From the NCBI GenBank assembly GCA_902580945.1, contig CACHML010000006.1:16943-80942 (forward strand): DNA of 64,000 nt, given 5' to 3'. Below the pieces are notes generated by a model, which was not told the origin of the DNA, did not search any database, and worked only from the letters and a program-made list of their open reading frames with translations. Both the position numbers and the translations under genes were made by a program. Source of the DNA: an uncultured Pelagibacteraceae bacterium (GTDB lineage Bacteria; Pseudomonadota; Alphaproteobacteria; Pelagibacterales; Pelagibacteraceae). Positions 1 through 64,000 of this stretch are shown piece by piece (within the stretch, counting starts at the first letter, position 1; each line of letters starts with the position of its first letter).

Positions 1-663
1 GCAGGGCATTCTTTAGGTGAGTATTCTGCTTTAGCTTGTTCTAATGCTATAAGTTTTAAAGATACAATTAAACTTTTAAAAATTAGAGGTAATGCAATGC
101 AAAATGCAGTTCCTAAGAATGAAGGAGGCATGGTTGCAGTTTTAGGAGAAAATTTAAAAAAAATAAAAGATATTATTGAAAATAATAAAAATAGTTTTCA
201 TTGTTTTTTAGCTAATGATAATTCAAATGGACAGGTTGTTATTAGTGGGAAAAAAAATGACTTAAATAAATTTGTTGAGGAACTAAAAATACTAAATATC
301 AAAAATATTAAATTACCGGTCTCAGCACCATTTCATTGTATTTTAATGAAACCTGCTACAAAAATAATGAATAATGAACTTAAAGATTTAAAATTTGCTG
401 CTCCAAATAATAAAATTATTTCAAATGTAACCGCTCAACCTTCTAACGACCCAGATAAAATTAAAGATCTTTTAATTCAACAGATCGAAAAACCAGTTCG
501 TTGGAGAGAAAGTATAATGAATATGATAAATCTTGGAAGTCAAAAATTTGTAGAAATTGGACCTGGTAAAGTTTTATCAGGTCTAGTAAAAAGAATTGAT
601 AAAAGTGTAGATCTAGTTCAAGTAAACAATGTTGAAGATATTAATAATTTGAAAAATTTATGA
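1..663 (+). CDS. fabD: malonyl-CoA:ACP transacylase, 5' end cut by window edge
   Basis: Frame 1 is open from base 1 and reads AGHSLGEYSAL, the GHSLGE active-site serine motif. It is followed by fabG and acpP, and its stop overlaps the fabG start (ATGA). Confidence 0.9.
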   Translation, partial: AGHSLGEYSALACSNAISFKDTIKLLKIRGNAMQNAVPKNEGGMVAVLGENLKKIKDIIENNKNSFHCFLANDNSNGQVVISGKKNDLNKFVEELKILNIKNIKLPVSAPFHCILMKPATKIMNNELKDLKFAAPNNKIISNVTAQPSNDPDKIKDLLIQQIEKPVRWRESIMNMINLGSQKFVEIGPGKVLSGLVKRIDKSVDLVQVNNVEDINNLKNL

Positions 664-1397
664 TTGATTTGAAAAATTTAAATATTATTCTGACTGGAGC
701 AACAGGTATAATTGGTGGTTCTATTTTAGAAAAATTAATACTTGGAGGATCAAAAGTTTTAGCTACAGGTACTAATGAAGATAAATTAAAAATTATTCAA
801 GATAAATATCAAAATATAAATGTGTTAAAATTTGATATTTCAGATCATAAAAGAATAGATGATTTTGTTGAAAATTGTAGTTCAATTTTTTCAAATAAGA
901 TTGATGTGTTAATTAATAATGCTGGAATTACCAAAGATAACTTATCCATAAGAATGAAAGACGAGGAATGGAAAAAGGTTATTGACATCAATCTGTCATC
1001 AACATTTTTAATTAGTAAAAGCGTCATAAAAAAAATGTTAAAATTAAAATCTGGGAAAATTATTAACGTTACCTCAGTTGTAGGTCATTCAGGAAACATA
1101 GGCCAAGCAAATTATGCTGCGTCAAAAGCTGGGATAGTTGCAATGTCTAAAAGTTTAGCTTTAGAATATGGAAAAAAAAATATTACCATAAATTGTGTTT
1201 CGCCAGGTTTTATAGTATCTGAAATGACTGATAAAATCAGTAAAGAACACACAGAATTATTAAAATCAAGAATTTCACTTAATAAATTCGGTAAGCCAGC
1301 AGATGTAGCGAATACAATTGCCTTTTTAAGTTCAAATTTATCAAACTATATAACAGGCGAAACCATACATGTTAATGGAGGCATGTATTTTAGTTGA
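660..1397 (+). CDS. fabG: 3-oxoacyl-ACP reductase (SDR family)
   Basis: TGATGIIGG Rossmann motif, NNAG, catalytic YAASKAG, PGFI. Lies between fabD and acpP. Confidence 0.9.
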
Positions 1398-1443
1398 CAA
1401 AATTAATAAAATATTTATTAACAAAATAACTAAAAGGAACAAA

Positions 1444-1683
1444 ATGTCAGATGATATTTCAAGCAAAGTAAAAAAAATAGTTGCTGATCACTTAGGTATT
1501 GATGAGGCTAAAGTAAATGATGATTCAAGTTTTATTGATGACTTAGGTGCAGATAGTTTAGATACAGTCGAGCTAGTAATGGCTTTTGAGGAAGAATTTG
1601 GATCTGAAATATCTGATAGTGATGCAGAAAAAATTTTAACTGTTGGTGATGCAGTTAAGTTTATTGAAAACAAAGCAAACTAG
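1444..1683 (+). CDS. acpP: acyl carrier protein
   Basis: [20 protein letters not shown] phosphopantetheine-attachment motif. Internal ATG at 1444 gives the usual ~79 aa, so the upstream part of the tracked ORF is treated as non-coding. Confidence 0.95.
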
Positions 1684-1694
1684 TTTTAACCTAA

Positions 1695-2330
1695 ATGTCC
1701 GAAAAAAATGCAGGGATAATTGTAATATTATCTTCTCCGTCGGGCGCTGGTAAAACCACATTAGTCAAAAAAATTTCAAAAAGAAATAATTACAAAATTT
1801 CCATTTCTCATACTACAAGAACCCCTAGGATGAATGAAGAGGATGGTAAAGATTATCACTTTGTTAATATCTTAGAATTTAAAAAATTAATAAATGAAAA
1901 ACAATTTTTGGAGTACGCGAAAGTATTTAAAAATTATTATGGCTCATTAAAAAATACTGTAATTGACAAACTAAACAAAGGTGAAAATATAATTTTTGAT
2001 ATTGATTGGCAAGGAACAAAACAAATTAAAAATAAAAAACTAAAATATAAAATAATTACAATTTTTATTCTTCCACCATCAAAAAAAGAATTATTTAATA
2101 GACTGTTAAAAAGAGACCACAAAGATAAAAAAACAGCATCCGAAAGAATGAAGCAGTTTAAAAAGGATGTGTTACATTGGAAAGATTATGACTTTGCAGT
2201 AATAAATGACAAAGTAGAAACTTGCTACAAATTAATAATGAAATTTATTAATAATCAAAGAAAGAAAAAAAATACTTTAAAATATAATAAAAATTTTATC
2301 AAAAAACATATCAACACTTTAATTAATTGA
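1695..2330 (+). CDS. gmk: guanylate kinase
   Basis: P-loop [10 protein letters not shown], then ISHTTRTPR and YHFV motifs typical of Gmk. Confidence 0.9.
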
Positions 2331-3110
2331 TTTTTCGTAGATCTCACAAATTCTGTAGTAAGTTAAGTTATCTAAATTTTGAGGTCTTTGAGTTAAATCA
2401 ATTGATAGTTTCTTAGCAATCTCATTAAAATTTTTAAATAAATATTTCATTGGTTTTTTTACCATTTTACGTCTTTGGCTAAAGAAAATATTTGTGATAT
2501 ATTCTAAATTTTTAGGATCTTTAATTTCAAAATAATTTTTTTTTGGAACAAATAATAACAAGGAACTCTCAACTTTTGGTTTAGGATTGAAACTTCCTGG
2601 TTCTATATCTATTATTTTTTCAACTTTCATCTTCCAGTTTGATAAAATTGAAATTCTTCCAAAATTTTTTGTATTCTCTTTCGCAATTATTCTATCTGCA
2701 ACTTCTTTTTGAAACATTAATATTAATCTTTTACAAAACTTTTCTATACCTTTAGTTTTTATCCATTTAGTTAATATTTGAGTTGAAATATTGTATGGCA
2801 AGTTACCAAAAATTATTAGATTATTTTCAAGATAATCTTCGTAGGTAATTCTCATCATATCTTTATTTATAATTTGTAATTTACTTGAAAAATTTTTTGT
2901 CAAAAAATTAATCAATCGATCATCTTTTTCTATAACGGTAAGTTTTTTTGGTCTCTTTTCCAATATTTTTTTTGTCAAAGCACCATTCCCAGGCCCAACT
3001 TCTATAATTACATCTTCTTTTTCAATATTTCCAACTTCAACAATAATGTTAATAATTTTATCATCTACTAGAAAATTTTGTCCTAAACTTTTTTTTGGAG
3101 CAAATTTCAT
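2319..3110 (-). CDS. rsmA: 16S rRNA (adenine1518/1519-N6)-dimethyltransferase
   Basis: KKSLGQNFL start, SAM motif [18 protein letters not shown] motif. Conserved surA-pdxA-rsmA context. Confidence 0.9.
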
Positions 3111-4069
3111 TAAATTTTATTTAAAAATTCAAAAGCATAAAATATTGAAGATGGGTCAGATTTATTTTTTCCTATCATATCATAGTTTGGACCATGATCT
3201 GGTGTAATTTTTATGAAAGGCAGACCTAATGTTATATTTATTGCGTTAAATTCAAATAAAGTCTTAATAGGTGTTAATACTTGATCGTGATACATTCCTA
3301 AAACAACGTCAAATTTTTTTATATTCTTTCTTAAAAAAAAAGTATCAGCAGGTATTGGTCCATTTATGTTAATTTTTTTTTTTAATTTTTTTATTGCTGG
3401 TATAATCTCGTTTTTTTCTTCACTTACTTTGCTTGTAGTTTCACAATGCGGGTTTAAACCTAATATTGCAATATTGGGTTTCTTATTTAGAATTGATCTA
3501 TAAAAATCATTAATTTTTAAAATATTTTTAATAATATTTTTTTTTTTTATAAATTTTGTTACATTTTTTAAGGGCACATGAGTTGTTAAAGGTGAAACTG
3601 CAAGTGTTTTATTATAGATAAGCATTACTGGATCTCTAGAATTTGTTTTAGAAGCCACATATTCTGTGACACCATTAAATTTTTTCTTTAAAAATTTAAT
3701 TTTTGATACAGGTCCATTAATGAGTGCATAATATTTTTCTTTTTTAATTATTTTTAGACTTAAATTAAAACTATTTTCAATATATTTGTTTGAATTCTGA
3801 CTTATTTTTGAAAAAGGATTTTTAAAATTATATTTTACATTTATGATATTTATATTTTTTTTTAAAGCATTTCTAACATCAAATATCTCATTTAATGTAA
3901 TATTATATTTCAACATTTTCATTTGGGCTTCGAATAACTCTTTACTACCAATTAAAATAATTTTTTTTTTATTTTTCTTATATTTATCAGAATTAAAATA
4001 TTTTAATAATACTTCAGAGAATGTTGTGTTTGGCTCTCCAAGTACAATCAAAATTCCTCTAATATTCAT
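3110..4069 (-). CDS. pdxA: 4-hydroxythreonine-4-phosphate dehydrogenase
   Basis: GEPNTT..., GLNPHCE, MYHDQVL and TPDHGP PdxA motifs. Sits in the canonical lptD-surA-pdxA-rsmA array. Its stop overlaps the rsmA start by 1 nt. Confidence 0.85.
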   Translation of the reverse strand: MNIRGILIVLGEPNTTFSEVLLKYFNSDKYKKNKKKIILIGSKELFEAQMKMLKYNITLNEIFDVRNALKKNINIINVKYNFKNPFSKISQNSNKYIENSFNLSLKIIKKEKYYALINGPVSKIKFLKKKFNGVTEYVASKTNSRDPVMLIYNKTLAVSPLTTHVPLKNVTKFIKKKNIIKNILKINDFYRSILNKKPNIAILGLNPHCETTSKVSEEKNEIIPAIKKLKKKININGPIPADTFFLRKNIKKFDVVLGMYHDQVLTPIKTLFEFNAINITLGLPFIKITPDHGPNYDMIGKNKSDPSSIFYAFEFLNKI

Positions 4070-4991
4070 TAATCTCTAAATTCCTTTTTATTCTTTTAAA
4101 ATATACAGATGAAAAATTATTAAGTTGTCTATTAGTTTCAATATTTATCAATTTTTCTAACTGTTGCTCTATATCTATTTTGTTATTAATCTCTTTTTTG
4201 TCGTTTAATTTAATTATAATATGTGCATTTCTTATTTTAATTGGATTGCTAACCTGATCTTTTACAAGTTGTTTTATCTCTTTATTAATTTGTTCAGAAA
4301 TTTGAAGTTCATTTATCCATCCTATTAATCCTCCATTTTTTGCTGTATTTGAGGTACTGTAAATATTTGCTGTATTTTCAAATCCAATGTTTTTTATACT
4401 TGTATTAATTTCATTAAGAAGTTCAGCATATTTTTTATTATCCAATTCTTTGAAAACTATTTCTGAAAGATTATAATCATATTTTTTTTCTTCTTCTTTT
4501 AGTTGTCTTTTTATTTTCTGTCTTAATTCCTCTTTGTTTATAACTAAATTTTTAGAGAAATTTTTATAAATAAGCTGATTCCAGGTCGCTTCAATAAATA
4601 GTTTTTCTTTAATTTGATTATAACTTAAATTTTGTTTCTCAAGTAATGTTTTAAACTCATCAATATCTTTAATATTTTTCTTCATCAGTAAGTTTTTTTC
4701 AACAACATTAACTAAATTATTTTCTGCATTAAAATTTATAAATTTTTCTAATTCTTTTCGTTTAATAATGTCGTTAATTAAGGAGTTTTTGGCTAAATTA
4801 TAAATTCGATCAGAATTTAAGTTTACAAGCTTAGGATTTAAAAAAATTAAATATTTTTCTTCATTTTCTATGTCGAGGTTTGTAATAATTTCATCTTGAA
4901 CACTTACTTTAATTTCTACAACATTTGCTTTACCATTTACATACATACAAAATATTGAGAAAAGAATTATTAATATTTTAATTTTTTTCAT
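4059..4991 (-). CDS. surA: periplasmic chaperone, SurA-like with a single degenerate parvulin domain
   Basis: N-terminal signal peptide, SurA-N-like helical region, C-terminal GGLIGW...NPIKIRNAHIIIKL parvulin-like segment. Located between lptD and pdxA. Confidence 0.7.
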   Translation of the reverse strand: MKKIKILIILFSIFCMYVNGKANVVEIKVSVQDEIITNLDIENEEKYLIFLNPKLVNLNSDRIYNLAKNSLINDIIKRKELEKFINFNAENNLVNVVEKNLLMKKNIKDIDEFKTLLEKQNLSYNQIKEKLFIEATWNQLIYKNFSKNLVINKEELRQKIKRQLKEEEKKYDYNLSEIVFKELDNKKYAELLNEINTSIKNIGFENTANIYSTSNTAKNGGLIGWINELQISEQINKEIKQLVKDQVSNPIKIRNAHIIIKLNDKKEINNKIDIEQQLEKLINIETNRQLNNFSSVYFKRIKRNLEINEY

Positions 4992-7398
4992 TATCTAGGA
5001 TAGTGTTTGCTGATCCCCGTAATTCAGCAAAAGGAATAAATTTTATTAAAAAATACAAACTTTTATCAGGATGTAAATTTCCATCTCTAAAGAATTTTTT
5101 TTGATAATTTAATGATGCAGATAGGCAATCTGTATTATACTCATAATTTAAATTATACACTTCTGTAAAATCTGCTTTCAAATCTTTTGTAGTATTAAAC
5201 TGAAGAGAGTGTTCATCTGTAAAACTTATCTGGGTGTTATTTTTAATAGTCTCAGAATTTCCCAACTCATGGTTCTCTGTAATATAATCAAAGGTTGTCA
5301 CAAATTTATTTTCTCCAAATTTTACTGAAATAGCATCATAATTTGAAAAATTAAGATCTCTATCATAAGAGAAATCATACTTTAAATTAAATTTGCTATT
5401 TGGTTCGTAAATAAATCTACCAACTATATCTGATCTTGTTTGATCAAGCTTAGACTTTGCTGGCATAGAGGAATTTTTTTTATCTTTAAAAATATTTCCA
5501 ATATTAAAACCTATTAATTTTTCATTTGATAAATTTAATTTTTCATATTCCAATCCAACAGTTAAGGATTTTCCTTCCTCAACCATATCACTTCTTCCAA
5601 TTCTATTAATTGAAAATAAACTATCATATCCTAATCTTTCTCCCGTAGACGAAATGTCTTTACCATTAGTTGGACTAAATTTAATTTGAATTTTGGGCTT
5701 CAAAAAATTTGTTGATTTCGAAAGTTCTTTTTTTAAAGGAATTTCTGAATTTAATAATAATGTTCCAAATAATTTATGATCATTATTTTCATCAAAAACA
5801 GAGGAGTTTTCAGCATAGGTATTATAGTTTTTTAATAAAAAGTTGTAATTAGAAACAATTCCTTTGTTTATATAATCATACGATAAAAAATTAAAGTCAT
5901 TGTTTATTTGAGCTTCATATATGTTAGTAGAGTACAGCTTTTGGTAGCCTGATGAATTAAAGATAAATGTTCCATTATAACTTTCATCCAAATCAAACTC
6001 TTTTTGAAAAATGAAATCTGGAAATATATATTGATACTTATCATTTGTATTAGTACTTGTAAGATCTTCATACATTCTTAAAGAGCTTGTTAGATTTGTG
6101 TTTGAGTCTATTTCTCTATCAATTGAAAAGAATGAGGTTAATGAACTTGAATTAATTTTTCTCATTAACACGTTTGTATCTTGGATGTTCTTAAAGTCAT
6201 GAATTTTTAAATAATTGTCATTACCCGAAACATTTTGAAATTCTAAATTGTAAGACATTTTATCGTTAAAATTTCCACCAAATTCAACTATTGCATGACT
6301 GCTAGTATTTTTATTATCACGATTAATACTTATATCTGCAATTAAATTAGAGTTTTTAAAAGCTTGTCTGTACTCCGATTGAATAATATAATTGTCATTC
6401 TCCGAATATATTCTTGGATTAAATGTCATGTCGGTAGAATTAGACATCACATGATAATAAGGTACATTAATAGACCTTCCTAAATTGTCTGAACTTGAAT
6501 AGACAGGAGTTAAAAATCCCGATTTTCTTTTGATCGATGGATCAGGGTGATTAAAATAAGGAAGAAAAAAAACTTTTTTATCAAAAACTTTCAGCCATGA
6601 ATTTTTATATTCAAATAAATTTTCAACTTTATTGTGTTTAAATTCGTCAGTTTGTATTTCCCAACCTCTACATTTTTTATTTTCTATATTACATGTACTA
6701 AATACTGCTTTATGAATTATGGTTTTTTTATCATCTGAAACTGAAGATTTTCCTTTTAGAATAGGGTCATTGTTTACATCACCAAAAAAATCATTTACAA
6801 AATCTACTCTTATTTCTTTTCCAGCCAATTCTCTGGTTTTGAGATTAATTTTAACTTTTTCAAATAGATAACTATTATTATCACTGTCAATTATATTTGT
6901 AATTTTCGCAGAAATTACTTCGTGAATTTTATCAAATAAGAAACCTTCTTTAAAATTATAAATATTATTAATATCGTCATAAACTTTAGTATCTTTCTCA
7001 CTTATTATCCTCATTGAATTTCTATCATATAGTACATTTTCAGAGAAAATTTCATATTTGCCTTCTATTTTTATAAATGTTTTTCCTTTAGCTAAAATTG
7101 TATTATCTATTTCATCGTATATTGCCTCTTCACTTTTTATATAGATATCATTTAAATTATCAAAAAACTCCACATTACCTATTATTATTAATTCAGAAAT
7201 TATTTTATTATAAATGGATCTATCACCTTTAACTAAAATTTTCTGTTTTGGTATTTTTGAAACACCTTTTGTTGAATAAATTATATTACCCTCATCTTCT
7301 ATTTGAATATTTTTAGAGTCAAAAAATATGGTTTCAGCTTGAGAATTAATACACAATATTATTGATATGATTATATAATTTATAATTTTAATTTTCAT
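4978..7398 (-). CDS. lptD: LPS-assembly outer-membrane protein LptD
   Basis: 806 aa with signal peptide, an OstA-like N-terminal domain and a large beta-barrel-type C-terminus rich in aromatic/alternating residues. Flanked by lptG and surA. Confidence 0.85.
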   Translation of the reverse strand: MKIKIINYIIISIILCINSQAETIFFDSKNIQIEDEGNIIYSTKGVSKIPKQKILVKGDRSIYNKIISELIIIGNVEFFDNLNDIYIKSEEAIYDEIDNTILAKGKTFIKIEGKYEIFSENVLYDRNSMRIISEKDTKVYDDINNIYNFKEGFLFDKIHEVISAKITNIIDSDNNSYLFEKVKINLKTRELAGKEIRVDFVNDFFGDVNNDPILKGKSSVSDDKKTIIHKAVFSTCNIENKKCRGWEIQTDEFKHNKVENLFEYKNSWLKVFDKKVFFLPYFNHPDPSIKRKSGFLTPVYSSSDNLGRSINVPYYHVMSNSTDMTFNPRIYSENDNYIIQSEYRQAFKNSNLIADISINRDNKNTSSHAIVEFGGNFNDKMSYNLEFQNVSGNDNYLKIHDFKNIQDTNVLMRKINSSSLTSFFSIDREIDSNTNLTSSLRMYEDLTSTNTNDKYQYIFPDFIFQKEFDLDESYNGTFIFNSSGYQKLYSTNIYEAQINNDFNFLSYDYINKGIVSNYNFLLKNYNTYAENSSVFDENNDHKLFGTLLLNSEIPLKKELSKSTNFLKPKIQIKFSPTNGKDISSTGERLGYDSLFSINRIGRSDMVEEGKSLTVGLEYEKLNLSNEKLIGFNIGNIFKDKKNSSMPAKSKLDQTRSDIVGRFIYEPNSKFNLKYDFSYDRDLNFSNYDAISVKFGENKFVTTFDYITENHELGNSETIKNNTQISFTDEHSLQFNTTKDLKADFTEVYNLNYEYNTDCLSASLNYQKKFFRDGNLHPDKSLYFLIKFIPFAELRGSANTILDNEKN

Positions 7399-8476
7399 TT
7401 AATTTTGTAATACCCATCATGCAAACAAGAAACATTATCAGTTGCGGCATCCATACAGCTATTAATACTGGCAATGTTTCATTTTTCCCAAATAAAATTG
7501 AAAAATAATTAATATAGTAAAAAATTACCGAAACCAATACTCCAATAACAATTAAAAAGAACTTTGATTTTATAAAGTTAAATTTAAACATAAGTAATGC
7601 ACCTATAATGGCAGTTAATGTAAGATAAATTGGTAAACTGAAAATTTTGTTTAAATGTAATTTAACATCTGTTGCAGAATATCCAATGGACTCATAATTT
7701 TTTTCTAATTTCATCAGTTGAAAAATATTTAATGAATTAAGGTTAGAATATAAATTAGCAATTATTTTACCATCAAATGCAGATAGATAATTATAGTTTG
7801 GTAAAAATTTACTCTTTTGCTCTGTAGAATAAATTTTAACATTTTTAAGTTTCCAATCTTTATTTGATATATCAGCTTCATCTGACAAAATTGTATTAAT
7901 TTGCTTATAATTTTTATCTAGTTGAGTTATTTTAATATTTTCCAATTTATTTTTTTTATACGTCCCAGCATTAATTATAAAAATTTTTTCATTATTTTTA
8001 CCTTTCTCCTTAATCCAAAGACCTCCCTCATTAACCACAGCTAAATGATTGCTGCTGTTTGAGTATTGATACTTAATATTTAAGTATAGACTCTTGAGAT
8101 TTGCTGAAAATGAATAATATACAAATATTAATATTATTCCCATTAACAAAGAAACTGTAGATATAATTCCAGTTATTTTGAAATTATTAATACCGTTACT
8201 TCGTAAAAGTTCTATTTCCTCTCTTTCAAATAAATTGATAAAAAAAAACATCACACCTAATAAAAAAATAAATGGAAGAATCTCAAATACTATAGATGGA
8301 ATATTCAGTACAGTTAATATAATTGGATAATAAATTTTGTTTTCTTTATTCTCAAAATATTTTATTTCCTCAAAAATGTTTAAGAAAAAACTTAAGAATA
8401 CAAATACCAACAAAATGATTAGTACATTCTTTAAAAACAACTTTGTCAAATATCCATGATATTTTTTTAAAATCAT
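7388..8476 (-). CDS. lptG: LPS export ABC permease LptG
   Basis: YjgP/YjgQ-type architecture: three TM helices, a periplasmic beta-jellyroll insert, then three TM helices. Directly downstream of lptF. Confidence 0.8.
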   Translation of the reverse strand: MILKKYHGYLTKLFLKNVLIILLVFVFLSFFLNIFEEIKYFENKENKIYYPIILTVLNIPSIVFEILPFIFLLGVMFFFINLFEREEIELLRSNGINNFKITGIISTVSLLMGIILIFVYYSFSANLKSLYLNIKYQYSNSSNHLAVVNEGGLWIKEKGKNNEKIFIINAGTYKKNKLENIKITQLDKNYKQINTILSDEADISNKDWKLKNVKIYSTEQKSKFLPNYNYLSAFDGKIIANLYSNLNSLNIFQLMKLEKNYESIGYSATDVKLHLNKIFSLPIYLTLTAIIGALLMFKFNFIKSKFFLIVIGVLVSVIFYYINYFSILFGKNETLPVLIAVWMPQLIMFLVCMMGITKLNEN

Positions 8477-9624
8477 AATAAATTTAATTTAAACTTTGTA
8501 AATATATTTAAAAATAGATAATAAATAACAACTAGAATAAATGGAAATAATATTATTAAAGAATTAATCATAGTTGAGATAAAAAAATATTTTAGAGAAA
8601 TTTGAGATATAGCTATTAAGAAACTTCCCATTAAAAAAATATTGATTTTATGTGATTTTACAAAAAAGTTTAGTTTTGGCTCTATAATTAAGCTCGCTCC
8701 AATTAGAGAAATAACAAGAGTATAGAATGGTATTATCATCCTTTTATATAATTCTTCGACTATTGATTTTATTGTTCTACCTTTGCAGGTTTCGTTTTCA
8801 GAATTTAAAATAGTTGTTTCATTTTCATCAAAATCATTTTTAGGAAAAAAACCTCTAATGCAATTAATTAATTTTAATGTATCAATTTCTTGAATTTTAG
8901 AAGTTGTAACTGTTTTTGTTGAAAAATTTGATAAATCGTAATCTGTTTCTGAAAAATTCAGGCTAAAGGTTTTATCTAAATTTATATTTGTTATTCCTCC
9001 ATTATAAAGTTTTAAAATATACTTATTATTTTTTTTTATAATTCTTCCATAATCTGCAACAATTATTTTAGACTTATCCAGTCCAATTTTTTCATTAATA
9101 TAAATCTTTTTTAGCTGTCCATCTTTTTTATATTCTTCAACAAAAATAGTAAGGTTTTTTACAACGTTGATAAATTTTTTCTCAGATATTAGTTTTGGTA
9201 AAAAATCTATATTTGACTCCTTTATAAATAATCTTCCTAAATTTTGAGATTTAGGAACAACAAATAATGTAAATATTAGCTGCAAAATCAGAAAGATTAG
9301 CGAGAATCTGAGAATGAAATTTATTAACTGAATTTTCTTTATTCCATTATTCCAAAACACTATTAACTCATTTGAGTTTTCATATTTATTAATTACATAG
9401 AAAACAGATATAAAAAATACAAAAATTATGGTTTTGCTGAATATTTTTGGCAAATTTAAGGAAACGTAATAAAAATAGATGTTAAGACTGTGACCATCAT
9501 CAGACACTAGATCTAAAAGGTTTACTGCTTGAATTATCCAAACTATAAAAGTTACGCTAAAAGATGCTATAAAAAAAAAATTTATTATATCTAGAGAAAA
9601 TTTACGAAATATTAATTTATCCAT
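8473..9624 (-). CDS. lptF: LPS export ABC permease LptF
   Basis: Same YjgP/YjgQ architecture as LptG. 4-nt overlap with lptG. Confidence 0.8.
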   Translation of the reverse strand: MDKLIFRKFSLDIINFFFIASFSVTFIVWIIQAVNLLDLVSDDGHSLNIYFYYVSLNLPKIFSKTIIFVFFISVFYVINKYENSNELIVFWNNGIKKIQLINFILRFSLIFLILQLIFTLFVVPKSQNLGRLFIKESNIDFLPKLISEKKFINVVKNLTIFVEEYKKDGQLKKIYINEKIGLDKSKIIVADYGRIIKKNNKYILKLYNGGITNINLDKTFSLNFSETDYDLSNFSTKTVTTSKIQEIDTLKLINCIRGFFPKNDFDENETTILNSENETCKGRTIKSIVEELYKRMIIPFYTLVISLIGASLIIEPKLNFFVKSHKINIFLMGSFLIAISQISLKYFFISTMINSLIILFPFILVVIYYLFLNIFTKFKLNLL

Positions 9625-9678
9625 TGAAATTATTGTTTTATTAAATATACAACATTATCTAATAAATATTTCAAAAAA

Positions 9679-11115
9679 ATGAAGCTAAATTTAAAATTTG
9701 TAAATAAATTGCCAAAAGATGCTCAAGATTGTGAGGTTATTTTCTTAAAGGAAAAAAATATAAATAATAAATATCTCAAACCTTTAAACAAATCTATTAT
9801 TTCAAACAAACTTTTCTCTGAAAAAAAATTCATCAAAAAGGATTATAATAATAAAAGTTATATATTTGTAAATTGTATTAATTCTAAAACTTCACTTGAT
9901 TTTGAAAAAATAGGATCAAAGCTATTCATATTTTTAAAAGATAATAAAATAGAAAATTCCTATATTAGCGTAAGTGCTAATACTTTAACGAATATTCAAT
10001 TAGAAAAAATTTTGCATGGTAGTCAACTAAAATCTTATAATTTTAGTATTTATAAATCAGAGAAAAATAAAAATGAGAATTTAAATCTTAATGTATTTGG
10101 GAAAAATATTAAGAAAAATAATTTCTTTAGAAAAAATCTAAACGCACTCATGGAGGGAATTTTTCTCACTAGAGATTTAGTGTCTGAACCAGGAAATATT
10201 TTACATCCAGATGAATATGCAAGGAGAATTACCAGTCTAAGAAAGTTTGGATTAAAAGTTACAGTTTATGATCAAAAAAAATTAAAAAAATTAGGTTGTA
10301 ATGCATTACTAGGAGTTGGACAGGGAAGTATTAGAGGCTCGTATTTAGTGACTATGGAATGGAATGGAAATAAAAATAAATCAAAACCTTTAGCATTTGT
10401 TGGAAAAGGTGTTTGCTTTGATACAGGAGGAATTTCACTAAAGCCTGCAAAATTTATGGAAGACATGACATATGATATGGCTGGTTCAGCAACAGTAGTT
10501 GGTCTTATGAAAACTCTTGCTTTAAGAAAATCAAAAATTAACGCTGTGGGTGTTGTAGGTCTCGTTGAAAATATGCCAGGAGGAAATGCTCAGAGACCAG
10601 GAGATATAGTAAAATCTTACAGCGGACAAACTATTGAGATTTTAAATACTGATGCTGAAGGAAGGTTGGTGCTAGCTGACGCTTTGACTTATACAGAAAA
10701 AAAATTTAAACCTAGTTTAATTGTTGACCTTGCAACTTTAACTGGGGCAATTATTGTTGCTTTAGGATCCGAATATGCAGGACTATGGTCAAATAATGAA
10801 AAATTATCTAAACAGTTATTTGATGCTGGAGAAAAAGTTGAAGAAAAAGTTTGGAGAATGCCTTTACATGAAAATTATAATAAATTAATGAACTCAAAGA
10901 ATGCTGATATGCAAAATATTAATTATGTTGGAGGCGCGGGTTCAACAACCGCAGCTCAATTTTTGCAAAGATTTATTCTCAAAAAAACACCTTGGGCACA
11001 TTTAGATATAGCTGGTATGGCATTTTCTAAATATGCTGGAGCATTAAATTCTGGAGGTGCAACTGGTTATGGAGTTAGATTATTAAATAAATTTATAGAG
11101 GAGAATTATGAGTAA
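9679..11115 (+). CDS. pepA: leucyl aminopeptidase (M17)
   Basis: VGKGVCFDTGGISLKP and NTDAEGRLVLADAL M17 metal-site motifs. Confidence 0.9.
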   Translation: MKLNLKFVNKLPKDAQDCEVIFLKEKNINNKYLKPLNKSIISNKLFSEKKFIKKDYNNKSYIFVNCINSKTSLDFEKIGSKLFIFLKDNKIENSYISVSANTLTNIQLEKILHGSQLKSYNFSIYKSEKNKNENLNLNVFGKNIKKNNFFRKNLNALMEGIFLTRDLVSEPGNILHPDEYARRITSLRKFGLKVTVYDQKKLKKLGCNALLGVGQGSIRGSYLVTMEWNGNKNKSKPLAFVGKGVCFDTGGISLKPAKFMEDMTYDMAGSATVVGLMKTLALRKSKINAVGVVGLVENMPGGNAQRPGDIVKSYSGQTIEILNTDAEGRLVLADALTYTEKKFKPSLIVDLATLTGAIIVALGSEYAGLWSNNEKLSKQLFDAGEKVEEKVWRMPLHENYNKLMNSKNADMQNINYVGGAGSTTAAQFLQRFILKKTPWAHLDIAGMAFSKYAGALNSGGATGYGVRLLNKFIEENYE

Positions 11116-11518
11116 TATTGAGCAAACCTTATCAATAATTAAACCTGATGCAGTAGAAAGAAATTTACAAGACCAGATCAAAACAGAGTTTAAGAATAAA
11201 GGGTTTGAAATTGTCAAAGAAAAAAAATTACATATTTCAAAGGATGAGGCAGAAAAGTTTTATAAAGTACATGAATCTAAACCATTTTATAATGATTTAT
11301 GTACATATTTATCCTCAGGCCCAATAGTTGTTATGATTCTTCAAAAAGAAAACGCAATATTAGATAACAGAAAATTTATGGGAGCAACAAATCCACAGGA
11401 GGCTGAAGTGGGAACAATAAGGAAGAAATATGGTATTTCAATTGATAAAAATTCAGTTCATGGTTCCGATAATTTAGAAAATTCTAAAATAGAAATAGAT
11501 TTTTTTTTTAAAGACTAG
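11108..11518 (+). CDS. ndk: nucleoside diphosphate kinase
   Basis: TLSIIKPDAV start and NSVHGSD active-site His motif, 136 aa. Confidence 0.95.
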   Translation: MSNIEQTLSIIKPDAVERNLQDQIKTEFKNKGFEIVKEKKLHISKDEAEKFYKVHESKPFYNDLCTYLSSGPIVVMILQKENAILDNRKFMGATNPQEAEVGTIRKKYGISIDKNSVHGSDNLENSKIEIDFFFKD

Positions 11519-12086
11519 TTAAAAATTTCTCAATGGCTTTTGGGTAAATTTCATGTTCAATCTTAAGTACCTTTTTTTCTAAACTTTTAATGTTATCTTT
11601 TTTTAAAATTTTTACTTTTTTTTGTAAAATAATTTTACCTGAATCTAGTTTTTGATTAACTTTATGAACCGAAGCCCCTGCAAATTTATCGTTATTTCTA
11701 AGAGCTTTTAAATGTGTATTTAATCCTTTATACTTTGGTAATAATGAGGGATGAATATTCAATATTGGTTTAGAAAATTTTCTAATAAAAGAATATGATA
11801 GTATTTTCATAAATCCTGCTAAACAAAGTAAATCTAAATTTTGCTGTTTTAGTAATTTTAATGAACGATTTTCAAAATAAGATTTACTTCTATATTTAAT
11901 CCCAAAGTTTTTAATGTTTGATTTTGTTGCATATTTTAATCCATCAGCCTTTGTATTATTTGAAATGACAAGTATAATTTTAAACAAAGATTTTTTTTTT
12001 TTTGAATATTTTATTAACGACTTTAAGTTACTGCCTCTACCACTAATAAAGATAGCAATATTTTTTTTACCAAGATATTTTTCCAC
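11508..12086 (-). CDS. purN: phosphoribosylglycinamide formyltransferase
   Basis: ISGRGSNL, LAGFMKIL, NIHPSLLPKYKG and D-x-G PurN motifs. Overlaps purM by 20 nt. Confidence 0.9.
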   Translation of the reverse strand: MEKYLGKKNIAIFISGRGSNLKSLIKYSKKKKSLFKIILVISNNTKADGLKYATKSNIKNFGIKYRSKSYFENRSLKLLKQQNLDLLCLAGFMKILSYSFIRKFSKPILNIHPSLLPKYKGLNTHLKALRNNDKFAGASVHKVNQKLDSGKIILQKKVKILKKDNIKSLEKKVLKIEHEIYPKAIEKFLTSL

Positions 12087-13089
12087 TTAATCTTACTTTT
12101 TTTGAATTTTTAATGATCTTTCCAATTATGTAAGGTTTAAACTCTTTACTAAAATATTTACAAATTGAACTAAAATTTTTACGATTTGTTATTAAACAAA
12201 AACCCACACCACAATTAAAAGTTTTTATCATTTCTTTTTCACTAATACCCATACTATATAACCACCGAAAAATTCTCAAAGTTTGGATATTATTTAAATT
12301 TATTTCTGCGCATAAATTTTTTGGAATAATTCTTTTAATATTATCTATTAAACCTCCACCTGTTATATTTGCACATCCATTAATTAGATTTTTGTCATTA
12401 ATTTTAGATAATTCTTTTACATAAATTTTGGTTGGTTTAATTAATTCCTTTTTAAGAAATTTATTCGTTTTAAAATTTATTTTCTTTTTTTTTAAGAGGT
12501 ATCTTACTAATGAAAAACCATTTGAATGAAGCCCATTAGAGGGTATTGCTAAAATAATATCATCATATTTTATTTTTCTATTAAGTATTTTATTTTTTTC
12601 TACTAGGCCGACAGAAAATCCTGCAATATCAAATTTACCCTTTGAATATGTGCCTGGCATTTCTGCAGTTTCACCACCAACTAACTTACAATCGGCAATA
12701 TCGCAACCTTTAACAATACCCTTAACTAGATCTTTTAATTTTCTTAAATCTATTTTGCTTATTGAAATATAGTCTAAAAATAAATAAGGGATTGCTCCTT
12801 GAACTACTAAATCATTTACACACATTGCAACAAGATCAATTCCTATTGTATCAAATTTATTAAGATCGTTTGCAATTTCAATTTTTGTACCAACTCCATC
12901 AGTACTGGTTACAATATGCGGTTTTTTAAACTTACTGGGTATAGGAGAGATTGCTCCAAAACCTCCAATATTCCTAAAATCACCACTTTTGCTTGATTTT
13001 CTAGATATTGAGCTTATGAACCTAACGAAATTATCTGCTTTGGGAATATTAACTCCGCTCCTGGTGTATGTTAACTTATTTGATGTCAT
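12067..13089 (-). CDS. purM: phosphoribosylformylglycinamidine cyclo-ligase (AIR synthetase)
   Basis: TYTRSGVNI, TDGVGTK, DLVAMCVNDL, GGETAEMPG and HSNGFSL motifs. Confidence 0.95.
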   Translation of the reverse strand: MTSNKLTYTRSGVNIPKADNFVRFISSISRKSSKSGDFRNIGGFGAISPIPSKFKKPHIVTSTDGVGTKIEIANDLNKFDTIGIDLVAMCVNDLVVQGAIPYLFLDYISISKIDLRKLKDLVKGIVKGCDIADCKLVGGETAEMPGTYSKGKFDIAGFSVGLVEKNKILNRKIKYDDIILAIPSNGLHSNGFSLVRYLLKKKKINFKTNKFLKKELIKPTKIYVKELSKINDKNLINGCANITGGGLIDNIKRIIPKNLCAEINLNNIQTLRIFRWLYSMGISEKEMIKTFNCGVGFCLITNRKNFSSICKYFSKEFKPYIIGKIIKNSKKVRLSGKISW

Positions 13090-13100
13090 ATAACAAAGTT

Positions 13101-14177
13101 ATGCTTTTTGTTAAAAAAAAAAAATTAAATTACTTATATATATTTTTTGTAATTTTAAACTTTATTTTTATAGAGTTTTCCACAAGCAAAGCTAAAGCAA
13201 AAACTTTTGTTATTTCAAAAATTGAAGTTGAAGAAAAATACAATCTAAACTTTAACAAACAAAAAGTAATAGACCGCGGTTTTAATAATGCATTTATAGA
13301 TCTTTCTCAAATGATACTTGAGGAAAAAGACTTAAATAAAATTCAAAGTACATCAATAGATGATATTAAAAAATTGGTAGATAGTTTTTCAATATTAGAT
13401 GAAAAATTTATAGATCAAAAATATAAAACTATTATAGAGGTCGAATTTGACAGACAAAAATTAATTAAGTTTTTAAGTTCAAAAAATATAACTCTTTCAA
13501 TTCCTAAAAAAATAGATGTTTTATTTCTTCCAGTGTTGGTTGACTCAGAAACAAATAGTTTTAGTTATATAAATGATAATATTATTGCAACTAATTGGAA
13601 AAACATTAAGAAAAATTATTTTCAAATTAACTATATTTTGCCAAATGAAGATGCTGAAGATTATTTAACTTTAAAAAATAATTTCAAAAATATCGAAAAT
13701 TTTAATTTTACTAAAATTTTGAAAAAATATAATTTTGAAAACTATATAATTTTAATAATTTTTAAAAATAAAAATGATATTAAATTTTTCTCAAAAATTA
13801 ATTTTGATGATAAATTCTTCATACTAAACAAAAAATTTATTAATAAAAATATAGAAAATAATTCAGATTTAAGCTTAATGATTCTTAATTTAAAAAAAAT
13901 TTTTGAAGATAATTGGAAGACTGTTAATAAAATGAGTCCATCTACATCTGTACCAATTAGACTTTCTATAGACTCTTCAGATATAAAAAAATCAATTAAG
14001 TTGGAAAATACTTTGTCAAATCTGGATTTTGTTAGTAGTTATGAAATTGAGAAGTTTGATAATAATGAAATTGTATATAAAATTTATTATAGCAGTAGTC
14101 CAAAAAAATTTTTAAAAGATATTCTATCTTATGATATAAATGTCGATATCTCTTCAACAAATTGGAAAGTAAAATGA
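13101..14177 (+). CDS. secreted hypothetical protein (possibly DUF2066-like)
   Basis: ATG at 13101 starts a lysine-rich n-region plus hydrophobic signal peptide ending AKAKT. The earlier starts in the tracked ORF (13068, and the in-frame ATG at 13083) would overlap the purM start at 13089. The family call comes from recalled purM/hda neighbourhoods in alphaproteobacteria, not from a motif. Confidence 0.5.
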   Translation: MLFVKKKKLNYLYIFFVILNFIFIEFSTSKAKAKTFVISKIEVEEKYNLNFNKQKVIDRGFNNAFIDLSQMILEEKDLNKIQSTSIDDIKKLVDSFSILDEKFIDQKYKTIIEVEFDRQKLIKFLSSKNITLSIPKKIDVLFLPVLVDSETNSFSYINDNIIATNWKNIKKNYFQINYILPNEDAEDYLTLKNNFKNIENFNFTKILKKYNFENYIILIIFKNKNDIKFFSKINFDDKFFILNKKFINKNIENNSDLSLMILNLKKIFEDNWKTVNKMSPSTSVPIRLSIDSSDIKKSIKLENTLSNLDFVSSYEIEKFDNNEIVYKIYYSSSPKKFLKDILSYDINVDISSTNWKVK

Positions 14178-14830
14178 GTAATTTAAATCAATTACTTTTA
14201 AATTTAAATTTTAAAACTAATTTTAATGAACACGATTTTTATGTGTCAAAAAGCAATTCAAATGCCTTTAATCTAATTGATAGATGGCCTGATTGGGAAA
14301 AAAAAATATTAAATATATCAGGAGAAAAATTTTCAGGGAAAAGTCACTTAGCAAATATTTTTAAGTTAAAATCTAAAGCATTATTGATAAAAGGAAAAAA
14401 TATTGACAACAATATTTTTAAAAGTCTTAAATTATATGAATGTGTAATAATTGATGATTTTGAAGAATGTAAAGAAGAACAGATACTCTACTCAATTTTT
14501 AATTTAATAGATCAAGATAGTAAATATTTGTTAATAAATTCGTTAAAACCAATAAATAAAATTAAATTCTATTTACCTGATCTAGCTTCTAGAGCTAAAA
14601 ACCTTCTTTATGCGGAAATTGAAAATCCAGATGATGAATTACTTTTTGCAATAATATTAAAGAATTTTTCTGATCGTCAGATCAAAATTGAAAAAAAAAT
14701 TATCAATTTCATTATTAGTAGAATTGATAGATCTTATAGAAAAATTGATGAATTTATATATAAGATTGACGAGTTGAGTTTAAAAAAAAAAAAACCAATT
14801 AATTTAAAGATAATAAAAGAGATTTTATAA
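14174..14830 (+). CDS. hda: DnaA-related regulatory inactivator Hda
   Basis: ATG at 14174 overlaps the upstream stop (ATGA). N-terminal QLLLNL resembles a beta-clamp-binding motif. Degenerate AAA+ core (GEKFSGKSHL, IIDDFE), about 220 aa. Confidence 0.7.
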   Translation: MSNLNQLLLNLNFKTNFNEHDFYVSKSNSNAFNLIDRWPDWEKKILNISGEKFSGKSHLANIFKLKSKALLIKGKNIDNNIFKSLKLYECVIIDDFEECKEEQILYSIFNLIDQDSKYLLINSLKPINKIKFYLPDLASRAKNLLYAEIENPDDELLFAIILKNFSDRQIKIEKKIINFIISRIDRSYRKIDEFIYKIDELSLKKKKPINLKIIKEIL

Positions 14831-14831
14831 A

Positions 14832-16616
14832 TTGAATAAATATAGAACCCATACTTGCGGAGAATTAAATAAGTCACATACAGGCAAAGAAATCTCCTTA
14901 TCTGGATGGATAAACAAAAAAAGAGACCATGGAAATCTTTTATTCATAGATTTAAGAGATAACTACGGAATTACACAATGTGTTGTTGATAAAAATAACG
15001 AAATATTTAAGAAAATTGAAAAACTTTCACTAGAAACTGTAATTAAAATATCAGGAGTTGTCATTAAAAGATTAGATGAAACAATAAATAAGAATATTTC
15101 AACTGGAGAAATAGAAGTAAAAATTAAAAATATATATATTTTGGGTGAAACCAAGGAATTGCCAATGCCAATTTTTTCTGATCAGGAGTATGCTGAAGAA
15201 ATAAGGCTCAAATATAGATTCTTAGACTTAAGAAGAAAAAAAATACATAAAAATATTATCTTACGATCAAAAGTAATCTCTTTTATTAGAAATGAGATGC
15301 AAAATCTAGGTTTTTTAGAATTTCAAACTCCAATATTAACTTCATCTAGCCCAGAGGGCGCAAGAGATTTTCTTGTTCCAAGTAGATTAAATCCAGGGAA
15401 ATTTTATGCGTTACCACAAGCCCCTCAACAATTTAAACAACTTATTATGGTTTCTGGTTTTGACAAATATTTTCAAATAGCGCCGTGTTTTAGAGATGAA
15501 GATGCAAGAGCAGATAGAAGTCCTGGAGAATTTTACCAGTTAGACATAGAAATGTCTTTTGTAGACCAAGAGGATATTTTTGAAGTTATTGAAACATTGT
15601 TTTTAAAATTATTTAAAAAATTTAGTAATAAAAAAATTCTTCACGAAAAGTTTCCAAAGATAAGTTTTGATGAAGCCATGCTTAAATATGGTTCAGATAA
15701 GCCTGATTTAAGAAATCCATTAGAGATTTCAGATTTAACCAATATTTTTGATAGAGAAGATGTAAAATTTGAAATTTTTAAAAAATTAGTAAAAAATGGC
15801 TCTATAGTAAGGTCTTTGGTAACTAAAAATACAAAAGATAAACCTAGAAGCTTCTTTGACAGCATTGACAAATGGGCAAAAGACCAAGGATCGTCTGGCC
15901 TTGCATATTTTACATTAGAAAATGAAGATAAAGTAAGTGCAAAAGGACCAATTGGAAAATTTTTTTCAGAAGACTCGTTGTTAGAAATAATGAAACAAAC
16001 TAAAGCAAAAGTCGGCGATACAGTATTTCTTTCTTGTGGAAAAAAACATGAAGTAGAGAAAATAATGGGTATTGCAAGAAATAAAATAGCTTTAGATTTG
16101 GATTTAATTGACAATGAATGTTTTTCATTTTGCTGGGTTGTTGATTATCCAATTTTTGAGACTGATGAAATAACTAAAAAAATTAAATTTAGCCATAATC
16201 CTTTTTCTATGCCTCAAGGAGATTTAAAAAAATTAGATCTATCTAATCCTTTAAATCTAAAAGCTTATCAATATGATATAGTATGTAATGGAATAGAGTT
16301 ATCATCGGGCGCTATTAGAAATCATGTACCTCAATTAATGTATAAATTATTTGAAGTGGCAGGATACTCCAAAAATGATGTTAACAATAAATTTAGTGGA
16401 ATGATAAATGCTCTAAGTTATGGAGCTCCACCACACGGAGGAATTGCTCCAGGAATTGATAGAATAGTTATGCTTTTAGCAAATGAAAAAAATATTAGAG
16501 AAGTTACGATGTTTCCTATGAATCAAAATGCTCAAGATTTAATGATGAATGCACCATCAGATATTTCTGATGAGCAATTAAAAGAACTTAATTTAAAAGT
16601 TAAAAAGAAAAATTGA
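14832..16616 (+). CDS. aspS: aspartyl-tRNA synthetase
   Basis: TTG start followed by YRTHTCGEL. Class II motifs FQIAPCFRDED and GGIAPGIDR. Contains the bacterial insertion domain. Confidence 0.95.
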   Translation: MNKYRTHTCGELNKSHTGKEISLSGWINKKRDHGNLLFIDLRDNYGITQCVVDKNNEIFKKIEKLSLETVIKISGVVIKRLDETINKNISTGEIEVKIKNIYILGETKELPMPIFSDQEYAEEIRLKYRFLDLRRKKIHKNIILRSKVISFIRNEMQNLGFLEFQTPILTSSSPEGARDFLVPSRLNPGKFYALPQAPQQFKQLIMVSGFDKYFQIAPCFRDEDARADRSPGEFYQLDIEMSFVDQEDIFEVIETLFLKLFKKFSNKKILHEKFPKISFDEAMLKYGSDKPDLRNPLEISDLTNIFDREDVKFEIFKKLVKNGSIVRSLVTKNTKDKPRSFFDSIDKWAKDQGSSGLAYFTLENEDKVSAKGPIGKFFSEDSLLEIMKQTKAKVGDTVFLSCGKKHEVEKIMGIARNKIALDLDLIDNECFSFCWVVDYPIFETDEITKKIKFSHNPFSMPQGDLKKLDLSNPLNLKAYQYDIVCNGIELSSGAIRNHVPQLMYKLFEVAGYSKNDVNNKFSGMINALSYGAPPHGGIAPGIDRIVMLLANEKNIREVTMFPMNQNAQDLMMNAPSDISDEQLKELNLKVKKKN

Positions 16617-17438
16617 TTATTTTTTTCCTTTAAGATTTATTCTTATATCTGACAAATCAACAAATTTTTTCTTATAGTTACTTCTCACAAAACCTTTACT
16701 AGTAATGTCTTTTACCAATTTTAAGAATTGAGTTTTGTCTTCACCATTTTCGTCAGTTACAGACTCATCCAAAACATCCGACCCACCAATTGATGGAGTA
16801 TGTGCCAAGTCTTCTCTATTTAAATATGATATTGCTAGCTCTCTAAATATATAATCTAAAATTGATGTAGCACTTAATATTCTATCATTTCCAAATACTT
16901 TTCCTGATGGTTCAAATTTAGTATCTACAAATGCATTTACAAATTCATCTAAAGGTACCCCATATTGTAATCCGAGAGAAACTGCTATAGCAAAATTATT
17001 CATTGTAGCTTTAACAAGTTCCCCTTCTTTGCTTGTATCTATAAATATTTCTCCTATCTTGCCATCCTCATATTCACCCGTATGAAGATAAACTTTATGG
17101 TCTCCAATAGAGGCTTTTTGGATGTATCCCTTTCTTCTATCAGGCATACTAAATCTTCTTCCGTTATTATCTTTTATACTTTTTGACAATGTTTCTTTAT
17201 TTATTTTTAAACTATTATTTTGAGGTTGCGGGTGATCCTTATCTACAACATTTATCTCATTTTTTTTAACTTTTTCTAAATTTTTAGTTTTTCTGTTGTC
17301 CATTTTTACGTCTAGCACTTCAAATTTACCATCATCTCTTTTCTCAATATTTTGCATATTTTTCTCATCAATATTGTCTAGATAGTGACTTACTTTAAAA
17401 CTGCATGTGTAATATGTTTCAACTAAAAATTTTGCCAT
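16617..17438 (-). CDS. stand-alone protein homologous to the C-terminal domain of class II (B12-dependent) ribonucleotide reductase, TSCPD-like but cysteine-less
   Basis: Residues ~95-215 ([12 protein letters not shown]...[11 protein letters not shown]...[13 protein letters not shown]...TKFEPSG...ILDYIFREL) match my recollection of the NrdJ C-terminal block. The N-terminal ~90 aa are charged and unrelated to it. Confidence 0.6.
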
Positions 17439-17553
17439 TTAATTTCCTTATTTATTTATAAAATTGAATCTTAAAGATATAAGGTATATAGAAATTTAAA
17501 ATTTTAGTCTAATTTAATTTTTACAATTTTAAATTGAAAATAAATAAACTTTT

Positions 17554-17910
17554 ATGTTGACAATATTAAAGCAAATTTTCACTTGGTGGAATCAACAAAC
17601 TTTTGGAACAAGAATACAAATATTATTTTCTGGAAAACTAGTTGGTTCAGATAAAAATGGTAATAAATATTATGAGAGCAAATCAGGAAGAAGATGGGTG
17701 ATTTATAATGGAGAGGTTGAGGCATCAAAAATTCCAAATGAATGGTACTCATGGATGCATTATATAAATAACAAAATAGAAAACGAACATAATCTAAAAA
17801 AATATGATTGGCAAAAAGAGCATTTGCCCAATCAAACAGGGCTAAAAAGTTCTTACCATCCTAAAAAATATAATAATGCAAAAAAAAAATATAAAAGTTG
17901 GAAAAGCTAA
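17554..17910 (+). CDS. NADH:ubiquinone oxidoreductase subunit NDUFA12 family protein
   Basis: WWNQQTFGT...GSDKNGNKYYE...RRWVIYNG...IPNEWYSWMH pattern of the B17.2/NDUFA12 family. Confidence 0.8.
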   Translation: MLTILKQIFTWWNQQTFGTRIQILFSGKLVGSDKNGNKYYESKSGRRWVIYNGEVEASKIPNEWYSWMHYINNKIENEHNLKKYDWQKEHLPNQTGLKSSYHPKKYNNAKKKYKSWKS

Positions 17911-18277
17911 TTCTTTATTATTGGCATTTTTTTTTATTTTAATAACGAGTAATACATTTGCTGAAACATTTGAAAAAAGTGAGACAATTGCTGAATTAAG
18001 TGTTCTTGATAAAGTTAGTTCAAAAAATTCAAATATTACAGTTTCTATTGGAGAAGAATTTAAATTTCAAAATTTAATTATAAAAGTTTTAAGATGCTAT
18101 AATTCAAAGTTTGATGATGACCCAGAGGTCACTGCATATATGCAAGTGACTGATAAAACGATGAATAATAATGATAAAGTATTTGTATTTAATGACTGGA
18201 CATTTGCTTCAAGTCCATCGATAAGACCATTCGACCATCCTGTATATGACGTTTGGCTGAAAAAATGCTACAGTTAG
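17876..18277 (+). CDS. secreted DUF2155-like protein
   Basis: Signal peptide (LLLAFFFILITSNTFA). Usual alphaproteobacterial partner downstream of NDUFA12. 35-nt overlap with the upstream gene. Confidence 0.55.
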   Translation: MQKKNIKVGKANSLLLAFFFILITSNTFAETFEKSETIAELSVLDKVSSKNSNITVSIGEEFKFQNLIIKVLRCYNSKFDDDPEVTAYMQVTDKTMNNNDKVFVFNDWTFASSPSIRPFDHPVYDVWLKKCYS

Positions 18278-19611
18278 ATAATTTTTTCTTTATCAAGCCA
18301 ACTAACATTAAAGTCAGATTCTAAAAATTTTTTATTATTGAGCAATATTTTGTGAAGTTTAATGGTAGTTGTAATACCTTCAATAACAAATTCATCAAGC
18401 GATCGTAACATTCTTTGAATTGCTTCTTCTCTATTTCTTCCATGTGTTATGACTTTACAGATCATACTATCATAATAAGGTGTGATTTTATAACCTTGAT
18501 ATATAGAACCATCAACTCTGGTTCTAAAGCCTGATGGTTGATGACACATATCTATTCTGCCAGGCGATGGTTGAAAGTTCTTCGCTGGATCTTCGGCATT
18601 AATCCTGCATTCAATTGCATGACCTCTTGGATTTATGTCTGTTTGTTTTAAAGCTGTATCACCTGAATATGCTATCCATATTTGTTCTTTGATTATGTCA
18701 ATACCAGTTACCATTTCTGTGACCGGATGTTCTACTTGAACTCTAGTATTCATTTCTAGAAAATAAAATTTTCCATCCTCATATATGAATTCTACTGTTC
18801 CAGCTCCCTCATAACCAATTTTACTTACCATACTAACGGTTTTTTCAAACAAATCTTTTCTAATATTATCGTTTAAAACAGGACTAGGAGTCTCTTCTAT
18901 TAGTTTTTGATGTCTTCTTTGAACTGAACAATCTCTCTCATGCAAGTGAACTGTTCTATTTTTACCCGAAAGAACCTGAACTTCTATATGTCTGGGGTTC
19001 TGAAAGAATTTTTCGATATAAACTTCATCGTTATTAAAAAACTTTTTTGCTTCTTGTTTTGCCGTTAAAAATAGATTTTCAAATTCTTCTATTTTGTTTA
19101 CAATTTTCATTCCTTTTCCACCGCCACCACCTGATGCTTTTATTAAAACCGGAAAACCTATTTTCTCACATACTCTTTTTGCCTCATTAATATCTTTTAT
19201 ACCCCCGTCAGATCCTTCAATGACTGGTAGTCCATATTCTTTTGCAACTTTTTTAGCTTCAATTTTGTCCCCCATCATTTTAATTAAATTTGAAGGGGGA
19301 CCAATAAATTTAATTTTGTTATCTTCTAATATTTTTGCAAATTCAAAATTTTCAGATAAAAAACCATATCCAGGATGAACTGCCTCAGATCCTGTTAATT
19401 CAATAGCTGACATTATTGCAGGAATATTTAAATAACTAAGATTAGGTTGGTGTGGTCCAACACAAATACTTTCATCAGCCAATCTTACATGCATGCTGTC
19501 TCTATCAACATCAGAATGTATTGCAACTGTAGAAATTCCCCATTCTTTACATGCTCTAATTATCCTTACTGCTATTTCACCTCTATTAGCTATGAGTATT
19601 TTCTTAAACAT
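18274..19611 (-). CDS. accC: acetyl-CoA carboxylase biotin carboxylase subunit
   Basis: KILIANRGEIA start, ATP-grasp GGGGKGM, EMNTRVQVEHPVTE. Confidence 0.95.
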   Translation of the reverse strand: MFKKILIANRGEIAVRIIRACKEWGISTVAIHSDVDRDSMHVRLADESICVGPHQPNLSYLNIPAIMSAIELTGSEAVHPGYGFLSENFEFAKILEDNKIKFIGPPSNLIKMMGDKIEAKKVAKEYGLPVIEGSDGGIKDINEAKRVCEKIGFPVLIKASGGGGGKGMKIVNKIEEFENLFLTAKQEAKKFFNNDEVYIEKFFQNPRHIEVQVLSGKNRTVHLHERDCSVQRRHQKLIEETPSPVLNDNIRKDLFEKTVSMVSKIGYEGAGTVEFIYEDGKFYFLEMNTRVQVEHPVTEMVTGIDIIKEQIWIAYSGDTALKQTDINPRGHAIECRINAEDPAKNFQPSPGRIDMCHQPSGFRTRVDGSIYQGYKITPYYDSMICKVITHGRNREEAIQRMLRSLDEFVIEGITTTIKLHKILLNNKKFLESDFNVSWLDKEKII

Positions 19612-19616
19612 TAATT

Positions 19617-20039
19617 TTAATCTAGAATTGCGATAACTTGACCAAACTCAACCGGTTGTCCGTCTTCGACACTAATTTCTTTTACTATACCATCGACTGG
19701 ACTTGGCACATGATTCATAGTTTTCATCGCTTCAACAATCATAACTGTATCACCTTTTCTGATTTTTTGACCAACCTCGATGAATCTTTTACCTCCAGGC
19801 TCTGGCGCTAGATAAGCTGTACCAATTATTGGTGAGGTTATTTTTCTATAGTTATCAGCTGAAATTTTTTCTTTTTTAACTTTGTTTTCATCAACTAGAA
19901 TTGTAGGTTCAATATTTTTTGATACTGTAGATTTAGAGACTTTAACCTTAACATCTTTATCTGTGTACTCTATTTCAGTAAGATTAAATTCCTCTAAATA
20001 GTCATTTAATTCTTTTATAATATTTTTATTAATCTTCAT
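19617..20039 (-). CDS. accB: biotin carboxyl carrier protein
   Basis: VEAMKTMN biotinylation motif near the C-terminus. Immediately upstream of accC. Confidence 0.9.
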   Translation of the reverse strand: MKINKNIIKELNDYLEEFNLTEIEYTDKDVKVKVSKSTVSKNIEPTILVDENKVKKEKISADNYRKITSPIIGTAYLAPEPGGKRFIEVGQKIRKGDTVMIVEAMKTMNHVPSPVDGIVKEISVEDGQPVEFGQVIAILD

Positions 20040-20472
20040 TTTTTAACATTTCATGCATAGAATTTATGGCTAAAATATAGCCATTTATTCCTAATCCGCA
20101 AATTATACCAGTAGCAACTGCGCTTATAAGGGACTTATGTCTAAAATCCTCTCTTTTGTATATGTTCGATATATGAACTTCAATAATAGGTTTTTTAAAA
20201 ATACTTAAAGCATCTCTTATAGCTACTGATGTATGGCTGTATCCAGCGGCATTTATAATAATTCCATCATGCGTTTTACGAGCATCTTGAATAATGTTTA
20301 CCAAATCTCCTTCAATATTTGATTGCTTGATTTTTAGATCGATTTTTAAATCTTTTGCCTTTTTTTCACAAATTTCCTGAAGATATTTATAGTTCTTGCT
20401 ACCATATTGGGTTTGTTCTCTTTCACCTAATAGATTAAGATTAGGACCATTAATAATTAATATTTTACTCAT
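20029..20472 (-). CDS. aroQ: type II 3-dehydroquinate dehydratase
   Basis: ILIINGPNLNLLGEREQTQYG and HISNIYKREDFR motifs. aroQ-accB-accC order is widely conserved. Confidence 0.9.
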   Translation of the reverse strand: MSKILIINGPNLNLLGEREQTQYGSKNYKYLQEICEKKAKDLKIDLKIKQSNIEGDLVNIIQDARKTHDGIIINAAGYSHTSVAIRDALSIFKKPIIEVHISNIYKREDFRHKSLISAVATGIICGLGINGYILAINSMHEMLKNED

Positions 20473-20488
20473 TCAAAACTTATAGTAT

Positions 20489-20707
20489 ATGAACAAAAAA
20501 AATAAAATAAAAATAGTTGTAAATGGCAAACATTTGACAGTAAACCTAAAATATTCTTTAAAAAATCTAATCGAAAAGTTAAAAACATCATCTGATAAAA
20601 TAGCAATAGAATTAAACGAAGAGATAGTAGATAAAAAAAAAATAAATAAAATATTTTTAAAAAATAAAGATAAAATCGAAATTGTTCATTTTATAGGTGG
20701 TGGCTAA
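20489..20707 (+). CDS. thiS: sulfur-carrier protein ThiS
   Basis: 72 aa ending in GG. Stop overlaps the thiG start by 1 nt. Confidence 0.8.
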   Translation: MNKKNKIKIVVNGKHLTVNLKYSLKNLIEKLKTSSDKIAIELNEEIVDKKKINKIFLKNKDKIEIVHFIGGG

Positions 20708-21480
20708 TGGAATCAGATCTTTTAAAGATTGCAAATAAAAAATTCAAATCTAGACTCATAGTAGGAACTGGTAAATATAAAAATATGAAAGAATGTGCAC
20801 AGGCAATTAAATTGTCTGGTGCAGAAATTGTTACAGTTGCTGTGAGACGAGTCAATATAACAGATCGATCTAAACCTATATTAATGGATTATATCGACCC
20901 AAAAAAAATAATGTATTTACCAAATACGGCTGGATGTTTTACTTCAAAAGATGCATTAAGAACGTTAAGACTCGCAAGAGAAATAGGAGGATGGAAAATA
21001 GTAAAACTTGAGGTCTTGGGAGATAAAAATAATTTATTTCCTGACATGATTGAAACTTTAAAATCCACAGAGGTTTTGACAAAAGAAGGATTTAAAGTAA
21101 TGGTTTATTGCAATGATGATCCACTAATGTGTAAAAGATTAGAAAATTCTGGAGCTTCAGCTATTATGCCATTGGCTGCACCAATCGGATCTGGTTTAGG
21201 GATTCAAAATAAAATAAATATTAAAATTTTGAGAAATCAAACAAAAGTTCCTTTAATAATTGATGCTGGAATAGGACAGGCATCTGATGCTGTGCAAGCT
21301 ATGGAAATGGGATGTGATGCGGTATTAATTAATACTGCTATAGCAAAGGCTAAAAATCCATTCCAGATGAGTGAGTCAATGAAATATGCTGTAATAGCTG
21401 GAAGAAAATCTTTTTTATCGGGAAGAATGACTCCTAATCTTAATGGTTCTCCTTCTACATCAAAAAAAGGGTTAATTTAG
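20707..21480 (+). CDS. thiG: thiazole synthase
   Basis: RLIVGTGKY, VTVAVRR, KLEV, PIGSGLG and DAGIG motifs. Confidence 0.95.
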   Translation: MESDLLKIANKKFKSRLIVGTGKYKNMKECAQAIKLSGAEIVTVAVRRVNITDRSKPILMDYIDPKKIMYLPNTAGCFTSKDALRTLRLAREIGGWKIVKLEVLGDKNNLFPDMIETLKSTEVLTKEGFKVMVYCNDDPLMCKRLENSGASAIMPLAAPIGSGLGIQNKINIKILRNQTKVPLIIDAGIGQASDAVQAMEMGCDAVLINTAIAKAKNPFQMSESMKYAVIAGRKSFLSGRMTPNLNGSPSTSKKGLI

Positions 21481-23241
21481 TTTTTTTCTAAAATTTTTTC
21501 TCTTTTTGAATTTTTTTCTTTTGAAATTTGATTTTTTTTCCACTTTCAATTCTATATTTTTATCAATCTTATCCTCTTTAATTTTTTGTAAATTTTCAAT
21601 TTTTTCAATTTTCTCTAATGATTTACCTGATTTTGACTTAAACTCAATTTTGTAATCTTGTAGATCTAAGTTATCACCTACATTGATATTTATTTTAACC
21701 TTATTTTTCTTTTTAAAATAATTTAAATCCTCTGAAAAATAATTTTCTACAAAATTAATTATTTTTTCATTTATATAGACATCTACTATTTTTGCGTTGT
21801 CTTCAAAAGTTTTAATCTCGATTAATTTTAAAATTTTTAAAGCAAACGTCTCATTTGTTAGTTTAATTGACCATTTAATATTGCTTTCTCTTAATCTTTG
21901 TCTTGACATTTCAAGTAAACCAAAATTACTAATTCTTCCTATTTGAATTCTAGCTCTGTCGTTTCTGCATCTCTCTTTCAATCTTCTCTCAACTTGTTTA
22001 CGATTGTTAAAGCTTAACATATCTATAAAGTCTATAATTATTAAGCCTGACAAATCTCTAATTTTAATTTGTCTCGCAATCTCCTCAGCAGCTTCAAGGT
22101 TTGTATCTAATGCAGTACTTTCAACATTTTTTTGTTTTATCGATTTTCCTGAGTTTATATCGATAGAAACTAAAGCTTCAGTGGGGTTTATGACCAGATA
22201 TCCCCCAGAACTGAGTTTTACTTCTGTTTTGAAAATTTCAAAAAGTTTTTTTTCAATATTTTCTCTAAAAAATAAAGGTATTTTATCTCTGTATTTTTTG
22301 ACTTTCTTTAATTGTTTAGGCATCATAATTTTCATATAGTTTTTTGCTTTTTGATAACCCTCATTTCCTTCAACTATAATACTTTGAGTTTCATCATCAT
22401 ACATATCTCGAATACTTCTTTTGATAATGTCACTTTCTTGATGTATTAAGGATGGGGCAATTGAATTTAATGCATTATCTTTTATAGAATTCCAAACTGT
22501 AATTAAATTTTTAAGATCTCCATCTATCTCATTTTTAGTTTTATTTGATCCTGCGGTTCTCACAATTATCCCCATTTCTTTTGGAATTTCGATTTCATTT
22601 AATATGTTCCTAATCTTTTTTCTATCACCAGGATTAAATATTTTTCTAGAAATACCACCTCCTTTTGCAGTATTTGGCATTAAAACTATATATTTTCCCG
22701 CAATGCTAATAAAAGTACTTAGAGCTGCACCTTTAAATCCCCTTTCGTCTTTAAGAACCTGAACAAGTATAACTTGATTTGGTTTTATAACTTCCTGAAT
22801 TTTGTATCTTTTAGATGGAAATTTCCTCTCATTCTCAGTCTTTTCTTTGCTTTCGTCTTCTAACTTCTCAACTGGATCATTTAGCTTAATTTCCTCATTT
22901 CCCTCTAATATTTGATTTTCATTATCTTCACTCTCTTTTGAAAGTTCTTCTCTAACTTTTTCTTCCTCTAGTTTAATTTTTTCAAGATCACTCTGGGGAA
23001 GTTGATAATAGTCAGACTGAATATCATTAAAAGATAGAAACCCGTGTCTTTCCCTTCCAAAATCAACAAATGCTGCTTGAAGTGAGGGTTCTATTCTACT
23101 TACTTTACCTAAGTAAATATTATTTTTTATTAATGTGTTGTTTACACTCTCATATTCGTAATCTTCGATATGATTATCCTTTTTGAGAACAACTCTAGTT
23201 TCATTTGGATGCGATGCATCAATATATAAATTTTTTGACAT
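21472..23241 (-). CDS. rne: ribonuclease E/G family endoribonuclease (compact, no long scaffold tail)
   Basis: S1 domain (IYLGKVSRIEPSLQAAFVDFG) with an acidic insertion. Catalytic DIDINSGK-type motif (VSIDINSGK). Short basic C-terminus. Confidence 0.85.
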   Translation of the reverse strand: MSKNLYIDASHPNETRVVLKKDNHIEDYEYESVNNTLIKNNIYLGKVSRIEPSLQAAFVDFGRERHGFLSFNDIQSDYYQLPQSDLEKIKLEEEKVREELSKESEDNENQILEGNEEIKLNDPVEKLEDESKEKTENERKFPSKRYKIQEVIKPNQVILVQVLKDERGFKGAALSTFISIAGKYIVLMPNTAKGGGISRKIFNPGDRKKIRNILNEIEIPKEMGIIVRTAGSNKTKNEIDGDLKNLITVWNSIKDNALNSIAPSLIHQESDIIKRSIRDMYDDETQSIIVEGNEGYQKAKNYMKIMMPKQLKKVKKYRDKIPLFFRENIEKKLFEIFKTEVKLSSGGYLVINPTEALVSIDINSGKSIKQKNVESTALDTNLEAAEEIARQIKIRDLSGLIIIDFIDMLSFNNRKQVERRLKERCRNDRARIQIGRISNFGLLEMSRQRLRESNIKWSIKLTNETFALKILKLIEIKTFEDNAKIVDVYINEKIINFVENYFSEDLNYFKKKNKVKININVGDNLDLQDYKIEFKSKSGKSLEKIEKIENLQKIKEDKIDKNIELKVEKKSNFKRKKFKKRKNFRKKLN

Positions 23242-23325
23242 AAATTTAGATTATTTTTCATTTGTTTTTGTTTTATAAATTCGGTGCCTTAACTTTAACA
23301 AATTCAAACAATAATTTAAACCAAA

Positions 23326-25665
23326 ATGAGTAAATTTTTAAAAAAAATTGTAATTACTTTAACTTTGTTTTCTTTATTATGCATTATAACAATTTTTTCA
23401 ATTCTTTGGTCTTATTCTAACAAGTTACCAGATTATAAGTTCTTAAAAAATTACAAACCATCAGTATCAAGCAAAGTCTATTCTGGAAATGGTGTCTTAA
23501 TTAGTGATTTTTCTGCAGAAAAAAGAATATTTGTTCCTTATCATGCGATACCAAAAAATATAATCTATTCTTTTTTATCTTCAGAGGATAAGAATTTTTT
23601 TAAACATCCAGGTGTAGATGCAAAGGGTGTATTAAGAGCAATTAAAAATAATATTTTTAATTTAATAAGATCAAATAGATTAGAGGGAGCATCAACAATT
23701 ACTCAACAGGTAGCTAAAAACTTTCTTTTATCTAATGAAGTAAGCTTAGATAGAAAACTAAAAGAAGCAATTCTGGCTTTCAGAATTGAAAGAGCTTTAA
23801 CTAAAGAAAGAATTCTAGAACTTTATTTAAATCAAATTTATTTAGGCGAAGGATCTTATGGTATAGCGTCTGCAAGTTTAAGATATTTTGATAAGCCAAT
23901 TAGTGAATTAGATTATTCAGAGACTGCTTTGCTGGCTGCATTACCAAAGGCTCCAAGCAAATATAACCCTTATAGAAATAAAAAATTGGCTACCTATAGG
24001 AGGAATCTTGTAATTAAAAACCTTTATGAAAACCTTTACATCTCAAAGAAAGAATATGAGGAATTAATAAATAAAGAAATAATTTTAAAAAAAAGAAAAA
24101 GAATTTTTCTAGAGGATACAAGATATTTTGTTGAAGAAATAAGAAAAAAAGTAATTCAAAATTATGGACATGATAAAGTTCATAAACAAGGTTTTAATAT
24201 AAAGACACCTATAAATTTAGAACTCCAGAACTTGGCTTCATTCTCATTAAGAAAAGGACTATTGGAGTATGATAAAAGAAAAGGATGGAGAGGACCTTTA
24301 GATAACAGAAATAATAAAGATTGGTATAAAAATTTAGATAAATTCAATTTAGAAAAATCGATTGGTTGGCAAATAGCTATTGTAAAAAGAATAGATAAAT
24401 TTGAAACTGTAATTCAAACATCAAATAAAGAAAAAGGAATTATAAGTTATGAGGATATTAATTGGACAAGAAAAAATTTCGATCAAATTTTAAAAATTAA
24501 TGATTTAATTTATGTCGAAAAAATTTCTGATGGTATATTTAGTTTAAGACAATTACCAAATGTTAATGGTGGAATAGTTGTTATAGATCCATTTAGCGGT
24601 AGAGTATTAGCTATGTCAGGAGGTTTTAGTTTTAAAAAAAGTGAATTTAATAGGGTTACACAGGCAAAGAGACAACCTGGATCTGCGTTTAAACCTTTCA
24701 TATATGCTTTAGCTTTAGAAAATAATTATACCCCTTCCACATTAATTCTTGATGCTCCAATAGTTCTTAATCAGGGTAAGGACTTAAAAATGTGGAAACC
24801 TGAAAATTACGGTAAAAAATTTTATGGTCTTTCTACATTAAGAACTGGTGTAGAAAAATCTAGAAATCTAATGACTGTTAGAATTTCTCAACAATTAGGA
24901 ATAGATAAGATTATAAATTTTTCAAAAAAACTAAATATATATGACGATCCAGACGAATTAATGTCAATTTCATTAGGTTCTGCTGAAACTACACTATTAA
25001 AAATTACAACAGCATATTGCTCATTTGTAAATGGTGGGAAACTAGTTTCACCAATTATTATTGATAGAATTCAAGATAGTGAAGGGAATACTATTTTCAA
25101 TAATGAATTAAGATTTTGCGAAAATTGTGATAATATTTCTTTTGAAGGCAATAATATTCCCATAATAAAAAGTAACTTTGAACAAATCTTTTCGCCACAA
25201 ACTGCTTATCAAATGACATCAATATTGGAGGGGACTATTCAAAGAGGAACTGGAAAACAATTAAGAGATCTAAATTTACAACTTGCTGGGAAAACTGGAA
25301 CAACCAATAATAACACTGACACTTGGTTTATCGGATATACTTCTAATTTAGTTGTTGGAGTCTATGTGGGGTATGATAATCCAAAGAGATTAGGTAAATA
25401 TGAAACTGGATCTAAAACTGCTTTACCAATTTTTAAAGATTTTATAAAAAAAGCTGTAAATAAATATGAAGCCAGACCGTTTAAAATTGCTAACGGTATT
25501 AAAATGATGGTTATTGACACAGATACAGGAAAAAAAGCAACTTTTGGCTCAAAAAAAACGATAATTGAGTCCTTCAAAAAAGAAAGAATTGAAAAACGGT
25601 CATATATTAGTAATGATAAAAATTATACTGAAGGATTAAAAAATAATATTTTAAAATTTTATTAA
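23326..25665 (+). CDS. mrcA: penicillin-binding protein 1A (bifunctional glycosyltransferase/transpeptidase)
   Basis: GT51 motifs EDKNFFKHPGVD and RKLKE. Transpeptidase SAFKP, SxN-like and KTGTT motifs. Confidence 0.9.
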   Translation: MSKFLKKIVITLTLFSLLCIITIFSILWSYSNKLPDYKFLKNYKPSVSSKVYSGNGVLISDFSAEKRIFVPYHAIPKNIIYSFLSSEDKNFFKHPGVDAKGVLRAIKNNIFNLIRSNRLEGASTITQQVAKNFLLSNEVSLDRKLKEAILAFRIERALTKERILELYLNQIYLGEGSYGIASASLRYFDKPISELDYSETALLAALPKAPSKYNPYRNKKLATYRRNLVIKNLYENLYISKKEYEELINKEIILKKRKRIFLEDTRYFVEEIRKKVIQNYGHDKVHKQGFNIKTPINLELQNLASFSLRKGLLEYDKRKGWRGPLDNRNNKDWYKNLDKFNLEKSIGWQIAIVKRIDKFETVIQTSNKEKGIISYEDINWTRKNFDQILKINDLIYVEKISDGIFSLRQLPNVNGGIVVIDPFSGRVLAMSGGFSFKKSEFNRVTQAKRQPGSAFKPFIYALALENNYTPSTLILDAPIVLNQGKDLKMWKPENYGKKFYGLSTLRTGVEKSRNLMTVRISQQLGIDKIINFSKKLNIYDDPDELMSISLGSAETTLLKITTAYCSFVNGGKLVSPIIIDRIQDSEGNTIFNNELRFCENCDNISFEGNNIPIIKSNFEQIFSPQTAYQMTSILEGTIQRGTGKQLRDLNLQLAGKTGTTNNNTDTWFIGYTSNLVVGVYVGYDNPKRLGKYETGSKTALPIFKDFIKKAVNKYEARPFKIANGIKMMVIDTDTGKKATFGSKKTIIESFKKERIEKRSYISNDKNYTEGLKNNILKFY

Positions 25666-26763
25666 TGGAACAGGAAATTGAAAAATTTAAGTCTGAAGTA
25701 ATTAAAATAAATCAAAGAATTAAGGAGTTTCTTTGAAACACAAAAGATTGTCTCAAAAAGAAATAAACTTAATACATTGATAGAAAACCCAAATTTTTGG
25801 GGTGATAGAAAAAAAGCTGAAAAAATATTAAAAGAAAAAAAGAGTTACGACGATCTGCTGAACTCTCATAAAAAATCTGATAGTGAGATTGAAGAATTGT
25901 ATGATATCTTCAAACTTGCAAGTGAAGAAAATGATAAACAGTTAGTTAAAGAAGCTTTAGAAAAATTTGTAAGTTTAAAAAAAGATTTAAAAAATTTAGA
26001 AATTAAATGTTTCTTATCAAACGAAAACGATATTTTAGATAGTTATTTAGAATTCCATGCAGGTGCAGGTGGGACAGAAAGTCAGGATTGGGCTCAAATG
26101 CTAAGAAGAATGTACATGAAGTGGGCATCTGACAGAGGATATAATGTTGAATTAATTAGTGAACACAAAGGAGATGAGGCAGGAATAAAATCATCTGTTA
26201 TTAAAATATCAGGTGAATACATATATGGTTTTTTAAAGTCTGAATCAGGAATACATAGATTAGTCAGAATCTCACCATTTGACTCAGGCGCAAGAAGGCA
26301 CACTAGTTTCGCTAGTGTATGGGTTTATCCGGTAATTAGTGAAAATATAGATATTGAAGTATTAGAAAAGGATTTAAGAATTGACACTTACAGATCAAGT
26401 GGGGCAGGTGGACAACATGTTAATACAACTGATAGTGCTGTAAGAATTACTCATATACCAACTAAAATTGTGGTCCAATGTCAAAATGAAAGATCACAAC
26501 ACAAAAACAAAGAGACTTGTGTGAGTATGTTAAAAGCAAGACTTTACGATCATGAAATTCAAAAAAGAAAAAAAGAAAGTGATAATATAGAAAGTTCAAA
26601 ATCAGAAATTGGTTGGGGACATCAAATAAGATCATACGTGTTACATCCTTACAGAATGGTTAAAGATAACAGAACGAATTATGAAAATTCAAATCCAGAT
26701 AGGGTATTAGATGGAGAAATCGATGAATTTTTGGAGAATTCCTTATACAAAATAAATGCGTAA
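25665..26763 (+). CDS. prfB: peptide chain release factor 2, needs a programmed +1 frameshift: join(25665..25733,25735..26763)
   Basis: ATG at 25665 opens a 23-codon frame ending CTT TGA at 25731-25736. The +1 frame is open from 25735 into the tracked ORF. SPF and GGQ (SGAGGQHVN) motifs are present. Confidence 0.9.
25723..25737 (+). promoter_or_regulatory. prfB autoregulatory +1 frameshift site
   Basis: AGGAG-TTT-CTT-TGA-A. An internal Shine-Dalgarno-like element lies 3 nt before the slippery CTT T and in-frame TGA, the same layout as E. coli AGGGGG-TAT-CTT-TGA-C. Confidence 0.85.
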
Positions 26764-29734
26764 TAGAATACTAACTATCAGTATATCAATTTTTTCTATT
26801 TTGATCATTAGTTTATCTTATTTTAGTATTTATGGGATTAAAACAGATAATTTCAATAATTTAATAAATAATAAAATTGAAAATTATAATTCTAAATTAA
26901 AACTTCAAATAGATGAAGTATATATTAAATTAAATCTTAAAGAGGTTGCTATAAATATTAACACAAAAAATGCGAATTTAATTGCTGAGGGCAATCCTAT
27001 CAAAATATCAAATATAGATGTAAACTTAAATTTGATAAAATTTTTAAAGAGAGAAAGTTCAATCAAAAATATTAAAATAAAATCTTCAAGTAATCTAATA
27101 AAGGATATTGCCTCATTTTTAAATATAATTGATTATGATCAAACTAGATATATATTTTATAATCAAATCCAAAAAGGATTATTAAAATTTGAATTGGATG
27201 CAAAATTCGATAATTTAACTCAAGATGTTCTTTCTTATTCTATTATAGGTTCCGTAAATAATGCAAAATTAAATATACCAGGATATGAAAATTTCGAAGA
27301 TGTAAACTTTGATTTTCGAGCCCAAGATACAATAATTAAAATTTCAAATTTAAATTTAAATTTTCAAAAAGTAGATTTTTCATCAAAAAAATTATTAATA
27401 AAAGAAGAAAAATCTGGTGCATATTATTTCGAAGGAGATTTTGAAAATACTAAAGCTTTAATAAATCCAAATATTATATTTAAACTTTTAAATATAAAGC
27501 AAGATTATTTATCAGATAAAAATGTAATGTTTGAAAGCAAAAATTTGTTTTCGTTCAAATTAAATGAAAATAAGAAAATAAAAAATATTATAATTGATAC
27601 TGCCTTAAATTTTGAAGAAATCTATTTTAATAACAAACACCATAATATAATCTTTTTAAAAAATGGCACAATTAATTCAAAATTTGAAAATAAAAAAATT
27701 ATTGCAGACCTTACTACAAACTTTGGTTTTATTGACAATCTAGATTTAGATAATAATTTTGAAAATAATAATCTAAAATTGTATTTAAAGAGTGAAAATA
27801 ATAAAAAAATTGAGATAAATGGTAATTTTAGTAATAAAAAAACACTTTTAAATCCTAAAATTTTTTTAAATTTTTTAGATTTAGACCCAAAACTGTTATC
27901 TGAAAAGAAAGTTAATATTCAAACAGATAATAAATTCAAATTTGAAGTTAATAATGGAAAAATAGAAAATTATCTTATTAATTCAGATATAAATTTAGAT
28001 AAATTAGAAACAAATAAAAAAATTCAAGACACTGTATATTTTAAAAATATCAAAGCTAAACTAACTTTCAAGGATAAGTTATTTCAAGCTAATTTAAACA
28101 GTAATTATTCATTTCTAAATAAAAATTACAATAATAAGTTGGATAATAACATTATAAATATCAAATTAGATAAAAATAATTCTAAAATCTCAGACTTAAA
28201 AATATTTTTTCAGACAAAAAATAACAAAATCGATACCAAAGAATTTAAAAAATATTTTTATCATAAAAAATTGGATAGATTAATTAAAGATCAACTAATA
28301 AACCTAAACTCCGATTTCACTATAAACTTATCAATTGATAAAACATTTAACATTAGAAGTTTATTAGTAAAATCAGATTTAAATTTTGATAAGTTGAACA
28401 TTAATTATAAGTCAAGTCGTCTTAAAAAATATTTTAGAAATTATAATGATAAGTTAGATATTAAGAACCCACAAATTTTATTTGAATACTCAAATGATCA
28501 AATAAAATTACAATTAGATGGCAAATATGTATTACAGGACAAAGAGGATAATATTTATATTAAATTTAAAGGTAACAAAAATAACTTTGAACTTTATTCA
28601 TTATTGAATTTAGATGATAGTATTTTAAATATAAATGAAATCCAATATTCTAAGAAAAAAAATATACCTTCAAAATTAGAACTATTAATTAATAATTCTA
28701 AAGCAGGTTTAAACTTTGAAAAAATAAGTTTTAATGAAGGTAAAAACTATATTTTTGTAAACAATCTCTTTATCTCAGATGATATAAAAATTAAGAGTGT
28801 AGATAAGGTGGATGTAAACTTTTTCAATAAAAATCGAATACTAAACAATTTTATAATTAAAAAAAATTTAAATAATTATAAATTAATTGGAAATCAAATC
28901 GATGGAGAAAAAATAGTTGAAGAAATATTGAAAGGTGATAACTCAAAAAAAATTTCAAATTTTTTTGAAAATATTAATACCTCAATTTTATTTAAATTAG
29001 ATAAGATATACTTAGAAAAAAATGAATATCTCAAAAAATTTGAAGGAGAATTTGATTTAAAAAATAATGAAATAATTTTAGCTAAAGCTGAAGGTGTATT
29101 AGATAAACAAAAGAAGTTTTCTTATTTTTATAGAACAACAGTTAATAACGAAAAAATTACAAATATGGTCATTGAAAAACCAAAACCATTTATAAACAAC
29201 TACAAATTTATTAAAGGATTTGAAGAAGGTGAATTAAAACTAAATTCTACAAAAATAGACAATACCTCAAGATCAAACCTCAAAATTACTAACTTTAAAG
29301 TCAAAGAAGTCCCTGTGTTGGCAAAAATACTCACTCTTGCATCTTTACAAGGAATTGCAGACCTCTTAACAGGGGAGGGAATACGATTTAATCAATTGGA
29401 AATTGACTTTAAAACAAAAAATAATTTAACTGAAATAGACGAAATGTACGCACTTGGACCCGCAATATCAATTTTATTAGAAGGTTACATAGAAAAAAAT
29501 AGAATAACAAGTCTAAGAGGCACATTGGTACCTGCTACTACTATAAATAAAACGATTGCTAAAATTCCTTTACTTGGAAACATATTAGTAGGCACTAAAT
29601 CCGGCGAAGGTGTTTTCGGAGTAAGTTTTAAAATTAAAGGATCACCTAATGACTTAAAAAGTACCGTCAATCCAATAAAAACTCTTACTCCAAGGTTTAT
29701 TACTAGAACTTTAGAAAATCTTAAAGGAAATTAA
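26756..29734 (+). CDS. AsmA/YhdP-like large envelope protein
   Basis: N-terminal membrane anchor and a ~900-aa N/K-rich repetitive beta-type body. Conserved C-terminal block (GTLVPATTINKTIAKIPLLGNILVG...GVFGVSFKIKGSPNDLKSTVNP) is typical of AsmA-like C-terminal domains. Confidence 0.6.
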   Translation: MRNRILTISISIFSILIISLSYFSIYGIKTDNFNNLINNKIENYNSKLKLQIDEVYIKLNLKEVAININTKNANLIAEGNPIKISNIDVNLNLIKFLKRESSIKNIKIKSSSNLIKDIASFLNIIDYDQTRYIFYNQIQKGLLKFELDAKFDNLTQDVLSYSIIGSVNNAKLNIPGYENFEDVNFDFRAQDTIIKISNLNLNFQKVDFSSKKLLIKEEKSGAYYFEGDFENTKALINPNIIFKLLNIKQDYLSDKNVMFESKNLFSFKLNENKKIKNIIIDTALNFEEIYFNNKHHNIIFLKNGTINSKFENKKIIADLTTNFGFIDNLDLDNNFENNNLKLYLKSENNKKIEINGNFSNKKTLLNPKIFLNFLDLDPKLLSEKKVNIQTDNKFKFEVNNGKIENYLINSDINLDKLETNKKIQDTVYFKNIKAKLTFKDKLFQANLNSNYSFLNKNYNNKLDNNIINIKLDKNNSKISDLKIFFQTKNNKIDTKEFKKYFYHKKLDRLIKDQLINLNSDFTINLSIDKTFNIRSLLVKSDLNFDKLNINYKSSRLKKYFRNYNDKLDIKNPQILFEYSNDQIKLQLDGKYVLQDKEDNIYIKFKGNKNNFELYSLLNLDDSILNINEIQYSKKKNIPSKLELLINNSKAGLNFEKISFNEGKNYIFVNNLFISDDIKIKSVDKVDVNFFNKNRILNNFIIKKNLNNYKLIGNQIDGEKIVEEILKGDNSKKISNFFENINTSILFKLDKIYLEKNEYLKKFEGEFDLKNNEIILAKAEGVLDKQKKFSYFYRTTVNNEKITNMVIEKPKPFINNYKFIKGFEEGELKLNSTKIDNTSRSNLKITNFKVKEVPVLAKILTLASLQGIADLLTGEGIRFNQLEIDFKTKNNLTEIDEMYALGPAISILLEGYIEKNRITSLRGTLVPATTINKTIAKIPLLGNILVGTKSGEGVFGVSFKIKGSPNDLKSTVNPIKTLTPRFITRTLENLKGN

Positions 29735-30954
29735 ATTATAATTTTATAGTGTTTTTTCTTTCCAATTGATATTTTTATAAAACCTTTTTCTAATAAAAAT
29801 TTATAATCAAGAGTATATTTTTCATCTTTAATATTAACATTATCTATCTTAATTGCATTTGATTTTATTAATCTTCTAACTTCGGATTTTGAAGTATCCT
29901 TATTTATAAACGATATTAATTCAACAATGGTTTTTGATAAAATATCTTTATTAACTTTTATACCTGGAAGATTTTCTCCAGTAGAATTTTCTTTAAAAAT
30001 ATTTTTTGCAAGTATTTCTGATTTTTTAGACTCAGTTTTTCCATGCAACATTTCTGTTGCTTGGTTTGCAAGTAAAACTTTTAATTCATTTATATTTTTA
30101 TTTTTTACATTTTCTATTTCTTTAAGAGGCAAATCAGTAAACATTTTTAAAAACTTTAAAACATCTCTATCATCTGTATTTCTCCAAAATTGCCAATAAT
30201 TATATGCAGACAACATCTCTTTATTTAACCAGACTGCACCTTTTTCGGTTTTACCCATTTTAGTTCCTGATGCTAATGTTATTAGAGGGGTAGTTAAACC
30301 ATAAGCTTGATTTCCAGACTCTCTTTTAATTAAATCAACACCATTAACTATATTGCCCCATTGATCTGAACCACCAATTTGCAAATCACATTTATTTGAC
30401 TTGTTGAGTTCATAAAAATCATAAGCTTGTAAAATCATGTAATTGAACTCCATATAGCTTAGGGATTGTTCTCTTTCCAATCTTAATTTCACACTATCGA
30501 ATGTTAACATTTTATTTATGGTAAAATGTTTACCTATATCTCTTAAAAAATTTATATAGTTTAGTTTACTTAACCATTTATAATTATTTACAAAAATTGG
30601 TTTTAGTCTAGGGTTGCTTGTCTTTAGGAAAATCTTAAATATATTTTTTATATTATTTATATTACTTTCTATTTGTTTCTCAGAAAGTATTTTTCTAGTT
30701 TCTTCTTTTCCAGATGGATCCCCAATTCTTGTTGTACCACCCCCCAAAAGAACAATCGGCCTATGACCATGTTTTTGCAAAAGTCTAAGACACATAATTT
30801 GTAATAAGCTTCCAACATGAAGACTTGGCGCAGTACTATCAAATCCAATATATGCATGGATACTTTTCTTATTTAACAACTCTGACAGTTCAATTTCATT
30901 GGTACATTGATAAAAATATCCTCTTTCTTTAAATTCTTTTAAAAAATTATTCAT
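29731..30954 (-). CDS. tyrS: tyrosyl-tRNA synthetase
   Basis: Class I HVGS (HIGH-type) and KMGKT (KMSKS-type) motifs. C-terminal S4-like domain. Confidence 0.95.
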   Translation of the reverse strand: MNNFLKEFKERGYFYQCTNEIELSELLNKKSIHAYIGFDSTAPSLHVGSLLQIMCLRLLQKHGHRPIVLLGGGTTRIGDPSGKEETRKILSEKQIESNINNIKNIFKIFLKTSNPRLKPIFVNNYKWLSKLNYINFLRDIGKHFTINKMLTFDSVKLRLEREQSLSYMEFNYMILQAYDFYELNKSNKCDLQIGGSDQWGNIVNGVDLIKRESGNQAYGLTTPLITLASGTKMGKTEKGAVWLNKEMLSAYNYWQFWRNTDDRDVLKFLKMFTDLPLKEIENVKNKNINELKVLLANQATEMLHGKTESKKSEILAKNIFKENSTGENLPGIKVNKDILSKTIVELISFINKDTSKSEVRRLIKSNAIKIDNVNIKDEKYTLDYKFLLEKGFIKISIGKKKHYKIII

Positions 30955-31001
30955 AAGTCTATAATGTTACAATATACATATTTTATTAAAAAAAAATAAG
31001 A

Positions 31002-32090
31002 ATGGCTAAGAATTTTAATGCGCTTGGTTTTATGAGTGGAACATCAGGAGACGGAGTAGACTCTTCAGTAATAAGCTCTAATGGTAAAGACAGATTAAAT
31101 ATTAAATACAATAGGTTTGATGCATATCCAATAAATTTATCCAAAAAAATTCATAAACTCAAAGATAGCATTCTAGAAATGCAAGATTTGTTAAGATATT
31201 CTGTTGAAATTAAAGAACTGGAAGATGAAATTACGAATTTTCATGCCAATATTGCACTTAAAATATCAAAAAAAATTGAATTTGATCTTATTGGGTTTCA
31301 TGGCCATACAATTTATCACAATTCAAATGAAAAAGTTTCCAAACAAATTGGTTTTGGAAATATTTTATCAAAAATTACCAATAAAACTGTTGTTTATGAT
31401 TTTAGGCAAAATGATATTAAAAATGGAGGAGAAGGAGCACCTTTATCTCCAATATATCATCTGACACTATTTAAATCATTATTTAATGAAAAAAAAATAA
31501 AAACTCCAATTTCGGTATTGAATATTGGAGGTATTTCAAACATTACTGAAATTGATAAAGATTTTAAGATTACAAGTATGGATATAGGTCCTGGAAATTG
31601 TTTGATAGATAGATGGGTTAGAAAAAATTCAAACAAACTTTATGATAAAAATGGTATTTTTGCAAAAAAAGGAAAAATAGATAAGTTTATTTTTGATCAA
31701 TATTTAGAAAATTATCATTATAGTAAAATAAAATCCAAGAGATCATTAGATATAAACGATTTTGATATATCTTTTGCAAAAGGACTTTCTTTGGAAAATG
31801 GATCGGCTACAATTACAGAAATTACAGCTGAAATAATATCAAAAAAAATAGGCTTAAATAATACTTATGCTTGCGGTGGTGGACGAAAAAATAAATTTCT
31901 TATGAACTCAATAAGAAATAAAATTAAAAATAAAATATTTATGATTGATGATTTACAAATTGATGGGGATTATATTGAGTCCCAAGCATTTGCTTTTCTT
32001 GCAATAAGATCGTTTTTAGGTCTTCCTATTTCATTTCCATCAACAACTAATTGTAAAAAACCTTTAGTTGGTGGAATTATAGCAAATTGA
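31002..32090 (+). CDS. anmK: anhydro-N-acetylmuramic acid kinase
   Basis: GFMSGTSGDGVD start, NIGGISN, DIGPGN, CGGG motifs. Divergent tyrS/anmK pairing is common. Confidence 0.9.
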   Translation: MAKNFNALGFMSGTSGDGVDSSVISSNGKDRLNIKYNRFDAYPINLSKKIHKLKDSILEMQDLLRYSVEIKELEDEITNFHANIALKISKKIEFDLIGFHGHTIYHNSNEKVSKQIGFGNILSKITNKTVVYDFRQNDIKNGGEGAPLSPIYHLTLFKSLFNEKKIKTPISVLNIGGISNITEIDKDFKITSMDIGPGNCLIDRWVRKNSNKLYDKNGIFAKKGKIDKFIFDQYLENYHYSKIKSKRSLDINDFDISFAKGLSLENGSATITEITAEIISKKIGLNNTYACGGGRKNKFLMNSIRNKIKNKIFMIDDLQIDGDYIESQAFAFLAIRSFLGLPISFPSTTNCKKPLVGGIIAN

Positions 32091-32097
32091 TATTCCA

Positions 32098-32763
32098 TTA
32101 ATAAAGAGCTGTCTCTTTTTTAATATATTTGTTTAGAGATTTAACTAAACTAGCATCATTCTTTGAAAAAAAATGATTTGCATCCTGTATGGCTTCAAAT
32201 TCAACTTTTATACCTTTTTGTTCACTTAATCTTTTATTTAATTCATTTATATGTTCAATTGGTACAAGCTCATCTTTCTTTCCATAAATCATTGTTCCTG
32301 AAGTAGGACACGGAGATAAAAAAGAAAAGTCATAGACATTTGGTTGCGGAGAAACTACTACAAATCTATTAATTTCTGGTCTTCTCATAAGTAATTGCAT
32401 TGCAATCAAAGAACCAAATGAAAAACCTGAAATCCAACATTGAGAATTATCAAAGTTTTCTCTTTCTAACCAATCCAATGCTGCAGCAGCGTCAGCAAGT
32501 TCTCCTTGACCATTGTCAAATTCCCCATCACTTTTACCAACACCTCTAAAATTTACTCTACAAACTGAAAAATCATTTTCTACGAAGGTTTGAAATATAT
32601 CAACAACAACTTTATTGTTCATTGTTCCTCCGTACTGTGGATGTGGATGCAAAACCAATGCAATTGGAGAAGTAGATTTTTTACTTTTATAATATTTAGC
32701 TTCTAATCTACCAGCGGGACCTGGTATAAATATTTCTAAAATTTTATTATCTACTGATGCCAT
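32098..32763 (-). CDS. alpha/beta-fold hydrolase
   Basis: GFSFGS nucleophile elbow, later D and H (ANHFF) consistent with a Ser-Asp-His triad, ~220 aa. Confidence 0.7.
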   Translation of the reverse strand: MASVDNKILEIFIPGPAGRLEAKYYKSKKSTSPIALVLHPHPQYGGTMNNKVVVDIFQTFVENDFSVCRVNFRGVGKSDGEFDNGQGELADAAAALDWLERENFDNSQCWISGFSFGSLIAMQLLMRRPEINRFVVVSPQPNVYDFSFLSPCPTSGTMIYGKKDELVPIEHINELNKRLSEQKGIKVEFEAIQDANHFFSKNDASLVKSLNKYIKKETALY

Positions 32764-32841
32764 TGATTACTAATCTCAAAAAAAAATAAGGTTTTTTCTA
32801 TCAAAATTGAGTGACAAAATGCAAGTTTTTAAATAGCTATT

Positions 32842-32866
32842 AATCTTGACTAAATTAGTCGGGTAT
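32842..32866 (+). promoter_or_regulatory. IscR type-1-like operator overlapping a sigma70-like -35 box upstream of the Rrf2/suf operon
   Basis: AATCTTGACTAAATTAGTCGGGTAT matches 23 of 25 positions of the recalled E. coli IscR type-1 consensus ATASYYGACTRWWWYAGTCRRSTAT. It contains the perfect palindrome GACTAA-A-TTAGTC. TTGACT (32846-32851) can act as a -35 with TATAAG about 16 nt downstream. Confidence 0.6.
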
Positions 32867-32893
32867 ATATAAGTCGCAATAATTGCGGAAAAT

Positions 32894-33319
32894 ATGAAAC
32901 TATCAAGTAAGGGCAGATATGCAGTTATGGCTCTAGCAGATCTGGCTAAATTTAATTTAGATGAGCCTGTTTCATTAAGAGATATATCTCTTAGACAAGG
33001 AATTTCACTTGTCTACCTCGAACAACTATTTTCAAAATTAAAAAAAAATAGAATAGTAAAGAGTGTTAGAGGTAACAAAGGTGGATATATTTTATCTAAG
33101 CAAGCATCAGAGATAAAAATTTCTGATGTATTTATTGCAGTTGATGAAAAAGTAAAAACTATTGGATGTGAAAAACATTCTGTGAGCGGATGCAACGGAA
33201 AATCATCGAAGTGTATTACACACGATCTTTGGGATGAATTAGAGGATTACATAAATAATTTTTTTCAGAAAAAAACATTGAATGATTTAATAGATAAAAA
33301 AATTTCAAATAGATTATGA
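32894..33319 (+). CDS. iscR: Rrf2-family Fe-S cluster regulator (IscR-like)
   Basis: [17 protein letters not shown] winged-helix start. Cys cluster C-x6-C-x5-C ([17 protein letters not shown]). First gene of the suf operon. Confidence 0.85.
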
Positions 33320-34752
33320 GAGATAAACAGGTACAAGATTTAAAAGACTATAAATATGGTTTTTCAACTGATATTGATAATATTAAAGCACCCAAAGGAC
33401 TTAATGAGGATGTGATTAAGTTTATCTCTAATATTAAAAAAGAACCTAAATGGTTACTTGAGTGGAGATTAAAAGCTTACAATAGATTAAAAGTTTTAAA
33501 AGAACCAGACTGGCAGAAACCAAAATACCCAAAGATTGATTATCAAGATTTGTATTACTATTCAGCTCCAAAAAGTTTTAAGGAAAAACCAAAAAGTTTA
33601 GATGAGCTAGATCCTAAGTTGTTGGAAACTTATGAGAAATTAGGAATACCTTTACAGGAACAAAAGAGATTAAATGGAATTGCGGTTGACGCAGTCTTTG
33701 ACTCTGTTTCAGTTGCAACAATATTTAAAGATACTTTAACAAAGCAAGGTATAATTTTCTGTTCGATTTCTGAAGCAATTCAAAAACACCCTGAATTAGT
33801 GAAAAAATATCTTGGATCAGTAATTCCCATAACTGATCACTATTTTGCTACTTTAAATTCTGCTGTATTTACAGATGGATCATTTGTATATGTTCCCCCA
33901 GGCGTAAAGTGTCCTATGGAACTTTCCACATACTTTAGAATAAATGCCTCTGATACAGGACAATTTGAAAGAACTCTAATTATAGCAGATAAAGGTAGTT
34001 ATGTAAGTTATTTAGAAGGTTGCACTGCACCAATGAGAGACGAGAATCAGCTACATGCTGCAAACGTCGAATTAGTTGCTTTAGATGATGCAGAAATTAA
34101 ATACTCAACAGTTCAAAACTGGTATCCAGGAGATAAAGATGGCAAAGGTGGAATTTATAATTTCGTTACAAAGAGAGGTCTTTGCCAAGGAAAAAATTCT
34201 AAAATTTCTTGGACGCAAGTCGAAACTGGATCAGCAATAACCTGGAAATATCCAAGTTGTATTTTAAAAGGAGATAATTCTATTGGTGAGTTTTACTCAA
34301 TAGCTATAACTAATAATCACCAAAAAGCAGACACAGGAACTAAAATGATCCACATTGGAAAAAATACAAAAAGCAAGATCATTTCGAAGGGGATAAGCGC
34401 TGGGTATTCAGATATGACCTATAGAGGTTTAGTTGATATTTCAAAAAATGCACAAAATTCAAGTAATTATACTCAATGCGACTCATTATTGATGGGCAAT
34501 AAATGTGGTGCACACACTGTACCCTACATAAAGAATAAAAATTCAGACTCAAACATTGCTCATGAAGCGACAACATCTAAAATTAGTGAAGATCAGCTAC
34601 ATTACTGTCAACAAAGAGGTTTAAATAGTGAGGATGCTGTTGGTTTAATTGTGAATGGATTTTGTAAAGAAGTTTTACAGCAACTGCCTATGGAGTTTGC
34701 AGTCGAAGCACAAAAATTGGTTGGAATAAGTTTAGAAGGAAGCGTTGGTTAA
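33316..34752 (+). CDS. sufB: Fe-S cluster assembly scaffold SufB
   Basis: 478 aa with strong SufB signature blocks ([34 protein letters not shown]). Confidence 0.95.
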
Positions 34753-35487
34753 ATGCTTAAGATAAATAATTTAAATGCTAAGGTTGAAGAAAAATCTATT
34801 TTGAATGGATTTTCTCTCAATATAAATCCAGGCGAAGTTCATGCGATCATGGGCCCAAATGGATCTGGTAAAAGCACCCTATCAAATATTTTGTCAGGAA
34901 AGAAAGGCTACGATGTTTCTGGAGAAATATTATTTGAAGATAATAATTTATTTGAACTTGAAACTGAAGAAAGGGCACATAAAGGTATATTTTTAGCATT
35001 TCAATATCCTTTAGAAATCCCTGGAGTGAACACAAACATTTTTTTAAAAACCTCATTAAATGCTGTAAGGAAAGCAAGAGGGGAAAAGGAACTCGATGCT
35101 ATTGAGTTTCTTAAATTAGTAAAAGAAAAAGCAAAAGATTTAAAATTCGATGAAGAAAAATTAAATAGACAATTGAATGTTGGTTTTTCTGGAGGAGAAA
35201 AGAAAAAGAATGAAATTTTGCAGATGACTATATTAAATCCGAAACTTTCAATTCTTGATGAGACTGATTCAGGTTTAGATATCGATGCACTTCGTATTGT
35301 TGCTAATGGTGTAAATTCTTTAAGAAAAGAAAATAATTCTTTTCTTATAATAACACATTACCAAAGATTACTCGATTACATAAAACCAGATTTTGTACAT
35401 GTCCTTATGAATGGAAAAATTGTTAAGTCTGGAGGTGCAGAGTTAGCTGTTGAATTAGAAAAGAAAGGTTACAAAAGTTTTAGTTAA
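34753..35487 (+). CDS. sufC: Fe-S cluster assembly ATPase SufC
   Basis: Walker A GPNGSGKST, signature FSGGEKKKNE, Walker B ILDETDSGLD, ITHY H-loop. Confidence 0.95.
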   Translation: MLKINNLNAKVEEKSILNGFSLNINPGEVHAIMGPNGSGKSTLSNILSGKKGYDVSGEILFEDNNLFELETEERAHKGIFLAFQYPLEIPGVNTNIFLKTSLNAVRKARGEKELDAIEFLKLVKEKAKDLKFDEEKLNRQLNVGFSGGEKKKNEILQMTILNPKLSILDETDSGLDIDALRIVANGVNSLRKENNSFLIITHYQRLLDYIKPDFVHVLMNGKIVKSGGAELAVELEKKGYKSFS

Positions 35488-36732
35488 ATGGAAAAACAAT
35501 TAAGAACAGATTTTAAAAAAATAATTGATAGCTCTAATTTTTCTGAAAAAGAAATTATAACAAAAGAAAAGTATTTGAATAAATTTATTCAAAATGGTTT
35601 TCCAGGTAAAAAAAATGAAGACTGGAAGTTTTTAGATCTAAATCAAGCTATTAAATCAAATATTAAGAATTTAGATTATTTTAATGAAAATTTACCAAAT
35701 GAGGTAGATCCTAAAATATATGTAGATGGTCTAGAGCATAATAAAATTGTCTTTATTAATGGAAGAATAGAGAAAATAGATTTCAAATATGAAGAAAGTG
35801 ATAAATTTGAAATTAAAGAACAATTTGACAGCGAGAGTTTACTTAATGATGTAAATTCGCTTGTTGATTTAAACTCAGCATTAACAAATAGATATTATAA
35901 AATTCAGGTAAAAGAACACTATACTGTAAAAAAACCAGTAATTATATACAGTTTAACAACAAGTAAAATTAGTTCAAAAAATATTAATATCAGATTGGAC
36001 TTTGATTTAGAAACTAACTCGGCTCTTAAAATAATAGATTATTCAATCGATAAATCTGAGAATAATTTTGTCAATATTGTTTATAATTTTAATTTAGAAA
36101 AAGATGCAATTCTTAAGAATTACAAATTAGATAAAGAAGAAAATAATAATATTAAATACTCATATAATAATATTAATCTAGATAATAACAGTGTTGCAGA
36201 AAATTTTATCTTATCATTAGGTTCCAGTTTTATAAAAAATGAAATTAATTGTAATTTGAATGGCAGATACTCTTCAGCATTTGTAAATGGTATATTCAAT
36301 TTAGATAATAATAAAAATCATGAAATCAGAACATCTATCAACCATTTAAATGAGAATACTAAAAGTTATCAATTAATAAAAAGCGTTTTGGGAGAAAATA
36401 CAAAGTCAGCATATCAAGGGAAAATATTTGTTAAATCTAATGCACAAAAAACTGATGGATATCAGTTAAGTAAAGCAATCTTATTAAGTGATAATGCTGA
36501 GTTTAATGCAAAGCCAGAACTAGAAATCTATGCAGATGATGTAAAATGTTCGCATGGATCTGCTTCAGGAAGTTTAAATCAAGAATCTATTTTTTATATA
36601 ATGTCCAGAGGTCTTAATTATAAAGAAGCAAAAGAACTTTTAATAAATGGTTTTTTATTGGATGTTGTTGAAAAAATTACTGATAATGAAATTAAAAATT
36701 TAATAAAAAATATTATGGGATTAAAAGAATGA
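35488..36732 (+). CDS. sufD: Fe-S cluster assembly protein SufD
   Basis: C-terminal beta-helix block shared with SufB (PELEIYADDVKCSHGSASG...). Position between sufC and sufS. Confidence 0.85.
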   Translation: MEKQLRTDFKKIIDSSNFSEKEIITKEKYLNKFIQNGFPGKKNEDWKFLDLNQAIKSNIKNLDYFNENLPNEVDPKIYVDGLEHNKIVFINGRIEKIDFKYEESDKFEIKEQFDSESLLNDVNSLVDLNSALTNRYYKIQVKEHYTVKKPVIIYSLTTSKISSKNINIRLDFDLETNSALKIIDYSIDKSENNFVNIVYNFNLEKDAILKNYKLDKEENNNIKYSYNNINLDNNSVAENFILSLGSSFIKNEINCNLNGRYSSAFVNGIFNLDNNKNHEIRTSINHLNENTKSYQLIKSVLGENTKSAYQGKIFVKSNAQKTDGYQLSKAILLSDNAEFNAKPELEIYADDVKCSHGSASGSLNQESIFYIMSRGLNYKEAKELLINGFLLDVVEKITDNEIKNLIKNIMGLKE

Positions 36733-37949
36733 ATATAGACCAAATTAAAAAAGAATTTCCTATTTTTGATAATAAAGTTCAAAATAATGATCTTGTTTAT
36801 CTAGATAGCGCAAATTCCTCTCAAAAACCAAGAATTGTAATTGATAGAATATATGATTTTTATTCTAAGGAATTTTCAAATGTAGGTAGAAGTGTTCATT
36901 ATTTAGCAGTTGCAGCAACAAATTTGTATGAGCAAACAAGAACTTCTGTCCAAAAATATATAAATGCATCTGATAAAAATGAAATTGTTTTTACGAAAGG
37001 TGCAACAGAGGCAATAAATCTTGTAGCAAATACATTTGGCCAAAAATATCTTGATGAAGGTGATGAAGTATTAATTACAGAATTAGAACACCATTCTAAT
37101 TATGTTCCATGGCATTTTTTAAGAAAATCAAAAAAAATAAATATTGAATTTGCTGAAGTAAATGATCAAGGTGAAGTAACATTGGAAGAAATTAAAAAAA
37201 AAATAACAGATAGAACTAAAATTATATGTGTAACACATTTATCGAATGTGACTGGAGCAATACTTCCAATCAAAGAAATTGTAAGCTTTGCTCATTCTAA
37301 AGGTATTCCAGTATTAGTTGATGGTTGCCAAGGAGCACCTCATTTAAAATTAGATATGCAAGATCTAGATTGTGATTTTTATGCGATATCAGGTCATAAA
37401 ATGTATGGCCCTACAGGAATTGGCGTGCTTTATGCTAAAAAGAAATGGTTAGAAGATCTTCCTCCATATCAAGGTGGTGGAGGAATGATAAGAGAAGTGA
37501 AGAAAAAAGGCATATCTTATGGAGAATTGCCAAACAAATATGAGGCAGGAACGATGGCAACCGCTCAAGTAATAGCCTTTAATGAGTCTATTAAATTTCT
37601 TGAAAAAATTGGAATTGAAAATATCGAAAAACACGAAAAAGAGTTACTTGATTATGCTGTTGAACTTTTAAGTAAAAACAATTCAGTAAATATTATTGGC
37701 AACCCTAAAAATAAAGGCGGGGTTATATCATTTACTATAGAAGGTATTCACCCTCACGATATAGCTACAATTTTAGATGAGGACGGTGTAGCAATTAGAG
37801 CTGGACATCACTGTTGTCAAATACTTCACGAGAAATTAGGTTTACCTGCAACTGCGAGAGCATCTTTTGGAGTTTACAATACTAAAGACGACATTGATCA
37901 ACTTAACAACTCAATAAATAATTGCAAAAAAATATTTAATTTAAAATGA
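36729..37949 (+). CDS. sufS: cysteine desulfurase (group II)
   Basis: PLP lysine motif SGHKMYGPTGIG and catalytic Cys in RAGHHCCQ. Confidence 0.95.
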   Translation: MNIDQIKKEFPIFDNKVQNNDLVYLDSANSSQKPRIVIDRIYDFYSKEFSNVGRSVHYLAVAATNLYEQTRTSVQKYINASDKNEIVFTKGATEAINLVANTFGQKYLDEGDEVLITELEHHSNYVPWHFLRKSKKINIEFAEVNDQGEVTLEEIKKKITDRTKIICVTHLSNVTGAILPIKEIVSFAHSKGIPVLVDGCQGAPHLKLDMQDLDCDFYAISGHKMYGPTGIGVLYAKKKWLEDLPPYQGGGGMIREVKKKGISYGELPNKYEAGTMATAQVIAFNESIKFLEKIGIENIEKHEKELLDYAVELLSKNNSVNIIGNPKNKGGVISFTIEGIHPHDIATILDEDGVAIRAGHHCCQILHEKLGLPATARASFGVYNTKDDIDQLNNSINNCKKIFNLK

Positions 37950-38410
37950 ACTTAAAAGAATTATATCAAGAAATTATTTTGGAGCATGGAAAGAATCCTA
38001 GAAATCTAAGAAAAACAGATAATTTTACTAGGGATGCAAAAGGAAACAATCCATTATGTGGAGATAATGTTCATATATATTTAAAACTAAATGATAATAA
38101 TAAAGTTGAAGATATTTCTTTTGAGGGAAACGGTTGTGCAATTACAATGGCTTCAGCATCAATTATGACTGATCTAGTTAGAGGAAAAGAGGAAAAGGAA
38201 GTAAAAGAGATTGTTACAGACTTTTTGGACATGATAAAAGAGAAAGATGAATTAAACACACAGCTTTTAAGCGAAGATGAAAAAACAAAATTAATGTGTT
38301 TATCTGGAGTAAAACAATACCCAATGAGAGTAAAATGTGCAACTCTATCTTGGCATACACTAACTTCTGCAATGAATAATTCTCAAGAAATAGCAAGCAC
38401 AGAAGATTAA
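37946..38410 (+). CDS. sufU: SUF-system NifU/IscU-like sulfur acceptor/scaffold (SufU type)
   Basis: Three conserved Cys contexts: NPLCGD, GNGCAI, VKCATL. Confidence 0.85.
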   Translation: MNLKELYQEIILEHGKNPRNLRKTDNFTRDAKGNNPLCGDNVHIYLKLNDNNKVEDISFEGNGCAITMASASIMTDLVRGKEEKEVKEIVTDFLDMIKEKDELNTQLLSEDEKTKLMCLSGVKQYPMRVKCATLSWHTLTSAMNNSQEIASTED

Positions 38411-38412
38411 TT

Positions 38413-38709
38413 ATGGAATTAAAAGAAAAAGTAATAAATGAAATAAAAAAAATTTATGATCCTGAGATACCAGTAAATATTTATGAGCTAGGATTAATAT
38501 ATGATATTATTATAAATAAAAAACATGTAAGTGTTAAAATGACTTTAACCACTCCAAATTGTCCAGTTGCTGAAAGTTTGCCTAAAGAGGTTAAAGATAG
38601 TATCATGCAAATAGATGAAGTTGACAAAGTTGAGTTAGATTTAGTGTGGGAACCACCATGGGATAAATCAATGATGTCTGAGGCAGCAAAACTAGAATTA
38701 AATTTATGA
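38413..38709 (+). CDS. sufT: DUF59/MIP18-family Fe-S assembly protein (SufT-like)
   Basis: IYDPEIPVNIYELGLIY and TLTTPNCP motifs, 98 aa, within the suf operon. Confidence 0.75.
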   Translation: MELKEKVINEIKKIYDPEIPVNIYELGLIYDIIINKKHVSVKMTLTTPNCPVAESLPKEVKDSIMQIDEVDKVELDLVWEPPWDKSMMSEAAKLELNL

Positions 38710-39041
38710 CAAAACAAATAATCTCATTAAGCGATCAAGCGGCTACTAGGATTAAGGAAATCATGTCATCAGCAAGCAATGACTCAATTGGAGTGAGAGT
38801 TGGAGTCAAATCTGGAGGCTGTGCAGGAATGTCATACGTAATGGAATATACCAATAAAATTAATCCTAATGACGAAGTTATAGAGGATAAAGGAGTAAAG
38901 GTATTTATAGACTCTGCAGCAGTTATGTACTTATTTGGAACAGAGATGGATTATAAACAAGAGGAATTTTCCTCTCAGTTTGTATTCAATAATCCAAATG
39001 AAACTGAAAGATGTGGATGTGGAGAGTCCTTTAAAATTTAA
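38706..39041 (+). CDS. sufA: A-type Fe-S carrier (HesB/IscA/SufA family)
   Basis: GGCAGMSY and C-terminal CGCGESF cysteine motifs. Confidence 0.85.
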   Translation: MTKQIISLSDQAATRIKEIMSSASNDSIGVRVGVKSGGCAGMSYVMEYTNKINPNDEVIEDKGVKVFIDSAAVMYLFGTEMDYKQEEFSSQFVFNNPNETERCGCGESFKI

Positions 39042-39227
39042 TACTATTTATTGGTAATATGAAATAAACCAATATTGTCCTCTTTTATTCATTGTATAAA
39101 TTTTATTATTCTTCTTTTTAATTTTTCTATAGTTTGGCTTCTTAAAACCAATAATATTTTTTAAAGAAGATATAAATTTTGTCATATATTTTAATAACAA
39201 AATTATTTTAAATGAGAATTTCTTATA

Positions 39228-39259
39228 GGGAATACCTGCTATCGCAGCAGGTATTACCC
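39228..39259. terminator. GC-rich hairpin 14 nt past the glnA stop (candidate terminator or RNA-stabilising stem)
   Basis: AATACCTGCT-ATCGC-AGCAGGTATT is a perfect 10-bp stem with a 5-nt loop. It is extendable by GGG/CCC across a 1-nt bulge. No clear U-tract on either strand. Confidence 0.5.
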
Positions 39260-39272
39260 AAAATAAAGCCTT

Positions 39273-40679
39273 TTAACAGCTATAATACATATCGAACTCG
39301 ATAGGGTGCGGCGTATGTTCAAAGTTATGAATTTCTTCATACTTTAACTCAATGTACGCATCTATCTGATCGTCAGTAAATACATTACCTTGTTTTAAAA
39401 AGTTTCTATCTTTATCAAGAGCTTCCATAGCTTCTCTTAATGATCCACAAACTGTAGGAACTTTTTTAACTTGTTTTTCAGTTAATGCATAAAGGTCCTG
39501 GTCAAAAGACTTACCTGGATCAATTTTATTTTTTATACCGTCAAGACCTGCCATTAACATTGATGCAAATGTTAAATACGGATTACCTGAAGCATCAGGG
39601 AATCTAATCTCGCATCTTGCACCTTTTTTGCTTAAAGTTATTGGAATTCTACATGATGCAGATCTGTTTCTTGCAGAGTATGCAAGTAAAACTGGTGCCT
39701 CAAATCCTGGGATTAGTCTTTTATAACTATTTGTAGTAGCATTTGAAAATGCATTTATTGCCTTAGCATGTTTTAAAATACCACCAATATAATAAAGAGC
39801 TGTTTGAGATAGACCAGCATACTTGTTACCAGAAAATACTGGAGTTTTACCTTTCCAAATTGACTGGTGAGTATGCATTCCAGAGCCATTGTCACCTTTT
39901 ACTGGTTTTGGCATAAAAGTAGCAGTCTTTCCAAATGAATGTGAAACCATCTGAACTACATATTTATAAAGTTGAACATTATCAGCTTGATCAACTAATG
40001 TTCCAAACAACATTCCCAGTTCATGTTGACTAGGTGCAACTTCATGGTGGTGTTTTTCAACAGTAATACCTACATCTCTTAGACCTTTCAAGTATTCGCC
40101 TCTCATATCCTGAGCACTATCTACTGGTGGCACAGGAAAATAACCTCCTTTAATACCAGGTCTGTGGCCCATGTTACCATTGTCATATGATTTTCCTGAA
40201 TTATAAGGTCCTTCAGAACTGTCAATTGAAAAACCAGTTTCATTCATATCATTTTTAATTTTTACATCATCAAAAACAAAAAATTCTGGCTCTGGTCCAA
40301 AGTAAGCTTTGTCTCCAATTCCAGTTTTCTTTAAATATGCTTCTGCTTTTTTTGCAATACCTCTTGGATCTCTTTCGTAAGGGTCTTTTTTAACAGCATC
40401 CAAAATATCGCAAAATAAAATCATAGTATTATGCGATGTATATGGATCAATTACCGTTCTACTTAAATCTGGTTTTAATATCATGTCAGACTCATTTATA
40501 GCTTTCCACCCAGCAATTGAAGAGCCATCAAAGAAAACTCCCTCATTTAACATATCCTCATCAACTATAGTTTTGTCCATCGTAAGGTGCTGAAGTTTTC
40601 CTCTTGGATCAGTGAATCTAAGATCAACATACTCAACATTCTTAGATTTAATTTCTTTTAATACGTCCCTAGCGCTCAT
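39273..40679 (-). CDS. glnA: glutamine synthetase type I
   Basis: 468 aa, FDGSSI, KPDL, GSGMHTHQS and NPY motifs. High overall similarity to GSI as I recall it. Confidence 0.95.
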   Translation of the reverse strand: MSARDVLKEIKSKNVEYVDLRFTDPRGKLQHLTMDKTIVDEDMLNEGVFFDGSSIAGWKAINESDMILKPDLSRTVIDPYTSHNTMILFCDILDAVKKDPYERDPRGIAKKAEAYLKKTGIGDKAYFGPEPEFFVFDDVKIKNDMNETGFSIDSSEGPYNSGKSYDNGNMGHRPGIKGGYFPVPPVDSAQDMRGEYLKGLRDVGITVEKHHHEVAPSQHELGMLFGTLVDQADNVQLYKYVVQMVSHSFGKTATFMPKPVKGDNGSGMHTHQSIWKGKTPVFSGNKYAGLSQTALYYIGGILKHAKAINAFSNATTNSYKRLIPGFEAPVLLAYSARNRSASCRIPITLSKKGARCEIRFPDASGNPYLTFASMLMAGLDGIKNKIDPGKSFDQDLYALTEKQVKKVPTVCGSLREAMEALDKDRNFLKQGNVFTDDQIDAYIELKYEEIHNFEHTPHPIEFDMYYSC

Positions 40680-40821
40680 ATTATCTCCTATAAATTTTCT
40701 TGTTCTCTTATCAGTTAAGAAAAGATAAATAATGTCTATAAAATAGATATCAGTTATGCTTAAATTACATGTATATTAACCTTAAAAATCACAATTTTTC
40801 AATCAATCAAGAGTTGTACTT

Positions 40822-41301
40822 ATGACAGCACTTAATAAAGAACCAGTTAAAAGAGCAAAAGAGGCATTAAAAAAATTTAAAAGTGAAATAAAAGTGATTG
40901 AATTAGAACAAACTGCAAGAACAGCAAATGATGCTGCAAATTCATTAAACACTGAGGTTGGTTCGATTGTTAAAAGTTTATTATTTAGAAATGAGGGAAA
41001 TTTTTTTCTTTGTTTAGTATCTGGCGATAAAAGATGTTCGTTAAATAAATTAAAAAAAATTTTTAATAGTAAAGATTTAAGTATGGCATCTCCTGATGAG
41101 GTTAAAGATCAAACAGGTTATACTATAGGAGGAGTTTCACCAGTAGGCCATAAAAGTAAATTAGAAATTCTTGTAGATGAGTCTTTAAATAGATTTAAAA
41201 ACTTATATGCCGCTGCTGGACATCCAAACTGTATTTTTAAAATAAGTTTTGATGAACTGCTTAATTTAACTAATGGAGTGGTTAAGGATATTGTAGAATG
41301 A
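40822..41301 (+). CDS. YbaK/ProX-type aminoacyl-tRNA editing domain protein
   Basis: ~160 aa. IVKSLLF, a GDKR-type segment and GGVSPVGH blocks typical of YbaK/EbsC trans-editing proteins. Confidence 0.8.
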   Translation: MTALNKEPVKRAKEALKKFKSEIKVIELEQTARTANDAANSLNTEVGSIVKSLLFRNEGNFFLCLVSGDKRCSLNKLKKIFNSKDLSMASPDEVKDQTGYTIGGVSPVGHKSKLEILVDESLNRFKNLYAAAGHPNCIFKISFDELLNLTNGVVKDIVE

Positions 41302-42191
41302 CTTCACCCAAAACATCTGATTATTTTATATTAGTTTTGTTGTCTCTAATTTGGGCTTCAGCTTTTTTCAACATTAAAATTGCGACTTACTCTTATGGTC
41401 CAATAACGATAGCATTTTTAAGAATTTTTTTTGGAATGATACCAGTTTTATTATTATGTTTTTATAAAAAAATTAAAATTGAAGTCTTTTCAAAAGATTG
41501 GAAATGGTTTGCTGCAATTGGTATTATTAATTTGGTTATTCCATTTTTTTTAATTGCTTATGGGGTACAAAAAGTCCAAAGTAATTTAGCAGCAATATTA
41601 ATGTCTACCACTCCTATCAGTGCAACTATTTTAGCTCATTTGTTTATAGATAAAGAAAAAATAAATTTAGTAAAAATATTAGGTATAATTTTAGGATTTT
41701 TAGGAATAGTTTATCTTTTTTCCGAAAATCTATTAATTAATGATGAAAATTTATTTTCTGCTTTAATGATATTAGTTGGTTCAACATTTTATGTAATTGG
41801 TGGAATATTAACTTTAAAAATAAGTCATAAAAAAAATGAAAATGTTACTGCATCAATATTAATTTGGGGAACAATATTTGTTTGCCCAATTTCTTTAATT
41901 ATAGAGCAACCTTGGAATTTAAATCCATCATTAGAGTCAACTTTGTCTTTAATATATCTTGGTGTATTTCCTACTGGTATAGCTTGGTTATTGAGATTTA
42001 TGATATTGAAAAGAAACGGTTTAGTTTTTCAAAGCCAAGTCGCTTATTTAATACCAATATTTGGAGTAATTCTTGGATACTTATTTCTTAATGAATTAGT
42101 TACTTCAAAAATATTAATTTCACTATTTATTGTTATACTTGGAATATATTTTGTCAAAAAATCAGGAGACAAAAAAATAGAAGGAATTTAA
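41298..42191 (+). CDS. DMT-superfamily (EamA-type) transporter
   Basis: Ten predicted TM helices arranged as two EamA repeats, 297 aa. Confidence 0.8.
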   Translation: MTSPKTSDYFILVLLSLIWASAFFNIKIATYSYGPITIAFLRIFFGMIPVLLLCFYKKIKIEVFSKDWKWFAAIGIINLVIPFFLIAYGVQKVQSNLAAILMSTTPISATILAHLFIDKEKINLVKILGIILGFLGIVYLFSENLLINDENLFSALMILVGSTFYVIGGILTLKISHKKNENVTASILIWGTIFVCPISLIIEQPWNLNPSLESTLSLIYLGVFPTGIAWLLRFMILKRNGLVFQSQVAYLIPIFGVILGYLFLNELVTSKILISLFIVILGIYFVKKSGDKKIEGI

Positions 42192-42194
42192 ATT

Positions 42195-43205
42195 TCAATA
42201 AATTAGTTTTTCAAACTTTTTCGACTTTATAGATTTCATTGCTCCCTCTGCCAATATAATTGATTTTCTTCCATCTTCAAAAACTGCTCTAGGTTTAATA
42301 TTTTTTCTAGAAAATTTTACTAGATCGAATAATTGAAGTTTAAAAGCCTCGGAATATCTCTCAATAAAGAAGTGAAGAAGAGGTGATTTACTGTTTGTTG
42401 AGCTTTTTGAAAAATAATTTATTTCATCGTTTCTTTTATTCTCTGAAACTAGCATTCCTTTATTCCCAAATAATTCTACTCTTTGATCATATCCAAAGCT
42501 ACAATGTCTTGAATTTGTTATAATACATTGCACCCCTTTTTTAGATTTGAGTATTGTAGTTGCCAATTCATAATCATTAATTTTATTAAAACGTTTATCC
42601 GATAAGTTACTGCCCATAGCAAAAATTGATTGGAATTCGTCTTTTCCTAAATAATATCTTGCAAGATCAAAATCGTGAATCATCATATCTTTAAATATCC
42701 CACCTGAACTTTTTAGATATTTAAGCGAAGGAGGAGAGGGATCCCGGCTAGTAATTATAATTTTTTCTAATCGTCCGATTTTTTGTTTTAGATGTCGTTT
42801 TAATGAATGGTGTCCAATGTCATATCTCCTATTGAAACCTATTTGCACTCTTGGTTTAAATTTTTTTATCCTTTTTAGACAAGAATTAATTTTTTTTATA
42901 TTCAGATCTAATGGTTTTTCACAAAAAATAATTTTATTTTGTTTTACACCTTGCTCAATAAATTTTAAATGCGTAGGTGTGCTTGACGCAATAAATATAC
43001 AGTCAATGTCTTTATCATTGAAAGCTAGATCAGGCTTATTTATTGAAGTGACATTATATTTATTAGATATTTTTTTTAATAAATCTTTGTTTAGGTCAAA
43101 GACATATTTTAATTTAAAGTCACTATTTTCGATTAAATTTTTTGCATGCATTTGGCCAATTCTGCCAAGACCAAGCAAAGCAACTTTTATTTTATTTTTG
43201 TCCAC
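42195..43205 (-). CDS. iolG: inositol 2-dehydrogenase-like Gfo/Idh/MocA oxidoreductase
   Basis: LGLGRIGQMH Rossmann motif. FCEKPL and VQIGFNRRYD blocks match the recalled B. subtilis IolG (FCEKPL, VQVGFMRRYD). Confidence 0.75.
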   Translation of the reverse strand: MDKNKIKVALLGLGRIGQMHAKNLIENSDFKLKYVFDLNKDLLKKISNKYNVTSINKPDLAFNDKDIDCIFIASSTPTHLKFIEQGVKQNKIIFCEKPLDLNIKKINSCLKRIKKFKPRVQIGFNRRYDIGHHSLKRHLKQKIGRLEKIIITSRDPSPPSLKYLKSSGGIFKDMMIHDFDLARYYLGKDEFQSIFAMGSNLSDKRFNKINDYELATTILKSKKGVQCIITNSRHCSFGYDQRVELFGNKGMLVSENKRNDEINYFSKSSTNSKSPLLHFFIERYSEAFKLQLFDLVKFSRKNIKPRAVFEDGRKSIILAEGAMKSIKSKKFEKLIY

Positions 43206-44332
43206 GCTTTTCTTTTATTTGAAATTTTACACGCTTCAATAAACTTTGCAGTTTCCAGCCCTTCATATTCATTTGGAAAAAACCACCTTTTTTTAGCTTT
43301 TGTTCTTAATGATTCTGCAAATTCTTTGTAAATGTTTGCAAAAGCATCTAGATAACCCTCTGGATGTCCAAATTTAATTCTTGAAAATTTTTTTGATAAT
43401 TCTGCATTAAAAAAACCTCTTTCTAAAAATTTTACAGCACCTTTTAATGGATTAAATTTAAGATAACCTGGATCATTTTGAACCCATTCTATGCTGCCTT
43501 TTGTGCCAAAAATCCTAAATCTTAAACCATAAACACCGCCTCTTGCCATAACACTTGTCCAAAGTAAGCCTTTTGCATTGTTATTAAAGTTGATCATTAC
43601 TTGAGCATTGTTATCCATTTTAACAGTTTTTGAAACTTGTTTGATATCAGCAAATACATTTCTACCTTTTAATCCAGAAACATAACATGCTATGTGATAA
43701 GCGTGAGATCCAATCTCATTTAAAACCGCTGAGGTTCCAACTATTTTTTTATTTATTTTCCATTTTAATATTTTTTTTGCATTTTTTTTGTTAACTATTT
43801 TTCCATCAGTCCAGTCTTGAACATACTCTACATTAACATATTCAACTTTTCCTATCTTCCCTTTTTCAACTAATACCTTTGCCTCTCTAACCATCGGATA
43901 TGCTGAATAATTATGAGTTAAAGCATACTTTATATTTTTATTTGATTTAATTTTTTTAAAAAGTTTTTTTGCTTGTGATAGATCACCTGTAAATGGCTTG
44001 TCAGATATTATATGAATATTTTTGTCTATAAATTTTTCTGCAATAACTTGGTGACTTGAAGGAGGAGTCATAATCGCCACGACCTCAATACCATCAAATC
44101 TTAGTGCCTCTTTATCAGCCATCTCTTGATAATTTGAGTAACATCTGTCTTTATCAATTCCTATTTTTTTGCCGAAAGTCTTTGAAATATTTGAATTTCT
44201 TGAAAAAACTCCTGAGACAATTTCATATTCGTCATCAAATCTTGAGGAAATTCTATGGACATGTCCTATCCATGATTTTGGACCACCGCCAACAATGCCT
44301 AATTTAATTTTTTTGCCTTTAATTAATCTCAT
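43187..44332 (-). CDS. Gfo/Idh/MocA-family oxidoreductase
   Basis: Start reassigned to the ATG at 44332 (MRLIKGKKIKLGIVGGG...). The longer tracked ORF would overlap iolE and encodes no recognisable sequence. SDKPF motif. Confidence 0.75.
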   Translation of the reverse strand: MRLIKGKKIKLGIVGGGPKSWIGHVHRISSRFDDEYEIVSGVFSRNSNISKTFGKKIGIDKDRCYSNYQEMADKEALRFDGIEVVAIMTPPSSHQVIAEKFIDKNIHIISDKPFTGDLSQAKKLFKKIKSNKNIKYALTHNYSAYPMVREAKVLVEKGKIGKVEYVNVEYVQDWTDGKIVNKKNAKKILKWKINKKIVGTSAVLNEIGSHAYHIACYVSGLKGRNVFADIKQVSKTVKMDNNAQVMINFNNNAKGLLWTSVMARGGVYGLRFRIFGTKGSIEWVQNDPGYLKFNPLKGAVKFLERGFFNAELSKKFSRIKFGHPEGYLDAFANIYKEFAESLRTKAKKRWFFPNEYEGLETAKFIEACKISNKRKAWTKIK

Positions 44333-44361
44333 GATCAAATATCTTAGCAAATATAAAAAAT

Positions 44362-45264
44362 ATGTCAGTAAAATTAGGGATAGCACCAATAGCGTGGAGC
44401 AATGATGACATGCCTGAACTAGGTGGAGACACTCCTCTTGAACAATGTTTATCAGAGGCAAGTCAGGCTGGATATATAGGTATAGAGTCAGGTGGAAAAT
44501 TTCCAAAAACATCCATGGAATTATTACCAAAACTAGAAAAGTATAATTTAAAATTATGTTCTGGATGGTACAGCGGGAATCTTAGAAAAAATTCTGTTGA
44601 AGAAGAAAAAAAATTAATTCAAAACCAGCTTCAATTATTTAAAGACTGTGAGGCTCCATGTATTGTATTTGCTGAAGTCTTTGAGTCAATACAAGGCGAT
44701 CCAAAAAAAAAACTATCTAGTAGACCAAAAATGTCCAATGATGAATGGAAAGATTATTGTGTAAAAATATCTGAACTTGCAAAATATCTTGAAGATGAGG
44801 GTATGCCATTAGCTTACCACCATCACATGGGTACAGTAATAGAAACGGAGGAAGAAACTATTAGATTGCTAGAAAATACAAGTGACAGCGTAAAATTAAC
44901 TTTAGATACTGGTCATATGCTATTTGCTCGAGGAAATTCTATTAATATAATCAATAAATTTAAAGAAAGAGTAATCCATATTCACTGCAAAGATATTAGA
45001 GAAGAAGTATTAAAAAAAGCGCTATCTGAAGATTTAAGTTTTAGAGATGCTTTTTTAGAAGGTGCTTTTACTGTGCCAGGCGATGGGTGTATCGACTATA
45101 AACCTCTGTTTGATATTTTGAAAAAAAATAATTACCAGGGTTGGTTGGTAGTGGAGGCTGAGCAAGATCCAAAAAAAGCAAATCCTCTTGAGTATGCAAT
45201 TATGGGTTATAAATATATTACAGATACTTTAAAGAAATCAAATTTAGAGATTGATAAACTATAA
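44362..45264 (+). CDS. iolE: 2-keto-myo-inositol (inosose) dehydratase
   Basis: GIAPIAWSNDDMPELG, YHHHMGT, TVPGDGCIDYKP and VVEAEQDPKKANPLEYA all match blocks of the recalled B. subtilis IolE. Confidence 0.9.
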   Translation: MSVKLGIAPIAWSNDDMPELGGDTPLEQCLSEASQAGYIGIESGGKFPKTSMELLPKLEKYNLKLCSGWYSGNLRKNSVEEEKKLIQNQLQLFKDCEAPCIVFAEVFESIQGDPKKKLSSRPKMSNDEWKDYCVKISELAKYLEDEGMPLAYHHHMGTVIETEEETIRLLENTSDSVKLTLDTGHMLFARGNSINIINKFKERVIHIHCKDIREEVLKKALSEDLSFRDAFLEGAFTVPGDGCIDYKPLFDILKKNNYQGWLVVEAEQDPKKANPLEYAIMGYKYITDTLKKSNLEIDKL

Positions 45265-46215
45265 TTTTACTTTTTTACTATCTTCAAGTTTGCCATCAAA
45301 AAAATCAAAAATATTTTGTATAGTTTCTATTGCCATTCTAGTCATGCACTCTTCAGTAAACGCTGCTGCATGAGGGCTAAGGAAAACTTTTTCATTTTTT
45401 AATAATGGATTGTCAGCTTCTGGAGGCTCTACTTCAAATACATCGATACCTGCTCCAAAAATTAGGTTCTCCTTTAATGCTCTATCTAAGTCTTTCTCAT
45501 TTATAATTCCACCTCTTGCAGCATTTATGATGATGCAATTTTTTTTCATAGTTTTAAGAAGTTCATAATTTATGATATTTTTAGTTTGATCAGTTAAAGG
45601 TATATGGAGTGACACAGCATCCATATCTTTTATTGTTTCTGATAAATCCTCAACTTTTTTTCCACCCATTTTGCTTATTGTTTCTGCATCTACAAATGGA
45701 TCATAAACAAAAACATTCATTTCAAATCCTAAACATCTTTTAATCAATGCTTTTCCAATTCTTCCAAAACCAGCTATAAGAATATTTTTGTTCCAAATCT
45801 CTATTGTTTTTGGAAGCTTATTTCTCTCAGTAAATTTTCCACTTCTGACTGATTGATCATACATACTTTTTCTTTTTGATATACTTAAAAGCATGAAAAG
45901 AACATGTTCTGCAACTGCTACAGCGTTTGCTGTTGCAGTTATCGCCACATCGATATTTCTTTTTTTACAGCTATTTAAATCAATATTGTCGTAACCAACT
46001 CCATGTCTAGAAATTATTTTAAGTTTTTTTGCATTTTCAATTGCTTCTGCAGGCAAAATTGATGTTCTTAAAGACACTGCATCAGCATCTATAATTTTTT
46101 GTTTAACGTTTTCAACGCTTAAATCCTCAACTACCTCGTAAGTATAGTTACTATTACTTTTTAATAATTCCATACCTTTTTCATGAATAGGTTGGACAAT
46201 GAGAATTTTTTTCAT
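45259..46215 (-). CDS. D-isomer-specific 2-hydroxyacid dehydrogenase (PGDH-like)
   Basis: GFGRIGKAL NAD motif, NAARGG, DVFEVEPP and SPHAAA catalytic-His region. Confidence 0.8.
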   Translation of the reverse strand: MKKILIVQPIHEKGMELLKSNSNYTYEVVEDLSVENVKQKIIDADAVSLRTSILPAEAIENAKKLKIISRHGVGYDNIDLNSCKKRNIDVAITATANAVAVAEHVLFMLLSISKRKSMYDQSVRSGKFTERNKLPKTIEIWNKNILIAGFGRIGKALIKRCLGFEMNVFVYDPFVDAETISKMGGKKVEDLSETIKDMDAVSLHIPLTDQTKNIINYELLKTMKKNCIIINAARGGIINEKDLDRALKENLIFGAGIDVFEVEPPEADNPLLKNEKVFLSPHAAAFTEECMTRMAIETIQNIFDFFDGKLEDSKKVKL

Positions 46216-46230
46216 AATTTAAAAATGAAA

Positions 46231-47220
46231 TTATATTAATCTAGCAAGATCTCTTTTACTATTTTTAAATGTTGGAAGTGGATATTTAAATGCATATTTT
46301 CTTGGTATACATTTATTTTTAGCTTTCTCCCATAAAGAGATCCATTGCTTATAATTATGAATAGTAATATTTTTTTTATTTCTACTTCTCACGTAAAAAT
46401 TTGGTAGAGGTTTTCTACCTGATGGAGTTCCAGCTCTGTTATATCTTAAGTCAGCGCTTATTCTAAAATCGTTAGATCTATTAGGTAAAGAACAATGTAT
46501 AGAGTGTTTGTGTAAAATAATTATATCACCCACATTTGCTTCCAGAAAAATTGGCTTAAATTTATCAAGTAATTTACTACCTTTTATCTCGACCTGACCT
46601 TTATATCCAGACACATGATTTAATAAACCCAGTTTGTTTATTTCTTTAACGGTAATCATGCATCCGTTATTTTTGGTAGTTTTTGTAAATGGTATCCAAA
46701 CGGTCACCATATCTGTCAATCTTTGTCCAACAGATGATAATACTGCTGCGTCTTGGTGCCAAGGAGTTCTACCTGAAAGTCCATCATGAACAGAGTGTCT
46801 AGGCAGTTTACTTTCTGGTTGTTTAATTCTTGTATTCTGAACAGGATTAGAAAGAATCTCAGATCCTATTAATTGTTCTACAACATCTAAAATTTTTTTA
46901 TGGTTTATTAAGTTCCATAAAGATTGTGATGCAAAGTAATCACTATCTTTTTTTACATTATCTCTAGGTAGTCTGGTATTAAAATGTTGGTCAAGATCAT
47001 AAATATTTAATTTTGATATATAGGTATATTTTCTTTTAAAATCATATTTAAAAACTTTTTCTCTCATATGTCTGGGTGCAAACTTATTAACTAGATTGTC
47101 CATTACATATTCCATATCGTTTAAGATAGGCTTTAAATCTTTGTTGAAATTAAGAATATTTTTTACCCTAAGGTATCCATCTCTATCTAAAATTTTCTTT
47201 AATTTGGTACTAACTTGCAT
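46231..47220 (-). CDS. PhyH-family Fe(II)/2-oxoglutarate dioxygenase
   Basis: DGYLRVKN start, WHQD (HxD facial-triad part), distal HKHSIHCSLPNRS segment. Confidence 0.7.
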   Translation of the reverse strand: MQVSTKLKKILDRDGYLRVKNILNFNKDLKPILNDMEYVMDNLVNKFAPRHMREKVFKYDFKRKYTYISKLNIYDLDQHFNTRLPRDNVKKDSDYFASQSLWNLINHKKILDVVEQLIGSEILSNPVQNTRIKQPESKLPRHSVHDGLSGRTPWHQDAAVLSSVGQRLTDMVTVWIPFTKTTKNNGCMITVKEINKLGLLNHVSGYKGQVEIKGSKLLDKFKPIFLEANVGDIIILHKHSIHCSLPNRSNDFRISADLRYNRAGTPSGRKPLPNFYVRSRNKKNITIHNYKQWISLWEKAKNKCIPRKYAFKYPLPTFKNSKRDLARLI

Positions 47221-48085
47221 GTATACAAGATTTTAGCAGATAATTTGAATCATGAAAAGATGTAAGCATTCTTTTTTTCGTCGCAACTATATGTGGGTGA
47301 TATTCAAAATTTTTATATTTCCATATAACAGGTTTATTAAATGCATAACTTCCATAAATAAAAAATCTTTTTGGACAGTTTTTTTCCTTAAATCGTGTTA
47401 CCCCATGATAAGAATTAGGAGTAGATTTAAAGAAAATTACGCTTCCCTTTTTTGGTGTAAACTCCACTAATTTATCAAGTTCATTAATTTTGGGAAATCT
47501 TCTAAAACTTTTTCTAAGGTTTCTGTTAGCTTTTTTTTTGTATAGAGTAAGAGACCCTCCATTTTTTTTTGGTATATCAGTTAAATATATCAAAAAATTA
47601 TATATTCTATTGATATCATCTCTATGCGGTCTCAATCTATACCCTCCTTTAGATACTGAAAAATCAATATCTAGATTTAAATTCGGGTTTTTATAATTTT
47701 TACCTAGCAATCTTTTTAGCTCTTTAGAATTTACTTTTCTTTTTAATGTATATTTTTTTTTATTAAATATTTTTGGTTTAAACAAACTTTCCCATGTATT
47801 TGCCTTAAACTCTGTTTTAAATTTATTATCAATTTTCTTATAAAATGATTCTGTATTGAAAGTAGCAAAAAGTTTTTTTGAGATTTTAGAAGTTGAGATA
47901 TATTTGTTGAAATTTTTTGACCCTTTGTTAATCCTACTTCTGCCACCCATAATCATATCATCGAAATTTTTTGAATTACTTATTTCTTTAATTAACGAAT
48001 TGCAGACTTTTTTACTGATTATTTGTTCTCCAACAATGACCGGGAAGTTTGATTTAATTTTCTTTAGTTTGTTAATTTTCAGCAT
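47210..48085 (-). CDS. 2OG-Fe(II) oxygenase-superfamily protein (prolyl-hydroxylase-like fold)
   Basis: RPHRDD (HxD), FLIYL...GGSLTLY, P-x-x-GSVIFF and distal NSYHGV pattern. Confidence 0.55.
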   Translation of the reverse strand: MLKINKLKKIKSNFPVIVGEQIISKKVCNSLIKEISNSKNFDDMIMGGRSRINKGSKNFNKYISTSKISKKLFATFNTESFYKKIDNKFKTEFKANTWESLFKPKIFNKKKYTLKRKVNSKELKRLLGKNYKNPNLNLDIDFSVSKGGYRLRPHRDDINRIYNFLIYLTDIPKKNGGSLTLYKKKANRNLRKSFRRFPKINELDKLVEFTPKKGSVIFFKSTPNSYHGVTRFKEKNCPKRFFIYGSYAFNKPVIWKYKNFEYHPHIVATKKRMLTSFHDSNYLLKSCIHAS

Positions 48086-49030
48086 TTAGCTGTACATACC
48101 CTCTTTTACTTTAATCATTTTGTACATAAGATCATTTAAAGGTGTGGCTATTCCATGTTTTTTTCCTATTTTAGATACAGCTCCACTTATGAAATCAATT
48201 TCAGTTTTTCTTTTGTAAAGTACATCAAAAGCCATTGAGGACTTGTTTGTTTGTTTTGAATCAACAATTTTATTAAACATAAATAAACACTCATCTTCAG
48301 AAACATTAACGCCATCTGCTAAAGCAACTTTTCTTGTTTCTAAAATAATCTCTTTACCTAAACTTCTAGATACGTCATTGGCATTATTATTTATGTAAAG
48401 ATCAGTATGATGTAGATCAAAAATAGCTGAAAGTGGACCAATTGCGGTTAAAGCAAAAAGTTTCATCCATTTTCTTTTTTTTACATCCTCAGCTGCAATC
48501 ATTTCTAAATTATGCGCTGTAAATGTGTCTGCAATTTCTGTTATTCTATCTGTTATTCCACCATCATATTCTCCAATCCAAGAAGGTAAAGCTGCATGAT
48601 TCATAATATGACCAGGGCCTAAGATATTTGATGCTTGAGTTGTTGTTCCTCCAATTACTTTTTCATCGCCAACAATACTTTTAATTATAGCTTCATGTCC
48701 AATTCCATTTTGAAAAGACATAAAAACTGTTTTATCTCTAATAATGTTTTTAATACTTTTTAAAGCTGGTTCTAGAGCTGTTGCTTTACACATTACTATT
48801 ACAGCATCAACTTTTCCAATTGTAGATGGATCTGATGTTGCAGGTATTCTTATAAATCTATCACCACCATGGCCATCCATTTTTAGACCATTTTTATTAA
48901 TTTCTTCAACATGCTCTTTCCAAACATCAATGAGCGTTACATTAAGACCTTTTTCTGCTAGAAGACCTCCAAATAGACAACCCATTGCTCCTGCACCAAG
49001 AACTGCAACTTTTAAATCTTTATTATTCAT
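48086..49030 (-). CDS. 2-dehydropantoate 2-reductase (KPR/ApbA) family oxidoreductase
   Basis: VLGAGAMGCLFG Rossmann motif, FQNG, KWMKL lysine region, SSMAFDVLYKRKTEID C-terminal motif. Confidence 0.8.
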   Translation of the reverse strand: MNNKDLKVAVLGAGAMGCLFGGLLAEKGLNVTLIDVWKEHVEEINKNGLKMDGHGGDRFIRIPATSDPSTIGKVDAVIVMCKATALEPALKSIKNIIRDKTVFMSFQNGIGHEAIIKSIVGDEKVIGGTTTQASNILGPGHIMNHAALPSWIGEYDGGITDRITEIADTFTAHNLEMIAAEDVKKRKWMKLFALTAIGPLSAIFDLHHTDLYINNNANDVSRSLGKEIILETRKVALADGVNVSEDECLFMFNKIVDSKQTNKSSMAFDVLYKRKTEIDFISGAVSKIGKKHGIATPLNDLMYKMIKVKEGMYS

Positions 49031-49093
49031 ATTTAAAATCGAAATATATTTATGTAAAAAAATTATGCAATATATTATGTAACTAATTAATAT

Positions 49094-50062
49094 ATGAAAT
49101 TAAAAATAGAAAAAGGAATTTTCAAAAAATTTGAGTTAAAAGAAATATCAAACGCATTAGAAAAAGGTCTGTCAAAGAATTATGACAGTGTGAAAGCAGA
49201 AGTAATTGATTGCCCAAATTTAAGAAATTGGGATTGTCCGTCTGAAGGTATGAGTGGTAACCAAAGGATAATCGATGTTGGAGGAGAGCCCTACATGCAC
49301 GATCCTAAATATCTTGGAACTGAATTTGATTATGCTGAAATCTCAAAAATGATTGGATCAGAAAAATCATATGCACTTGGAGCAGGATCTGGAGCAATGT
49401 CTTGCCTCGATGGACACTGTGGAGAACTAGTTATAAATGAAAACTTAATAACAAAAGAAAATAAGTCTTTAATTGCCAGGGTAGGGAAAGATAAAGAATG
49501 TATAGTAGAGGACTATACTGCAAGCAAACATGGTGGGCTTGGTAACATTTATTATTCAGATGGTGTTAAAGGAAAAGTTATTTATTTAAACATAAAAAAA
49601 AGAACTGGAAATCAAGGTTCATTACCTCAATCAATTAGAACAGCACTTTCTGAAAATCTTAAAATTGGGTATAAAAATCATATTGCTCTTGCTGGTGTAT
49701 TTAGAGTTTTGAATGGAAAAATAAGATCACACGTACAACCAGATTATAAGGATATAAAACATGAATATTATGATCCACAATTGATGAAATGCACAAAAGA
49801 TTTTCTACAATTTTATGAGCCTGTTGGACCAAAATTACAATGCTATACTGTTTTATGGACTGGTGATCCAACGGGAGGAGAATTAAATTTAAGAGAGTCT
49901 GGAGAGCATACTCACTTCCACTCATATGAGCATAAAAATGACGCTGGACATTATCATTTTGACGTATCACCTGATGAAATTGAATATGAGGGATACTTTA
50001 ATATTGCACAAGAAGTACATAGAGTGAATAATATCTATAAAGAATTAAAAAATATAAAATGA
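49094..50062 (+). CDS. DUF1907 protein (homolog of eukaryotic C11orf54-type Zn enzyme)
   Basis: VIDCPNL, DVGGEPY, LGAGSGA, KKRTG and the His cluster EHTHFHS...GHYHFD..PDEIEYEGYF align with my recollection of human C11orf54. Confidence 0.7.
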   Translation: MKLKIEKGIFKKFELKEISNALEKGLSKNYDSVKAEVIDCPNLRNWDCPSEGMSGNQRIIDVGGEPYMHDPKYLGTEFDYAEISKMIGSEKSYALGAGSGAMSCLDGHCGELVINENLITKENKSLIARVGKDKECIVEDYTASKHGGLGNIYYSDGVKGKVIYLNIKKRTGNQGSLPQSIRTALSENLKIGYKNHIALAGVFRVLNGKIRSHVQPDYKDIKHEYYDPQLMKCTKDFLQFYEPVGPKLQCYTVLWTGDPTGGELNLRESGEHTHFHSYEHKNDAGHYHFDVSPDEIEYEGYFNIAQEVHRVNNIYKELKNIK

Positions 50063-50874
50063 AAAAGATTTATACTTGGGCTGCTCAACCTGCCAACAGA
50101 TCTCTCACAGTTGATGATCTAAAAAAGGCAAAAGGAAAAAAAAAATTTACTCAAGTCACAGCCAATACACTAGATGAAGCTGAGGCCGCAGAGATAGCTG
50201 GATTTGATATGATAATCTGCAATGCTTTTAATGTAAAACAGGTGAGAGAGGGATCAAAGAATCTATTTTTAACTGCTGCACTAGTATTAAATAAGTTTGT
50301 CACTTCAGATGATATAATGAGAGGAGCGTTTGAAGCCTTAGAAAATGGAGCTGACGCTGTAATGACTCCTAGAAGCATGAAAATAGTAGAGATGTTGGCT
50401 AATGAAGATGTTCCGGTTATGGGGCATCTTGGTTTAGTTCCAAGAAAATCTACGTGGATTGGTGGATTAAGAGCAGTAGGAAAAAATAGTGAGGAGGCAC
50501 ACAACCTTTTTTTAAAATTTAAAAGATTGGAAAATGCGGGAGCCTTTTCTGCTGAATGTGAGGTTATACCAGAAAATGTTATGGGAGAAATCTCTAAAAG
50601 AACAAATATAGTTACAGTTTCTTTAGGTTCAGGAAAAAAAGCAGATGTAATGTATTTGTTCATGGAAGACATATGTGGAGATACTTTAAACCCTCCAAGA
50701 CATTCAAAAGCTTATGGGAATTTATTAAAATTAAAAAATGAAATAAAAATTGAGAGAATTCGAGCTCTCAAGGCATTTAAAAAAGATTCTATGGCTGGAA
50801 AATTTCCAGGAAAAAAACAGTCTTCAAATTTAAATAAAAAAGAGTTTGAGTCCTTTCTTGATAAACTAGATTAA
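50059..50874 (+). CDS. PanB-like (ketopantoate hydroxymethyltransferase fold) protein with non-canonical active-site residues
   Basis: MGHLGLVPRK and ECEVIPE match PanB blocks CGHLGLTPQS and LECVPVE. The VGDSLGM block reads ICNAFNV and the region before GHLGL is ~27 aa shorter. ATGA overlap with DUF1907. Confidence 0.65.
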   Translation: MKKIYTWAAQPANRSLTVDDLKKAKGKKKFTQVTANTLDEAEAAEIAGFDMIICNAFNVKQVREGSKNLFLTAALVLNKFVTSDDIMRGAFEALENGADAVMTPRSMKIVEMLANEDVPVMGHLGLVPRKSTWIGGLRAVGKNSEEAHNLFLKFKRLENAGAFSAECEVIPENVMGEISKRTNIVTVSLGSGKKADVMYLFMEDICGDTLNPPRHSKAYGNLLKLKNEIKIERIRALKAFKKDSMAGKFPGKKQSSNLNKKEFESFLDKLD

Positions 50875-51662
50875 TAAGTTTCAGATTCTTTTTTATTTAT
50901 TGAACCCTTCATTTTTTCTACAATCGCTTTAGCACCAGCGCTCATTGCTCTTTGATCAGCTCCTATAGTCACAAAATTAAAACCTTTATCAATCATTTTT
51001 TGAGCATACTCAGTTGTTCCATTATGTATTCCTGCAAAGATATTATGTTTTTTAGCATGCTCTAATATTCTTAATATTTCAGAATATGCTTTTGTGTCCT
51101 CTGCTCTGTCAAAGCCAGGCTTTTCTCCAATCGCTAAACTTAAGTCAGCTGGACCAATATATATCCCATCCACACCGTCAGTAGACATAATCTCATCTAG
51201 TTTATCTAATGACTCCTTCGTTTCAATCATAGCTAACTTTAAAATTTCATCATTTGCATGATCAGCATAATCAGGACCACCATAAATTAATCCTCTGACT
51301 GGGCCAAAACTTCTATATCCTCTTGGAGGATACATGCATGCTTGTACAAATCTTTCTGCCTCTTCTTTATTGCTTACCATAGGGCAAATTATTCCATAAC
51401 AACCAGCGTCTAAAATTTTCATTATTTGTCCTGGTTCATTCCAATTTACTCTTGCAAGAGGCGTTACATCAGTTGAAGAAATTGTTTGAAGCATTGGAAG
51501 TGCGTTTGTGTAATCAACAAGTCCATGTTGCATATCAACAGTCAGGGAGTCCCAACCTTGATGCGCCATAACTTCTGCAGATACTGTGCTAGGTATTTGT
51601 AACCAGCCATTAACAACTGGCTTTCCTTCAGCCATCATTTGTTTTACTTTATTTTTTCTCAT
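50871..51662 (-). CDS. HpcH/HpaI-family class II 2-keto-3-deoxy-acid aldolase
   Basis: ~260 aa TIM-barrel pattern with DMQHG, MIET/E and GPADLS motifs characteristic of HpaI/GarL/YfaU. Confidence 0.85.
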   Translation of the reverse strand: MRKNKVKQMMAEGKPVVNGWLQIPSTVSAEVMAHQGWDSLTVDMQHGLVDYTNALPMLQTISSTDVTPLARVNWNEPGQIMKILDAGCYGIICPMVSNKEEAERFVQACMYPPRGYRSFGPVRGLIYGGPDYADHANDEILKLAMIETKESLDKLDEIMSTDGVDGIYIGPADLSLAIGEKPGFDRAEDTKAYSEILRILEHAKKHNIFAGIHNGTTEYAQKMIDKGFNFVTIGADQRAMSAGAKAIVEKMKGSINKKESETY

Positions 51663-53104
51663 TAATAATTAAGACCAAAATGAGTATATTTAATATTTAA
51701 ATAATCCTTGATAGCCATTGATCCACCCTCTCTGCCATAACCTGTCTGTTTGATACCTCCAAAAGGAACTTCTGCAAACGCAATAGTAGGATGATTTACT
51801 GCACATGTTCCAGTTTCCATTTTTTCTGAGACTTTGTGAGCTTTTTCTAAAGAATTTGTATAAATATAGCTTGCCAAACCTAAGTCATTGTCGTTAGCTC
51901 TTTTAACAACTTCATCTGTATCTTTAAACGTAAGTAGTGGAACTAATGGTCCAAAAGGTTCTTCTTTTGCAATTGTAAAGTTATCTTGAACATTGTCAAA
52001 AATAGTAGGTTCATAAAAATATCCTTTATTAAAACCTGATGGTCTCTTTCCACCACATAAAACAGTTGCTCCTTCTTTTTTTGTTTTCTCGACTAATGCT
52101 TCTATTTCATTCAATCTCTTTTCTGTGGTTAATGGACCTAATATTGTGTCGTCATCCATTCCATTTCCAATTTTAAGTTTAGAAACTTTTTCAACTAATG
52201 TTTTTGCAAACTCATCTTTTTTCTTTTCATGTATATAAAATCTTGCTGGTGATATACAAACCTGGCCGTTATTTCTAAATTTTGCTGTTATTGCCATATC
52301 TGTAACTTTATTTATATCTACATCATCAAAAACTATAAAAGGTGAGTGACCACTTAATTCCATAGTAACTCTTTGCACTTTTTCAGCGGCTTGCTTTAAA
52401 ATAAGTTTACCAACTCTAGTCGATCCAGTAATAGAAACTTTTTTTACTATGTCAGAAGATATTAATTGTGATGAAATTTGTGCTGGATCACCTGATAATA
52501 AATTAACAACACCAGGAGGAACTCCTGCATCATTTATAATATTCATTAGTTCCATTACACTTCCCGGAGTAATAACATCTGGCTTACATATAACTGAGCA
52601 CCCAGCTGCTAAGGCAGTTGAAATTTTTCTAGAAGATAAAACTATTGGAAAATTCCATGGTATTAATCCTGCAACAACACCAACAGGCTCGTATTTTACA
52701 TACATTCGTGTGTGTTCAAATCTGCTCTCTACTATCTGGCCATATATTCTTTTTGTTTCTTCAGAATTCCATTCAAAAATATCTGCTGCTCCTCCTACTT
52801 CTCCTTTTGCTTCTGACAAAGGTTTTCCAACTTCTAATGTAAGCCATTTTGCTAGTACATCAGTTCTCTCTCTCATAAGATCTGCAATATTTCTTATAAT
52901 TTTTGATCTTTGCCAAGGTGGAGTATTTCTCCAAACTTCAAGACCTTTTTCAGCTGACTTAAGAGCTTTATTTACATCTTCTTCTCCAGCTTTTGATGCT
53001 TTGCCAATTACTTCTTCAGTTGCCGGATTTAACACATCGTAAGTTTCATTATTTTGAGATGGTTGCCATTTACCATCAATGAATTGTCCAAATTTGCTAT
53101 ACAT
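51662..53104 (-). CDS. NAD(P)-dependent aldehyde dehydrogenase
   Basis: WNFP, ELSGHSP (catalytic Glu region), GQVCISP (catalytic Cys), EEPFGP. Its stop overlaps the aldolase start by 1 nt. Confidence 0.9.
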   Translation of the reverse strand: MYSKFGQFIDGKWQPSQNNETYDVLNPATEEVIGKASKAGEEDVNKALKSAEKGLEVWRNTPPWQRSKIIRNIADLMRERTDVLAKWLTLEVGKPLSEAKGEVGGAADIFEWNSEETKRIYGQIVESRFEHTRMYVKYEPVGVVAGLIPWNFPIVLSSRKISTALAAGCSVICKPDVITPGSVMELMNIINDAGVPPGVVNLLSGDPAQISSQLISSDIVKKVSITGSTRVGKLILKQAAEKVQRVTMELSGHSPFIVFDDVDINKVTDMAITAKFRNNGQVCISPARFYIHEKKKDEFAKTLVEKVSKLKIGNGMDDDTILGPLTTEKRLNEIEALVEKTKKEGATVLCGGKRPSGFNKGYFYEPTIFDNVQDNFTIAKEEPFGPLVPLLTFKDTDEVVKRANDNDLGLASYIYTNSLEKAHKVSEKMETGTCAVNHPTIAFAEVPFGGIKQTGYGREGGSMAIKDYLNIKYTHFGLNY

Positions 53105-53159
53105 AATTTTTATTTTATGGTTTATTAGTTGAATTTTTGAGGAGAATATAACTAGAAAA

Positions 53160-55004
53160 ATGAAAAAAATAAAGCTTACTTGCGCTCATGCTTTAGTTAA
53201 ACATCTAATAGCTCAAAAAATCTATATAGATGGTAAAGTTGAGCCTTTATTTCCAGGGGCATTTGGTATTTTTGGTCATGGGAATGTTGCGTGCATAGGT
53301 CAAGCATTAGAAGAAAATAAGGATAAACTTCCAACTTATAGAGGGCACCATGAACAAAATATGGCTTTAACAGGCATTGCTTTTGCAAGAGCTAAACGCA
53401 GAAAACAAATTTTTATTGCAACAAGTTCTGTTGGGCCTGGATCTACAAATTTAGTCACTGCGTCTGCAGTAGCGATGAGTAATAGATTACCTATTTTATT
53501 TTTACCTGGAGATACTTATGCGAATAGAATGCCAGATCCTGTACTACAGCAAGTAGAGCATTTTTCAAATCCAGGAATGACAGCAAACGACTCTTTTAAA
53601 CCAGTTACAAAATATTTTGATAGAATTACAAGACCTGAACAAATAATACAATCTCTTCCACAAGCAATTCAAACAATGCTTGATCCTGCAGATACTGGTC
53701 CAGCGTGTTTATCTTTATGTCAAGACGTGCAAGGAGAAATATTTGATTATTCAGAGGAATTTTTTAAAGAAAGAATACATAATATAAGAAGACCTAAACC
53801 AGATGATTTTCAAATTAAACAAGCAATGGAAAAAATTAAAAAATCAAAAAAACCAATTATTATTTCTGGGGGAGGTGTTTTCTATTCAGATGCAATGGAT
53901 GAATTAGGAAGTTTTGCCATAAAACATAACATACCAGTTACACAAACAGTGATGGGATACTCAACAATGAAAAGAGATCATTCTCATTTTCTCGGACCAA
54001 TAGGAGGCCTTGGTGGTAGAGCCGCAAATAACTTAGCAAAAGAAACTGATTTAGCTATTTGTGTTGGTACGAAATTGGCAGATTTTACAACAGGTTCGTG
54101 GGCTAATTTTGAAAATCCTGAATTTAAATTGGTTTCAATTAATATTGCAAGACATGATGCAAACAAACATTTAGCCGAGGCAGTTATTGGAGATGCTAAA
54201 GTTTGTTTATCAGAGTTATCAAATTCTTTAGGAAATTGGAAATCTCCTGACAGTTGGCATAAAAAATCACAAGACGAACTTAAATCTTGGAATGAGTATG
54301 TTGATAAAGAAAGCGGTCCAACAAACCAAGAAACACCAAACTATGCACATGCCGTAGGGGCAATTTATCGAAATTCAGATCCAACAGATATAGCAGTTAC
54401 TGCTGCTGGTGGGTTGGTTGGTGAGGTAGTCCAAGTCTGGAGACCAAAAGAGCTAAATACGCATGAAACTGAATGGGGTTTTAGTTGCATGAGTTATGAA
54501 ATTTCTGGTGCGCTGGGAATTAAGATGGCAAATCCTGACAAAGACGTAATAGCTTTTGTGGGAGATGGTTCTTATTTGCTTAACAATTCAGACATCTATT
54601 CTTCAGTTTTAACAAATAACAAATTAATAATAATTGTTTGTGATAATGGAGGTCATGCAGTTATAAATAGACTTCAATTGTTTAAGGGTGGAAAAGAATT
54701 TAATTGCTTATTTAATTCATCTAATATTCAAAATTTTAAAGAAGTAAATTTTGCTCAACACGCAGCTAGCATGGGTGCAAAATCTGAGCATGTTTCCACT
54801 ATTTCAGAATTAGAGGAAGCATTTAAAAGAGCTAAAAAATCAGATGTAACATATGTAATATCAATAAAAACTCATAGTTACGAATGGCTTGAAGGTTCAG
54901 CTTACTGGGAAAGTCCTACGCTTGAAATACCAACAACGAAAGAAAATGAGGAAGCTTTAAAACTTCATAAAGAAGGTAAAGCAAAACAAAGACAAGGTGT
55001 CTGA
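53160..55004 (+). CDS. iolD: 3D-(3,5/4)-trihydroxycyclohexane-1,2-dione acylhydrolase (ThDP-dependent)
   Basis: KIKLTCAHALVKHL...FGIFGHGNV...DPVLQQVE...RITRPEQ...GDGSYLL blocks match the recalled B. subtilis IolD end to end. Confidence 0.9.
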   Translation: MKKIKLTCAHALVKHLIAQKIYIDGKVEPLFPGAFGIFGHGNVACIGQALEENKDKLPTYRGHHEQNMALTGIAFARAKRRKQIFIATSSVGPGSTNLVTASAVAMSNRLPILFLPGDTYANRMPDPVLQQVEHFSNPGMTANDSFKPVTKYFDRITRPEQIIQSLPQAIQTMLDPADTGPACLSLCQDVQGEIFDYSEEFFKERIHNIRRPKPDDFQIKQAMEKIKKSKKPIIISGGGVFYSDAMDELGSFAIKHNIPVTQTVMGYSTMKRDHSHFLGPIGGLGGRAANNLAKETDLAICVGTKLADFTTGSWANFENPEFKLVSINIARHDANKHLAEAVIGDAKVCLSELSNSLGNWKSPDSWHKKSQDELKSWNEYVDKESGPTNQETPNYAHAVGAIYRNSDPTDIAVTAAGGLVGEVVQVWRPKELNTHETEWGFSCMSYEISGALGIKMANPDKDVIAFVGDGSYLLNNSDIYSSVLTNNKLIIIVCDNGGHAVINRLQLFKGGKEFNCLFNSSNIQNFKEVNFAQHAASMGAKSEHVSTISELEEAFKRAKKSDVTYVISIKTHSYEWLEGSAYWESPTLEIPTTKENEEALKLHKEGKAKQRQGV

Positions 55005-55013
55005 TTTCCTTAT

Positions 55014-56171
55014 ATGAACAAAGTTTTCAAAGTTGGTCTTATTGGTTGTGGACATATTGCAGAAACTTATTTTAGAGCAGAGAAATATTTTAATAATATC
55101 AAAATAATTAAATGCGCAGATATTAATTTAAAAGCTGCAGAAAAATGTTCTAAAGAATATGGAATCAAATTTTTAAGTGTAAATGAAATTCTAAAAGATC
55201 AAGAAGTAGAAATTATTTTAAATTTAACTATCCCAAAAGCTCATTACGAAATTTCAAAGAGAGCTTTATTAAATGGTAAACATGTTTACTCAGAGAAACC
55301 ATTGGCAATTAATTTAAAGGATGGAAAAGAACTTTTAAAAATTTCTAGAAGGAAAAAGTTATATCTTGGTAATGCACCAGATACATTTTTAGGAGGCGGA
55401 ATTCAAAAATCAAAAGAGCTAGTTGAAAAAAATATAATTGGAAAAATAAAATTAGGTAATGCTGTTTTTGCCTTTCCTGGAATTCAATCATATCACCCTA
55501 ATCCAGAACCATGGTTTGCAAAACTTGAAGGAGGTCCTGTAATTGATATGGGACCATATTACATTACAGCTTTAGTAAACCTTTTAGGACCTGCAAAGAA
55601 AGTTAGTGGGAGAATAATAAATGGTTCAAAATACAGAACAATTGGAATTGGACCAAAAAAAGGTAGAAAATTTAAAGTTAATTGCCCAACAACCTATCTA
55701 TCTACAATCACCTTTAAAAATAACACAGTAATTAGATTGACGTTATCTTTTGATGTCATTGCTCACCAAAGAAATCATATTGAGCTATATGGTGAAAAAG
55801 GTTCAATGATTGTCCCTGATCCAAATATGTTTGGAGGATCAGTATTCACATGTAAAAAACTTGGAGATAATTGGAAAGAATTTAAAACTACAAAAATGCA
55901 TTTAGGTAAAATTAATATAAGAACACAAAGTTCAAGAGCAAATGAAGCTCCAACTAATGCAAACTATAGAGGTGCAGGACTTTCAGAAATGGCTTATTCA
56001 ATCGAAAAAAAAAGAAAACATTTATGCAATGGTGAAATTTCTTTGCATGTCCTTGATATAATTACTTCAATTATGAAAGCTTCAAAGTCTGGTGTTAATC
56101 AATCAATAAATACTGACTGTGTTAAACCAAAAAAGTTTACAAATATTGATATAAGAAAAATAATTAGATAG
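55014..56171 (+). CDS. Gfo/Idh/MocA-family oxidoreductase
   Basis: VGLIGCGHIA Rossmann motif and SEKPLA motif, 385 aa. Confidence 0.8.
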   Translation: MNKVFKVGLIGCGHIAETYFRAEKYFNNIKIIKCADINLKAAEKCSKEYGIKFLSVNEILKDQEVEIILNLTIPKAHYEISKRALLNGKHVYSEKPLAINLKDGKELLKISRRKKLYLGNAPDTFLGGGIQKSKELVEKNIIGKIKLGNAVFAFPGIQSYHPNPEPWFAKLEGGPVIDMGPYYITALVNLLGPAKKVSGRIINGSKYRTIGIGPKKGRKFKVNCPTTYLSTITFKNNTVIRLTLSFDVIAHQRNHIELYGEKGSMIVPDPNMFGGSVFTCKKLGDNWKEFKTTKMHLGKINIRTQSSRANEAPTNANYRGAGLSEMAYSIEKKRKHLCNGEISLHVLDIITSIMKASKSGVNQSINTDCVKPKKFTNIDIRKIIR

Positions 56172-56180
56172 AGCAAAGAT

Positions 56181-57203
56181 ATGATTAAACCTATTGTAAT
56201 TTCTGATCCTTATCCAAGAACTTTGGATTTAATTTTTACTAAGACAAAATTAAAAGAACTAAAAAACAAATATAAAATAATAGTTGCTCCAAAAAAAAAT
56301 AAAAAAAAATTTTATGAAAACAATATTGGCAAGGCAACATTTATCATGGGTCAACCTAATTTAGACAAACATTTGTTGTCTAAGGCATCAAAATTAAAAT
56401 GTATTATAAATGTAGAAAGTAATTTTATGGATAATTTAGACTATGATTATTGTTTCAAAAAAAATATTCATGTTATTGCAACTTCACCAGTATTTTCAAA
56501 GCCAGTAGCTGAAATAGCTTTAGGTATGACATTGTCTCTTTTAAGAAATATTCACAATGCACATTTTGATTTTATTAAATCTAAAGAGAAATATGGTTTA
56601 GAAAGTAATTTAGAAGCTTCACTTCTGACAAATAAAAAAATTGGGTTAATAGGGTTTGGAGACTTAGCAAAATCTTTATATCCTTTACTTTTGCCATTCT
56701 CAAAAAATATTAATGTATATGATCCATGGATACCTAAAAATAAAATAAAAAAAATTGGATTTAACCCAATTAATTTGAATAAAATGTTTAGTAGTTGTGA
56801 AGTAATTTATGTATTAGCCACAATCACTAAAAAGAATAAACATTTAATTGATAAGAAATTATTAAATAAAATGAAATCTGGCACTGTTTTTATTTTAATG
56901 AGTAGAGCAGCAATAGTTAATTTTAAAGATTTGATTAAGAGAATTAAAAAGGGAGATATTTATGTCGCAACCGATGTCTTTCCAGATGAACCAGTAAAAA
57001 AAAATGATCCAATAAGAAAGTTAAAAAATACACTATTTTCTGCTCATAGAGCTGGTGCTTTAGAAGAAGCTTTTTATAATATGGGTGAAATAGTTTTGAA
57101 AGATATGAAGCTTATTTTAAAAAATATGCCACCTAAATTCTGTAAAAGAGCTCAAAGAAAAACTGTAAAACTCTTAGCCTCAAAACCAGTTGCAATTAAC
57201 TGA
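56181..57203 (+). CDS. D-2-hydroxyacid dehydrogenase-like NAD-binding protein
   Basis: IGLIGFGDLAKSL, SRAAIV, TDVFPDEP and SAHRAG (catalytic His region). Confidence 0.7.
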   Translation: MIKPIVISDPYPRTLDLIFTKTKLKELKNKYKIIVAPKKNKKKFYENNIGKATFIMGQPNLDKHLLSKASKLKCIINVESNFMDNLDYDYCFKKNIHVIATSPVFSKPVAEIALGMTLSLLRNIHNAHFDFIKSKEKYGLESNLEASLLTNKKIGLIGFGDLAKSLYPLLLPFSKNINVYDPWIPKNKIKKIGFNPINLNKMFSSCEVIYVLATITKKNKHLIDKKLLNKMKSGTVFILMSRAAIVNFKDLIKRIKKGDIYVATDVFPDEPVKKNDPIRKLKNTLFSAHRAGALEEAFYNMGEIVLKDMKLILKNMPPKFCKRAQRKTVKLLASKPVAIN

Positions 57204-57225
57204 TTTTTTTATATTTTCTTAGATT

Positions 57226-57976
57226 ATGTCATCTGCCAATCAATTATTATTAGAAGCCAAAAATGTTACAAAATACTTTGGCACAATTACTGCTCTTGAA
57301 AACGTAAACCTTAAAATTCATGCAGGTGAATGCTTAGGAGTTGTAGGAGACAATGGAGCAGGAAAAACAACATTAATGAAGGTTTTATCTGGCCTATATA
57401 AACCAAGTGCAGGCTCTTTACATTTTGAAGGAAAAGAAAAAGTTTTAGAAAGTCCCAGAGATTCTCAAAACTTAGGTTTAGAAATGGTTTATCAAGATTT
57501 AGCTTTAGCAGGCAATCTTCCAATAGGCGAAAATATTTTTTTAGGCCGTGAACCAACTACTAATTTGGGATTATTAAAGTTTCTTGATTATAAAAAAATA
57601 AAAGAACTTACAGAAGCACATCTAGGCAAACTTAAAATAAATGTAAAGAGTGCAGATCAAAAAGTCGAGGAACTTTCAGGTGGACAAAGACAAGCAGTTG
57701 CAATTGCAAGATCAACAGCATTCAATGCAAAAGTAGTGATTATGGACGAACCAACAGCAGCATTAGCTATTAAAGAAGTTGGTAAGGTTTTGGATTTAAT
57801 AAATAGTCTGAAAAAAAACTGGCGTAGGCGTAATTGTGATCAGTCATAGAATGGATGATATTTTTGCAGTTTGTGACCGAGTAATGGCATTGTTTCAAGG
57901 AACGAATTTTGCAGAATCTGAATTATCAAACACTTCAAGAGATGAAGTTATTGGATGGATAATGGGTAAAAAATAA
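57226..57976 (+). pseudogene. sugar ABC transporter ATP-binding protein (single NBD), reading frame broken by one extra base in an A8 run at 57811-57818
   Basis: Frame A carries Walker A GDNGAGKTT, LSGGQRQ and Walker B VVIMDEPT, then stops at 57849. The +1 frame from 57821 reads GVGVIVISHRMDDIFAVCDRV... (H-loop) to a TAA at 57974-57976. An A7 run would give LKKTGVGVIVISHR. Confidence 0.8.
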
Positions 57977-57978
57977 TC

Positions 57979-58992
57979 ATGGACTCAAAAGATCAAGATA
58001 AAGACTCTTTATATCTAAAACTCATTCCTTACTTTGAGAAATACGGAATATTATTATTATTAGTTATAATGATAGTTGTTATGCATTTTCTTCAACCTGA
58101 TGTTTTTTTATCATGGAGAAATGTAACAAATGTTTTCAAACAAATATCTTGGCAGTCAATGCTAGCTTTAGGAGTATTTATGGTGATTGTAACTGCTGGT
58201 ATAGATCTTTCAGTTGGATCTATAATGATGTTGTCACTAATGATACTTGCAATTGTCGCTAAGGCTGGTGCTCCATGGTATATTGTTGTTATCACACCTC
58301 TTATAGCTGGATTTCTATGTGGGTTATTTAATGGTTTAGGGATTACATTACTAAGGATGCCTCATCCGTTTATAATGACACTAGGTACATTATATATATT
58401 TAGAGGTACAGGTAATTTAATTTCTGGCGGAACTCCGATAAGTGGCTTCACAGATGAAGTGAGATACCTTGGGCATGGAAGAATTGATTTAACTTGGCTT
58501 GGTTTAGAAAAGTCGCAATACCTTCCTGTTAGTTTAGTTCTTATTGCAATTGTCTATATAATATTTTGGATATTCATGAACAAAACCCGGACAGGGAAAT
58601 GGATATATGCAATTGGTGGAAATCCAAATGCAGCAAGAGCCTCAGGTATTAATGTAAATAAAATTCTTGTAATAGTTTATTCGCTTTGTGGTTTTTTATC
58701 TGGTATTGGAGCTTTAATTCTAGCTGGTAGAACAGACTCAGGTTATCCAAATGCAGGATTACAGTCTGAATTAGACGCTATTGCAGCATGTATTATCGGA
58801 GGCGCTAGTTTTTTTGGAGGAAGAGGCACTGTTTTAGGCGTTTTTGCAGGAGTGATGATAATGGGAATTTTAAGAAATGGTCTTAATTTGATGGATGTGA
58901 GTTCGTTTTGGCAACAAGTATTAATTGGATCAATTATAGTACTAGCTGTTTATGTTGATGTATTGAGAAGAGATTTCGGGACAAGAAAATAA
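57979..58992 (+). CDS. ribose/monosaccharide-type ABC transporter permease
   Basis: RbsC-like BPD_transp_2 pattern: ~9 TM helices, GIDLSVGS and GGNPNAARASGINV motifs. Confidence 0.9.
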   Translation: MDSKDQDKDSLYLKLIPYFEKYGILLLLVIMIVVMHFLQPDVFLSWRNVTNVFKQISWQSMLALGVFMVIVTAGIDLSVGSIMMLSLMILAIVAKAGAPWYIVVITPLIAGFLCGLFNGLGITLLRMPHPFIMTLGTLYIFRGTGNLISGGTPISGFTDEVRYLGHGRIDLTWLGLEKSQYLPVSLVLIAIVYIIFWIFMNKTRTGKWIYAIGGNPNAARASGINVNKILVIVYSLCGFLSGIGALILAGRTDSGYPNAGLQSELDAIAACIIGGASFFGGRGTVLGVFAGVMIMGILRNGLNLMDVSSFWQQVLIGSIIVLAVYVDVLRRDFGTRK

Positions 58993-59097
58993 AACACGCG
59001 TTAGTTGAAACTAAAAATAGTTACCATTGTAACAGTTGAATTTTTTTAAAAAATTTTATTAAATTGAGGTTTAATAATTATTAAAGGGGATAAATTA

Positions 59098-60021
59098 ATG
59101 AGTAAATTGTTTAAATTAATAGGTGCTTTTACAGCATCTGTTTTTCTTCTTTTAAGTATTACAACAAGTGTTAGTGCTGAGAAGAAAATTTTATTTAGTA
59201 TAAAAGGACCTGGTTCAGGAAACCCATTTTGGGCTTCAGTGACTAAAGGTGCAGAAGAAGAAGCTGCAAAATTAGGTGTAAAACTAATTTTGATTGCTCC
59301 ACCACAAGAGGGAGATGTTCAAGCACAAATTAACCAAGTGGAAGATCAACTTGCAAAAGGTGTTGACGCTCTAGCTCTTGCACCAGGAGATCCAAACGCT
59401 TTTGCTCCAATAGTAGACGATGCTATTAAGAGTGGAGTTCCAGTTGTATTTGTTGATACAAAAGGAATTAACGAAGGTGTTACTTTTATAGGAACAAATA
59501 ATATGAATGGTGCAGAATTAGCTGCAAAATTTATTTGTGATAAAACTCCAAAAGGATCAGATGTTGCAATTCTTACAGGGATTGAGTCTCAATCAACTGC
59601 ATTATTAAGAAGAGATGGTGCAATTAAAGGATTTAAAAATTGTGGTTTAAATCTTGTTGCTACTCAAACTGCTGAATGGGATACTGCAAAAGGTAGATCG
59701 GTTACTGAGTCAATCATTTTGAAAAATCCTAACATCAAAGCAATATTTGCTTCTAACGATAATATGGGCTTAGGTGCAATGCAAGCTCTTAAGGATGCTG
59801 ATATGAATGATGTAATAGTTGTTGGTTTTGATGCTACTCCTGATGCTGCTACAAGTATCTTAAAAGGAGAGATGACTGCAACAATAGCTCAGTTCTCATA
59901 CAACATGGGTGCATATGGAGTAAAATATGCTCTTGAGTTAGCTAATGGTGGAAGTATCGATCCTAATATTGATACTGGTACACAATTAGTAACAAAAGCA
60001 AACGCTAACGATTTTAAATAA
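59098..60021 (+). CDS. periplasmic monosaccharide-binding protein (RbsB-like)
   Basis: Signal peptide and a type I periplasmic binding fold pattern (GNPFW, VVFVD, NDNMGLGA, VVGFD). Strong AGGGGA ribosome-binding site upstream. Confidence 0.9.
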   Translation: MSKLFKLIGAFTASVFLLLSITTSVSAEKKILFSIKGPGSGNPFWASVTKGAEEEAAKLGVKLILIAPPQEGDVQAQINQVEDQLAKGVDALALAPGDPNAFAPIVDDAIKSGVPVVFVDTKGINEGVTFIGTNNMNGAELAAKFICDKTPKGSDVAILTGIESQSTALLRRDGAIKGFKNCGLNLVATQTAEWDTAKGRSVTESIILKNPNIKAIFASNDNMGLGAMQALKDADMNDVIVVGFDATPDAATSILKGEMTATIAQFSYNMGAYGVKYALELANGGSIDPNIDTGTQLVTKANANDFK

Positions 60022-60040
60022 TCTTTAGAAAATTAAAATT

Positions 60041-60074
60041 AAAAGGGTGGAATTTTATTTCACCCTTTTTTTTT
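60041..60074 (+). terminator. rho-independent terminator after the binding-protein gene
   Basis: AAAAGGGTG-(11 nt loop)-CACCCTTTT stem followed by a run of nine T in total. Confidence 0.75.
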
Positions 60075-60092
60075 ATGTAATATAGTACTTCA

Positions 60093-60557
60093 ATGTTAAT
60101 TAATATTAATCCAATTTTAAATCCTGAACTTTTATATCAATTAAGAGCAATGGGCCATGGTGATAAATTAGTTTTAACAGATGCTAATTTTCCTGCTTAT
60201 TCACACTCTATAAATAATAAAGTAATTAGACTAGATGGTGTTAATATCTATGAAGCTGCAAAAGCTATTCTTTCAGTATTTCCACTGGATAGTTTTATAG
60301 ATTCTTCTGCTGAAAGAATGCAAGTTGATAATAAACCAGATGAATTAACTGAGTGTCACAAAGATTTTATAAAAGCTGTGAAAGAAACTTCTGGAGAAAA
60401 TTGGAAAGTTGGTTCAATCGAGAGGCAAGAATTTTATAAAGTAGCAAAAAAATCTCAATTAATCGTATCTACTTCTGAAACAAGGCCTTATGGATGTTTT
60501 ATACTAACAAAAGGAGTAATTAAACCAGATGGTAGCGTTTGGGTTCTTGATAAATAA
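60093..60557 (+). CDS. RbsD/FucU-family sugar mutarotase/pyranase
   Basis: LNPELLYQLRAMGHGDKLVLTDANFP motif (HGD) and ~150 aa length. Confidence 0.85.
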   Translation: MLININPILNPELLYQLRAMGHGDKLVLTDANFPAYSHSINNKVIRLDGVNIYEAAKAILSVFPLDSFIDSSAERMQVDNKPDELTECHKDFIKAVKETSGENWKVGSIERQEFYKVAKKSQLIVSTSETRPYGCFILTKGVIKPDGSVWVLDK

Positions 60558-61471
60558 TGAACTCTATATGCATTTTTGGAGTATTCGTAGCTGACCTATG
60601 TTTCTTTGCTGAAAAAATTCCTGTTAAAGGAGAAACAGTTTTAGGTAAAAATCATATAATTGGACCAGGAGGCAAAGGATCTAATCAAGCGATTGCTGCT
60701 GCAAGACTTGGTGGAAATGTGAATTTTATTACTAAAATAGGAAATGATCAAAATGCTAAGATGGCCCTCAAGCTTTATAAAGAAGCTGGAATTAATACAG
60801 GTTCAATAATCCAAGATCCAAATCAGTCAACAGGTGTTGCAGGTATAATGATAAATGAAAAAACGGGGGATAATGCTATCAATATTGTACCAGGAGCAGC
60901 TGGGTCGATATCTAATAAAGATATTGATAACAATATTGATTTTATAAAAAAATCAGAAATTTTTTTAACGCAACTAGAAACACCTAATGAAGTAACCAGT
61001 TATGCATTAAATAGAGCAAAAGAGACAGGCTCTGTTACAATTTTTAATCCAGCTCCTGCATCAGATATTAAAGAAAGTGATTTTAAATGTATTGATTATT
61101 TTACTCCTAACGAAACTGAAGCAAGTTTTTATTTAGGTAAAAAGGTTGATAGTAAAACAGAAATTGAAGAAGCTGCAAAAACTTTTTTAGCAAAAGGAGT
61201 AAAAAATATAGTTATAACATTAGGCCCAAAAGGTCTTTACTATGCAAATTCTGATGAAAGTTTTTTTATAGATGTTTATAGTTTAAAGGATGAAGTAATA
61301 GATACAACGGGAGCAGGTGATGCTTTTAATGGAGCATTTGCTTATGCTTTATCCAATAATTTAAAAATCAAAGATGCTTTAGAATTTTCAAATAAAGTAG
61401 CTGCAATTTCCACAACAAAAGCAGGCGCAGCAAATTCAATGCCTAGTATTAATGAAGTAGAAACTTACTAG
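60557..61471 (+). CDS. rbsK: ribokinase (PfkB family)
   Basis: GGKGSNQA, NPAP and DTTGAGDAFNGAF motifs. 1-nt overlap with the upstream mutarotase gene. Confidence 0.85.
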   Translation: MNSICIFGVFVADLCFFAEKIPVKGETVLGKNHIIGPGGKGSNQAIAAARLGGNVNFITKIGNDQNAKMALKLYKEAGINTGSIIQDPNQSTGVAGIMINEKTGDNAINIVPGAAGSISNKDIDNNIDFIKKSEIFLTQLETPNEVTSYALNRAKETGSVTIFNPAPASDIKESDFKCIDYFTPNETEASFYLGKKVDSKTEIEEAAKTFLAKGVKNIVITLGPKGLYYANSDESFFIDVYSLKDEVIDTTGAGDAFNGAFAYALSNNLKIKDALEFSNKVAAISTTKAGAANSMPSINEVETY

Positions 61472-62647
61472 TTATTCGATTATTTTGAAATCTGATTTAA
61501 ATTTATCAGTAATAGCTAAACCCAGACCAGGTTTATTGTCGTCCAAGTTAATAAATCCGTTTTCAGGAGCTGGGTCACCTTCAAAAATATAGTAAAATAG
61601 CTCATTACCAATTTCTACATCGTGCACAGGAAAAAATTCGGATATAGGACAATTAAAGTTAGACATTGTTAAATGATAATTATGCATTTGCCCAGCATGT
61701 GGAATAACTGGTACTTGATAAGCTTCTGCTAACGCATTTATTTTACTCGCAATAGTAAAACCACCAACTCTATTATTATCATATTGAATATAACTAACTG
61801 CTTTTAAATCTAACAATTGTTTAAATCCAAATAAGTTGAATTCATGTTCTCCACCAGATATTGGAATAGCATTCATATTATTTAGTTCAGCATAACCATG
61901 AATATCGTCTGCTATAACAGGTTCTTCTAACCATCTAGGATTAAACTTTACTAATTTAGGAATCATTCTTTTAGAGTAGTCTAAATTCCATCCCATATAA
62001 CATTCCATCATAAGGTCTGTGTCATAACCAATCACTTCTCTAACAGCCTCTGCTAGTTCCAAATTTTTCTTCATTCCATCAGGTCCGTCTTTTGGTCCCC
62101 ATCCAAATCTCATTTTAAACATTTTAAAACCTTGATTAACGTAACTTTCAGCTTCTTTTTGTAGTTCTTTTATTGGTTGGCTATAAAGTTTTGAGGCATA
62201 GACTGGAATTTTCTCTTTAGTTCTTCCACCTAATAATTTGAAAACTGGTTTATTTGTAATTTTTCCCATTATGTCCCACAAAGCAATATCAATTGCTGAA
62301 ATAGCGACCATTCCTAATCCTCTTCTACCCCATGCATGAGTTCTTCTGTACATTTTTTCCCAAATATACGCATAATCAAAAGGGTCCTCACCAATAACTA
62401 AAGGAGTTAAATAAGTATCAATGGTTTTTTTTACTAATTGTGGTGCAAGTGCTGCATTTCCAATTCCAATAATTCCATCGTCTGTTTCAACTTCACATAT
62501 TAACCATTCATGAAATCTAAAAGATCCCATTGCATCTGATTTTTCAAATAAAAGGTCAGAAGCATTTGTACAAAAATTATTTTGCGGTGGAACAGTTTTG
62601 CCATTCCATTGGTAAACTCTTGTTCTTATACTTTTAATCTTTGTCAT
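61472..62647 (-). CDS. enolase-superfamily (mandelate racemase subgroup) acid-sugar dehydratase
   Basis: Start reassigned to the ATG at 62647 ([11 protein letters not shown]...). [25 protein letters not shown] and SGGEHE metal-ligand pattern. Confidence 0.8.
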
Positions 62648-62669
62648 TTTTTTTTTATATTTTGCAATT

Positions 62670-63668
62670 TCATAATCTATTTTTATTTTCAGCCATTGTA
62701 AGTGCAATTTTAAACGAATTCAAAGTTGGTTCTAAATTTGCTATATTTTTACCAGCAATATCAAAAGCTGTACCATGGGCAGGAGTTGTAATGGGTACAG
62801 GAAGACCTCCTTGGACGGTTACACCTCGGTCAAATCCAAACGCTTTTAACCCAGATTGAAGTGCATCATGATACATTCCAACAATACAATCGTGATTTCC
62901 GTTTTTATATGCTGTTATAAATGAAGTATCACAAGGTAGAGGACCATCAGCATTTATTCCCAATTTTTTTACCTCTTCAATTGCTGGTATAATTTCATCT
63001 TTTTCCTCTGTACCAAATTCAGCGTGAGGATTAAGTGCCTGAACAGCTACTCTTGGTTTTTTTATACCATTTAGTTTCATTGCTTCATTAATCAGTTTAA
63101 TTGGTTCGATTATTTTTTCTTTTTTTATATTATTTGGGACTTCTCTAATTGGAATATGTGATGTTACTCGCGCAGTCCAAAAATTATCAATTACATTAAA
63201 TTCACAAAAAAAATTTTTAACTTTAAGCTTTTCAGCCATTAAGTGTAATTCATCAGAATATCTATTACCACCAAGTTTAAGACTTGTTTTATTAAATGGA
63301 CCAAAATTTATTGCATGAATTTTTTTTTCTTTAGCTAATTCTAAAGCAATATTAAGAGCCGACAGAACACTTTCACCTGATTCTTTTGAACATTCTGACA
63401 GCTTATAATCATGATTTTTGCCTTGAGTAATGTCTAGAAAAAATTTATTACTTTTTTTAAAATCTATTTTGTCAAATTCATCTACATAATTAATATTATG
63501 TTTGTTGCCTGAAATTTCATTTCCATTTTCTAAAATTTTTCTCTCTCCAATTATAATTATATTAGCTTTATTTGTAATATCCTCGCTCAATAACTTTGAG
63601 ACCAATTCGGGTCCTATGCCCGAAGGGTCACCAAGTAATAATGCAATATTAATTTTATTAAGAGACAT
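62670..63668 (-). CDS. PdxA-family NAD-dependent 4-phospho-hydroxyacid dehydrogenase, second paralog (PdxA2-like)
   Basis: [29 protein letters not shown] and [12 protein letters not shown] mirror the PdxA motifs but in a sugar-acid context. Confidence 0.8.
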
Positions 63669-63738
63669 TTTTTTCTTTACGGTTTGTATCAGATTATGTT
63701 TATATTATTAATTATAAATTAACAATTAGAGGAAAATA

Positions 63739-64000
63739 ATGAAAAAAAGTTTTAAATTATTTTTAGCTGCCGCATTTTTGGTAACTGAATTTTTCGTTGT
63801 TGCGCTTCCACTTATGATTACTTCTGCAAAAGCAGATGGACACCCAATCCAAGCAATTACTCATGCTGGTTTTGGTGGTGGAACAGACGTAACAACTAGA
63901 ATGATGTTACTAAGAACTAGAAGGTATCTAAAACAAGATATGCAATTAGTTAACAAAAAAGGTGGTGGTGGAGCAGCATCAATGGATTATATGATGACTT
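63739..64000 (+). CDS. tripartite tricarboxylate transporter substrate-binding protein (TctC/Bug family), 3' end cut by window edge
   Basis: GAGGAAAA ribosome-binding site 5 nt upstream, signal peptide ending AKADG, GGGTD...VNKKGGGGAASM motif. Confidence 0.75.
   Translation, partial: MKKSFKLFLAAAFLVTEFFVVALPLMITSAKADGHPIQAITHAGFGGGTDVTTRMMLLRTRRYLKQDMQLVNKKGGGGAASMDYMMT

Follow-up and report, generated by a model that had tools for sequence, protein, structure and literature searches.

A mosaic SAR11 gene island with iolG, iolE and iolD and a candidate phosphate-free lower branch of inositol degradation

Gene content of the island

The window (the whole 64 kb stretch of Pelagibacteraceae DNA that was analysed) carries housekeeping genes outside the island described here. 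The island occupies 42195–63668, where all intergenic gaps are below 135 bp, and extends beyond 63668 into a tctC gene (Table 1). NCBIfam and Pfam scans showed that iolG, iolE and iolD are all encoded in it, as had been proposed in an earlier sequence-only reading; iolE and iolD score above their NCBIfam cut-offs and iolG just below. An aldehyde dehydrogenase (ALDH), an HpcH aldolase, an enolase-superfamily dehydratase and a second PdxA paralogue, separate from the housekeeping pdxA at 3110–4069, were also recovered as described there. The three hydroxyacid or ketoacid reductases of that reading are two D-2-hydroxyacid dehydrogenases (2HADH_a and 2HADH_b) and one PanE-like reductase. It had counted three further Gfo/Idh/MocA genes, where only two (GFO2 and GFO3) are present, and it had not listed two 2OG/Fe(II) oxygenases, a DUF1907 protein, a PanB-like protein, a CUT2 ABC transporter and a FucU/RbsD-like protein. 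GFO2 probably starts with the ATG at 44332; its mechanically called open reading frame reaches 44530, and its top PDB match is 3V5N (305 bits).

Table 1. Features of the island and the evidence for their assignment.
Feature	Coordinates	Strand	Basis
iolG, inositol 2-dehydrogenase (core)	42195..43205	-	TIGR04380, 345 bits (cut-off 355)
GFO2, Gfo/Idh/MocA oxidoreductase (core)	43187..44332	-	NCBIfam family-level matches only
iolE, myo-inosose-2 dehydratase (core)	44362..45264	+	TIGR04379, 412 bits (cut-off 290)
2HADH_a, D-2-hydroxyacid dehydrogenase, PGDH/McyI type (core)	45259..46215	-	top NCBIfam match PGDH, 275 bits
Optional five-gene insert	46231..50874	both	Pfam and NCBIfam
PhyH dioxygenase (insert)	46231-47220	-	
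2OG-Fe(II) oxygenase (insert)	47210-48085	-	
PanE-like ketoacid reductase (insert)	48086-49030	-	
DUF1907 protein (insert)	49094-50062	+	
PanB-like protein (insert)	50059-50874	+	
HpcH/HpaI-family class II aldolase (core); candidate C-C cleavage enzyme	50871..51662	-	PF03328
ALDH, SSADH/KGSADH-like, non-acylating (core); candidate 5-deoxyglucuronate dehydrogenase	51662..53104	-	NCBIfam and PDB matches
iolD, 3D-(3,5/4)-trihydroxycyclohexane-1,2-dione hydrolase (core)	53160..55004	+	TIGR04377, 785 bits (cut-off 715)
GFO3, Gfo/Idh/MocA oxidoreductase (core)	55014..56171	+	family-level matches only
2HADH_b, second D-2-hydroxyacid dehydrogenase (usually present); candidate hydroxypyruvate reductase	56181..57203	+	top PDB match 4HY3, 301 bits
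CUT2 sugar ABC transporter ATPase, frameshifted	57226..57976	+	extra A in run 57811-57818
Ribose-type block	57979..61471	+	NCBIfam/Pfam
Permease (ribose-type block)	57979-58992	+	
Binding protein (ribose-type block)	59098-60021	+	
FucU/RbsD-like protein (ribose-type block)	60093-60557	+	
Ribokinase (ribose-type block)	60557-61471	+	ribokinase equivalog, 315 bits (cut-off 300)
Acid-sugar block, separate	61472..64000	both	continues past window end
Enolase-superfamily dehydratase (acid-sugar block)	61472-62650	-	
PdxA2-type paralogue (acid-sugar block)	62670-63668	-	
TctC start (acid-sugar block)	63740	+	gene leaves window

The canonical lower iol genes are missing locally, as the sequence-only reading had stated. 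The 64 kb window was scanned with NCBIfam and Pfam, and a genuine IolB and an IolC-DUF2090 fusion, both from a Paracoccus locus (L090), served as tblastn queries against the window and the iolD loci of 80 SAR11 genomes. IolB, IolC (with or without DUF2090), IolJ and CoA-acylating IolA were found neither in the window nor within 10 kb of iolD in the 80 genomes. The IolB query gave no IolB in the window or the 80 loci, and in the window the fusion query aligned just with the ribokinase, weakly and over the PfkB domain. This sole PfkB kinase is of ribokinase type, as had been read from its motifs: it passes the ribokinase equivalog and reaches 100 of the 300 bits required for IolC. No DNA-binding protein was found among the open reading frames of 42195–63668, which bears out the absence of a transcription factor.

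The binding protein scores 150 bits against ribose/allose-binding proteins but 95 bits against the Caulobacter sugar-binding protein 4IRX, which we take to be the inositol-binding IbpA, and so resembles the former more closely. The dehydratase matches the structural-genomics enzymes 3SSZ, 3STP and 3SQS with 692 bits, and in related loci PdxA is followed by TctC, TctB and TctA.

Variation among SAR11 loci

At least 553 iolD-related stretches are present in GTDB species genomes, and the best 80 are all from Pelagibacteraceae. Comparison of these 80 SAR11 loci divides the 21.5 kb into four parts: an invariant core, an optional five-gene insert, a ribose-type uptake and kinase block, and an acid-sugar block of dehydratase, PdxA2 and TctCBA. 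The core comprises iolG, GFO2, iolE, 2HADH_a, the HpcH aldolase, the ALDH, iolD, GFO3 and usually 2HADH_b. Counted over the loci that extend far enough to show each gene, the HpcH aldolase (75/75), ALDH (79/79) and GFO3 (71/71) flank iolD without exception, and iolE (54/55) and 2HADH_a (55/56) are nearly constant; GFO2 occurs in 50 of 54 and 2HADH_b in 64 of 68. About 36 of 57 loci contain the insert, from PhyH to the PanB-like gene; the dehydratase occurs in 46 of 55 (missing from 9) and PdxA2 in 48 of 54. A SAR11 clade with 87% identical IolD lacks the insert, so that 2HADH_a directly adjoins the HpcH gene, and some core-keeping loci (e.g., L075, L049 and L080) lack the ribose-type block. 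The insert, the ribose-type block, the dehydratase and PdxA2 thus vary independently of iolGED among strains, and the 21.5 kb is made up of four neighbouring modules, a mosaic rather than a single unit. The idea of a mosaic, possibly non-phosphorylative route is plausible for the ALDH, HpcH aldolase and 2-hydroxyacid dehydrogenase linked to the iol genes; its extension to the whole 22 kb as one route is not supported.

A truncated or decaying pathway, either oxidizing inositol partially for reducing power or belonging to an island under loss, would accommodate the frameshifted ABC ATPase and the iolG of locus L080, which is split into two open reading frames. This reading is highly improbable: the core genes are intact and 77–100% identical over 80 genomes from several SAR11 species clusters, a signature of purifying selection. 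As for the ATPase, all 15 of the closest SAR11 loci show a one-base alignment gap and an intact 249-aa frame, and removal of one A yields a 249-aa protein again.

The core module outside SAR11

The core set was also found at 11 plasmid loci in eight genera (Rhizobium, Shinella, Klebsiella, Paracoccus, Jiella, Qingshengfaniella, Acidiphilium and Pantoea). The genes usually run GFO-2HADH-HpcH-ALDH-iolG, and their stop and start codons often overlap; iolD-iolE points the other way, and an RpiR regulator lies alongside. The SAR11 iolG is 36–43% identical to the PGAP-annotated iolG of these modules, GFO2 is 30–37% identical to their conserved GFO, and 2HADH_a shares 36–41% identity with the hydroxyacid dehydrogenase encoded after the aldolase in all of them. 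For the SAR11 ALDH, orthology with those of the modules is uncertain, since its nearest plasmid relatives occur in unrelated gene contexts. Oxygenase genes recur beside the module: Shinella, Pantoea and SAR11 have members of the PhyH family there, and R. leguminosarum and Jiella have MocD/E-like genes.

At 10 of the 11 plasmid loci, iolB and iolC are absent within 15 kb. The remaining locus, in Paracoccus alcaliphilus, holds the module, iolC-DUF2090 and iolB in one cluster; the ALDH, HpcH and 2HADH trio is therefore compatible with the canonical branch and not necessarily a substitute for it. A possible, if unlikely, reading is that canonical IolB, IolC-DUF2090 or IolJ, and IolA lie elsewhere in the SAR11 genome and that the trio forms an auxiliary branch that handles, for instance, further inositol stereoisomers, cyclitols of the O-methyl or deoxy kind, or a side product. 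Besides the Paracoccus cluster, the recurrent oxygenases hint at such modified cyclitols, and Rhizobiaceae and Klebsiella presumably carry chromosomal iol genes. Against an auxiliary branch stand the local absence of iolB and iolC from the window and the 80 genomes, and the improbability of a streamlined genome maintaining a linked set of eight or nine genes just to serve a side branch. A large survey of iol clusters, which defined core genes as those within 10 kb and found the fourth gene usually in the same genome, counts on the same side (PMC9430895).

It is also conceivable, though quite improbable, that the HpcH aldolase and ALDH belong to a route of the L-rhamnose/L-fucose type that degrades a 6-deoxyhexose or pentose without phosphorylation and that also involves GFO3, FucU, the dehydratase and the ABC transporter. 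Sugar dehydrogenase, aldonate dehydratase, KDR aldolase and lactaldehyde dehydrogenase would act in turn, and adjacency to iolD would be inherited synteny. Every enzyme class needed is present save a lactonase, the top named NCBIfam match of the dehydratase is L-rhamnonate dehydratase (219 of 393 bits), and FucU weakly matches L-fucose mutarotase. However, the three SAR11 loci named above, which lack the ABC/FucU/RbsK block and the dehydratase, still keep HpcH-ALDH divergent from iolD-GFO3, and the eight other genera have aldolase and ALDH in an operon with iolG under RpiR and without a rhamnonate-type dehydratase.

A candidate oxidative lower branch

We consider there to be about an even chance that the core is the regulator-less SAR11 form of a widespread, uncharacterised variant of the inositol catabolic cluster with an oxidative, phosphate-free lower branch. 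In the proposed route, 5-deoxyglucuronate would be converted to 5-deoxyglucarate, then to a 2-oxo acid, and finally to hydroxypyruvate (or pyruvate) and malonate semialdehyde. The upper steps follow from the established functions of three families, of which two members pass their equivalog models and one nearly does: IolG would oxidize myo-inositol to scyllo-inosose, IolE would dehydrate it, and IolD would open the ring to give 5-deoxy-D-glucuronate. The extra GFO enzymes may channel other inositol isomers into this step.

The ALDH is a candidate for oxidizing the aldehyde to 5-deoxyglucarate. It falls below every NCBIfam equivalog cut-off (top match SSADH, 500 of 646 bits) and retains the catalytic Glu (ELSGHSP) and Cys (GQVCISP) motifs. 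Its closest solved relatives in a PDB search are SSADH and KGSADH, enzymes of omega-aldehyde acids. 2HADH_a would then oxidize the C2 hydroxyl to the 2-oxo acid. Its top PDB matches are PGDH (1WWK) and McyI, the nearest characterised relatives, which we take to work in the oxidative direction on 2-hydroxy acids with a distal anion. The class II HpcH aldolase is predicted to split C3-C4 into hydroxypyruvate and malonate semialdehyde, and 2HADH_b may reduce hydroxypyruvate to glycerate.

Some modules have gene neighbours that agree with the predicted products. Klebsiella has mmsA and ppsA, R. daejeonense has pyruvate carboxylase, and Paracoccus has a DUF4147 protein, presumably a glycerate kinase. 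Linkage to ppsA and pyruvate carboxylase points to pyruvate rather than hydroxypyruvate. The aldolase lies below the HpaI and GarL equivalog cut-offs (GarL, 152 of 407 bits), is 53–56% identical to aldolases of glucarate/galactarate clusters versus 45–52% to those of the iol modules, and lacks a three-residue insertion of the latter; its slightly closer kinship with the former counts against the hydroxypyruvate step. Glucarate-type aldolases should act on 2-keto-3-deoxy acids and yield pyruvate, in which case a dehydratase would be needed.

By analogy with glucarate and GarL, the same oxidative branch might run from 5-deoxyglucarate to 4-hydroxy-2-oxoadipate and on to pyruvate and malonate semialdehyde, the 61472–62650 protein or another dehydratase acting in between. 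The kinship of the aldolase with garD/gudD-cluster enzymes, the ppsA and pyruvate carboxylase genes close to the module in two plasmids, and the frequency of the dehydratase in SAR11 would suit this variant, which we nevertheless judge rather unlikely. No dehydratase is conserved across the 11 plasmid modules, the nine SAR11 loci without one keep the core, and the SAR11 dehydratase travels with PdxA2 and TctCBA and scores almost the same as roseobacter enzymes whose family context is different.

Relation to known pathways

The canonical iol systems (iolABCDEGJ of Bacillus subtilis and the Salmonella and Caulobacter variants) share IolG, IolE and IolD with SAR11 at or near equivalog scores, and the RpiR regulator and CUT2 ABC transporter of canonical alphaproteobacterial clusters recur in the homologous clusters outside SAR11. 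Unlike these systems, the SAR11 island has no regulator, and IolB, IolC, IolJ and IolA are missing from the window and from the surroundings of iolD in the 80 SAR11 genomes. Linked to the iol genes in every case are instead an ALDH of the hydrolytic kind, an aldolase of the HpcH family and a 2-hydroxyacid dehydrogenase. Reportedly, the Thermotoga maritima pathway (IolM, IolN and IolO) is independent of IolB/C/J and begins with an inositol dehydrogenase, but skips IolE and IolD and ends at 5-keto-L-gluconate and tagaturonate. SAR11 has both IolE and IolD, and the IolO model matches just IolE (27 bits). The IolC-DUF2090 fusion is another solution to the lower aldolase step in Proteobacteria, described in a GapMind and fitness study (PMC9007349). 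It still requires IolB and a kinase and splits a phosphorylated intermediate, whereas the window holds neither DUF2090 nor IolC.

The likeness to glucarate/galactarate degradation extends to the proposed substrate, also a C6 2-oxo-dicarboxylate; the related aldolases stand beside garD/gudD and tartronate-semialdehyde reductase genes, but the SAR11 island lacks GarD, GudD, KdgD and tartronate semialdehyde reductase. The Weimberg/Dahms and non-phosphorylative L-rhamnose pathways share the logic of acid, 2-oxo acid, cleavage by a class II pyruvate-type aldolase and ALDH without ATP. They differ in that the proposed substrate is the ring-opened cyclitol 5-deoxyglucuronate and that a 2-hydroxyacid dehydrogenase replaces the aldonate dehydratase. 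The best solved match of the aldolase (206 bits, ~41% identity) is SwHKA, a Sphingomonas wittichii hydroxy-ketoacid aldolase of the same HpcH family that uses hydroxypyruvate as donor (PDB 6R62; PMC10099721). F210 of SwHKA, a residue associated with hydroxypyruvate use, is replaced by His in SAR11 and in all module and gar-type homologues and is uninformative.

Conclusion

Full-text literature searches returned no description of this iol cluster variant. Since many other bacteria carry the same uncharacterised gene combination on plasmids, iolG, iolE and iolD with an ALDH, a hydroxyacid dehydrogenase and a metal-dependent aldolase probably represent an undescribed phosphate-free completion of inositol degradation. 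Every annotated copy of the module outside SAR11 has an RpiR regulator, and its absence from the SAR11 island therefore reads as streamlining. If the proposal is correct, the oxidative branch would stand in for the isomerase, kinase and phospho-aldolase (IolB, IolC and IolJ) and would need neither ATP nor phosphorylated intermediates.

Gene Content of the Island

The island at 42195-63668 consists of 22 densely packed genes, with no intergenic gap above ~130 bp, in a window that is AT-rich (G+C ~22-34%). The sequence-only reading had recognized iolG, iolE and iolD here, and curated models bear this out for iolE and iolD. The products of iolE (TIGR04379, 412 bits against a cut-off of 290) and iolD (TIGR04377, 785 against 715) score above their cut-offs. 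That of iolG is borderline (TIGR04380, 345 against 355) and is 36-43% identical to the annotated iolG of syntenic clusters. The same models placed in the island two further Gfo/Idh/MocA oxidoreductases (GFO2 and GFO3; three had been claimed), two D-2-hydroxyacid dehydrogenases (2HADH_a and 2HADH_b), an HpcH/HpaI aldolase and an SSADH-like aldehyde dehydrogenase (ALDH). They also placed there a PanE-like reductase, a PhyH-family oxygenase, a second 2OG/Fe(II) oxygenase, DUF1907 and PanB-like proteins, a CUT2 ABC transporter with a FucU/RbsD-like protein, an enolase-superfamily dehydratase and a second PdxA paralogue (PdxA2). The genes named by the earlier list are present; the list was incomplete, several island genes having gone unlisted.

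The first 42 kb of the window carry housekeeping genes (a ksgA-pdxA-PPIase-lptD region, lptFG, purM, aspS, accBC, thiG, rne, prfB, tyrS, a SUF system with an Rrf2 regulator, and glnA). Amid these lie ORFs of 992 and 369 aa with no Pfam match at E<=1e-5, and a release-factor ORF (PCRF and RF-1 domains) with a TTG start call and a short N-terminus. A programmed +1 frameshift, which prfB presumably carries, would fit the short ORF.

Features of the window and of compared loci (prefixed L). Counts are SAR11 loci carrying the feature among those extending far enough; identities are those of SAR11 proteins to plasmid-module proteins.
Feature	Position	Strand	SAR11 loci	Identity
PdxA, first paralogue	3110-4069
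369-aa ORF	13068-14177
Release-factor ORF	25777-26763
992-aa ORF	26756-29734
iolG	42195-43205	-		36-43%
GFO2	43187-44332	-	50/54	30-37%
iolE	44362-45264	+	54/55	41-50%
2HADH_a	45259-46215	-	55/56	36-41%
Five-gene block PhyH-2OG-PanE-DUF1907-PanB-like	46231-50874		~36/57 (~63%)
HpcH aldolase	50871-51662	-	75/75	45-52%
ALDH	51662-53104	-	79/79	40-44%
iolD	53160-55004	+		46-53%
GFO3	55014-56171	+	71/71
2HADH_b	56181-57203	+	64/68
A8 run in ABC ATPase gene	57811-57818
Enolase-superfamily dehydratase	61472-62650		46/55
PdxA2	62670-63668		48/54
TctC	63740, continuing beyond window end
166-aa ORF	L050 6229-6729
iolG in two ORFs	L080 4287-5287
PhyH-family gene (Shinella)	L087 7038-8147
PhyH-family gene (Shinella)	L088 6987-8096
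PhyH-family gene (Pantoea)	L096 2359-3501
Desaturase or MocE-type ferredoxin genes (R. leguminosarum)	L085 3240-5399
Desaturase or MocE-type ferredoxin genes (Jiella)	L091 1-2973
Methylmalonate-semialdehyde dehydrogenase and PEP synthase (Klebsiella)	L089 1-3306
Pyruvate carboxylase (R. daejeonense)	L093 5997-9431
DUF4147 protein (Paracoccus)	L090 1-1143

Missing iol Genes and Regulator

Neither IolB, IolC, IolJ nor IolA had been recognized from the sequence, and model scans together with tblastn for IolB and IolC-DUF2090 lead to the same result in the window. IolB has no NCBIfam match among the island ORFs, and tblastn with the Paracoccus IolB found none, whether in the window or across 80 SAR11 loci. 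The 636-aa Paracoccus IolC-DUF2090 query matches in the window only the PfkB domain of the ribokinase (22% identity). This sole PfkB kinase is a ribokinase by model, as claimed (315 bits against a cut-off of 300; 100/300 for IolC). No class II FBP-aldolase-type ORF (IolJ) is present anywhere in the window. The single ALDH-family gene best matches SSADH, BADH and KGSADH, and no CoA-acylating enzyme of the IolA/MmsA kind was found in the window. The island was also said to be free of transcription factors, and no DNA-binding ORF was found in 42195-63668. An RpiR regulator is present in 10/10 annotated modules outside SAR11. Rfam models (gathering thresholds) and a tRNA scan gave no match in the whole window; hence no riboswitch takes the place of the absent regulator, and no tRNA marks a site of integration.

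Conservation Across SAR11 Loci

Species-representative genomes, scanned with IolD, yielded at least 553 related stretches. The best 80 of these (87-100% identity, all Pelagibacteraceae) were taken for gene mapping, and all window proteins were mapped onto them; all close relatives found are Pelagibacteraceae single-cell genomes or MAGs, which places the window in SAR11. Conservation of the core genes across these 80 genomes argues strongly against decay of the pathway, which we consider barely plausible.

Between 2HADH_a and the aldolase lies the five-gene block, which is absent throughout the clade of loci whose IolD is 87% identical to that of the window (the 87% clade), where the minus-strand order ALDH-HpcH-2HADH_a is contiguous. 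Some core-bearing loci, among them L075, L049 and L080, are without the ABC/FucU/ribokinase block, and PdxA2 is always followed by TctC-TctB-TctA in related loci. From these differences in presence, the 21.5 kb is a mosaic of four parts: a core iol module, an optional insert, an rbs-like module and an acid-sugar module extending past the window. The sequence-only reading had suggested one mosaic route for the island; the core genes stay together, and, by the criterion of that reading itself, part of the flank varies independently of iolG, iolE and iolD.

Several smaller observations accompany the mapping. In the insert, the PanB-like protein scores far under the PanB cut-off, and none of the plasmids searched has a DUF1907 homologue. 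A second CUT2 transporter adjoins iolG in the 87% clade, and its binding protein has its best PDB match in 4RU1, which we take to be a myo-inositol complex. Loci L049, L050, L052, L056 and L080 carry a conserved 166-aa ORF without Pfam match between iolE and 2HADH_a; this ORF of the 87% clade has no counterpart in the window. In L080, a SAR11 single-cell genome, iolG is broken into ORFs of 119 and 214 aa, which suggests occasional disruption or an assembly error. The search for aldolase homologues filled up with SAR11 proteins (81-98% identical) and brought no context from outgroups, and a contig search with IolD found only two metagenome contigs of 4.5 kb.

Within the rbs-like block, only the ribokinase exceeds its equivalog cut-off. 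The binding protein (175/337 bits), the permease (236/398), the FucU/RbsD-like protein (42/93; FucU 84/141) and the single-domain 249-aa ATPase fall under theirs, and the binding protein of the window resembles ribose/allose-binding proteins more than 4IRX. An A8 run frameshifts the ATPase of the window to a 207-aa ORF. In all 15 of the closest SAR11 loci the run is one base shorter and the 249-aa ATPase is intact; the frameshift is a sequencing error in the homopolymer or else marks a pseudogene specific to the strain.

The enolase-superfamily dehydratase was considered for the missing step and rejected as a core member, being absent in 9/55 SAR11 loci and in all plasmid modules and travelling with PdxA2/TctCBA. 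Its match to 3SSZ, 3STP and 3SQS (692 bits), structural-genomics enzymes from roseobacters, and its linkage to PdxA2 and TctCBA place it in a separate pathway. We take 3STP and its relatives to be L-lyxonate dehydratases. The two PdxA paralogues are 29.9% identical; the first adjoins ksgA, PPIase and lptD, presumably the housekeeping surA-pdxA-ksgA arrangement. In PdxA2 acid-sugar pathways (threonate/erythronate) such a paralogue goes with a DUF1537 four-carbon acid-sugar kinase; no DUF1537 gene was seen among the part of the ORFs scanned within the 8-10 kb downstream in related loci.

The Core Module on Plasmids of Other Bacteria

The aldolase, ALDH and IolD were searched by tblastn against 72,556 plasmids. 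Many of the plasmid IolDs closest to that of SAR11 have an aldolase match 2.6-12 kb away on the same record. Eleven loci were compared, from Rhizobium leguminosarum, R. daejeonense, Rhizobium sp. NXC24, two Shinella strains, Klebsiella aerogenes, Paracoccus alcaliphilus, Jiella, Qingshengfaniella, Acidiphilium and Pantoea. The recurrent layout is GFO-2HADH-HpcH-ALDH-iolG, in which stop and start codons often overlap, running divergently to iolD-iolE(-SDR) and accompanied by an RpiR regulator and CUT2 ABC transporters. Here the aldolase, ALDH and hydroxyacid dehydrogenase (hereafter the trio) share one operon with iolG. The order ALDH-HpcH-2HADH on one strand, divergent from the adjoining iolD, is found in the window and in ten of the plasmid loci (L085, L087-L093, L095 and L096).

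Linkage of the trio to iolG, iolD and iolE in two proteobacterial classes is the main evidence for its role in inositol catabolism. A non-phosphorylative deoxyhexose route unrelated to inositol is very unlikely: it conflicts with this operonic link in genera outside SAR11 and with SAR11 loci in which the core persists without the transporter, FucU or dehydratase. Orthology of the SAR11 ALDH and aldolase to their module counterparts is tentative, as identities to proteins from non-module contexts are somewhat higher, reaching 49% for the ALDH and 56% for the aldolase. A distinct subfamily of module-linked IolDs was considered and dropped: the IolD of a Photobacterium locus that is purely canonical iol is 48% identical to that of SAR11, against 46-53% for the module IolDs.

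Genes beside the module differ among hosts. PhyH-family dioxygenase genes occur in Shinella and Pantoea; R. leguminosarum and Jiella have genes of the sterol/fatty-acid desaturase or MocE-type ferredoxin kind. Some plasmids also bear genes suited to the end products that the pathway is predicted to yield. The Klebsiella locus carries a CoA-acylating methylmalonate-semialdehyde dehydrogenase and PEP synthase, that of R. daejeonense a pyruvate carboxylase, and that of Paracoccus a DUF4147 protein, presumably a glycerate kinase. The PhyH proteins of the plasmid modules are not close orthologues of the SAR11 PhyH. The recurring oxygenase genes may mean that O-methylated or other modified cyclitols, resembling rhizopine or pinitol, are among the natural substrates.

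Among the 11 loci, iolC-DUF2090 and iolB lie within 15 kb only in Paracoccus. A cluster holding both gene sets would fit an auxiliary role for the trio, with canonical iol genes elsewhere in the SAR11 genome, and the recurrence of PhyH-family and MocD/E-like oxygenase genes next to the module, a hint of modified cyclitols, points the same way. The SAR11 relatives were covered with 10 kb flanks; we regard an auxiliary role of this kind as unlikely.

A Candidate Lower Pathway

The ALDH retains both catalytic motifs, ELSGHSP (Glu) and GQVCISP (Cys), from which we take it to be hydrolytic and not a CoA-acylating enzyme of the IolA/MmsA type. Its best solved relatives, succinate-semialdehyde and 2-oxoglutarate-semialdehyde dehydrogenases, act on aldehydes with a distal carboxylate. 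The best plasmid ALDH match (Phaeobacter piscinae, 48.5%) was followed as a lead and set aside; it adjoins an IlvD dehydratase and a TPP enzyme that is not IolD-like. For 2HADH_a the nearest relatives are phosphoglycerate dehydrogenase and McyI, which work oxidatively, converting 2-hydroxy acids to 2-oxo acids. The aldolase is a PF03328 member under the equivalog cut-offs for HpaI (178/369 bits), GarL (152/407 and 156/393) and RhmA (110/441). Among solved structures it is closest to SwHKA (206 bits; HpaI scores 143 and GarL 126), an HpcH enzyme with hydroxypyruvate as donor (PMC10099721). Residue F210 of SwHKA proved uninformative as a marker of hydroxypyruvate use, being His in every homologue. 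Pointing the other way, the closest plasmid homologues of the aldolase (53-56%) lie in garD/gudD clusters with tartronate-semialdehyde reductase, and we take them to be pyruvate-releasing KDG aldolases.

From their established family roles, IolG, IolE and IolD would yield 5-deoxyglucuronate. Gene content then suggests that the ALDH would oxidize C1 to give 5-deoxyglucarate and 2HADH_a the C2 hydroxyl to give a 2-oxo acid. The class II aldolase would split C3-C4 into hydroxypyruvate and malonate semialdehyde, and 2HADH_b or another reductase would form glycerate. The scheme employs every conserved gene and requires no dehydratase, kinase or ATP. That the trio forms the lower inositol branch in SAR11 is, in our judgment, an evenly balanced proposition, and the exact chemistry is held with less confidence than that general claim.

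A variant with a dehydratase would instead pass through 4-hydroxy-2-oxoadipate to pyruvate and malonate semialdehyde. It is favored by the relatedness of the aldolase to those of the gar clusters and by the ppsA, mmsA and pyruvate carboxylase genes linked to the module; the lack of a conserved dehydratase makes it, to us, rather improbable. More tentatively than for the trio in SAR11, we propose that SAR11 and the plasmid clusters of many Alpha- and Gammaproteobacteria finish inositol by an undescribed oxidative, ATP-independent branch that would fully replace IolB, IolC and IolJ. It would lead from 5-deoxyglucuronate through 5-deoxyglucarate to a 2-oxo acid, which a class II aldolase would split into hydroxypyruvate or pyruvate and malonate semialdehyde.

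Concluding Remarks

No description of the variant cluster, 5-deoxyglucarate, 5-deoxyglucuronate dehydrogenase or SAR11 inositol catabolism genes was found in the full-text literature, in which few subscription journals are covered; given this coverage, an earlier description of the variant may exist. A known alternative aldolase is the IolC-DUF2090 fusion (PMC9007349); unlike in that variant, the fusion is not present in the window. A large iol survey required three of iolB/C/D/E (PMC9430895) and would therefore skip such clusters. If correct, the proposed branch would give bacteria a fourth way through the lower half of inositol catabolism, one missed by automated annotation and by iolB/C/D/E-based surveys. 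The tractable hosts Klebsiella, Paracoccus and Shinella bear the same module, and the predicted 5-deoxyglucuronate dehydrogenase and C6 2-oxo-diacid aldolase are testable in vitro.

The carbon sources usable by SAR11 are few and ecologically important, and myo-inositol is a component of SAR11 media. One isolation medium holds it at 6 uM among the vitamin amendments (PMC12789548). If the island is functional, the myo-inositol of the medium could be an overlooked source of carbon and energy in culture. If the proposed branch is correct, inositols and related algal cyclitols would be a substrate class for SAR11, and cyclitols a regular carbon source of the ocean's most abundant heterotroph.

What the first reader, a model, noticed from the sequence alone, without database searches (positions are those of the whole stretch)
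45259..50874. Tightly packed divergent six-gene module of unknown pathway embedded between iolE and iolD
The leftward unit (49030 to 45259) holds a KPR-like reductase, a 2OG-Fe(II) oxygenase, a PhyH dioxygenase and a D-2-hydroxyacid dehydrogenase. Its junctions are a 0-nt gap, an 11-nt overlap and a 15-nt gap. The rightward unit starts 63 nt away and couples DUF1907 to the PanB-like protein through an ATGA overlap. The module thus combines two Fe/2OG dioxygenases, two reductases, a putative Zn-dependent decarboxylase/hydrolase and a degenerate aldol-type enzyme. I know of no described pathway with this set. One speculative possibility is oxidative demethylation or hydroxylation of substituted cyclitols or hydroxy-acids that feeds the iol enzymes. 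Another speculative possibility is a pantoate-like branched hydroxy-acid route.
Basis: inference. Interest (0 to 1): 0.65.

Follow-up and report, generated by a model that had tools for sequence, protein, structure and literature searches.

The report
SAR11 sugar-acid decarboxylation genes in inositol cluster
The six genes are real and are conserved in the marine SAR11 bacteria, but the stable core is a dehydrogenase paired with a zinc decarboxylase whose human relative makes L-xylulose during inositol breakdown, so this is probably an undescribed side branch of sugar-acid or inositol catabolism rather than a fixed six-gene pathway.

Summary
All six ORFs, their junctions and their family assignments are confirmed. 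The window comes from a Pelagibacteraceae (SAR11) genome.

- **Packing:** tight spacing is the norm here (94% coding, median same-strand gap -1 nt), so it says nothing about co-function.
- **Conservation:** across 80 Pelagibacteraceae species loci the stable block is PhyH-ApbA | DUF1907 ... HpcH aldolase-ALDH | iolD. The PanB-like gene (57/70), the first 2-hydroxyacid dehydrogenase (46/66), the second 2OG oxygenase (61/66) and iolE (46/65) come and go. All six genes occur together in 29/59.
- **DUF1907:** it is no longer an unknown family. Human C11orf54 is the Zn-dependent beta-keto-L-gulonate decarboxylase (PNAS 2025), and its zinc histidines and essential His/Arg are kept here.
- **ApbA partner:** the ApbA-like gene is fused to DUF1907 in several unrelated proteins. 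It is adjacent to DUF1907 in 4 of 6 non-SAR11 bacterial loci, once beside a canonical iolE-D-C-B cluster.
- **Best reading:** an NAD-dependent hydroxy-acid dehydrogenase and a beta-keto-acid decarboxylase act in sequence on a sugar acid linked to the iol enzymes, and Fe/2OG hydroxylases tailor the substrate.
- **PanB-like protein:** it lacks PanB's metal and lysine residues, so a pantoate route is unlikely.

The substrate is not identified.

The parts
42195..43205 (-). iolG-like inositol 2-dehydrogenase (left edge of the sugar island)
   Evidence: TIGR04380 345 bits, against a cut-off of 355. An orthologue is present in most SAR11 loci that reach this far.
43187..44332 (-). GFO/IDH/MocA oxidoreductase. 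The real start is probably the Met at about 44332, not the 447-aa ORF listed.
   Evidence: Pfam GFO_IDH_MocA domains begin at residue 75 of the long ORF. The orthologue in L004 is 377 aa. Translation.
44362..45264 (+). iolE, myo-inosose-2 dehydratase
   Evidence: TIGR04379 412 bits, above the 290 cut-off. Present at this position in 46 of 65 SAR11 loci.
45259..46215 (-). D-2-hydroxyacid dehydrogenase (PGDH / glyoxylate-hydroxypyruvate reductase-like); last gene of the leftward operon; variable
   Evidence: Pfam 2-Hacid_dh and 2-Hacid_dh_C. Best PDB matches are 1wwk, McyI and glyoxylate reductases. An orthologue is present in 46 of 66 loci and is replaced or absent in the others.
46231..47220 (-). 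PhyH-family Fe(II)/2-oxoglutarate dioxygenase; invariant member of the block
   Evidence: PF05721 62 bits. The WHQD...H...R motif is visible in the translation. Present in 66 of 66 loci. Only distant PDB relatives were found: PtlH and PhyH.
47210..48085 (-). 2OG-FeII_Oxy_3 dioxygenase (OG3); accessory
   Evidence: PF13640 44.5 bits. The PHRDD...YHGV...R motif is in the translation. Present in 61 of 66 loci and cleanly deleted in L047, L052, L054, L055 and L056.
48086..49030 (-). ApbA/KPR-family dehydrogenase, probably NAD-dependent; proposed partner of DUF1907; first gene of the leftward operon
   Evidence: - Pfam ApbA and ApbA_C match; TIGR00745 (subfamily level) passes, and every equivalog-level PanE model is below its cut-off.
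- It is 51% and 39% identical to the ApbA halves of the DUF1907-ApbA fusion proteins P0125 and P0135.
- It is 41-43% identical to the ApbA genes next to DUF1907 in L007, L090, L095 and L096.
- It shares the LID-W-EHV motif with the chain of PDB entry 3wfi.
- Present in 66 of 66 loci.
49031..49093 (.). 63-nt A+T-rich divergent intergenic region between ApbA and DUF1907
   Evidence: Sequence. The promoter scan is no better than shuffled sequence, so promoters are inferred from the geometry only.
49094..50062 (+). DUF1907 protein, predicted Zn-dependent beta-keto-acid decarboxylase of the C11orf54/BKGD family
   Evidence: - PF08925 197.7 bits, full length.
- PDB 1xcr E = 1.5e-35.
- H272, H274 and H286 are invariant, and H213 and R267 nearly invariant, across 30 diverse family members. 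They align with human H266/H268/H278, H217 and R263. The last two are essential in the human enzyme (PMC12337341).
50059..50874 (+). PanB-fold protein of unknown activity (not ketopantoate hydroxymethyltransferase); accessory
   Evidence: - PF02548 119 bits, but it matches only profile positions 67-258. panB TIGR00222 scores 95.7 against a cut-off of 207.55.
- Aligned with E. coli PanB, ADLPF becomes TAALV and VKIEGG becomes VMTPRS.
- The AF2 model has pLDDT 88.6 and its closest fold is PanB, TM 0.66-0.70.
- The family is widespread and 56-62% identical to this copy.
- Present in 57 of 70 SAR11 loci. Also found 2.7 kb from DUF1907 in L096.
50871..51662 (-). HpcH/HpaI class II 4-hydroxy-2-oxoacid aldolase; near-constant neighbour
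   Evidence: PF03328. The best PDB match is the hydroxyketoacid aldolase 6r62 family, 206 bits. Present in 69 of 70 loci.
51662..53104 (-). NAD(P)-dependent aldehyde dehydrogenase, like succinate- or ketoglutarate-semialdehyde dehydrogenases; near-constant neighbour
   Evidence: PF00171 552 bits. Best PDB matches are 3jz4 (SSADH) and 5x5t (KGSADH). Present in 66 of 67 loci.
53160..55004 (+). iolD, 3D-(3,5/4)-trihydroxycyclohexane-1,2-dione acylhydrolase
   Evidence: TIGR04377 785 bits, above the 715 cut-off. Present in 60 of 61 loci.
55014..56171 (+). second GFO/IDH/MocA oxidoreductase, co-oriented with iolD
   Evidence: An orthologue is present in nearly all loci that reach it.

Best explanation
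The locus is a conserved catabolic gene block of Pelagibacteraceae, not a fixed six-gene operon pair.

**Working core (family-level chemistry established; the substrate here is inferred)**
- The ApbA/KPR-like enzyme oxidises a polyhydroxy-acid (an aldonate-type sugar acid) with NAD+ to a 2-hydroxy-3-oxo acid.
- The DUF1907 zinc enzyme then decarboxylates that acid to a ketose or ketol plus CO2. Because this step is irreversible, it pulls the unfavourable dehydrogenase equilibrium forward.
- These are the same two steps as L-gulonate 3-dehydrogenase (CRYL1) plus beta-keto-L-gulonate decarboxylase (C11orf54) in the animal glucuronate-xylulose pathway, which is the main route of myo-inositol catabolism in animals. 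Here an ApbA-fold dehydrogenase stands in for CRYL1.

**Role in SAR11 (inferred)**
- The pair is wired into the inositol cluster (iolG, iolE, iolD, two extra GFO dehydrogenases).
- It works together with the near-constant HpcH-type aldolase and the semialdehyde dehydrogenase next to iolD. These are expected to split a 4-hydroxy-2-oxo acid into (hydroxy)pyruvate and a carboxy-aldehyde, and then oxidise that aldehyde.
- Together they would give a non-phosphorylating way to finish breaking down the acid produced by IolD, or a related sugar acid.
- The always-present PhyH-type Fe/2OG oxygenase and the dispensable second oxygenase are proposed to hydroxylate a CH2 or C-H position. An example is the carbon next to the carboxylate of a deoxy-acid such as 5-deoxyglucuronate or its reduced form. 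This would create the 2-hydroxy group that the decarboxylase family uses to bind substrate.
- The 2-hydroxyacid dehydrogenase and the PanB-fold protein are accessory.
For: **Shown**
- DUF1907 family membership. The three zinc histidines are kept, as are the two residues (human H217 and R263) whose mutation abolishes activity in the human enzyme.
- Fusion evidence. DUF1907-ApbA fusion proteins occur in four separate 50%-identity clusters (P0125, P0135, P0142, P0156). Their ApbA halves are 39-51% identical to the window's ApbA protein. A 3HCDH-DUF1907 fusion (P0149) has the architecture that PMC12337341 used to link the decarboxylase with L-gulonate 3-dehydrogenase.
- Adjacency outside SAR11. 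ApbA and DUF1907 are adjacent or overlapping in 4 of 6 non-SAR11 bacterial loci with 42-60% GC: L007, L090, L095 and L096.
- Conservation within SAR11. ApbA and PhyH are present in 66 of 66 SAR11 loci.
- Sugar-acid and inositol context recurs elsewhere:
  - L090 has iolE-iolD-iolC-iolB, an RpiR regulator, a TRAP transporter, then DUF1907-ApbA.
  - L093 has a GFO dehydrogenase.
  - L094 has DUF1907 abutting (1-nt overlap) an aldonate-dehydratase-like enolase-superfamily gene.
  - L095 has an Ldh_2 gene.
  - L096 and L090 have TRAP (carboxylate) transporters.
- HpcH, ALDH and iolD are near-constant neighbours: 69/70, 66/67 and 60/61. HpcH is closest to hydroxyketoacid aldolases and ALDH to semialdehyde dehydrogenases.
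- No iolB or iolC homologue was found in the 64-kb window, and the PfkB gene is a ribokinase.
- The ApbA protein has Asp after the second beta-strand (LIDVW), as does the chain of PDB entry 3wfi. From my own knowledge, 3wfi is the NAD-dependent KPR-family D-mandelate dehydrogenase of Enterococcus. This fits a catabolic NAD+ enzyme.
- The human study showed that the dehydrogenase equilibrium lies towards the hydroxy-acid and is pulled by the decarboxylase. That explains the selection for fusion or tight linkage.
Against: - No substrate is identified, and no enzyme of this locus has been assayed.
- From my own knowledge, characterised KPR-family enzymes act at C2 of 2-oxo/2-hydroxy acids, not at C3. 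The dehydrogenase might therefore reduce a 2,3-dioxo acid, or oxidise C2 of a dicarboxylate.
- The C-terminal Asp that contributes to catalysis in the human enzyme is not conserved here.
- No gene for onward metabolism of a pentulose (reductase, kinase, epimerase) is evident in the conserved block.
- Re-hydroxylating a position that IolE has just dehydrated would be wasteful.
- The two oxygenases are absent from every non-SAR11 DUF1907 context examined, so their link to the pair rests on SAR11 synteny alone. SAR11 genomes pack unrelated genes tightly.
- Absence of iolB, iolC and iolJ was checked only in this window, not in a whole genome.
- L094 and L093 carry DUF1907 without ApbA nearby.
Confidence: 0.5

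Rival explanations
1. Ascorbate or 2,3-diketogulonate breakdown. The KPR-like enzyme does what KPR enzymes normally do, which is to reduce a 2-keto group. It acts on 2,3-diketo-L-gulonate (the hydrolysis product of dehydroascorbate) and gives 3-keto-L-gulonate. DUF1907 then decarboxylates that to L-xylulose. This is the E. coli YiaK reaction followed by a non-phosphorylated decarboxylation. The Fe/2OG enzymes act on ascorbate-related compounds, and the nearness to iol genes reflects a shared sugar island.
For: - The catalytic motifs of the KPR family are kept in the ApbA protein (QNG, K, SSM..D, TEID).
- TRAP transporters stand next to the pair in L090 and L096. From my own knowledge, E. coli imports 2,3-diketogulonate by a TRAP system.
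- An Ldh_2-family gene, the family of YiaK, lies near the pair in L095.
- The DUF1907 residues that contact the C2 and C4 oxygens of beta-keto-L-gulonate are conserved.
Against: - The LID motif suggests NAD+, which fits oxidation rather than a reductase role.
- The Ldh_2 protein of L095 scores only 79.8 bits against the 3-dehydro-L-gulonate 2-dehydrogenase model (cut-off 316) and scores higher against other models.
- No L-xylulose-processing genes are in the block.
- This reading gives no role to iolD, HpcH or ALDH, which are the most constant neighbours.
Confidence: 0.12
2. Removal of a carbon substituent from substituted cyclitols. The Fe/2OG oxygenases oxidise a C- or O-methyl group of an algal methyl-inositol stepwise. 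Dehydrogenases take it to a carboxylate and place a ketone next to it. DUF1907 removes the carboxyl as CO2, as thymine 7-hydroxylase plus isoorotate decarboxylase do for thymine. The resulting inosose enters IolE/IolD. The PanB-fold protein might release a hydroxymethyl group as formaldehyde.
For: - Two Fe/2OG oxygenases are co-transcribed with a dehydrogenase and stand beside a decarboxylase whose structural relative, acetolactate decarboxylase, acts on a tertiary 2-hydroxy-3-oxo acid.
- The block is constantly near iolD and the GFO dehydrogenases.
- A PanB fold is associated with hydroxymethyl transfer.
- The rest is inference from chemistry.
Against: - There is no direct evidence.
- Outside SAR11 the ApbA-DUF1907 pair occurs with carboxylate transporters and without oxygenases. 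The pair therefore acts on an imported acid, not on an oxygenase product.
- The PanB-like protein lacks the PanB metal ligands, is dispensable, and usually stands alone in other bacteria.
- H213 and R267 match a linear 3-keto-aldonate binding mode.
Confidence: 0.1
3. There is no single pathway. The six genes are neighbours because SAR11 genomes are compact and this region is a variable sugar island. The ApbA-DUF1907 pair, the oxygenases, the 2-HADH, the PanB-like gene, the HpcH-ALDH pair and the iol genes serve two or more unrelated routes.
For: - Tight junctions are the genome norm.
- PanB-like, OG3, 2-HADH, iolE and the 137-aa protein all vary between loci.
- The central cassette is exchanged by recombination independently of its flanks.
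- The PanB-like family is solitary elsewhere.
- A ribose operon and acid-sugar genes follow in the same island.
Against: - PhyH-ApbA | DUF1907 ... HpcH-ALDH | iolD stays together in essentially all of 60-70 species-level loci, although the flanks change.
- The pair is next to iol genes in an unrelated 60% GC bacterium.
- The PanB-like gene recurs near the pair in L096.
Confidence: 0.2
4. Pantoate-like branched hydroxy-acid synthesis. The PanB-like protein makes a ketopantoate-like acid and the ApbA/KPR-like enzyme reduces it (panB plus panE).
For: Pfam and NCBI subfamily models name the two proteins Pantoate_transf and 2-dehydropantoate 2-reductase. Public annotations call the PanB-like family 3-methyl-2-oxobutanoate hydroxymethyltransferase.
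Against: - The PanB-like protein scores far below the panB equivalog cut-off (95.7 against 207.55).
- It has Ala, Met and Pro at the positions of E. coli D84, K112 and E114 (residue roles from my own knowledge of the 1M3U structure). These changes are fixed across the family.
- It is absent from 13 of 70 SAR11 loci that keep ApbA.
- ApbA's constant partner, and its fusion partner, is DUF1907, not PanB.
- The NAD-type motif does not fit an NADPH-dependent biosynthetic KPR.
Confidence: 0.04

Closest known systems
Animal glucuronate-xylulose (pentose) pathway steps: L-gulonate 3-dehydrogenase (CRYL1) plus beta-keto-L-gulonate decarboxylase (C11orf54/BKGD, EC 4.1.1.34), PMC12337341
   Same: DUF1907 fold family with the zinc histidines and the essential His and Arg conserved. 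An NAD-type dehydrogenase with a Rossmann domain plus a helical domain is genetically coupled to the decarboxylase, by fusion or adjacency. In animals this pathway handles inositol-derived glucuronate; here the genes sit in an inositol cluster.
   Different: The dehydrogenase partner is of the ApbA/KPR family, not 3HCDH/CRYL1. The match to the human protein is distant (E = 1.5e-35). The C-terminal Asp is not conserved. No MIOX, glucuronate reductase or xylulose reductase is in the conserved block. The substrate is unknown. Two Fe/2OG oxygenases are added.
[quoted passage not shown]
   Same: The same zinc site with three histidines and a related fold, as reported in PMC12337341. Both decarboxylate a 2-hydroxy-3-oxo acid.
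   Different: It is a different Pfam family. The His and Arg that set BKGD apart from ALDC are present in the SAR11 protein, so the SAR11 protein groups with BKGD rather than ALDC.
Canonical bacterial myo-inositol pathway (IolG, IolE, IolD, IolB, IolC, IolJ, IolA)
   Same: iolE and iolD pass NCBI equivalog cut-offs, and iolG misses its cut-off by 10 bits. The gene neighbourhood is an inositol cluster.
   Different: No iolB, iolC, iolJ or iolA is in the window. Eight other genes lie between iolE and iolD. The lower half of the route may be replaced by non-phosphorylating enzymes (an inference).
E. coli yiaK-S / ula route (YiaK 2,3-diketo-L-gulonate reductase, LyxK, SgbH/UlaD 3-keto-L-gulonate-6-phosphate decarboxylase)
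   Same: It handles 3-keto-L-gulonate and ends in an L-xylulose derivative. It is linked with a TRAP transporter, as DUF1907-ApbA is in L090 and L096.
   Different: It decarboxylates the phosphorylated acid with an OMP-decarboxylase-fold enzyme, and its reductase is of the Ldh_2 family. Neither family is in the SAR11 block.
PanB/PanE (ketopantoate hydroxymethyltransferase plus ketopantoate reductase)
   Same: The same two folds stand next to one another, and automatic annotation gives these names.
   Different: The PanB-like protein lacks the metal-binding Asp/Glu and the Lys. The reductase-like protein is tied to DUF1907 and looks NAD-dependent. Both fail the equivalog-level models.
HpaI/HpcH aldolase plus succinate-semialdehyde dehydrogenase (end of the homoprotocatechuate route), and HpcH-type aldolases of non-phosphorylating sugar-acid routes (GarL, YfaU, hydroxyketoacid aldolase)
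   Same: The HpcH-ALDH pair next to iolD has this architecture, and its closest structures are of these enzymes.
   Different: Both score below every equivalog cut-off, and the substrate is unknown.

Membership tests
DUF1907 / C11orf54 beta-keto-L-gulonate decarboxylase family (PF08925) | Full-length match to the family profile and to the solved human structure | tested here: met
   PF08925 197.7 bits against a cut-off of 25, covering profile positions 1-285. PDB 1xcr E = 1.5e-35 over residues 14-313.
DUF1907 / C11orf54 beta-keto-L-gulonate decarboxylase family (PF08925) | Three zinc-binding histidines (EHTHF...GHYH) | tested here: met
   H272, H274 and H286 are invariant in 30 diverse members and align with the human EHTHF/GHYH histidines.
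DUF1907 / C11orf54 beta-keto-L-gulonate decarboxylase family (PF08925) | His and Arg that contact the substrate C2 and C4 oxygens and are essential (human H217, R263) | tested here: met
   H213 and R267 are present here and are at least 90% conserved. Their essential role is from PMC12337341. R267 lies two positions from the HMMER-aligned column, so this pairing rests on the multiple alignment.
DUF1907 / C11orf54 beta-keto-L-gulonate decarboxylase family (PF08925) | Conserved C-terminal Asp (human D315) | tested here: not met
   The window protein ends ...YKELKNIK. Bacterial C-termini vary in length and sequence.
DUF1907 / C11orf54 beta-keto-L-gulonate decarboxylase family (PF08925) | Decarboxylation of beta-keto-L-gulonate to L-xylulose | not testable with these tools
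   This needs an enzyme assay.
Ketopantoate reductase (PanE/ApbA, EC 1.1.1.169) | Family fold and catalytic motifs | tested here: met
   Pfam ApbA and ApbA_C match. TIGR00745 (subfamily) scores 236, above its 141 cut-off. The QNG, K, SSM..D and TEID motifs align with KPR structures.
Ketopantoate reductase (PanE/ApbA, EC 1.1.1.169) | Orthology to a genuine PanE (equivalog-level model) | tested here: not met
   All NCBIfam equivalog models are below their cut-offs; the best is 170 against 500. It is closer to the ApbA partners of DUF1907 (41-51% identity).
Ketopantoate reductase (PanE/ApbA, EC 1.1.1.169) | NADPH specificity (a basic residue after strand 2) | tested here: inconclusive
   The sequence has LIDVW (an acidic residue), as does the chain of PDB entry 3wfi. 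From my own knowledge 3wfi is the NAD-dependent D-mandelate dehydrogenase. The cofactor was not measured, and the rule is also from my own knowledge.
Ketopantoate hydroxymethyltransferase (PanB, EC 2.1.2.11) | Equivalog-level profile score | tested here: not met
   TIGR00222 95.7 against a cut-off of 207.55. NF001452 104.8 against 272. The Pfam match misses the first 66 profile positions.
Ketopantoate hydroxymethyltransferase (PanB, EC 2.1.2.11) | Mg-binding Asp/Glu and substrate-binding Lys (E. coli D45, D84, K112, E114) | tested here: not met
   D84 is replaced by Ala, K112 by Met and E114 by Pro in the alignment with 1m3u. The position of D45 reads Asn when aligned by eye against the E. coli N-terminus recalled from memory (window translation; not a tool alignment). 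The same replacements are fixed in 26 family members. Residue roles are from my own knowledge.
Ketopantoate hydroxymethyltransferase (PanB, EC 2.1.2.11) | PanB-type TIM-barrel fold | tested here: met
   AF2 model pLDDT 88.6. Best Foldseek matches are 1m3u, 3vav and 1oy0, TM 0.65-0.71.
Fe(II)/2-oxoglutarate dioxygenases (PhyH; 2OG-FeII_Oxy_3) | HxD...H iron triad and a basic 2OG-binding residue | tested here: met
   Read from the translations. PhyH has WHQD, HKHSIH and RISADLR. OG3 has PHRDD, SYHGV and KRFFIYGSY. Pfam matches are above the gathering scores.
Canonical iol (myo-inositol) catabolic cluster | iolG, iolE and iolD present | tested here: met
   iolE 412 (cut-off 290) and iolD 785 (cut-off 715) pass. 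iolG scores 345 against 355, just below.
Canonical iol (myo-inositol) catabolic cluster | Lower pathway genes iolB, iolC, iolJ and iolA present | tested here: inconclusive
   tblastn with the L090 IolB and IolC finds no iolB in the window and only a weak PfkB match. That PfkB gene is a ribokinase. iolJ and iolA were not queried directly; no aldolase or ALDH annotated in the window matched them. Only 64 kb could be checked, not the genome.

The most novel reading that the evidence does not exclude
SAR11 finishes inositol breakdown by an undescribed, oxygen-dependent, non-phosphorylating route.
1. The IolD product 5-deoxyglucuronate (or its reduced or oxidised form) is re-hydroxylated next to its carboxylate by the PhyH-type Fe/2OG enzyme.
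2. It is oxidised by the ApbA-like dehydrogenase and decarboxylated by DUF1907.
3. The fragments are handled by the HpcH aldolase and the semialdehyde dehydrogenase.

This would replace IolB, IolC and IolJ in the ocean's most abundant heterotroph. It would also reveal an ApbA-DUF1907 oxidative decarboxylation module that is shared, as fusions, with marine eukaryotes.
Probability: 0.12. Interest if true: 0.8.

Novelty: new variant of a known kind. Interest (0 to 1): 0.55.

Why it matters
- SAR11 is the most abundant heterotrophic lineage in the surface ocean, and this block is present in at least several hundred of its species-level genomes (309 relatives in the genome scan; the 80 examined were all Pelagibacteraceae). 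It is also represented in seawater metatranscriptome assemblies. Knowing its substrate would add a defined compound class (inositols, uronic or aldonic acids, or ascorbate products from phytoplankton) to the short list of carbon sources known for SAR11.
- No paper in the library searched assigns a function to a bacterial DUF1907 protein. The ApbA-DUF1907 fusion and adjacency found here is a clear, cheap lead for assigning one, and for correcting the 'ketopantoate reductase' and 'PanB' labels that automatic annotation gives these genes.
- It would also show that the dehydrogenase step of the animal pentose pathway has been replaced by a non-orthologous enzyme in other lineages.

Tried and rejected
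- **First genome scan.** A 5-sequence alignment worked, but the 80 loci returned were all SAR11, so non-SAR11 contexts had to come from the look-up of encoding contigs.
- **Metagenome scan.** Patterns specific to non-SAR11 proteins gave only one locus (L093).
- **Viral scan.** The scan for the P0156 fusion found nothing, so the origin of the 25% GC contig L008 is unresolved.
- **P0136.** It could not be located.
- **Promoter and terminator scan.** There were 39 promoter-like sites against 44.7 expected, which is uninformative in this A+T-rich DNA.
- **AlphaFold on OG3 without an alignment.** It failed (pLDDT 34), so no fold search was run on it. OG3 also has no significant PDB sequence match.
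- **Read laying.** Only unstranded contigs were available, so operon structure could not be proven.
- **Literature searches.** Searches for SAR11 inositol catabolism, alternative fates of 5-deoxyglucuronate, SAR11 PhyH enzymes and bacterial PTD012 proteins found nothing relevant. The nickel-enzyme paper was irrelevant.
- **PanB-like as a decaying pseudo-enzyme: rejected.** dN/dS is 0.06, and the gene is 56-62% identical to copies in distant bacteria, with many invariant polar residues.
- **The PhyH of L094 and the 2OG oxygenase of L008 as orthologues of the SAR11 oxygenases: rejected.** BLAST finds no match at 1e-5 to 1e-6, and the L008 protein is only 24% identical to OG3.
- **The 137-aa ORF.** It is found between DUF1907 and PanB-like in other SAR11 lineages, is absent from this window and has no Pfam match. 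By eye it looks like a MarR-type regulator, but this was not tested.

Full report
**1. Observation**

| Coordinates | Strand | Pfam family | Score |
|---|---|---|---|
| 45259-46215 | - | 2-Hacid_dh and 2-Hacid_dh_C | above gathering score |
| 46231-47220 | - | PhyH | 62 bits |
| 47210-48085 | - | 2OG-FeII_Oxy_3 | 44.5 bits |
| 48086-49030 | - | ApbA and ApbA_C | above gathering score |
| 49094-50062 | + | DUF1907 | 197.7 bits, full length |
| 50059-50874 | + | Pantoate_transf | 119 bits, profile positions 67-258 only |

Both oxygenases keep the HxD...H iron triad and a basic 2OG-binding residue (translations).

- dN/dS against three related SAR11 loci is 0.04-0.2 for every gene.
- Contigs from four seawater metatranscriptomes cover the whole region, and some cross the DUF1907/PanB-like junction. 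These contigs are unstranded and DNA carry-over cannot be excluded.

**2. What chance gives**

The window has 22-34% G+C, and its DUF1907 protein is 100% identical to those of Pelagibacteraceae single-cell genomes.

- It is 94% coding, with a median same-strand gap of -1 nt.
- 28 of 39 same-strand junctions are <=15 nt.

The 0-nt gap, the 11-nt overlap and the ATGA overlap are therefore ordinary for this genome. They carry no weight for co-function.

**3. Surroundings**

- Positions 1-41 kb hold housekeeping genes: ksgA, pdxA, surA, lptD/F/G, pepA, purM, aspS, accC, thiG, RNase E/G, PBP1, prfB, suf and glnA.
- A sugar island starts at about 42 kb. Its gene order is:
  1. iolG-like (-)
  2. a GFO oxidoreductase (-)
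  3. iolE (+)
  4. the four leftward genes
  5. DUF1907 and the PanB-like gene (+)
  6. an HpcH/HpaI aldolase (50871-51662, -)
  7. an aldehyde dehydrogenase (51662-53104, -)
  8. iolD (+)
  9. a second GFO gene
  10. a second 2-HADH
  11. a ribose-type ABC system with RbsD/FucU and a ribokinase
  12. an aldonate-dehydratase-like enolase-superfamily gene and a PdxA paralogue, both on the minus strand

- Eight genes, not six, therefore lie between iolE and iolD.
- iolE and iolD pass NCBI's equivalog cut-offs.
- tblastn with the IolB and IolC of another bacterium found no iolB in the window, and only a weak match to the ribokinase for iolC.

**4. Synteny in SAR11**

The genome scan found 309 relatives of the DUF1907 protein. 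The 80 best were all Pelagibacteraceae species representatives. The table gives presence among the loci that reach each position.

| Gene | Present / loci covering the position |
|---|---|
| PhyH | 66/66 |
| ApbA | 66/66 |
| HpcH | 69/70 |
| ALDH | 66/67 |
| iolD | 60/61 |
| OG3 | 61/66 |
| PanB-like | 57/70 |
| orthologous 2-HADH | 46/66 |
| iolE | 46/65 |
| 137-aa ORF (no Pfam match) between DUF1907 and PanB-like | 30/70 |
| all six genes together | 29/59 |

- OG3 is cleanly deleted in five loci.
- The 137-aa ORF is absent from this window.
- In lineages without iolE on the left, the flank holds other sugar genes: TRAP or CUT1 transporters, GFO, a xylose-isomerase-like barrel, or a different 2-HADH.
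- The evolutionary unit is therefore PhyH-(OG3)-ApbA | DUF1907 ... HpcH-ALDH | iolD-GFO.
- L067 and L081 are ~98-99% identical to the window on both flanks, but only ~77-85% identical between about 47.5 and 50.9 kb. The central cassette is therefore exchanged by recombination.

**5. DUF1907 is no longer an unknown family**

- A 2025 paper showed that human C11orf54 is the Zn-dependent beta-keto-L-gulonate decarboxylase that forms L-xylulose (PMC12337341). It has an acetolactate-decarboxylase-like fold.
- H217 and R263 are essential in the human enzyme, and a rotifer fusion with the preceding dehydrogenase (3HCDH/CRYL1) served as supporting evidence.
- The window protein matches the human structure 1xcr at E = 1.5e-35.
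- It keeps the three histidines of the EHTHF...GHYH zinc site and the equivalents of H217 and R263 (H213, R267). These residues are invariant or nearly so in 30 diverse members.
- The C-terminal Asp of the animal enzymes is not kept.
- The family is small: 524 representatives among 1.84 billion proteins.
- No paper in the library searched assigns a function to a bacterial member. [quoted passage not shown]

**6. The partner of DUF1907**

- Among the family representatives, four separate clusters are DUF1907-ApbA fusion proteins: P0125, P0135, P0142 and P0156.
- Their ApbA halves are 51% and 39% identical to the window's ApbA-like protein. One cluster has an intron-like split and is probably eukaryotic.
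- P0149 has the 3HCDH-DUF1907 architecture described in the paper.
- In non-SAR11 bacterial loci the two genes are adjacent or overlapping in four of six cases.

| Locus | Context of DUF1907 |
|---|---|
| L007 | ApbA then DUF1907 |
| L090 | DUF1907 then ApbA |
| L095 | the two genes overlap by 8 nt |
| L096 | ApbA then DUF1907 |
| L093 | no ApbA nearby |
| L094 | no ApbA nearby |

- The ApbA partners are 41-43% identical to the SAR11 protein. No equivalog-level PanE model reaches its cut-off.
- The protein keeps the KPR catalytic motifs. It carries an acidic residue after strand 2 (LIDVW), as does the chain of PDB entry 3wfi. From my own knowledge, 3wfi is the NAD-dependent KPR-family D-mandelate dehydrogenase, and an acidic residue at this position points to NAD.
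- I conclude that ApbA-like and DUF1907 act consecutively, as dehydrogenase and then decarboxylase. This is the best-supported part of the explanation.

**7. Context of the pair elsewhere**

- L090 comes from a 3.9-Mb contig with 60% GC. The pair follows a TRAP transporter and lies directly beside iolE-iolD-iolC(PfkB+DUF2090)-iolB and an RpiR regulator.
- L096 has two LacI regulators, a TRAP system and the pair. After an insertion sequence come fragments of a beta-hydroxyacid dehydrogenase and of a xylose-isomerase-like barrel, and then a PanB-like gene that is 62% identical to the SAR11 one.
- L095 has an Ldh_2 gene and an ABC system.
- L094 has DUF1907 abutting an aldonate-dehydratase-like gene with a 1-nt overlap.
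- L093 has a GFO dehydrogenase and an Amidohydro_2 gene.
- The common theme is sugar acids and inositol. None of these loci has the two oxygenases.

**8. The PanB-like protein**

- Aligned with E. coli PanB (1m3u), it has Ala, Met and Pro at the positions of D84, K112 and E114. The roles of those residues are from my own knowledge of that structure.
- It fails the panB equivalog model, scoring 95.7 against a cut-off of 207.55.
- It is not decaying:
  - dN/dS is about 0.06.
  - Relatives 56-62% identical to it occur in many bacteria and are annotated as panB.
  - Invariant polar residues include D50, R63, D85, D99, R105, E166, E168, D196, D204 and H215.
- A confident model (pLDDT 88.6) is closest to PanB, at TM 0.66-0.70 and 20-25% identity.
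- In two other genomes it stands alone among unrelated genes, and 13 of 70 SAR11 loci lack it.
- It is a PanB-fold enzyme of unknown activity and an accessory to this block, not a hydroxymethyltransferase.

**9. Mechanism proposed**

*Shown:*
- family memberships and conserved catalytic residues;
- the fusion and adjacency of ApbA with DUF1907;
- the constancy of PhyH, HpcH, ALDH and iolD as neighbours.

*Inferred:*
- The ApbA-like enzyme oxidises a polyhydroxy-acid to a 2-hydroxy-3-oxo acid, and DUF1907 decarboxylates it.
- These are the same two steps as in the animal glucuronate-xylulose pathway, which is the animal route of inositol catabolism (PMC12337341).
- The decarboxylation pulls an unfavourable dehydrogenase equilibrium.
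- HpcH is closest to hydroxyketoacid aldolases, and ALDH is closest to succinate- and ketoglutarate-semialdehyde dehydrogenases. Together they would cleave a 4-hydroxy-2-oxo (di)acid and oxidise the resulting carboxy-aldehyde.
- The PhyH-type oxygenase would install a hydroxyl, possibly next to the carboxylate of a deoxy-acid derived from the IolD product.

*Unresolved:* which acid is the substrate, and whether the dehydrogenase acts at C3 (like CRYL1) or at C2 (like KPR).

**10. Rivals**

- Ascorbate or 2,3-diketogulonate breakdown, with the KPR-like enzyme acting as a reductase.
- Oxidative removal of a methyl or hydroxymethyl substituent from algal cyclitols, by analogy with thymine 7-hydroxylase plus isoorotate decarboxylase.
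- No single pathway: neighbours in a compact, recombining sugar island.
- Pantoate-like synthesis, which the evidence disfavours.

**11. Verdict**

The finding is real and conserved, and it is more interesting at its core (ApbA-DUF1907 in an inositol context) than as a six-gene module. Novelty is moderate. This is a new variant of sugar-acid catabolism built around a decarboxylase family characterised so far only in animals, with an unreported dehydrogenase partner and unexplained oxygenases, in a very abundant marine bacterium.

Noticed in passing
window 47500-50900, compared with L067 and L081: This is a mosaic allele. The two SAR11 loci are ~98-99% identical to the window on both flanks, but only ~77-85% identical across the 5' half of OG3, ApbA, DUF1907 and PanB-like, and they carry the extra 137-aa ORF. 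The central cassette is swapped by recombination between near-identical backbones.
   Followed up: partly
window 57226-57849 (A-run near 57810): The ABC transporter ATPase is cut to 207 aa by one extra A in a homopolymer, relative to close relatives L010, L012 and L016 (~250 aa). This is either a single-cell sequencing error or a true frameshift.
   Followed up: yes
L001:11005-11418 and the same position in 30 of 70 SAR11 loci; absent from the window: A 137-aa ORF without a Pfam match lies between DUF1907 and PanB-like or HpcH in the ~80%-identity lineages. By eye it resembles a MarR-type winged-helix regulator.
   Followed up: partly
window 50059-50874; L096:13683-14492; L097; L098: The PanB-like protein belongs to a widespread, strongly conserved family that is annotated as panB in Paracoccaceae and others but lacks PanB's metal and lysine residues. 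This is probably a systematic misannotation of an enzyme of unknown function.
   Followed up: partly
L008:4431-6347 and L009: A DUF1907-ApbA fusion gene sits on a 71-kb contig with 25% GC among glycan-modification genes (DegT aminotransferase, epimerases, sulfotransferase, a 2OG-FeII_Oxy_3 gene, an ATP-grasp gene, a large helicase). The organism is unknown, and the gene was not found in IMG/VR.
   Followed up: partly
window 61472-63668 (-): An aldonate-dehydratase-like enolase-superfamily gene and a second PdxA paralogue lie at the right end of the sugar island. The housekeeping pdxA is at 3110-4069. The pair suggests a further acid-sugar route.
   Followed up: no
L090:10001-10945: The DUF1907 gene of this 3.9-Mb contig reads as nonsense after about residue 232. 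This is probably an indel in a long-read assembly rather than a pseudogene.
   Followed up: no
L025: The gene order is rearranged (ApbA, DUF1907, then PhyH, 2-HADH, iolE, GFO and iolG on the opposite strand). This is either a chimeric single-cell assembly or a real inversion.
   Followed up: no
window 43187-44530 (-): The listed 447-aa ORF of the GFO oxidoreductase overlaps iolE by 169 nt. The domain starts at residue 75 and the orthologue is 377 aa, so the true start is probably near 44332 and there is no overlap.
   Followed up: yes

Follow-up and report, generated by a model that had tools for sequence, protein, structure and literature searches.

Canonical myo-inositol catabolism runs through IolG-E-D-B-C-J-A in Bacillus subtilis and is encoded in proteobacteria by iolCDEB with an IolC-DUF2090 fusion (PMC9007349). 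The hydroxyketoacid aldolase of Sphingomonas wittichii RW1 (SwHKA; PDB 6R62) uses hydroxypyruvate as well as pyruvate (PMC10099721). In the 64,000-nucleotide stretch of a Pelagibacteraceae (SAR11) genome analysed here (the window), three conserved neighbouring genes, for an aldehyde dehydrogenase (ALDH), an HpcH/HpaI-family aldolase and a D-2-hydroxyacid dehydrogenase (2-HADH), probably finish inositol breakdown by an oxidative route, of which no description was found in the literature. Tool results underlie both the functional link of this module to iolD and the finding that the textbook lower pathway is absent; the chemistry proposed below is read from enzyme families and gene context.

The iol locus and its conservation

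The iolD gene (53160-55004, + strand), for the TPP-dependent ring-opening hydrolase, matches TIGR04377 with 785.4 bits (curated cut-off 715), and iolE (44362-45264, +), for myo-inosose-2 dehydratase, matches TIGR04379 with 412.2 bits (cut-off 290). An iolG-like inositol 2-dehydrogenase gene of the GFO/IDH/MocA family (42195-43205, -) falls just short of the TIGR04380 cut-off (345.2 bits against 355); its product is 37-42% identical to IolG proteins from module loci outside SAR11. A second GFO/IDH/MocA oxidoreductase gene (43187-44350, -; Pfam PF01408, PF22725 and PF02894), whose position beside iolE is kept in SAR11 loci, may code for a further dehydrogenase of cyclitols or for an enzyme that oxidises a ring-opened intermediate; its true start is probably near 44350, because the longest ORF (to 44530) would overlap iolE. 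Yet another gene with Pfam matches to this family (55014-56171, +) is co-operonic with iolD and lies directly 3' of it in nearly all SAR11 loci with sequence that far, and several foreign module operons also end in a further GFO gene. An accessory second 2-HADH gene (56181-57203, +; PF02826) follows iolD-GFO in many, not all, SAR11 loci.

The ALDH gene (51662-53104, -) and the aldolase gene (50871-51662, -) share 1 nt, the final base of the ALDH stop codon being the first base of the aldolase start codon, and the divergent iolD is separated from the ALDH gene by a 55-nt intergenic region (53105-53159) that holds both promoters. The overlap and the gap had been described in the earlier note and are confirmed by the ORF list and profile matches. 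This arrangement is not due to chance: about 40 Pelagibacteraceae loci retain GFO-iolD facing ALDH-HpcH. The divergent spacer measures 49-95 nt in 38 SAR11 loci, and its sequence shows little conservation from one genus to the next.

The D-isomer-specific 2-HADH (45259-46215, -; PF02826 and PF00389) is the third enzyme of the conserved module. In other SAR11 loci and in foreign ones, its gene immediately follows that of the aldolase, and its orthologue lies within the island of all SAR11 genomes checked. The earlier note overlooked this gene, and its coordinates also omit iolE and the iolG-like gene. In this genome, the aldolase gene is parted from that of its usual 2-HADH partner by five inserted genes (46231-50874), with Pfam matches to PhyH-like, 2OG-Fe(II) oxygenase, KPR-like reductase, DUF1907 and PanB-like proteins. 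This block was rejected as a part of the conserved module, being found in only a subset of SAR11 loci (including L041-L044, L048 and L053-L058); in the loci that lack it, HpcH is followed directly by 2-HADH.

Among the 61 Pelagibacteraceae genomes sampled, iolD is present in 13; all of these, and one 86%-complete genome besides, carry an aldolase orthologue (67-79% identity). Because the SAR11 genomes are closely related and highly syntenic, such within-family counts overstate the independent support. Outside SAR11, the ALDH-HpcH pair is also part of iol operons in at least six further families of alphaproteobacteria and in one gammaproteobacterium. There, iolE-iolD faces iolG-ALDH-HpcH-2HADH(-GFO) in six genomes (G207, G131, G376, G130, G272 and a Dongiaceae MAG), and an Amphritea MAG carries iolG-TauE-ALDH-HpcH-2HADH-iolD-SDR-mmsA-iolD-GFO on one strand. 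Against this pattern, G159 and G387 have iolG-HpcH without an adjacent ALDH gene, with 2-HADH kept in the former and none seen at the locus of the latter; HpcH-2HADH pairs are found in iolD-positive genomes even where unlinked to iolD. In the IolD tree, the deepest fully supported split separates all 15 module-linked copies from 16 of the 19 iolB/iolC-adjacent copies, and IolD of this genome groups with the clade containing all module-linked copies. Several iolD copies are present in G131 and G159, one in each sitting with the module; the other two of G131 adjoin iolC genes above cut-off, and the other one of G159 adjoins iolC-like and iolB-like genes, both below their cut-offs. Comparative genomics thus bears out the functional tie of the ALDH-aldolase pair to iolD that had been claimed.

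The canonical IolB, IolC and IolJ steps are missing, as previously suggested: in this genome (92% complete), iolB, DUF2090 and an IolJ-type/PF01116 aldolase were not found, and no iolC scored over its cut-off. The 12 further SAR11 genomes of the sample that carry iolD, among them the closed genome G023, likewise yielded neither iolB nor iolC, and iolB was not found in G207 or in the Dongiaceae and Amphritea MAGs. Six of the nine non-SAR11 alphaproteobacterial genomes with a linked aldolase, in contrast, have both iolB and iolC elsewhere, so the module is not simply a replacement; the idea that it stands in for IolB, IolC and IolJ holds for SAR11 and some other genomes and fails as a general rule.

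A putative oxidative, kinase-free branch

On balance, we consider it likely that cyclitol (myo-inositol-type) catabolism has an oxidative lower branch here that dispenses with the kinase and consists of the ALDH, the HpcH aldolase and the 2-HADH at 45259-46215; this branch would take over the product of IolG, IolE and IolD and substitute for IolB, IolC and IolJ. In the putative sequence of reactions, the ALDH would oxidise the aldehyde of 5-deoxy-D-glucuronate to yield 5-deoxy-D-glucarate, the 2-HADH would oxidise the D-configured C2 hydroxyl beside the new carboxylate to yield 3,4-dihydroxy-2-oxoadipate, and the metal-dependent aldolase would cut the C3-C4 bond, releasing hydroxypyruvate and malonate semialdehyde. 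The latter would be converted to acetyl-CoA and CO2 by the malonate-semialdehyde dehydrogenase MmsA, which is encoded on contig C20 of this genome (700 bits), and hydroxypyruvate would either be transaminated to serine or undergo reduction, for which the module's own 2-HADH or the second one may serve. No glycerate kinase of either class (I or II) was found in this genome, which makes the onward use of hydroxypyruvate or glycerate uncertain.

The enzyme families fit this branch. The ALDH (PF00171, Aldedh, 551.8 bits; predicted to be NAD(P)-dependent) is under the threshold of the SSADH model (499.7, cut-off 646). Among solved proteins it is most closely related to E. coli GabD and A. brasilense KGSADH, i.e. 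to enzymes using omega-carboxy aldehydes, which places it in the clade acting on aldehyde-acids; its translation shows the catalytic Glu (MELSGH) and Cys (GQVCISP). The aldolase, the proposed C-C cleaving enzyme, belongs to the class II (metal-dependent) 2-oxoacid aldolases (PF03328, HpcH_HpaI, 108.6 bits) and does not reach the equivalog cut-offs of HpaI, GarL and RhmA; among solved structures, SwHKA is the closest (206 bits, compared with 143 bits for HpaI), and H46, R71, E147 and D173 are kept as in E. coli GarL and RhmA. The translation of the 2-HADH contains the GxGxxG motif and the Arg/Glu/His triad, and, among solved proteins, the enzyme is closest to PGDH, McyI and glyoxylate reductase. 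PGDH and McyI act oxidatively on anionic D-2-hydroxyacids.

The identity of the three-carbon product (hydroxypyruvate or pyruvate) is the least certain point of the proposal. The earlier note had the aldolase release pyruvate and malonate semialdehyde; the second product is plausible, given MmsA on contig C20 and mmsA within two foreign versions of the cluster, but the conserved 2-HADH points to hydroxypyruvate in place of the first. For this reason, the dehydratase-free version of the branch is favoured as the likelier one, and the pyruvate-forming version is given a somewhat less than even chance. Against hydroxypyruvate, NAD-linked oxidation of 2-hydroxyacids is thermodynamically uphill, and SAR11 would have more use for pyruvate. 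The aldolase belongs to a broad subfamily, with members of 54-59% identity in glucarate-type contexts where pyruvate is the expected product, and the His at the position touching C3 of the bound keto acid is found throughout this subfamily and is hence not specific evidence for hydroxypyruvate.

Dehydratases and rival explanations

Next to the aldolase, dehydratase and 2-HADH occur as alternatives: in the two iolD-negative Burkholderiales genomes checked, the aldolase homologues sit with an enolase-family dehydratase, in one case also with a GarR-family reductase, which is in favour of the proposed branch. The rival that survives best, albeit as an unlikely one, adds a dehydratase encoded elsewhere, e.g. 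the housekeeping IlvD on contig C9, which would convert the 5-deoxyglucarate made by the ALDH to 4-hydroxy-2-oxohexanedioate, to be cleaved into pyruvate and malonate semialdehyde, with the 2-HADH in a side role. Indeed, G167 and G105, where neither iolB nor iolC was found, carry the cluster in a second form, iolD-GFO-IlvD/EDD dehydratase-SMP30 lactonase-SDR-HpcH(-PhyH-MmsA), which has no 2-HADH; G252 carries iolE-IlvD-like-ALDH; Burkholderiales members of the subfamily adjoin enolase- or GarD-family acid-sugar dehydratases, with pyruvate as the expected product; pyruvate is a preferred SAR11 substrate; and the missing glycerate kinase also speaks for pyruvate. Yet, among about 50 mapped loci, no dehydratase was found linked to the ALDH-HpcH-2HADH version, this genome has a single IlvD-family gene, and the universal pairing of aldolase and 2-HADH would be left unaccounted for.

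Decidedly less probable is that the module works as a common non-phosphorylative route for acid sugars, of the Dahms or GarL type, with no connection to what IolD produces; the aldolase would split a 2-keto-3-deoxy sugar acid, the ALDH would oxidise the freed aldehyde and the 2-HADH would reduce a keto-acid, the closeness to iol genes reflecting only the clustering of catabolic islands. Aldolase and ALDH pairs usually act in that order (HpaI/HpaE, the L-rhamnose and L-fucose routes), members of the aldolase subfamily do serve glucarate-type clusters, and ribose genes and other unrelated enzymes share the island. This explanation is at odds with the same-strand operons of several unrelated lineages, where the three genes lie between iolG and iolD or mmsA, with the fact that the module tracks iolD in SAR11, and with the lack of a co-conserved dehydratase or sugar-acid transporter; moreover, it would leave SAR11 genomes without means to use the IolD product.

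The exact route of the earlier note, in which an enolase-superfamily acid-sugar dehydratase of the same window supplies the aldolase substrate, is highly improbable. The gene (61472-62707, -; PF13378 and PF02746; previously given as 61472-62647) is 8 kb off, and its best match is L-rhamnonate dehydratase (218.8 bits, below that cut-off), which puts it in the acid-sugar dehydratase group. Its distribution contradicts the route and led to its rejection as a member of the system: orthologues occur in 11 of the 61 SAR11 genomes, 10 of them without iolD, and are missing from 12 of the 13 iolD-positive genomes, as well as from most SAR11 iol loci, this genome alone having both; furthermore, the gene is paired with a PdxA2-like gene beyond a ribose cluster. 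Finally, although SAR11 genomes are streamlined and, in this genome, the ORF for the ATPase of the neighbouring ABC importer looks truncated, it is hardly credible that iolG, iolE and iolD are relics or serve non-catabolic cyclitol detoxification or interconversion, with 5-deoxyglucuronate not metabolised further, because all iol and module genes are intact, their products being 65-99% identical among five genera of the SAR11 family sample and keeping the catalytic motifs, and streamlined genomes rarely retain eight or more useless genes.

Comparison with known systems

The E. coli D-glucarate-galactarate pathway comprises the dehydratase GarD or GudD, the aldolase GarL, the reductase GarR and the kinase GarK. 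The parallel with GarL drawn earlier is apt: Burkholderiales homologues of 54-57% identity adjoin enolase/GarD-family dehydratases and, in one locus, a GarR-family (3-hydroxyisobutyrate-dehydrogenase-type) reductase, and in both systems an aldolase of the same family would act on a six-carbon dicarboxylic sugar acid and release an aldehyde-acid, with a dehydrogenase gene coming after the aldolase gene. However, the SAR11 aldolase is 31% identical to GarL and far under its cut-off, the module has no co-conserved dehydratase, the partner belongs to the 2-HADH rather than the GarR family, and the substrate would be a 5-deoxy analogue with a 3-hydroxy or 3-deoxy group. SwHKA, the nearest solved structure by a full-length match, has the metal ligands and the catalytic His and Arg in common with the SAR11 aldolase, whereas its Phe210, which contacts C3 of hydroxypyruvate, corresponds to His213.

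As in the Azoarcus cyclohexane-1,2-dione hydrolase route, a TPP enzyme would open the ring and the resulting aldehyde-acid would become a dicarboxylate; in Azoarcus, however, the same enzyme performs the oxidation, the substrate has no hydroxyl groups and no aldolase step follows. The oxidative pentose pathways of the Dahms/Weimberg type (Caulobacter XylB-XylC-XylD) are likewise non-phosphorylative, with oxidation of C1, formation of a 2-oxo group and aldol cleavage, and the cluster version of G167 and G105 uses XylB-like, SMP30 lactonase and IlvD-type genes; in SAR11, the ALDH would replace the sugar dehydrogenase and lactonase, and the 2-HADH the dehydratase.

With the canonical inositol route, the SAR11 locus shares the upper half, i.e. 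the iolG-like gene, iolE and iolD, the latter two above the NCBIfam cut-offs, and malonate semialdehyde with MmsA/IolA is the likely common end. It differs in that IolD of the module loci forms a separate clade and that IolB, IolC and IolJ/DUF2090 give way to an ALDH, a class II HpcH aldolase and a 2-HADH. The SAR11 branch would need no ATP-dependent phosphorylation before cleavage, and its three-carbon product would be a 2-oxoacid rather than DHAP.

Gene arrangement and linkage to iolD

Three genes of the window, encoding an aldehyde dehydrogenase (ALDH; 51662-53104, minus strand), an HpcH-family aldolase (50871-51662, minus strand) and a D-2-hydroxyacid dehydrogenase (2-HADH; 45259-46215), form a module that is functionally linked to iolD (53160-55004, plus strand), and this link, like the absence of IolB, IolC and IolJ, rests on the results of the search tools. 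As a gene system, the module is well supported; its chemistry we infer. The genome is a 1.23 Mb assembly of 31 contigs with 91.9% completeness; the G+C content of the window lies at about 28-34%, and its proteins are up to 99% identical to those of Pelagibacteraceae single-cell genomes and isolates, which identifies the organism as a member of SAR11.

The ORF list bears out the arrangement described in the earlier note: the ALDH and aldolase genes have one base in common, and the ALDH gene diverges from iolD across 55 nt. The identity of iolD is genuine, the product scoring 785.4 bits against the curated cut-off of 715 for TIGR04377 (3D-(3,5/4)-trihydroxycyclohexane-1,2-dione acylhydrolase), with a match that spans model positions 1-615 of 616 and with the TPP-enzyme domains PF02776, PF00205 and PF02775 all present. 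The same island holds iolE (44362-45264; 412 bits, cut-off 290), an iolG-like gene (42195-43205; 345 bits, cut-off 355), two further GFO/IDH/MocA oxidoreductase genes (43187-44350 and 55014-56171) and a second 2-HADH gene (56181-57203).

Among the 61 sampled Pelagibacteraceae genomes, 13 carry iolD, and an orthologue of the aldolase (67-79% identity) is present in these same 13 and in a further genome of 86% completeness; it shares a contig with iolD, at a distance of about 1.5 kb, in 12 of the 13. A scan of species representatives yielded 42 SAR11 loci, about 40 of which consist of GFO-iolD facing ALDH-HpcH, and the module is also carried by cultured isolates (HIMB1748, HIMB1587 and HIMB1485). 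The spacer between the divergent ALDH and iolD genes measures 49-95 nt across these loci; a conserved operator within it was considered and set aside, as the spacer sequence is poorly conserved between SAR11 genera.

In many SAR11 loci (L017 and L018 among them), the 2-HADH gene directly follows the aldolase gene; in some others, it falls outside the 10-kb flank and was found just beyond, on the same contig. In the window and a subset of its relatives, a five-gene block (46231-50874), encoding PanB-like, DUF1907, KPR-like 2-oxoacid reductase, 2OG-Fe(II) oxygenase and PhyH-like proteins, splits the two, and because of this insertion, the earlier note did not join the 2-HADH to the aldolase. The block occurs in some SAR11 iol islands only. 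A PanB-like gene is also found 9 kb from the aldolase gene in one comparison genome (G196, locus L021), and a PhyH-like gene lies between HpcH and mmsA in another (G105, locus L011); perhaps the block serves as an accessory module for the processing of 2-oxoacids.

The SAR11 genomes are close kin and syntenic, so that counts within the family overstate the independent support, and for this reason, genomes outside Pelagibacteraceae were surveyed. In a sample of 400 other Alphaproteobacteria, 55 of which have iolD, at least nine of these 55, from six families, encode an aldolase 45-54% identical to that of the window no more than 5 kb from iolD. Mapping of the window proteins onto these loci reveals a recurring unit in which iolE-iolD faces iolG-ALDH-HpcH-2HADH(-GFO); here, iolG scores above its cut-off (396 versus 355), and the 2-HADH is a homologue of the window gene at 45259-46215. 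The same unit is present in a Dongiaceae MAG, and a gammaproteobacterial (Amphritea) MAG has iolG-TauE-ALDH-HpcH-2HADH-iolD-SDR-mmsA-iolD-GFO on one strand; iolB was found in neither MAG. The HpcH-2HADH pair is also intact, unlinked to iolD, in the iolD-positive genomes G260, G456, G126, G324 and G421 and at locus L098. The tie between the ALDH-aldolase pair and iolD, as claimed in the earlier note, is thus borne out by co-occurrence in SAR11 and by recurring iol loci in other lineages.

Downstream of iolD lies a ribose-type cluster with an RbsB/AlsB-like binding protein, rbsD and a ribokinase above cut-off, the latter being the PfkB-family gene of the window (TIGR02152, 314.9 versus 299.65). 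The neighbouring ABC importer was considered as an inositol transporter and set aside, its binding protein being best described as RbsB/AlsB-like and accompanied by rbsD and ribokinase; judging by these matches, ribose transport is its more likely role. A different ABC system adjoins iolG in other SAR11 islands. The ABC ATPase ORF at 57226-57849 (207 aa) looks truncated or frameshifted because its match to the RbsA-type models covers no more than the first ~190 of their 500 residues. At two SAR11 loci (L065, 11044-16951; L073, 10786-15453), the aldolase gene borders genes for a glycosyltransferase, a GDP-mannose dehydratase and an aminotransferase as well as a phage-type integrase; the iol island there therefore abuts a cell-surface hypervariable region.

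The lower pathway and the lineages of IolD

The textbook isomerase, kinase and aldolase that follow IolD were not found in the genome: there is no match to iolB (TIGR04378), to the DUF2090 aldolase domain (PF09863), which Price et al. proposed as a proteobacterial substitute for IolJ (PMC9007349), or to the class II FBA/IolJ-type aldolases (PF01116), and iolC (TIGR04382) reaches at most 89.8 bits, short of its cut-off of 300. In each of these searches, the expected reference genomes were matched. In view of the 92% completeness of the genome, the searches for iolB and iolC were extended to the 12 other iolD-positive SAR11 genomes of the 61-genome sample, including the closed, 99%-complete G023, and none of these yielded a match to iolB or, at E<=1e-40, to iolC. 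Accordingly, a canonical iolBCJ set elsewhere, which would have spoken against the proposal of the earlier note, was not found in this genome. The CoA-acylating malonate-semialdehyde dehydrogenase MmsA/IolA is encoded on contig C20 of the same genome, unlinked to the window (TIGR01722, 700.7 bits versus 448.5).

Overall, iolB is unmatched in all 13 iolD-positive SAR11 genomes and in 18 of the 55 iolD-positive genomes of other Alphaproteobacteria, 12 of which (out of the 18) encode a close homologue of the aldolase. The suggestion that the module replaces IolB, IolC and IolJ holds for SAR11, where neither iolB nor iolC was found, and for some other genomes, but not across the board: six of the nine non-SAR11 genomes with an iolD-linked aldolase keep both iolB and iolC elsewhere, so that the module and the canonical pathway do not simply exclude each other.

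A maximum likelihood tree of 46 IolD proteins, obtained by a quick search without bootstrap and midpoint-rooted, with skewed amino acid composition in several rows, has its deepest split supported by SH-aLRT values of 100 on both sides. One side includes all 15 module-linked copies together with the dehydratase-type variants and the SAR11 proteins; 16 of the 19 copies adjacent to iolB/iolC are on the opposite side. Even with these limits, the module goes with a separate lineage of IolD. Some genomes have several copies: G131 has three, one with the module and the other two beside iolC genes above cut-off, and G159 has two, one with the module and the second beside iolC- and iolB-like genes below the cut-offs.

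The IolD proteins of loci L009-L037, L083-L084 and L121-L140 fall into two deep, fully supported alphaproteobacterial clades: in one, the neighbours are iolB/iolC, in the other ALDH/HpcH/2-HADH or IlvD-type genes. In G196 (L028, 8131-11968), two divergent iolD homologues lie back to back; one of these, with a very long branch and 36.7% identity to the IolD of the window, may have a different function.

Candidate reactions downstream of IolD

The earlier note envisaged a kinase-free route in which the ALDH product is dehydrated by an enolase-superfamily enzyme, such as that encoded at 61472-62647 (61472-62707 as the longest ORF), and then cleaved to pyruvate by the aldolase. The proposed middle step did not survive comparison: orthologues of this gene are present in 11 of the 61 SAR11 genomes, 10 of which lack iolD, and the gene is missing from 12 of the 13 iolD-positive genomes. 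This distribution, uncorrelated with iolD, indicates that the gene is not part of the inositol system. It lies beyond the ribose-type cluster, paired with a PdxA2-like gene (61472-63668 for the pair), and the two look like a separate acid-sugar system, given that the 10 other SAR11 carriers of the orthologue are all iolD-negative. Since its alignments start some 19 codons inside the longest ORF, translation of the dehydratase gene probably begins near 62650. A hidden second dehydratase of the IlvD/EDD family was also rejected, the genome having a single gene of this family.

Formation of pyruvate with the help of an unlinked dehydratase remains the main rival, and pyruvate-forming chemistry is documented by genomic context for other members of the aldolase subfamily. 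Dehydratases were found in none of the mapped ALDH-HpcH-2HADH loci, and a Dahms/Weimberg-type dehydratase is co-conserved with the aldolase only in the version shared by G167 and G105. These two genomes, which have neither iolB nor iolC, contain iolD-GFO-IlvD-type dehydratase-SMP30 lactonase-XylB-like SDR-HpcH, followed in G105 by PhyH and MmsA; the dehydratase scores 951 bits, above the cut-off for L-arabinonate dehydratase, and the clusters include no 2-HADH. In G252 (L037, 9236-17999), iolD faces iolE-IlvD-like dehydratase-ALDH-GFO-binding protein, in a genome without iolB or any HpcH homologue. Both versions fit well with the chemistry of the earlier note, and because 5-deoxy-D-glucuronate has the D-xylo configuration, it can be likened to a carboxylated D-xylose. 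Together, the loci show that a dehydratase and a 2-HADH occur as alternatives beside the aldolase.

For the module itself, we tentatively favor a dehydratase-free and ATP-free route in which the SerA/McyI-like 2-HADH and the class II aldolase would convert 5-deoxyglucarate to hydroxypyruvate and malonate semialdehyde, a proposal that we consider possible but rather doubtful. The ALDH would act first, oxidizing C1 of 5-deoxyglucuronate to a carboxylate, because both a 2-oxoacid aldolase and a 2-HADH need a C1 carboxylate. The 2-HADH would then oxidize the C2 hydroxyl, which is D-configured and thus suits a D-specific enzyme, to give 3,4-dihydroxy-2-oxoadipate; if there is no dehydratase, this oxidation is the sole way to the required 2-oxo group. 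Retro-aldol cleavage would release hydroxypyruvate and malonate semialdehyde, the latter to be passed on to MmsA. The oxidation at C2 is thermodynamically uphill and is a weak point of the route; the hydroxypyruvate could be reduced by the same or a second 2-HADH, in which case the two redox steps would balance. Glycerate kinase was considered as a sink for hydroxypyruvate or glycerate and discarded, since neither class I (PF02595) nor class II (PF05161) was found on any contig of the genome; hydroxypyruvate would therefore have to go to serine or another sink, and the absence of these two classes narrows the options for a route ending in glycerate.

The sequence features of the 2-HADH and the aldolase are compatible with such activities. 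The 2-HADH is a two-domain protein (PF02826, 178.5 bits; PF00389, 106.3 bits) with the GxGxxG motif and the Arg-Glu-His triad (GFGRIG, NAARGG, DVFEVEP and SPHAA in the translation); it falls below every NCBIfam equivalog cut-off, and its nearest solved relatives are an archaeal phosphoglycerate dehydrogenase, McyI and glyoxylate/hydroxypyruvate reductases. The aldolase (PF03328, 108.6 bits, cut-off 25) aligns its catalytic His and Arg and its two acidic metal ligands (H46, R71, E147 and D173) with those of Escherichia coli GarL and RhmA. The SwHKA aldolase of Sphingomonas wittichii turns over hydroxypyruvate, which its authors credit to the aromatic F210 in place of a conserved Leu (PMC10099721). 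At this position, which faces C3 of the bound keto acid, the window aldolase has His213, and GarL and RhmA have Leu. His213 is invariant in 16 module-linked orthologues, but it was set aside as specific evidence for hydroxypyruvate use because the 38 non-SAR11 homologues examined all have His too, loci with dehydratase neighbors and expected pyruvate formation among them; residue 213 thus does not decide between the two products.

Three Burkholderiales loci, from Limnohabitans (L090, 7572-11687), Variovorax (L101, 7646-9975) and Caballeronia (L095, 10001-12602), encode aldolases 54-57% identical to that of the window. In Limnohabitans and Variovorax, the aldolase is accompanied by a TctC receptor and a dehydratase of the enolase type, to which Limnohabitans adds a GarR-family reductase; in Caballeronia, the neighbor is a GarD-family dehydratase; iolD was absent from the two Burkholderiales genomes checked. 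Pyruvate is the expected product of these loci, which look like a GarL-analogous aldarate pathway that employs the SwHKA-like subfamily.

Relation to known pathways and enzymes

The breakdown of inositol is generally taken to be fully worked out. In the literature, no description was found of an oxidative fate for 5-deoxyglucuronate or of inositol catabolism in SAR11. SAR11, the most abundant heterotroph of the ocean, has a known requirement for serine and glycine. If the proposed route is correct, the hydroxypyruvate formed in SAR11 would feed serine and glycine, linking algal cyclitols to this requirement, and a distinct clade of IolD would be the signature of the system in several lineages of proteobacteria. 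A second lower branch as such would alter the predicted substrate use of a considerable fraction of marine and soil bacteria, about a fifth of the sampled SAR11 species among them. In one large survey, inositol clusters are defined through iolB, iolC, iolD and iolE (PMC9430895); on this basis, and with tools such as GapMind, carriers of the module would be classed as non-users of inositol. The proposal is open to direct experiment, the enzymes being small and soluble, the substrate accessible with IolG, IolE and IolD, and the genes present in cultured SAR11 isolates.

The enzymes of the module are related to, yet distinct from, characterized ones. The ALDH (PF00171, 551.8 bits, full-length, with the catalytic Glu in MELSGH and Cys in GQVCISP) falls below every equivalog cut-off, including that of succinate semialdehyde dehydrogenase, an assignment that was rejected (TIGR01780, 499.7 versus 646.35). 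Among solved structures, it is closest to E. coli GabD and the Azospirillum alpha-ketoglutaric semialdehyde dehydrogenase, whose substrates, like 5-deoxyglucuronate, carry a distal carboxylate on an aldehyde. The aldolase, likewise, does not reach the equivalog cut-offs for HpaI (TIGR02311, 178.4 versus 368.8), GarL (TIGR03239, 152.1 versus 406.75; NF007849, 156.3 versus 393) or RhmA (NF007521, 110.2 versus 441). If the favored route is correct, it would be the first case in nature of hydroxypyruvate release by an HpcH aldolase. A second lower branch would also provide natural functions for the orphan ALDH and 2-HADH and for the large, biocatalytically exploited SwHKA-like subfamily. With 206 bits against SwHKA, 143 against HpaI and about 126 against GarL, the window aldolase is far closer to this hydroxyketoacid aldolase than to either of the other two.
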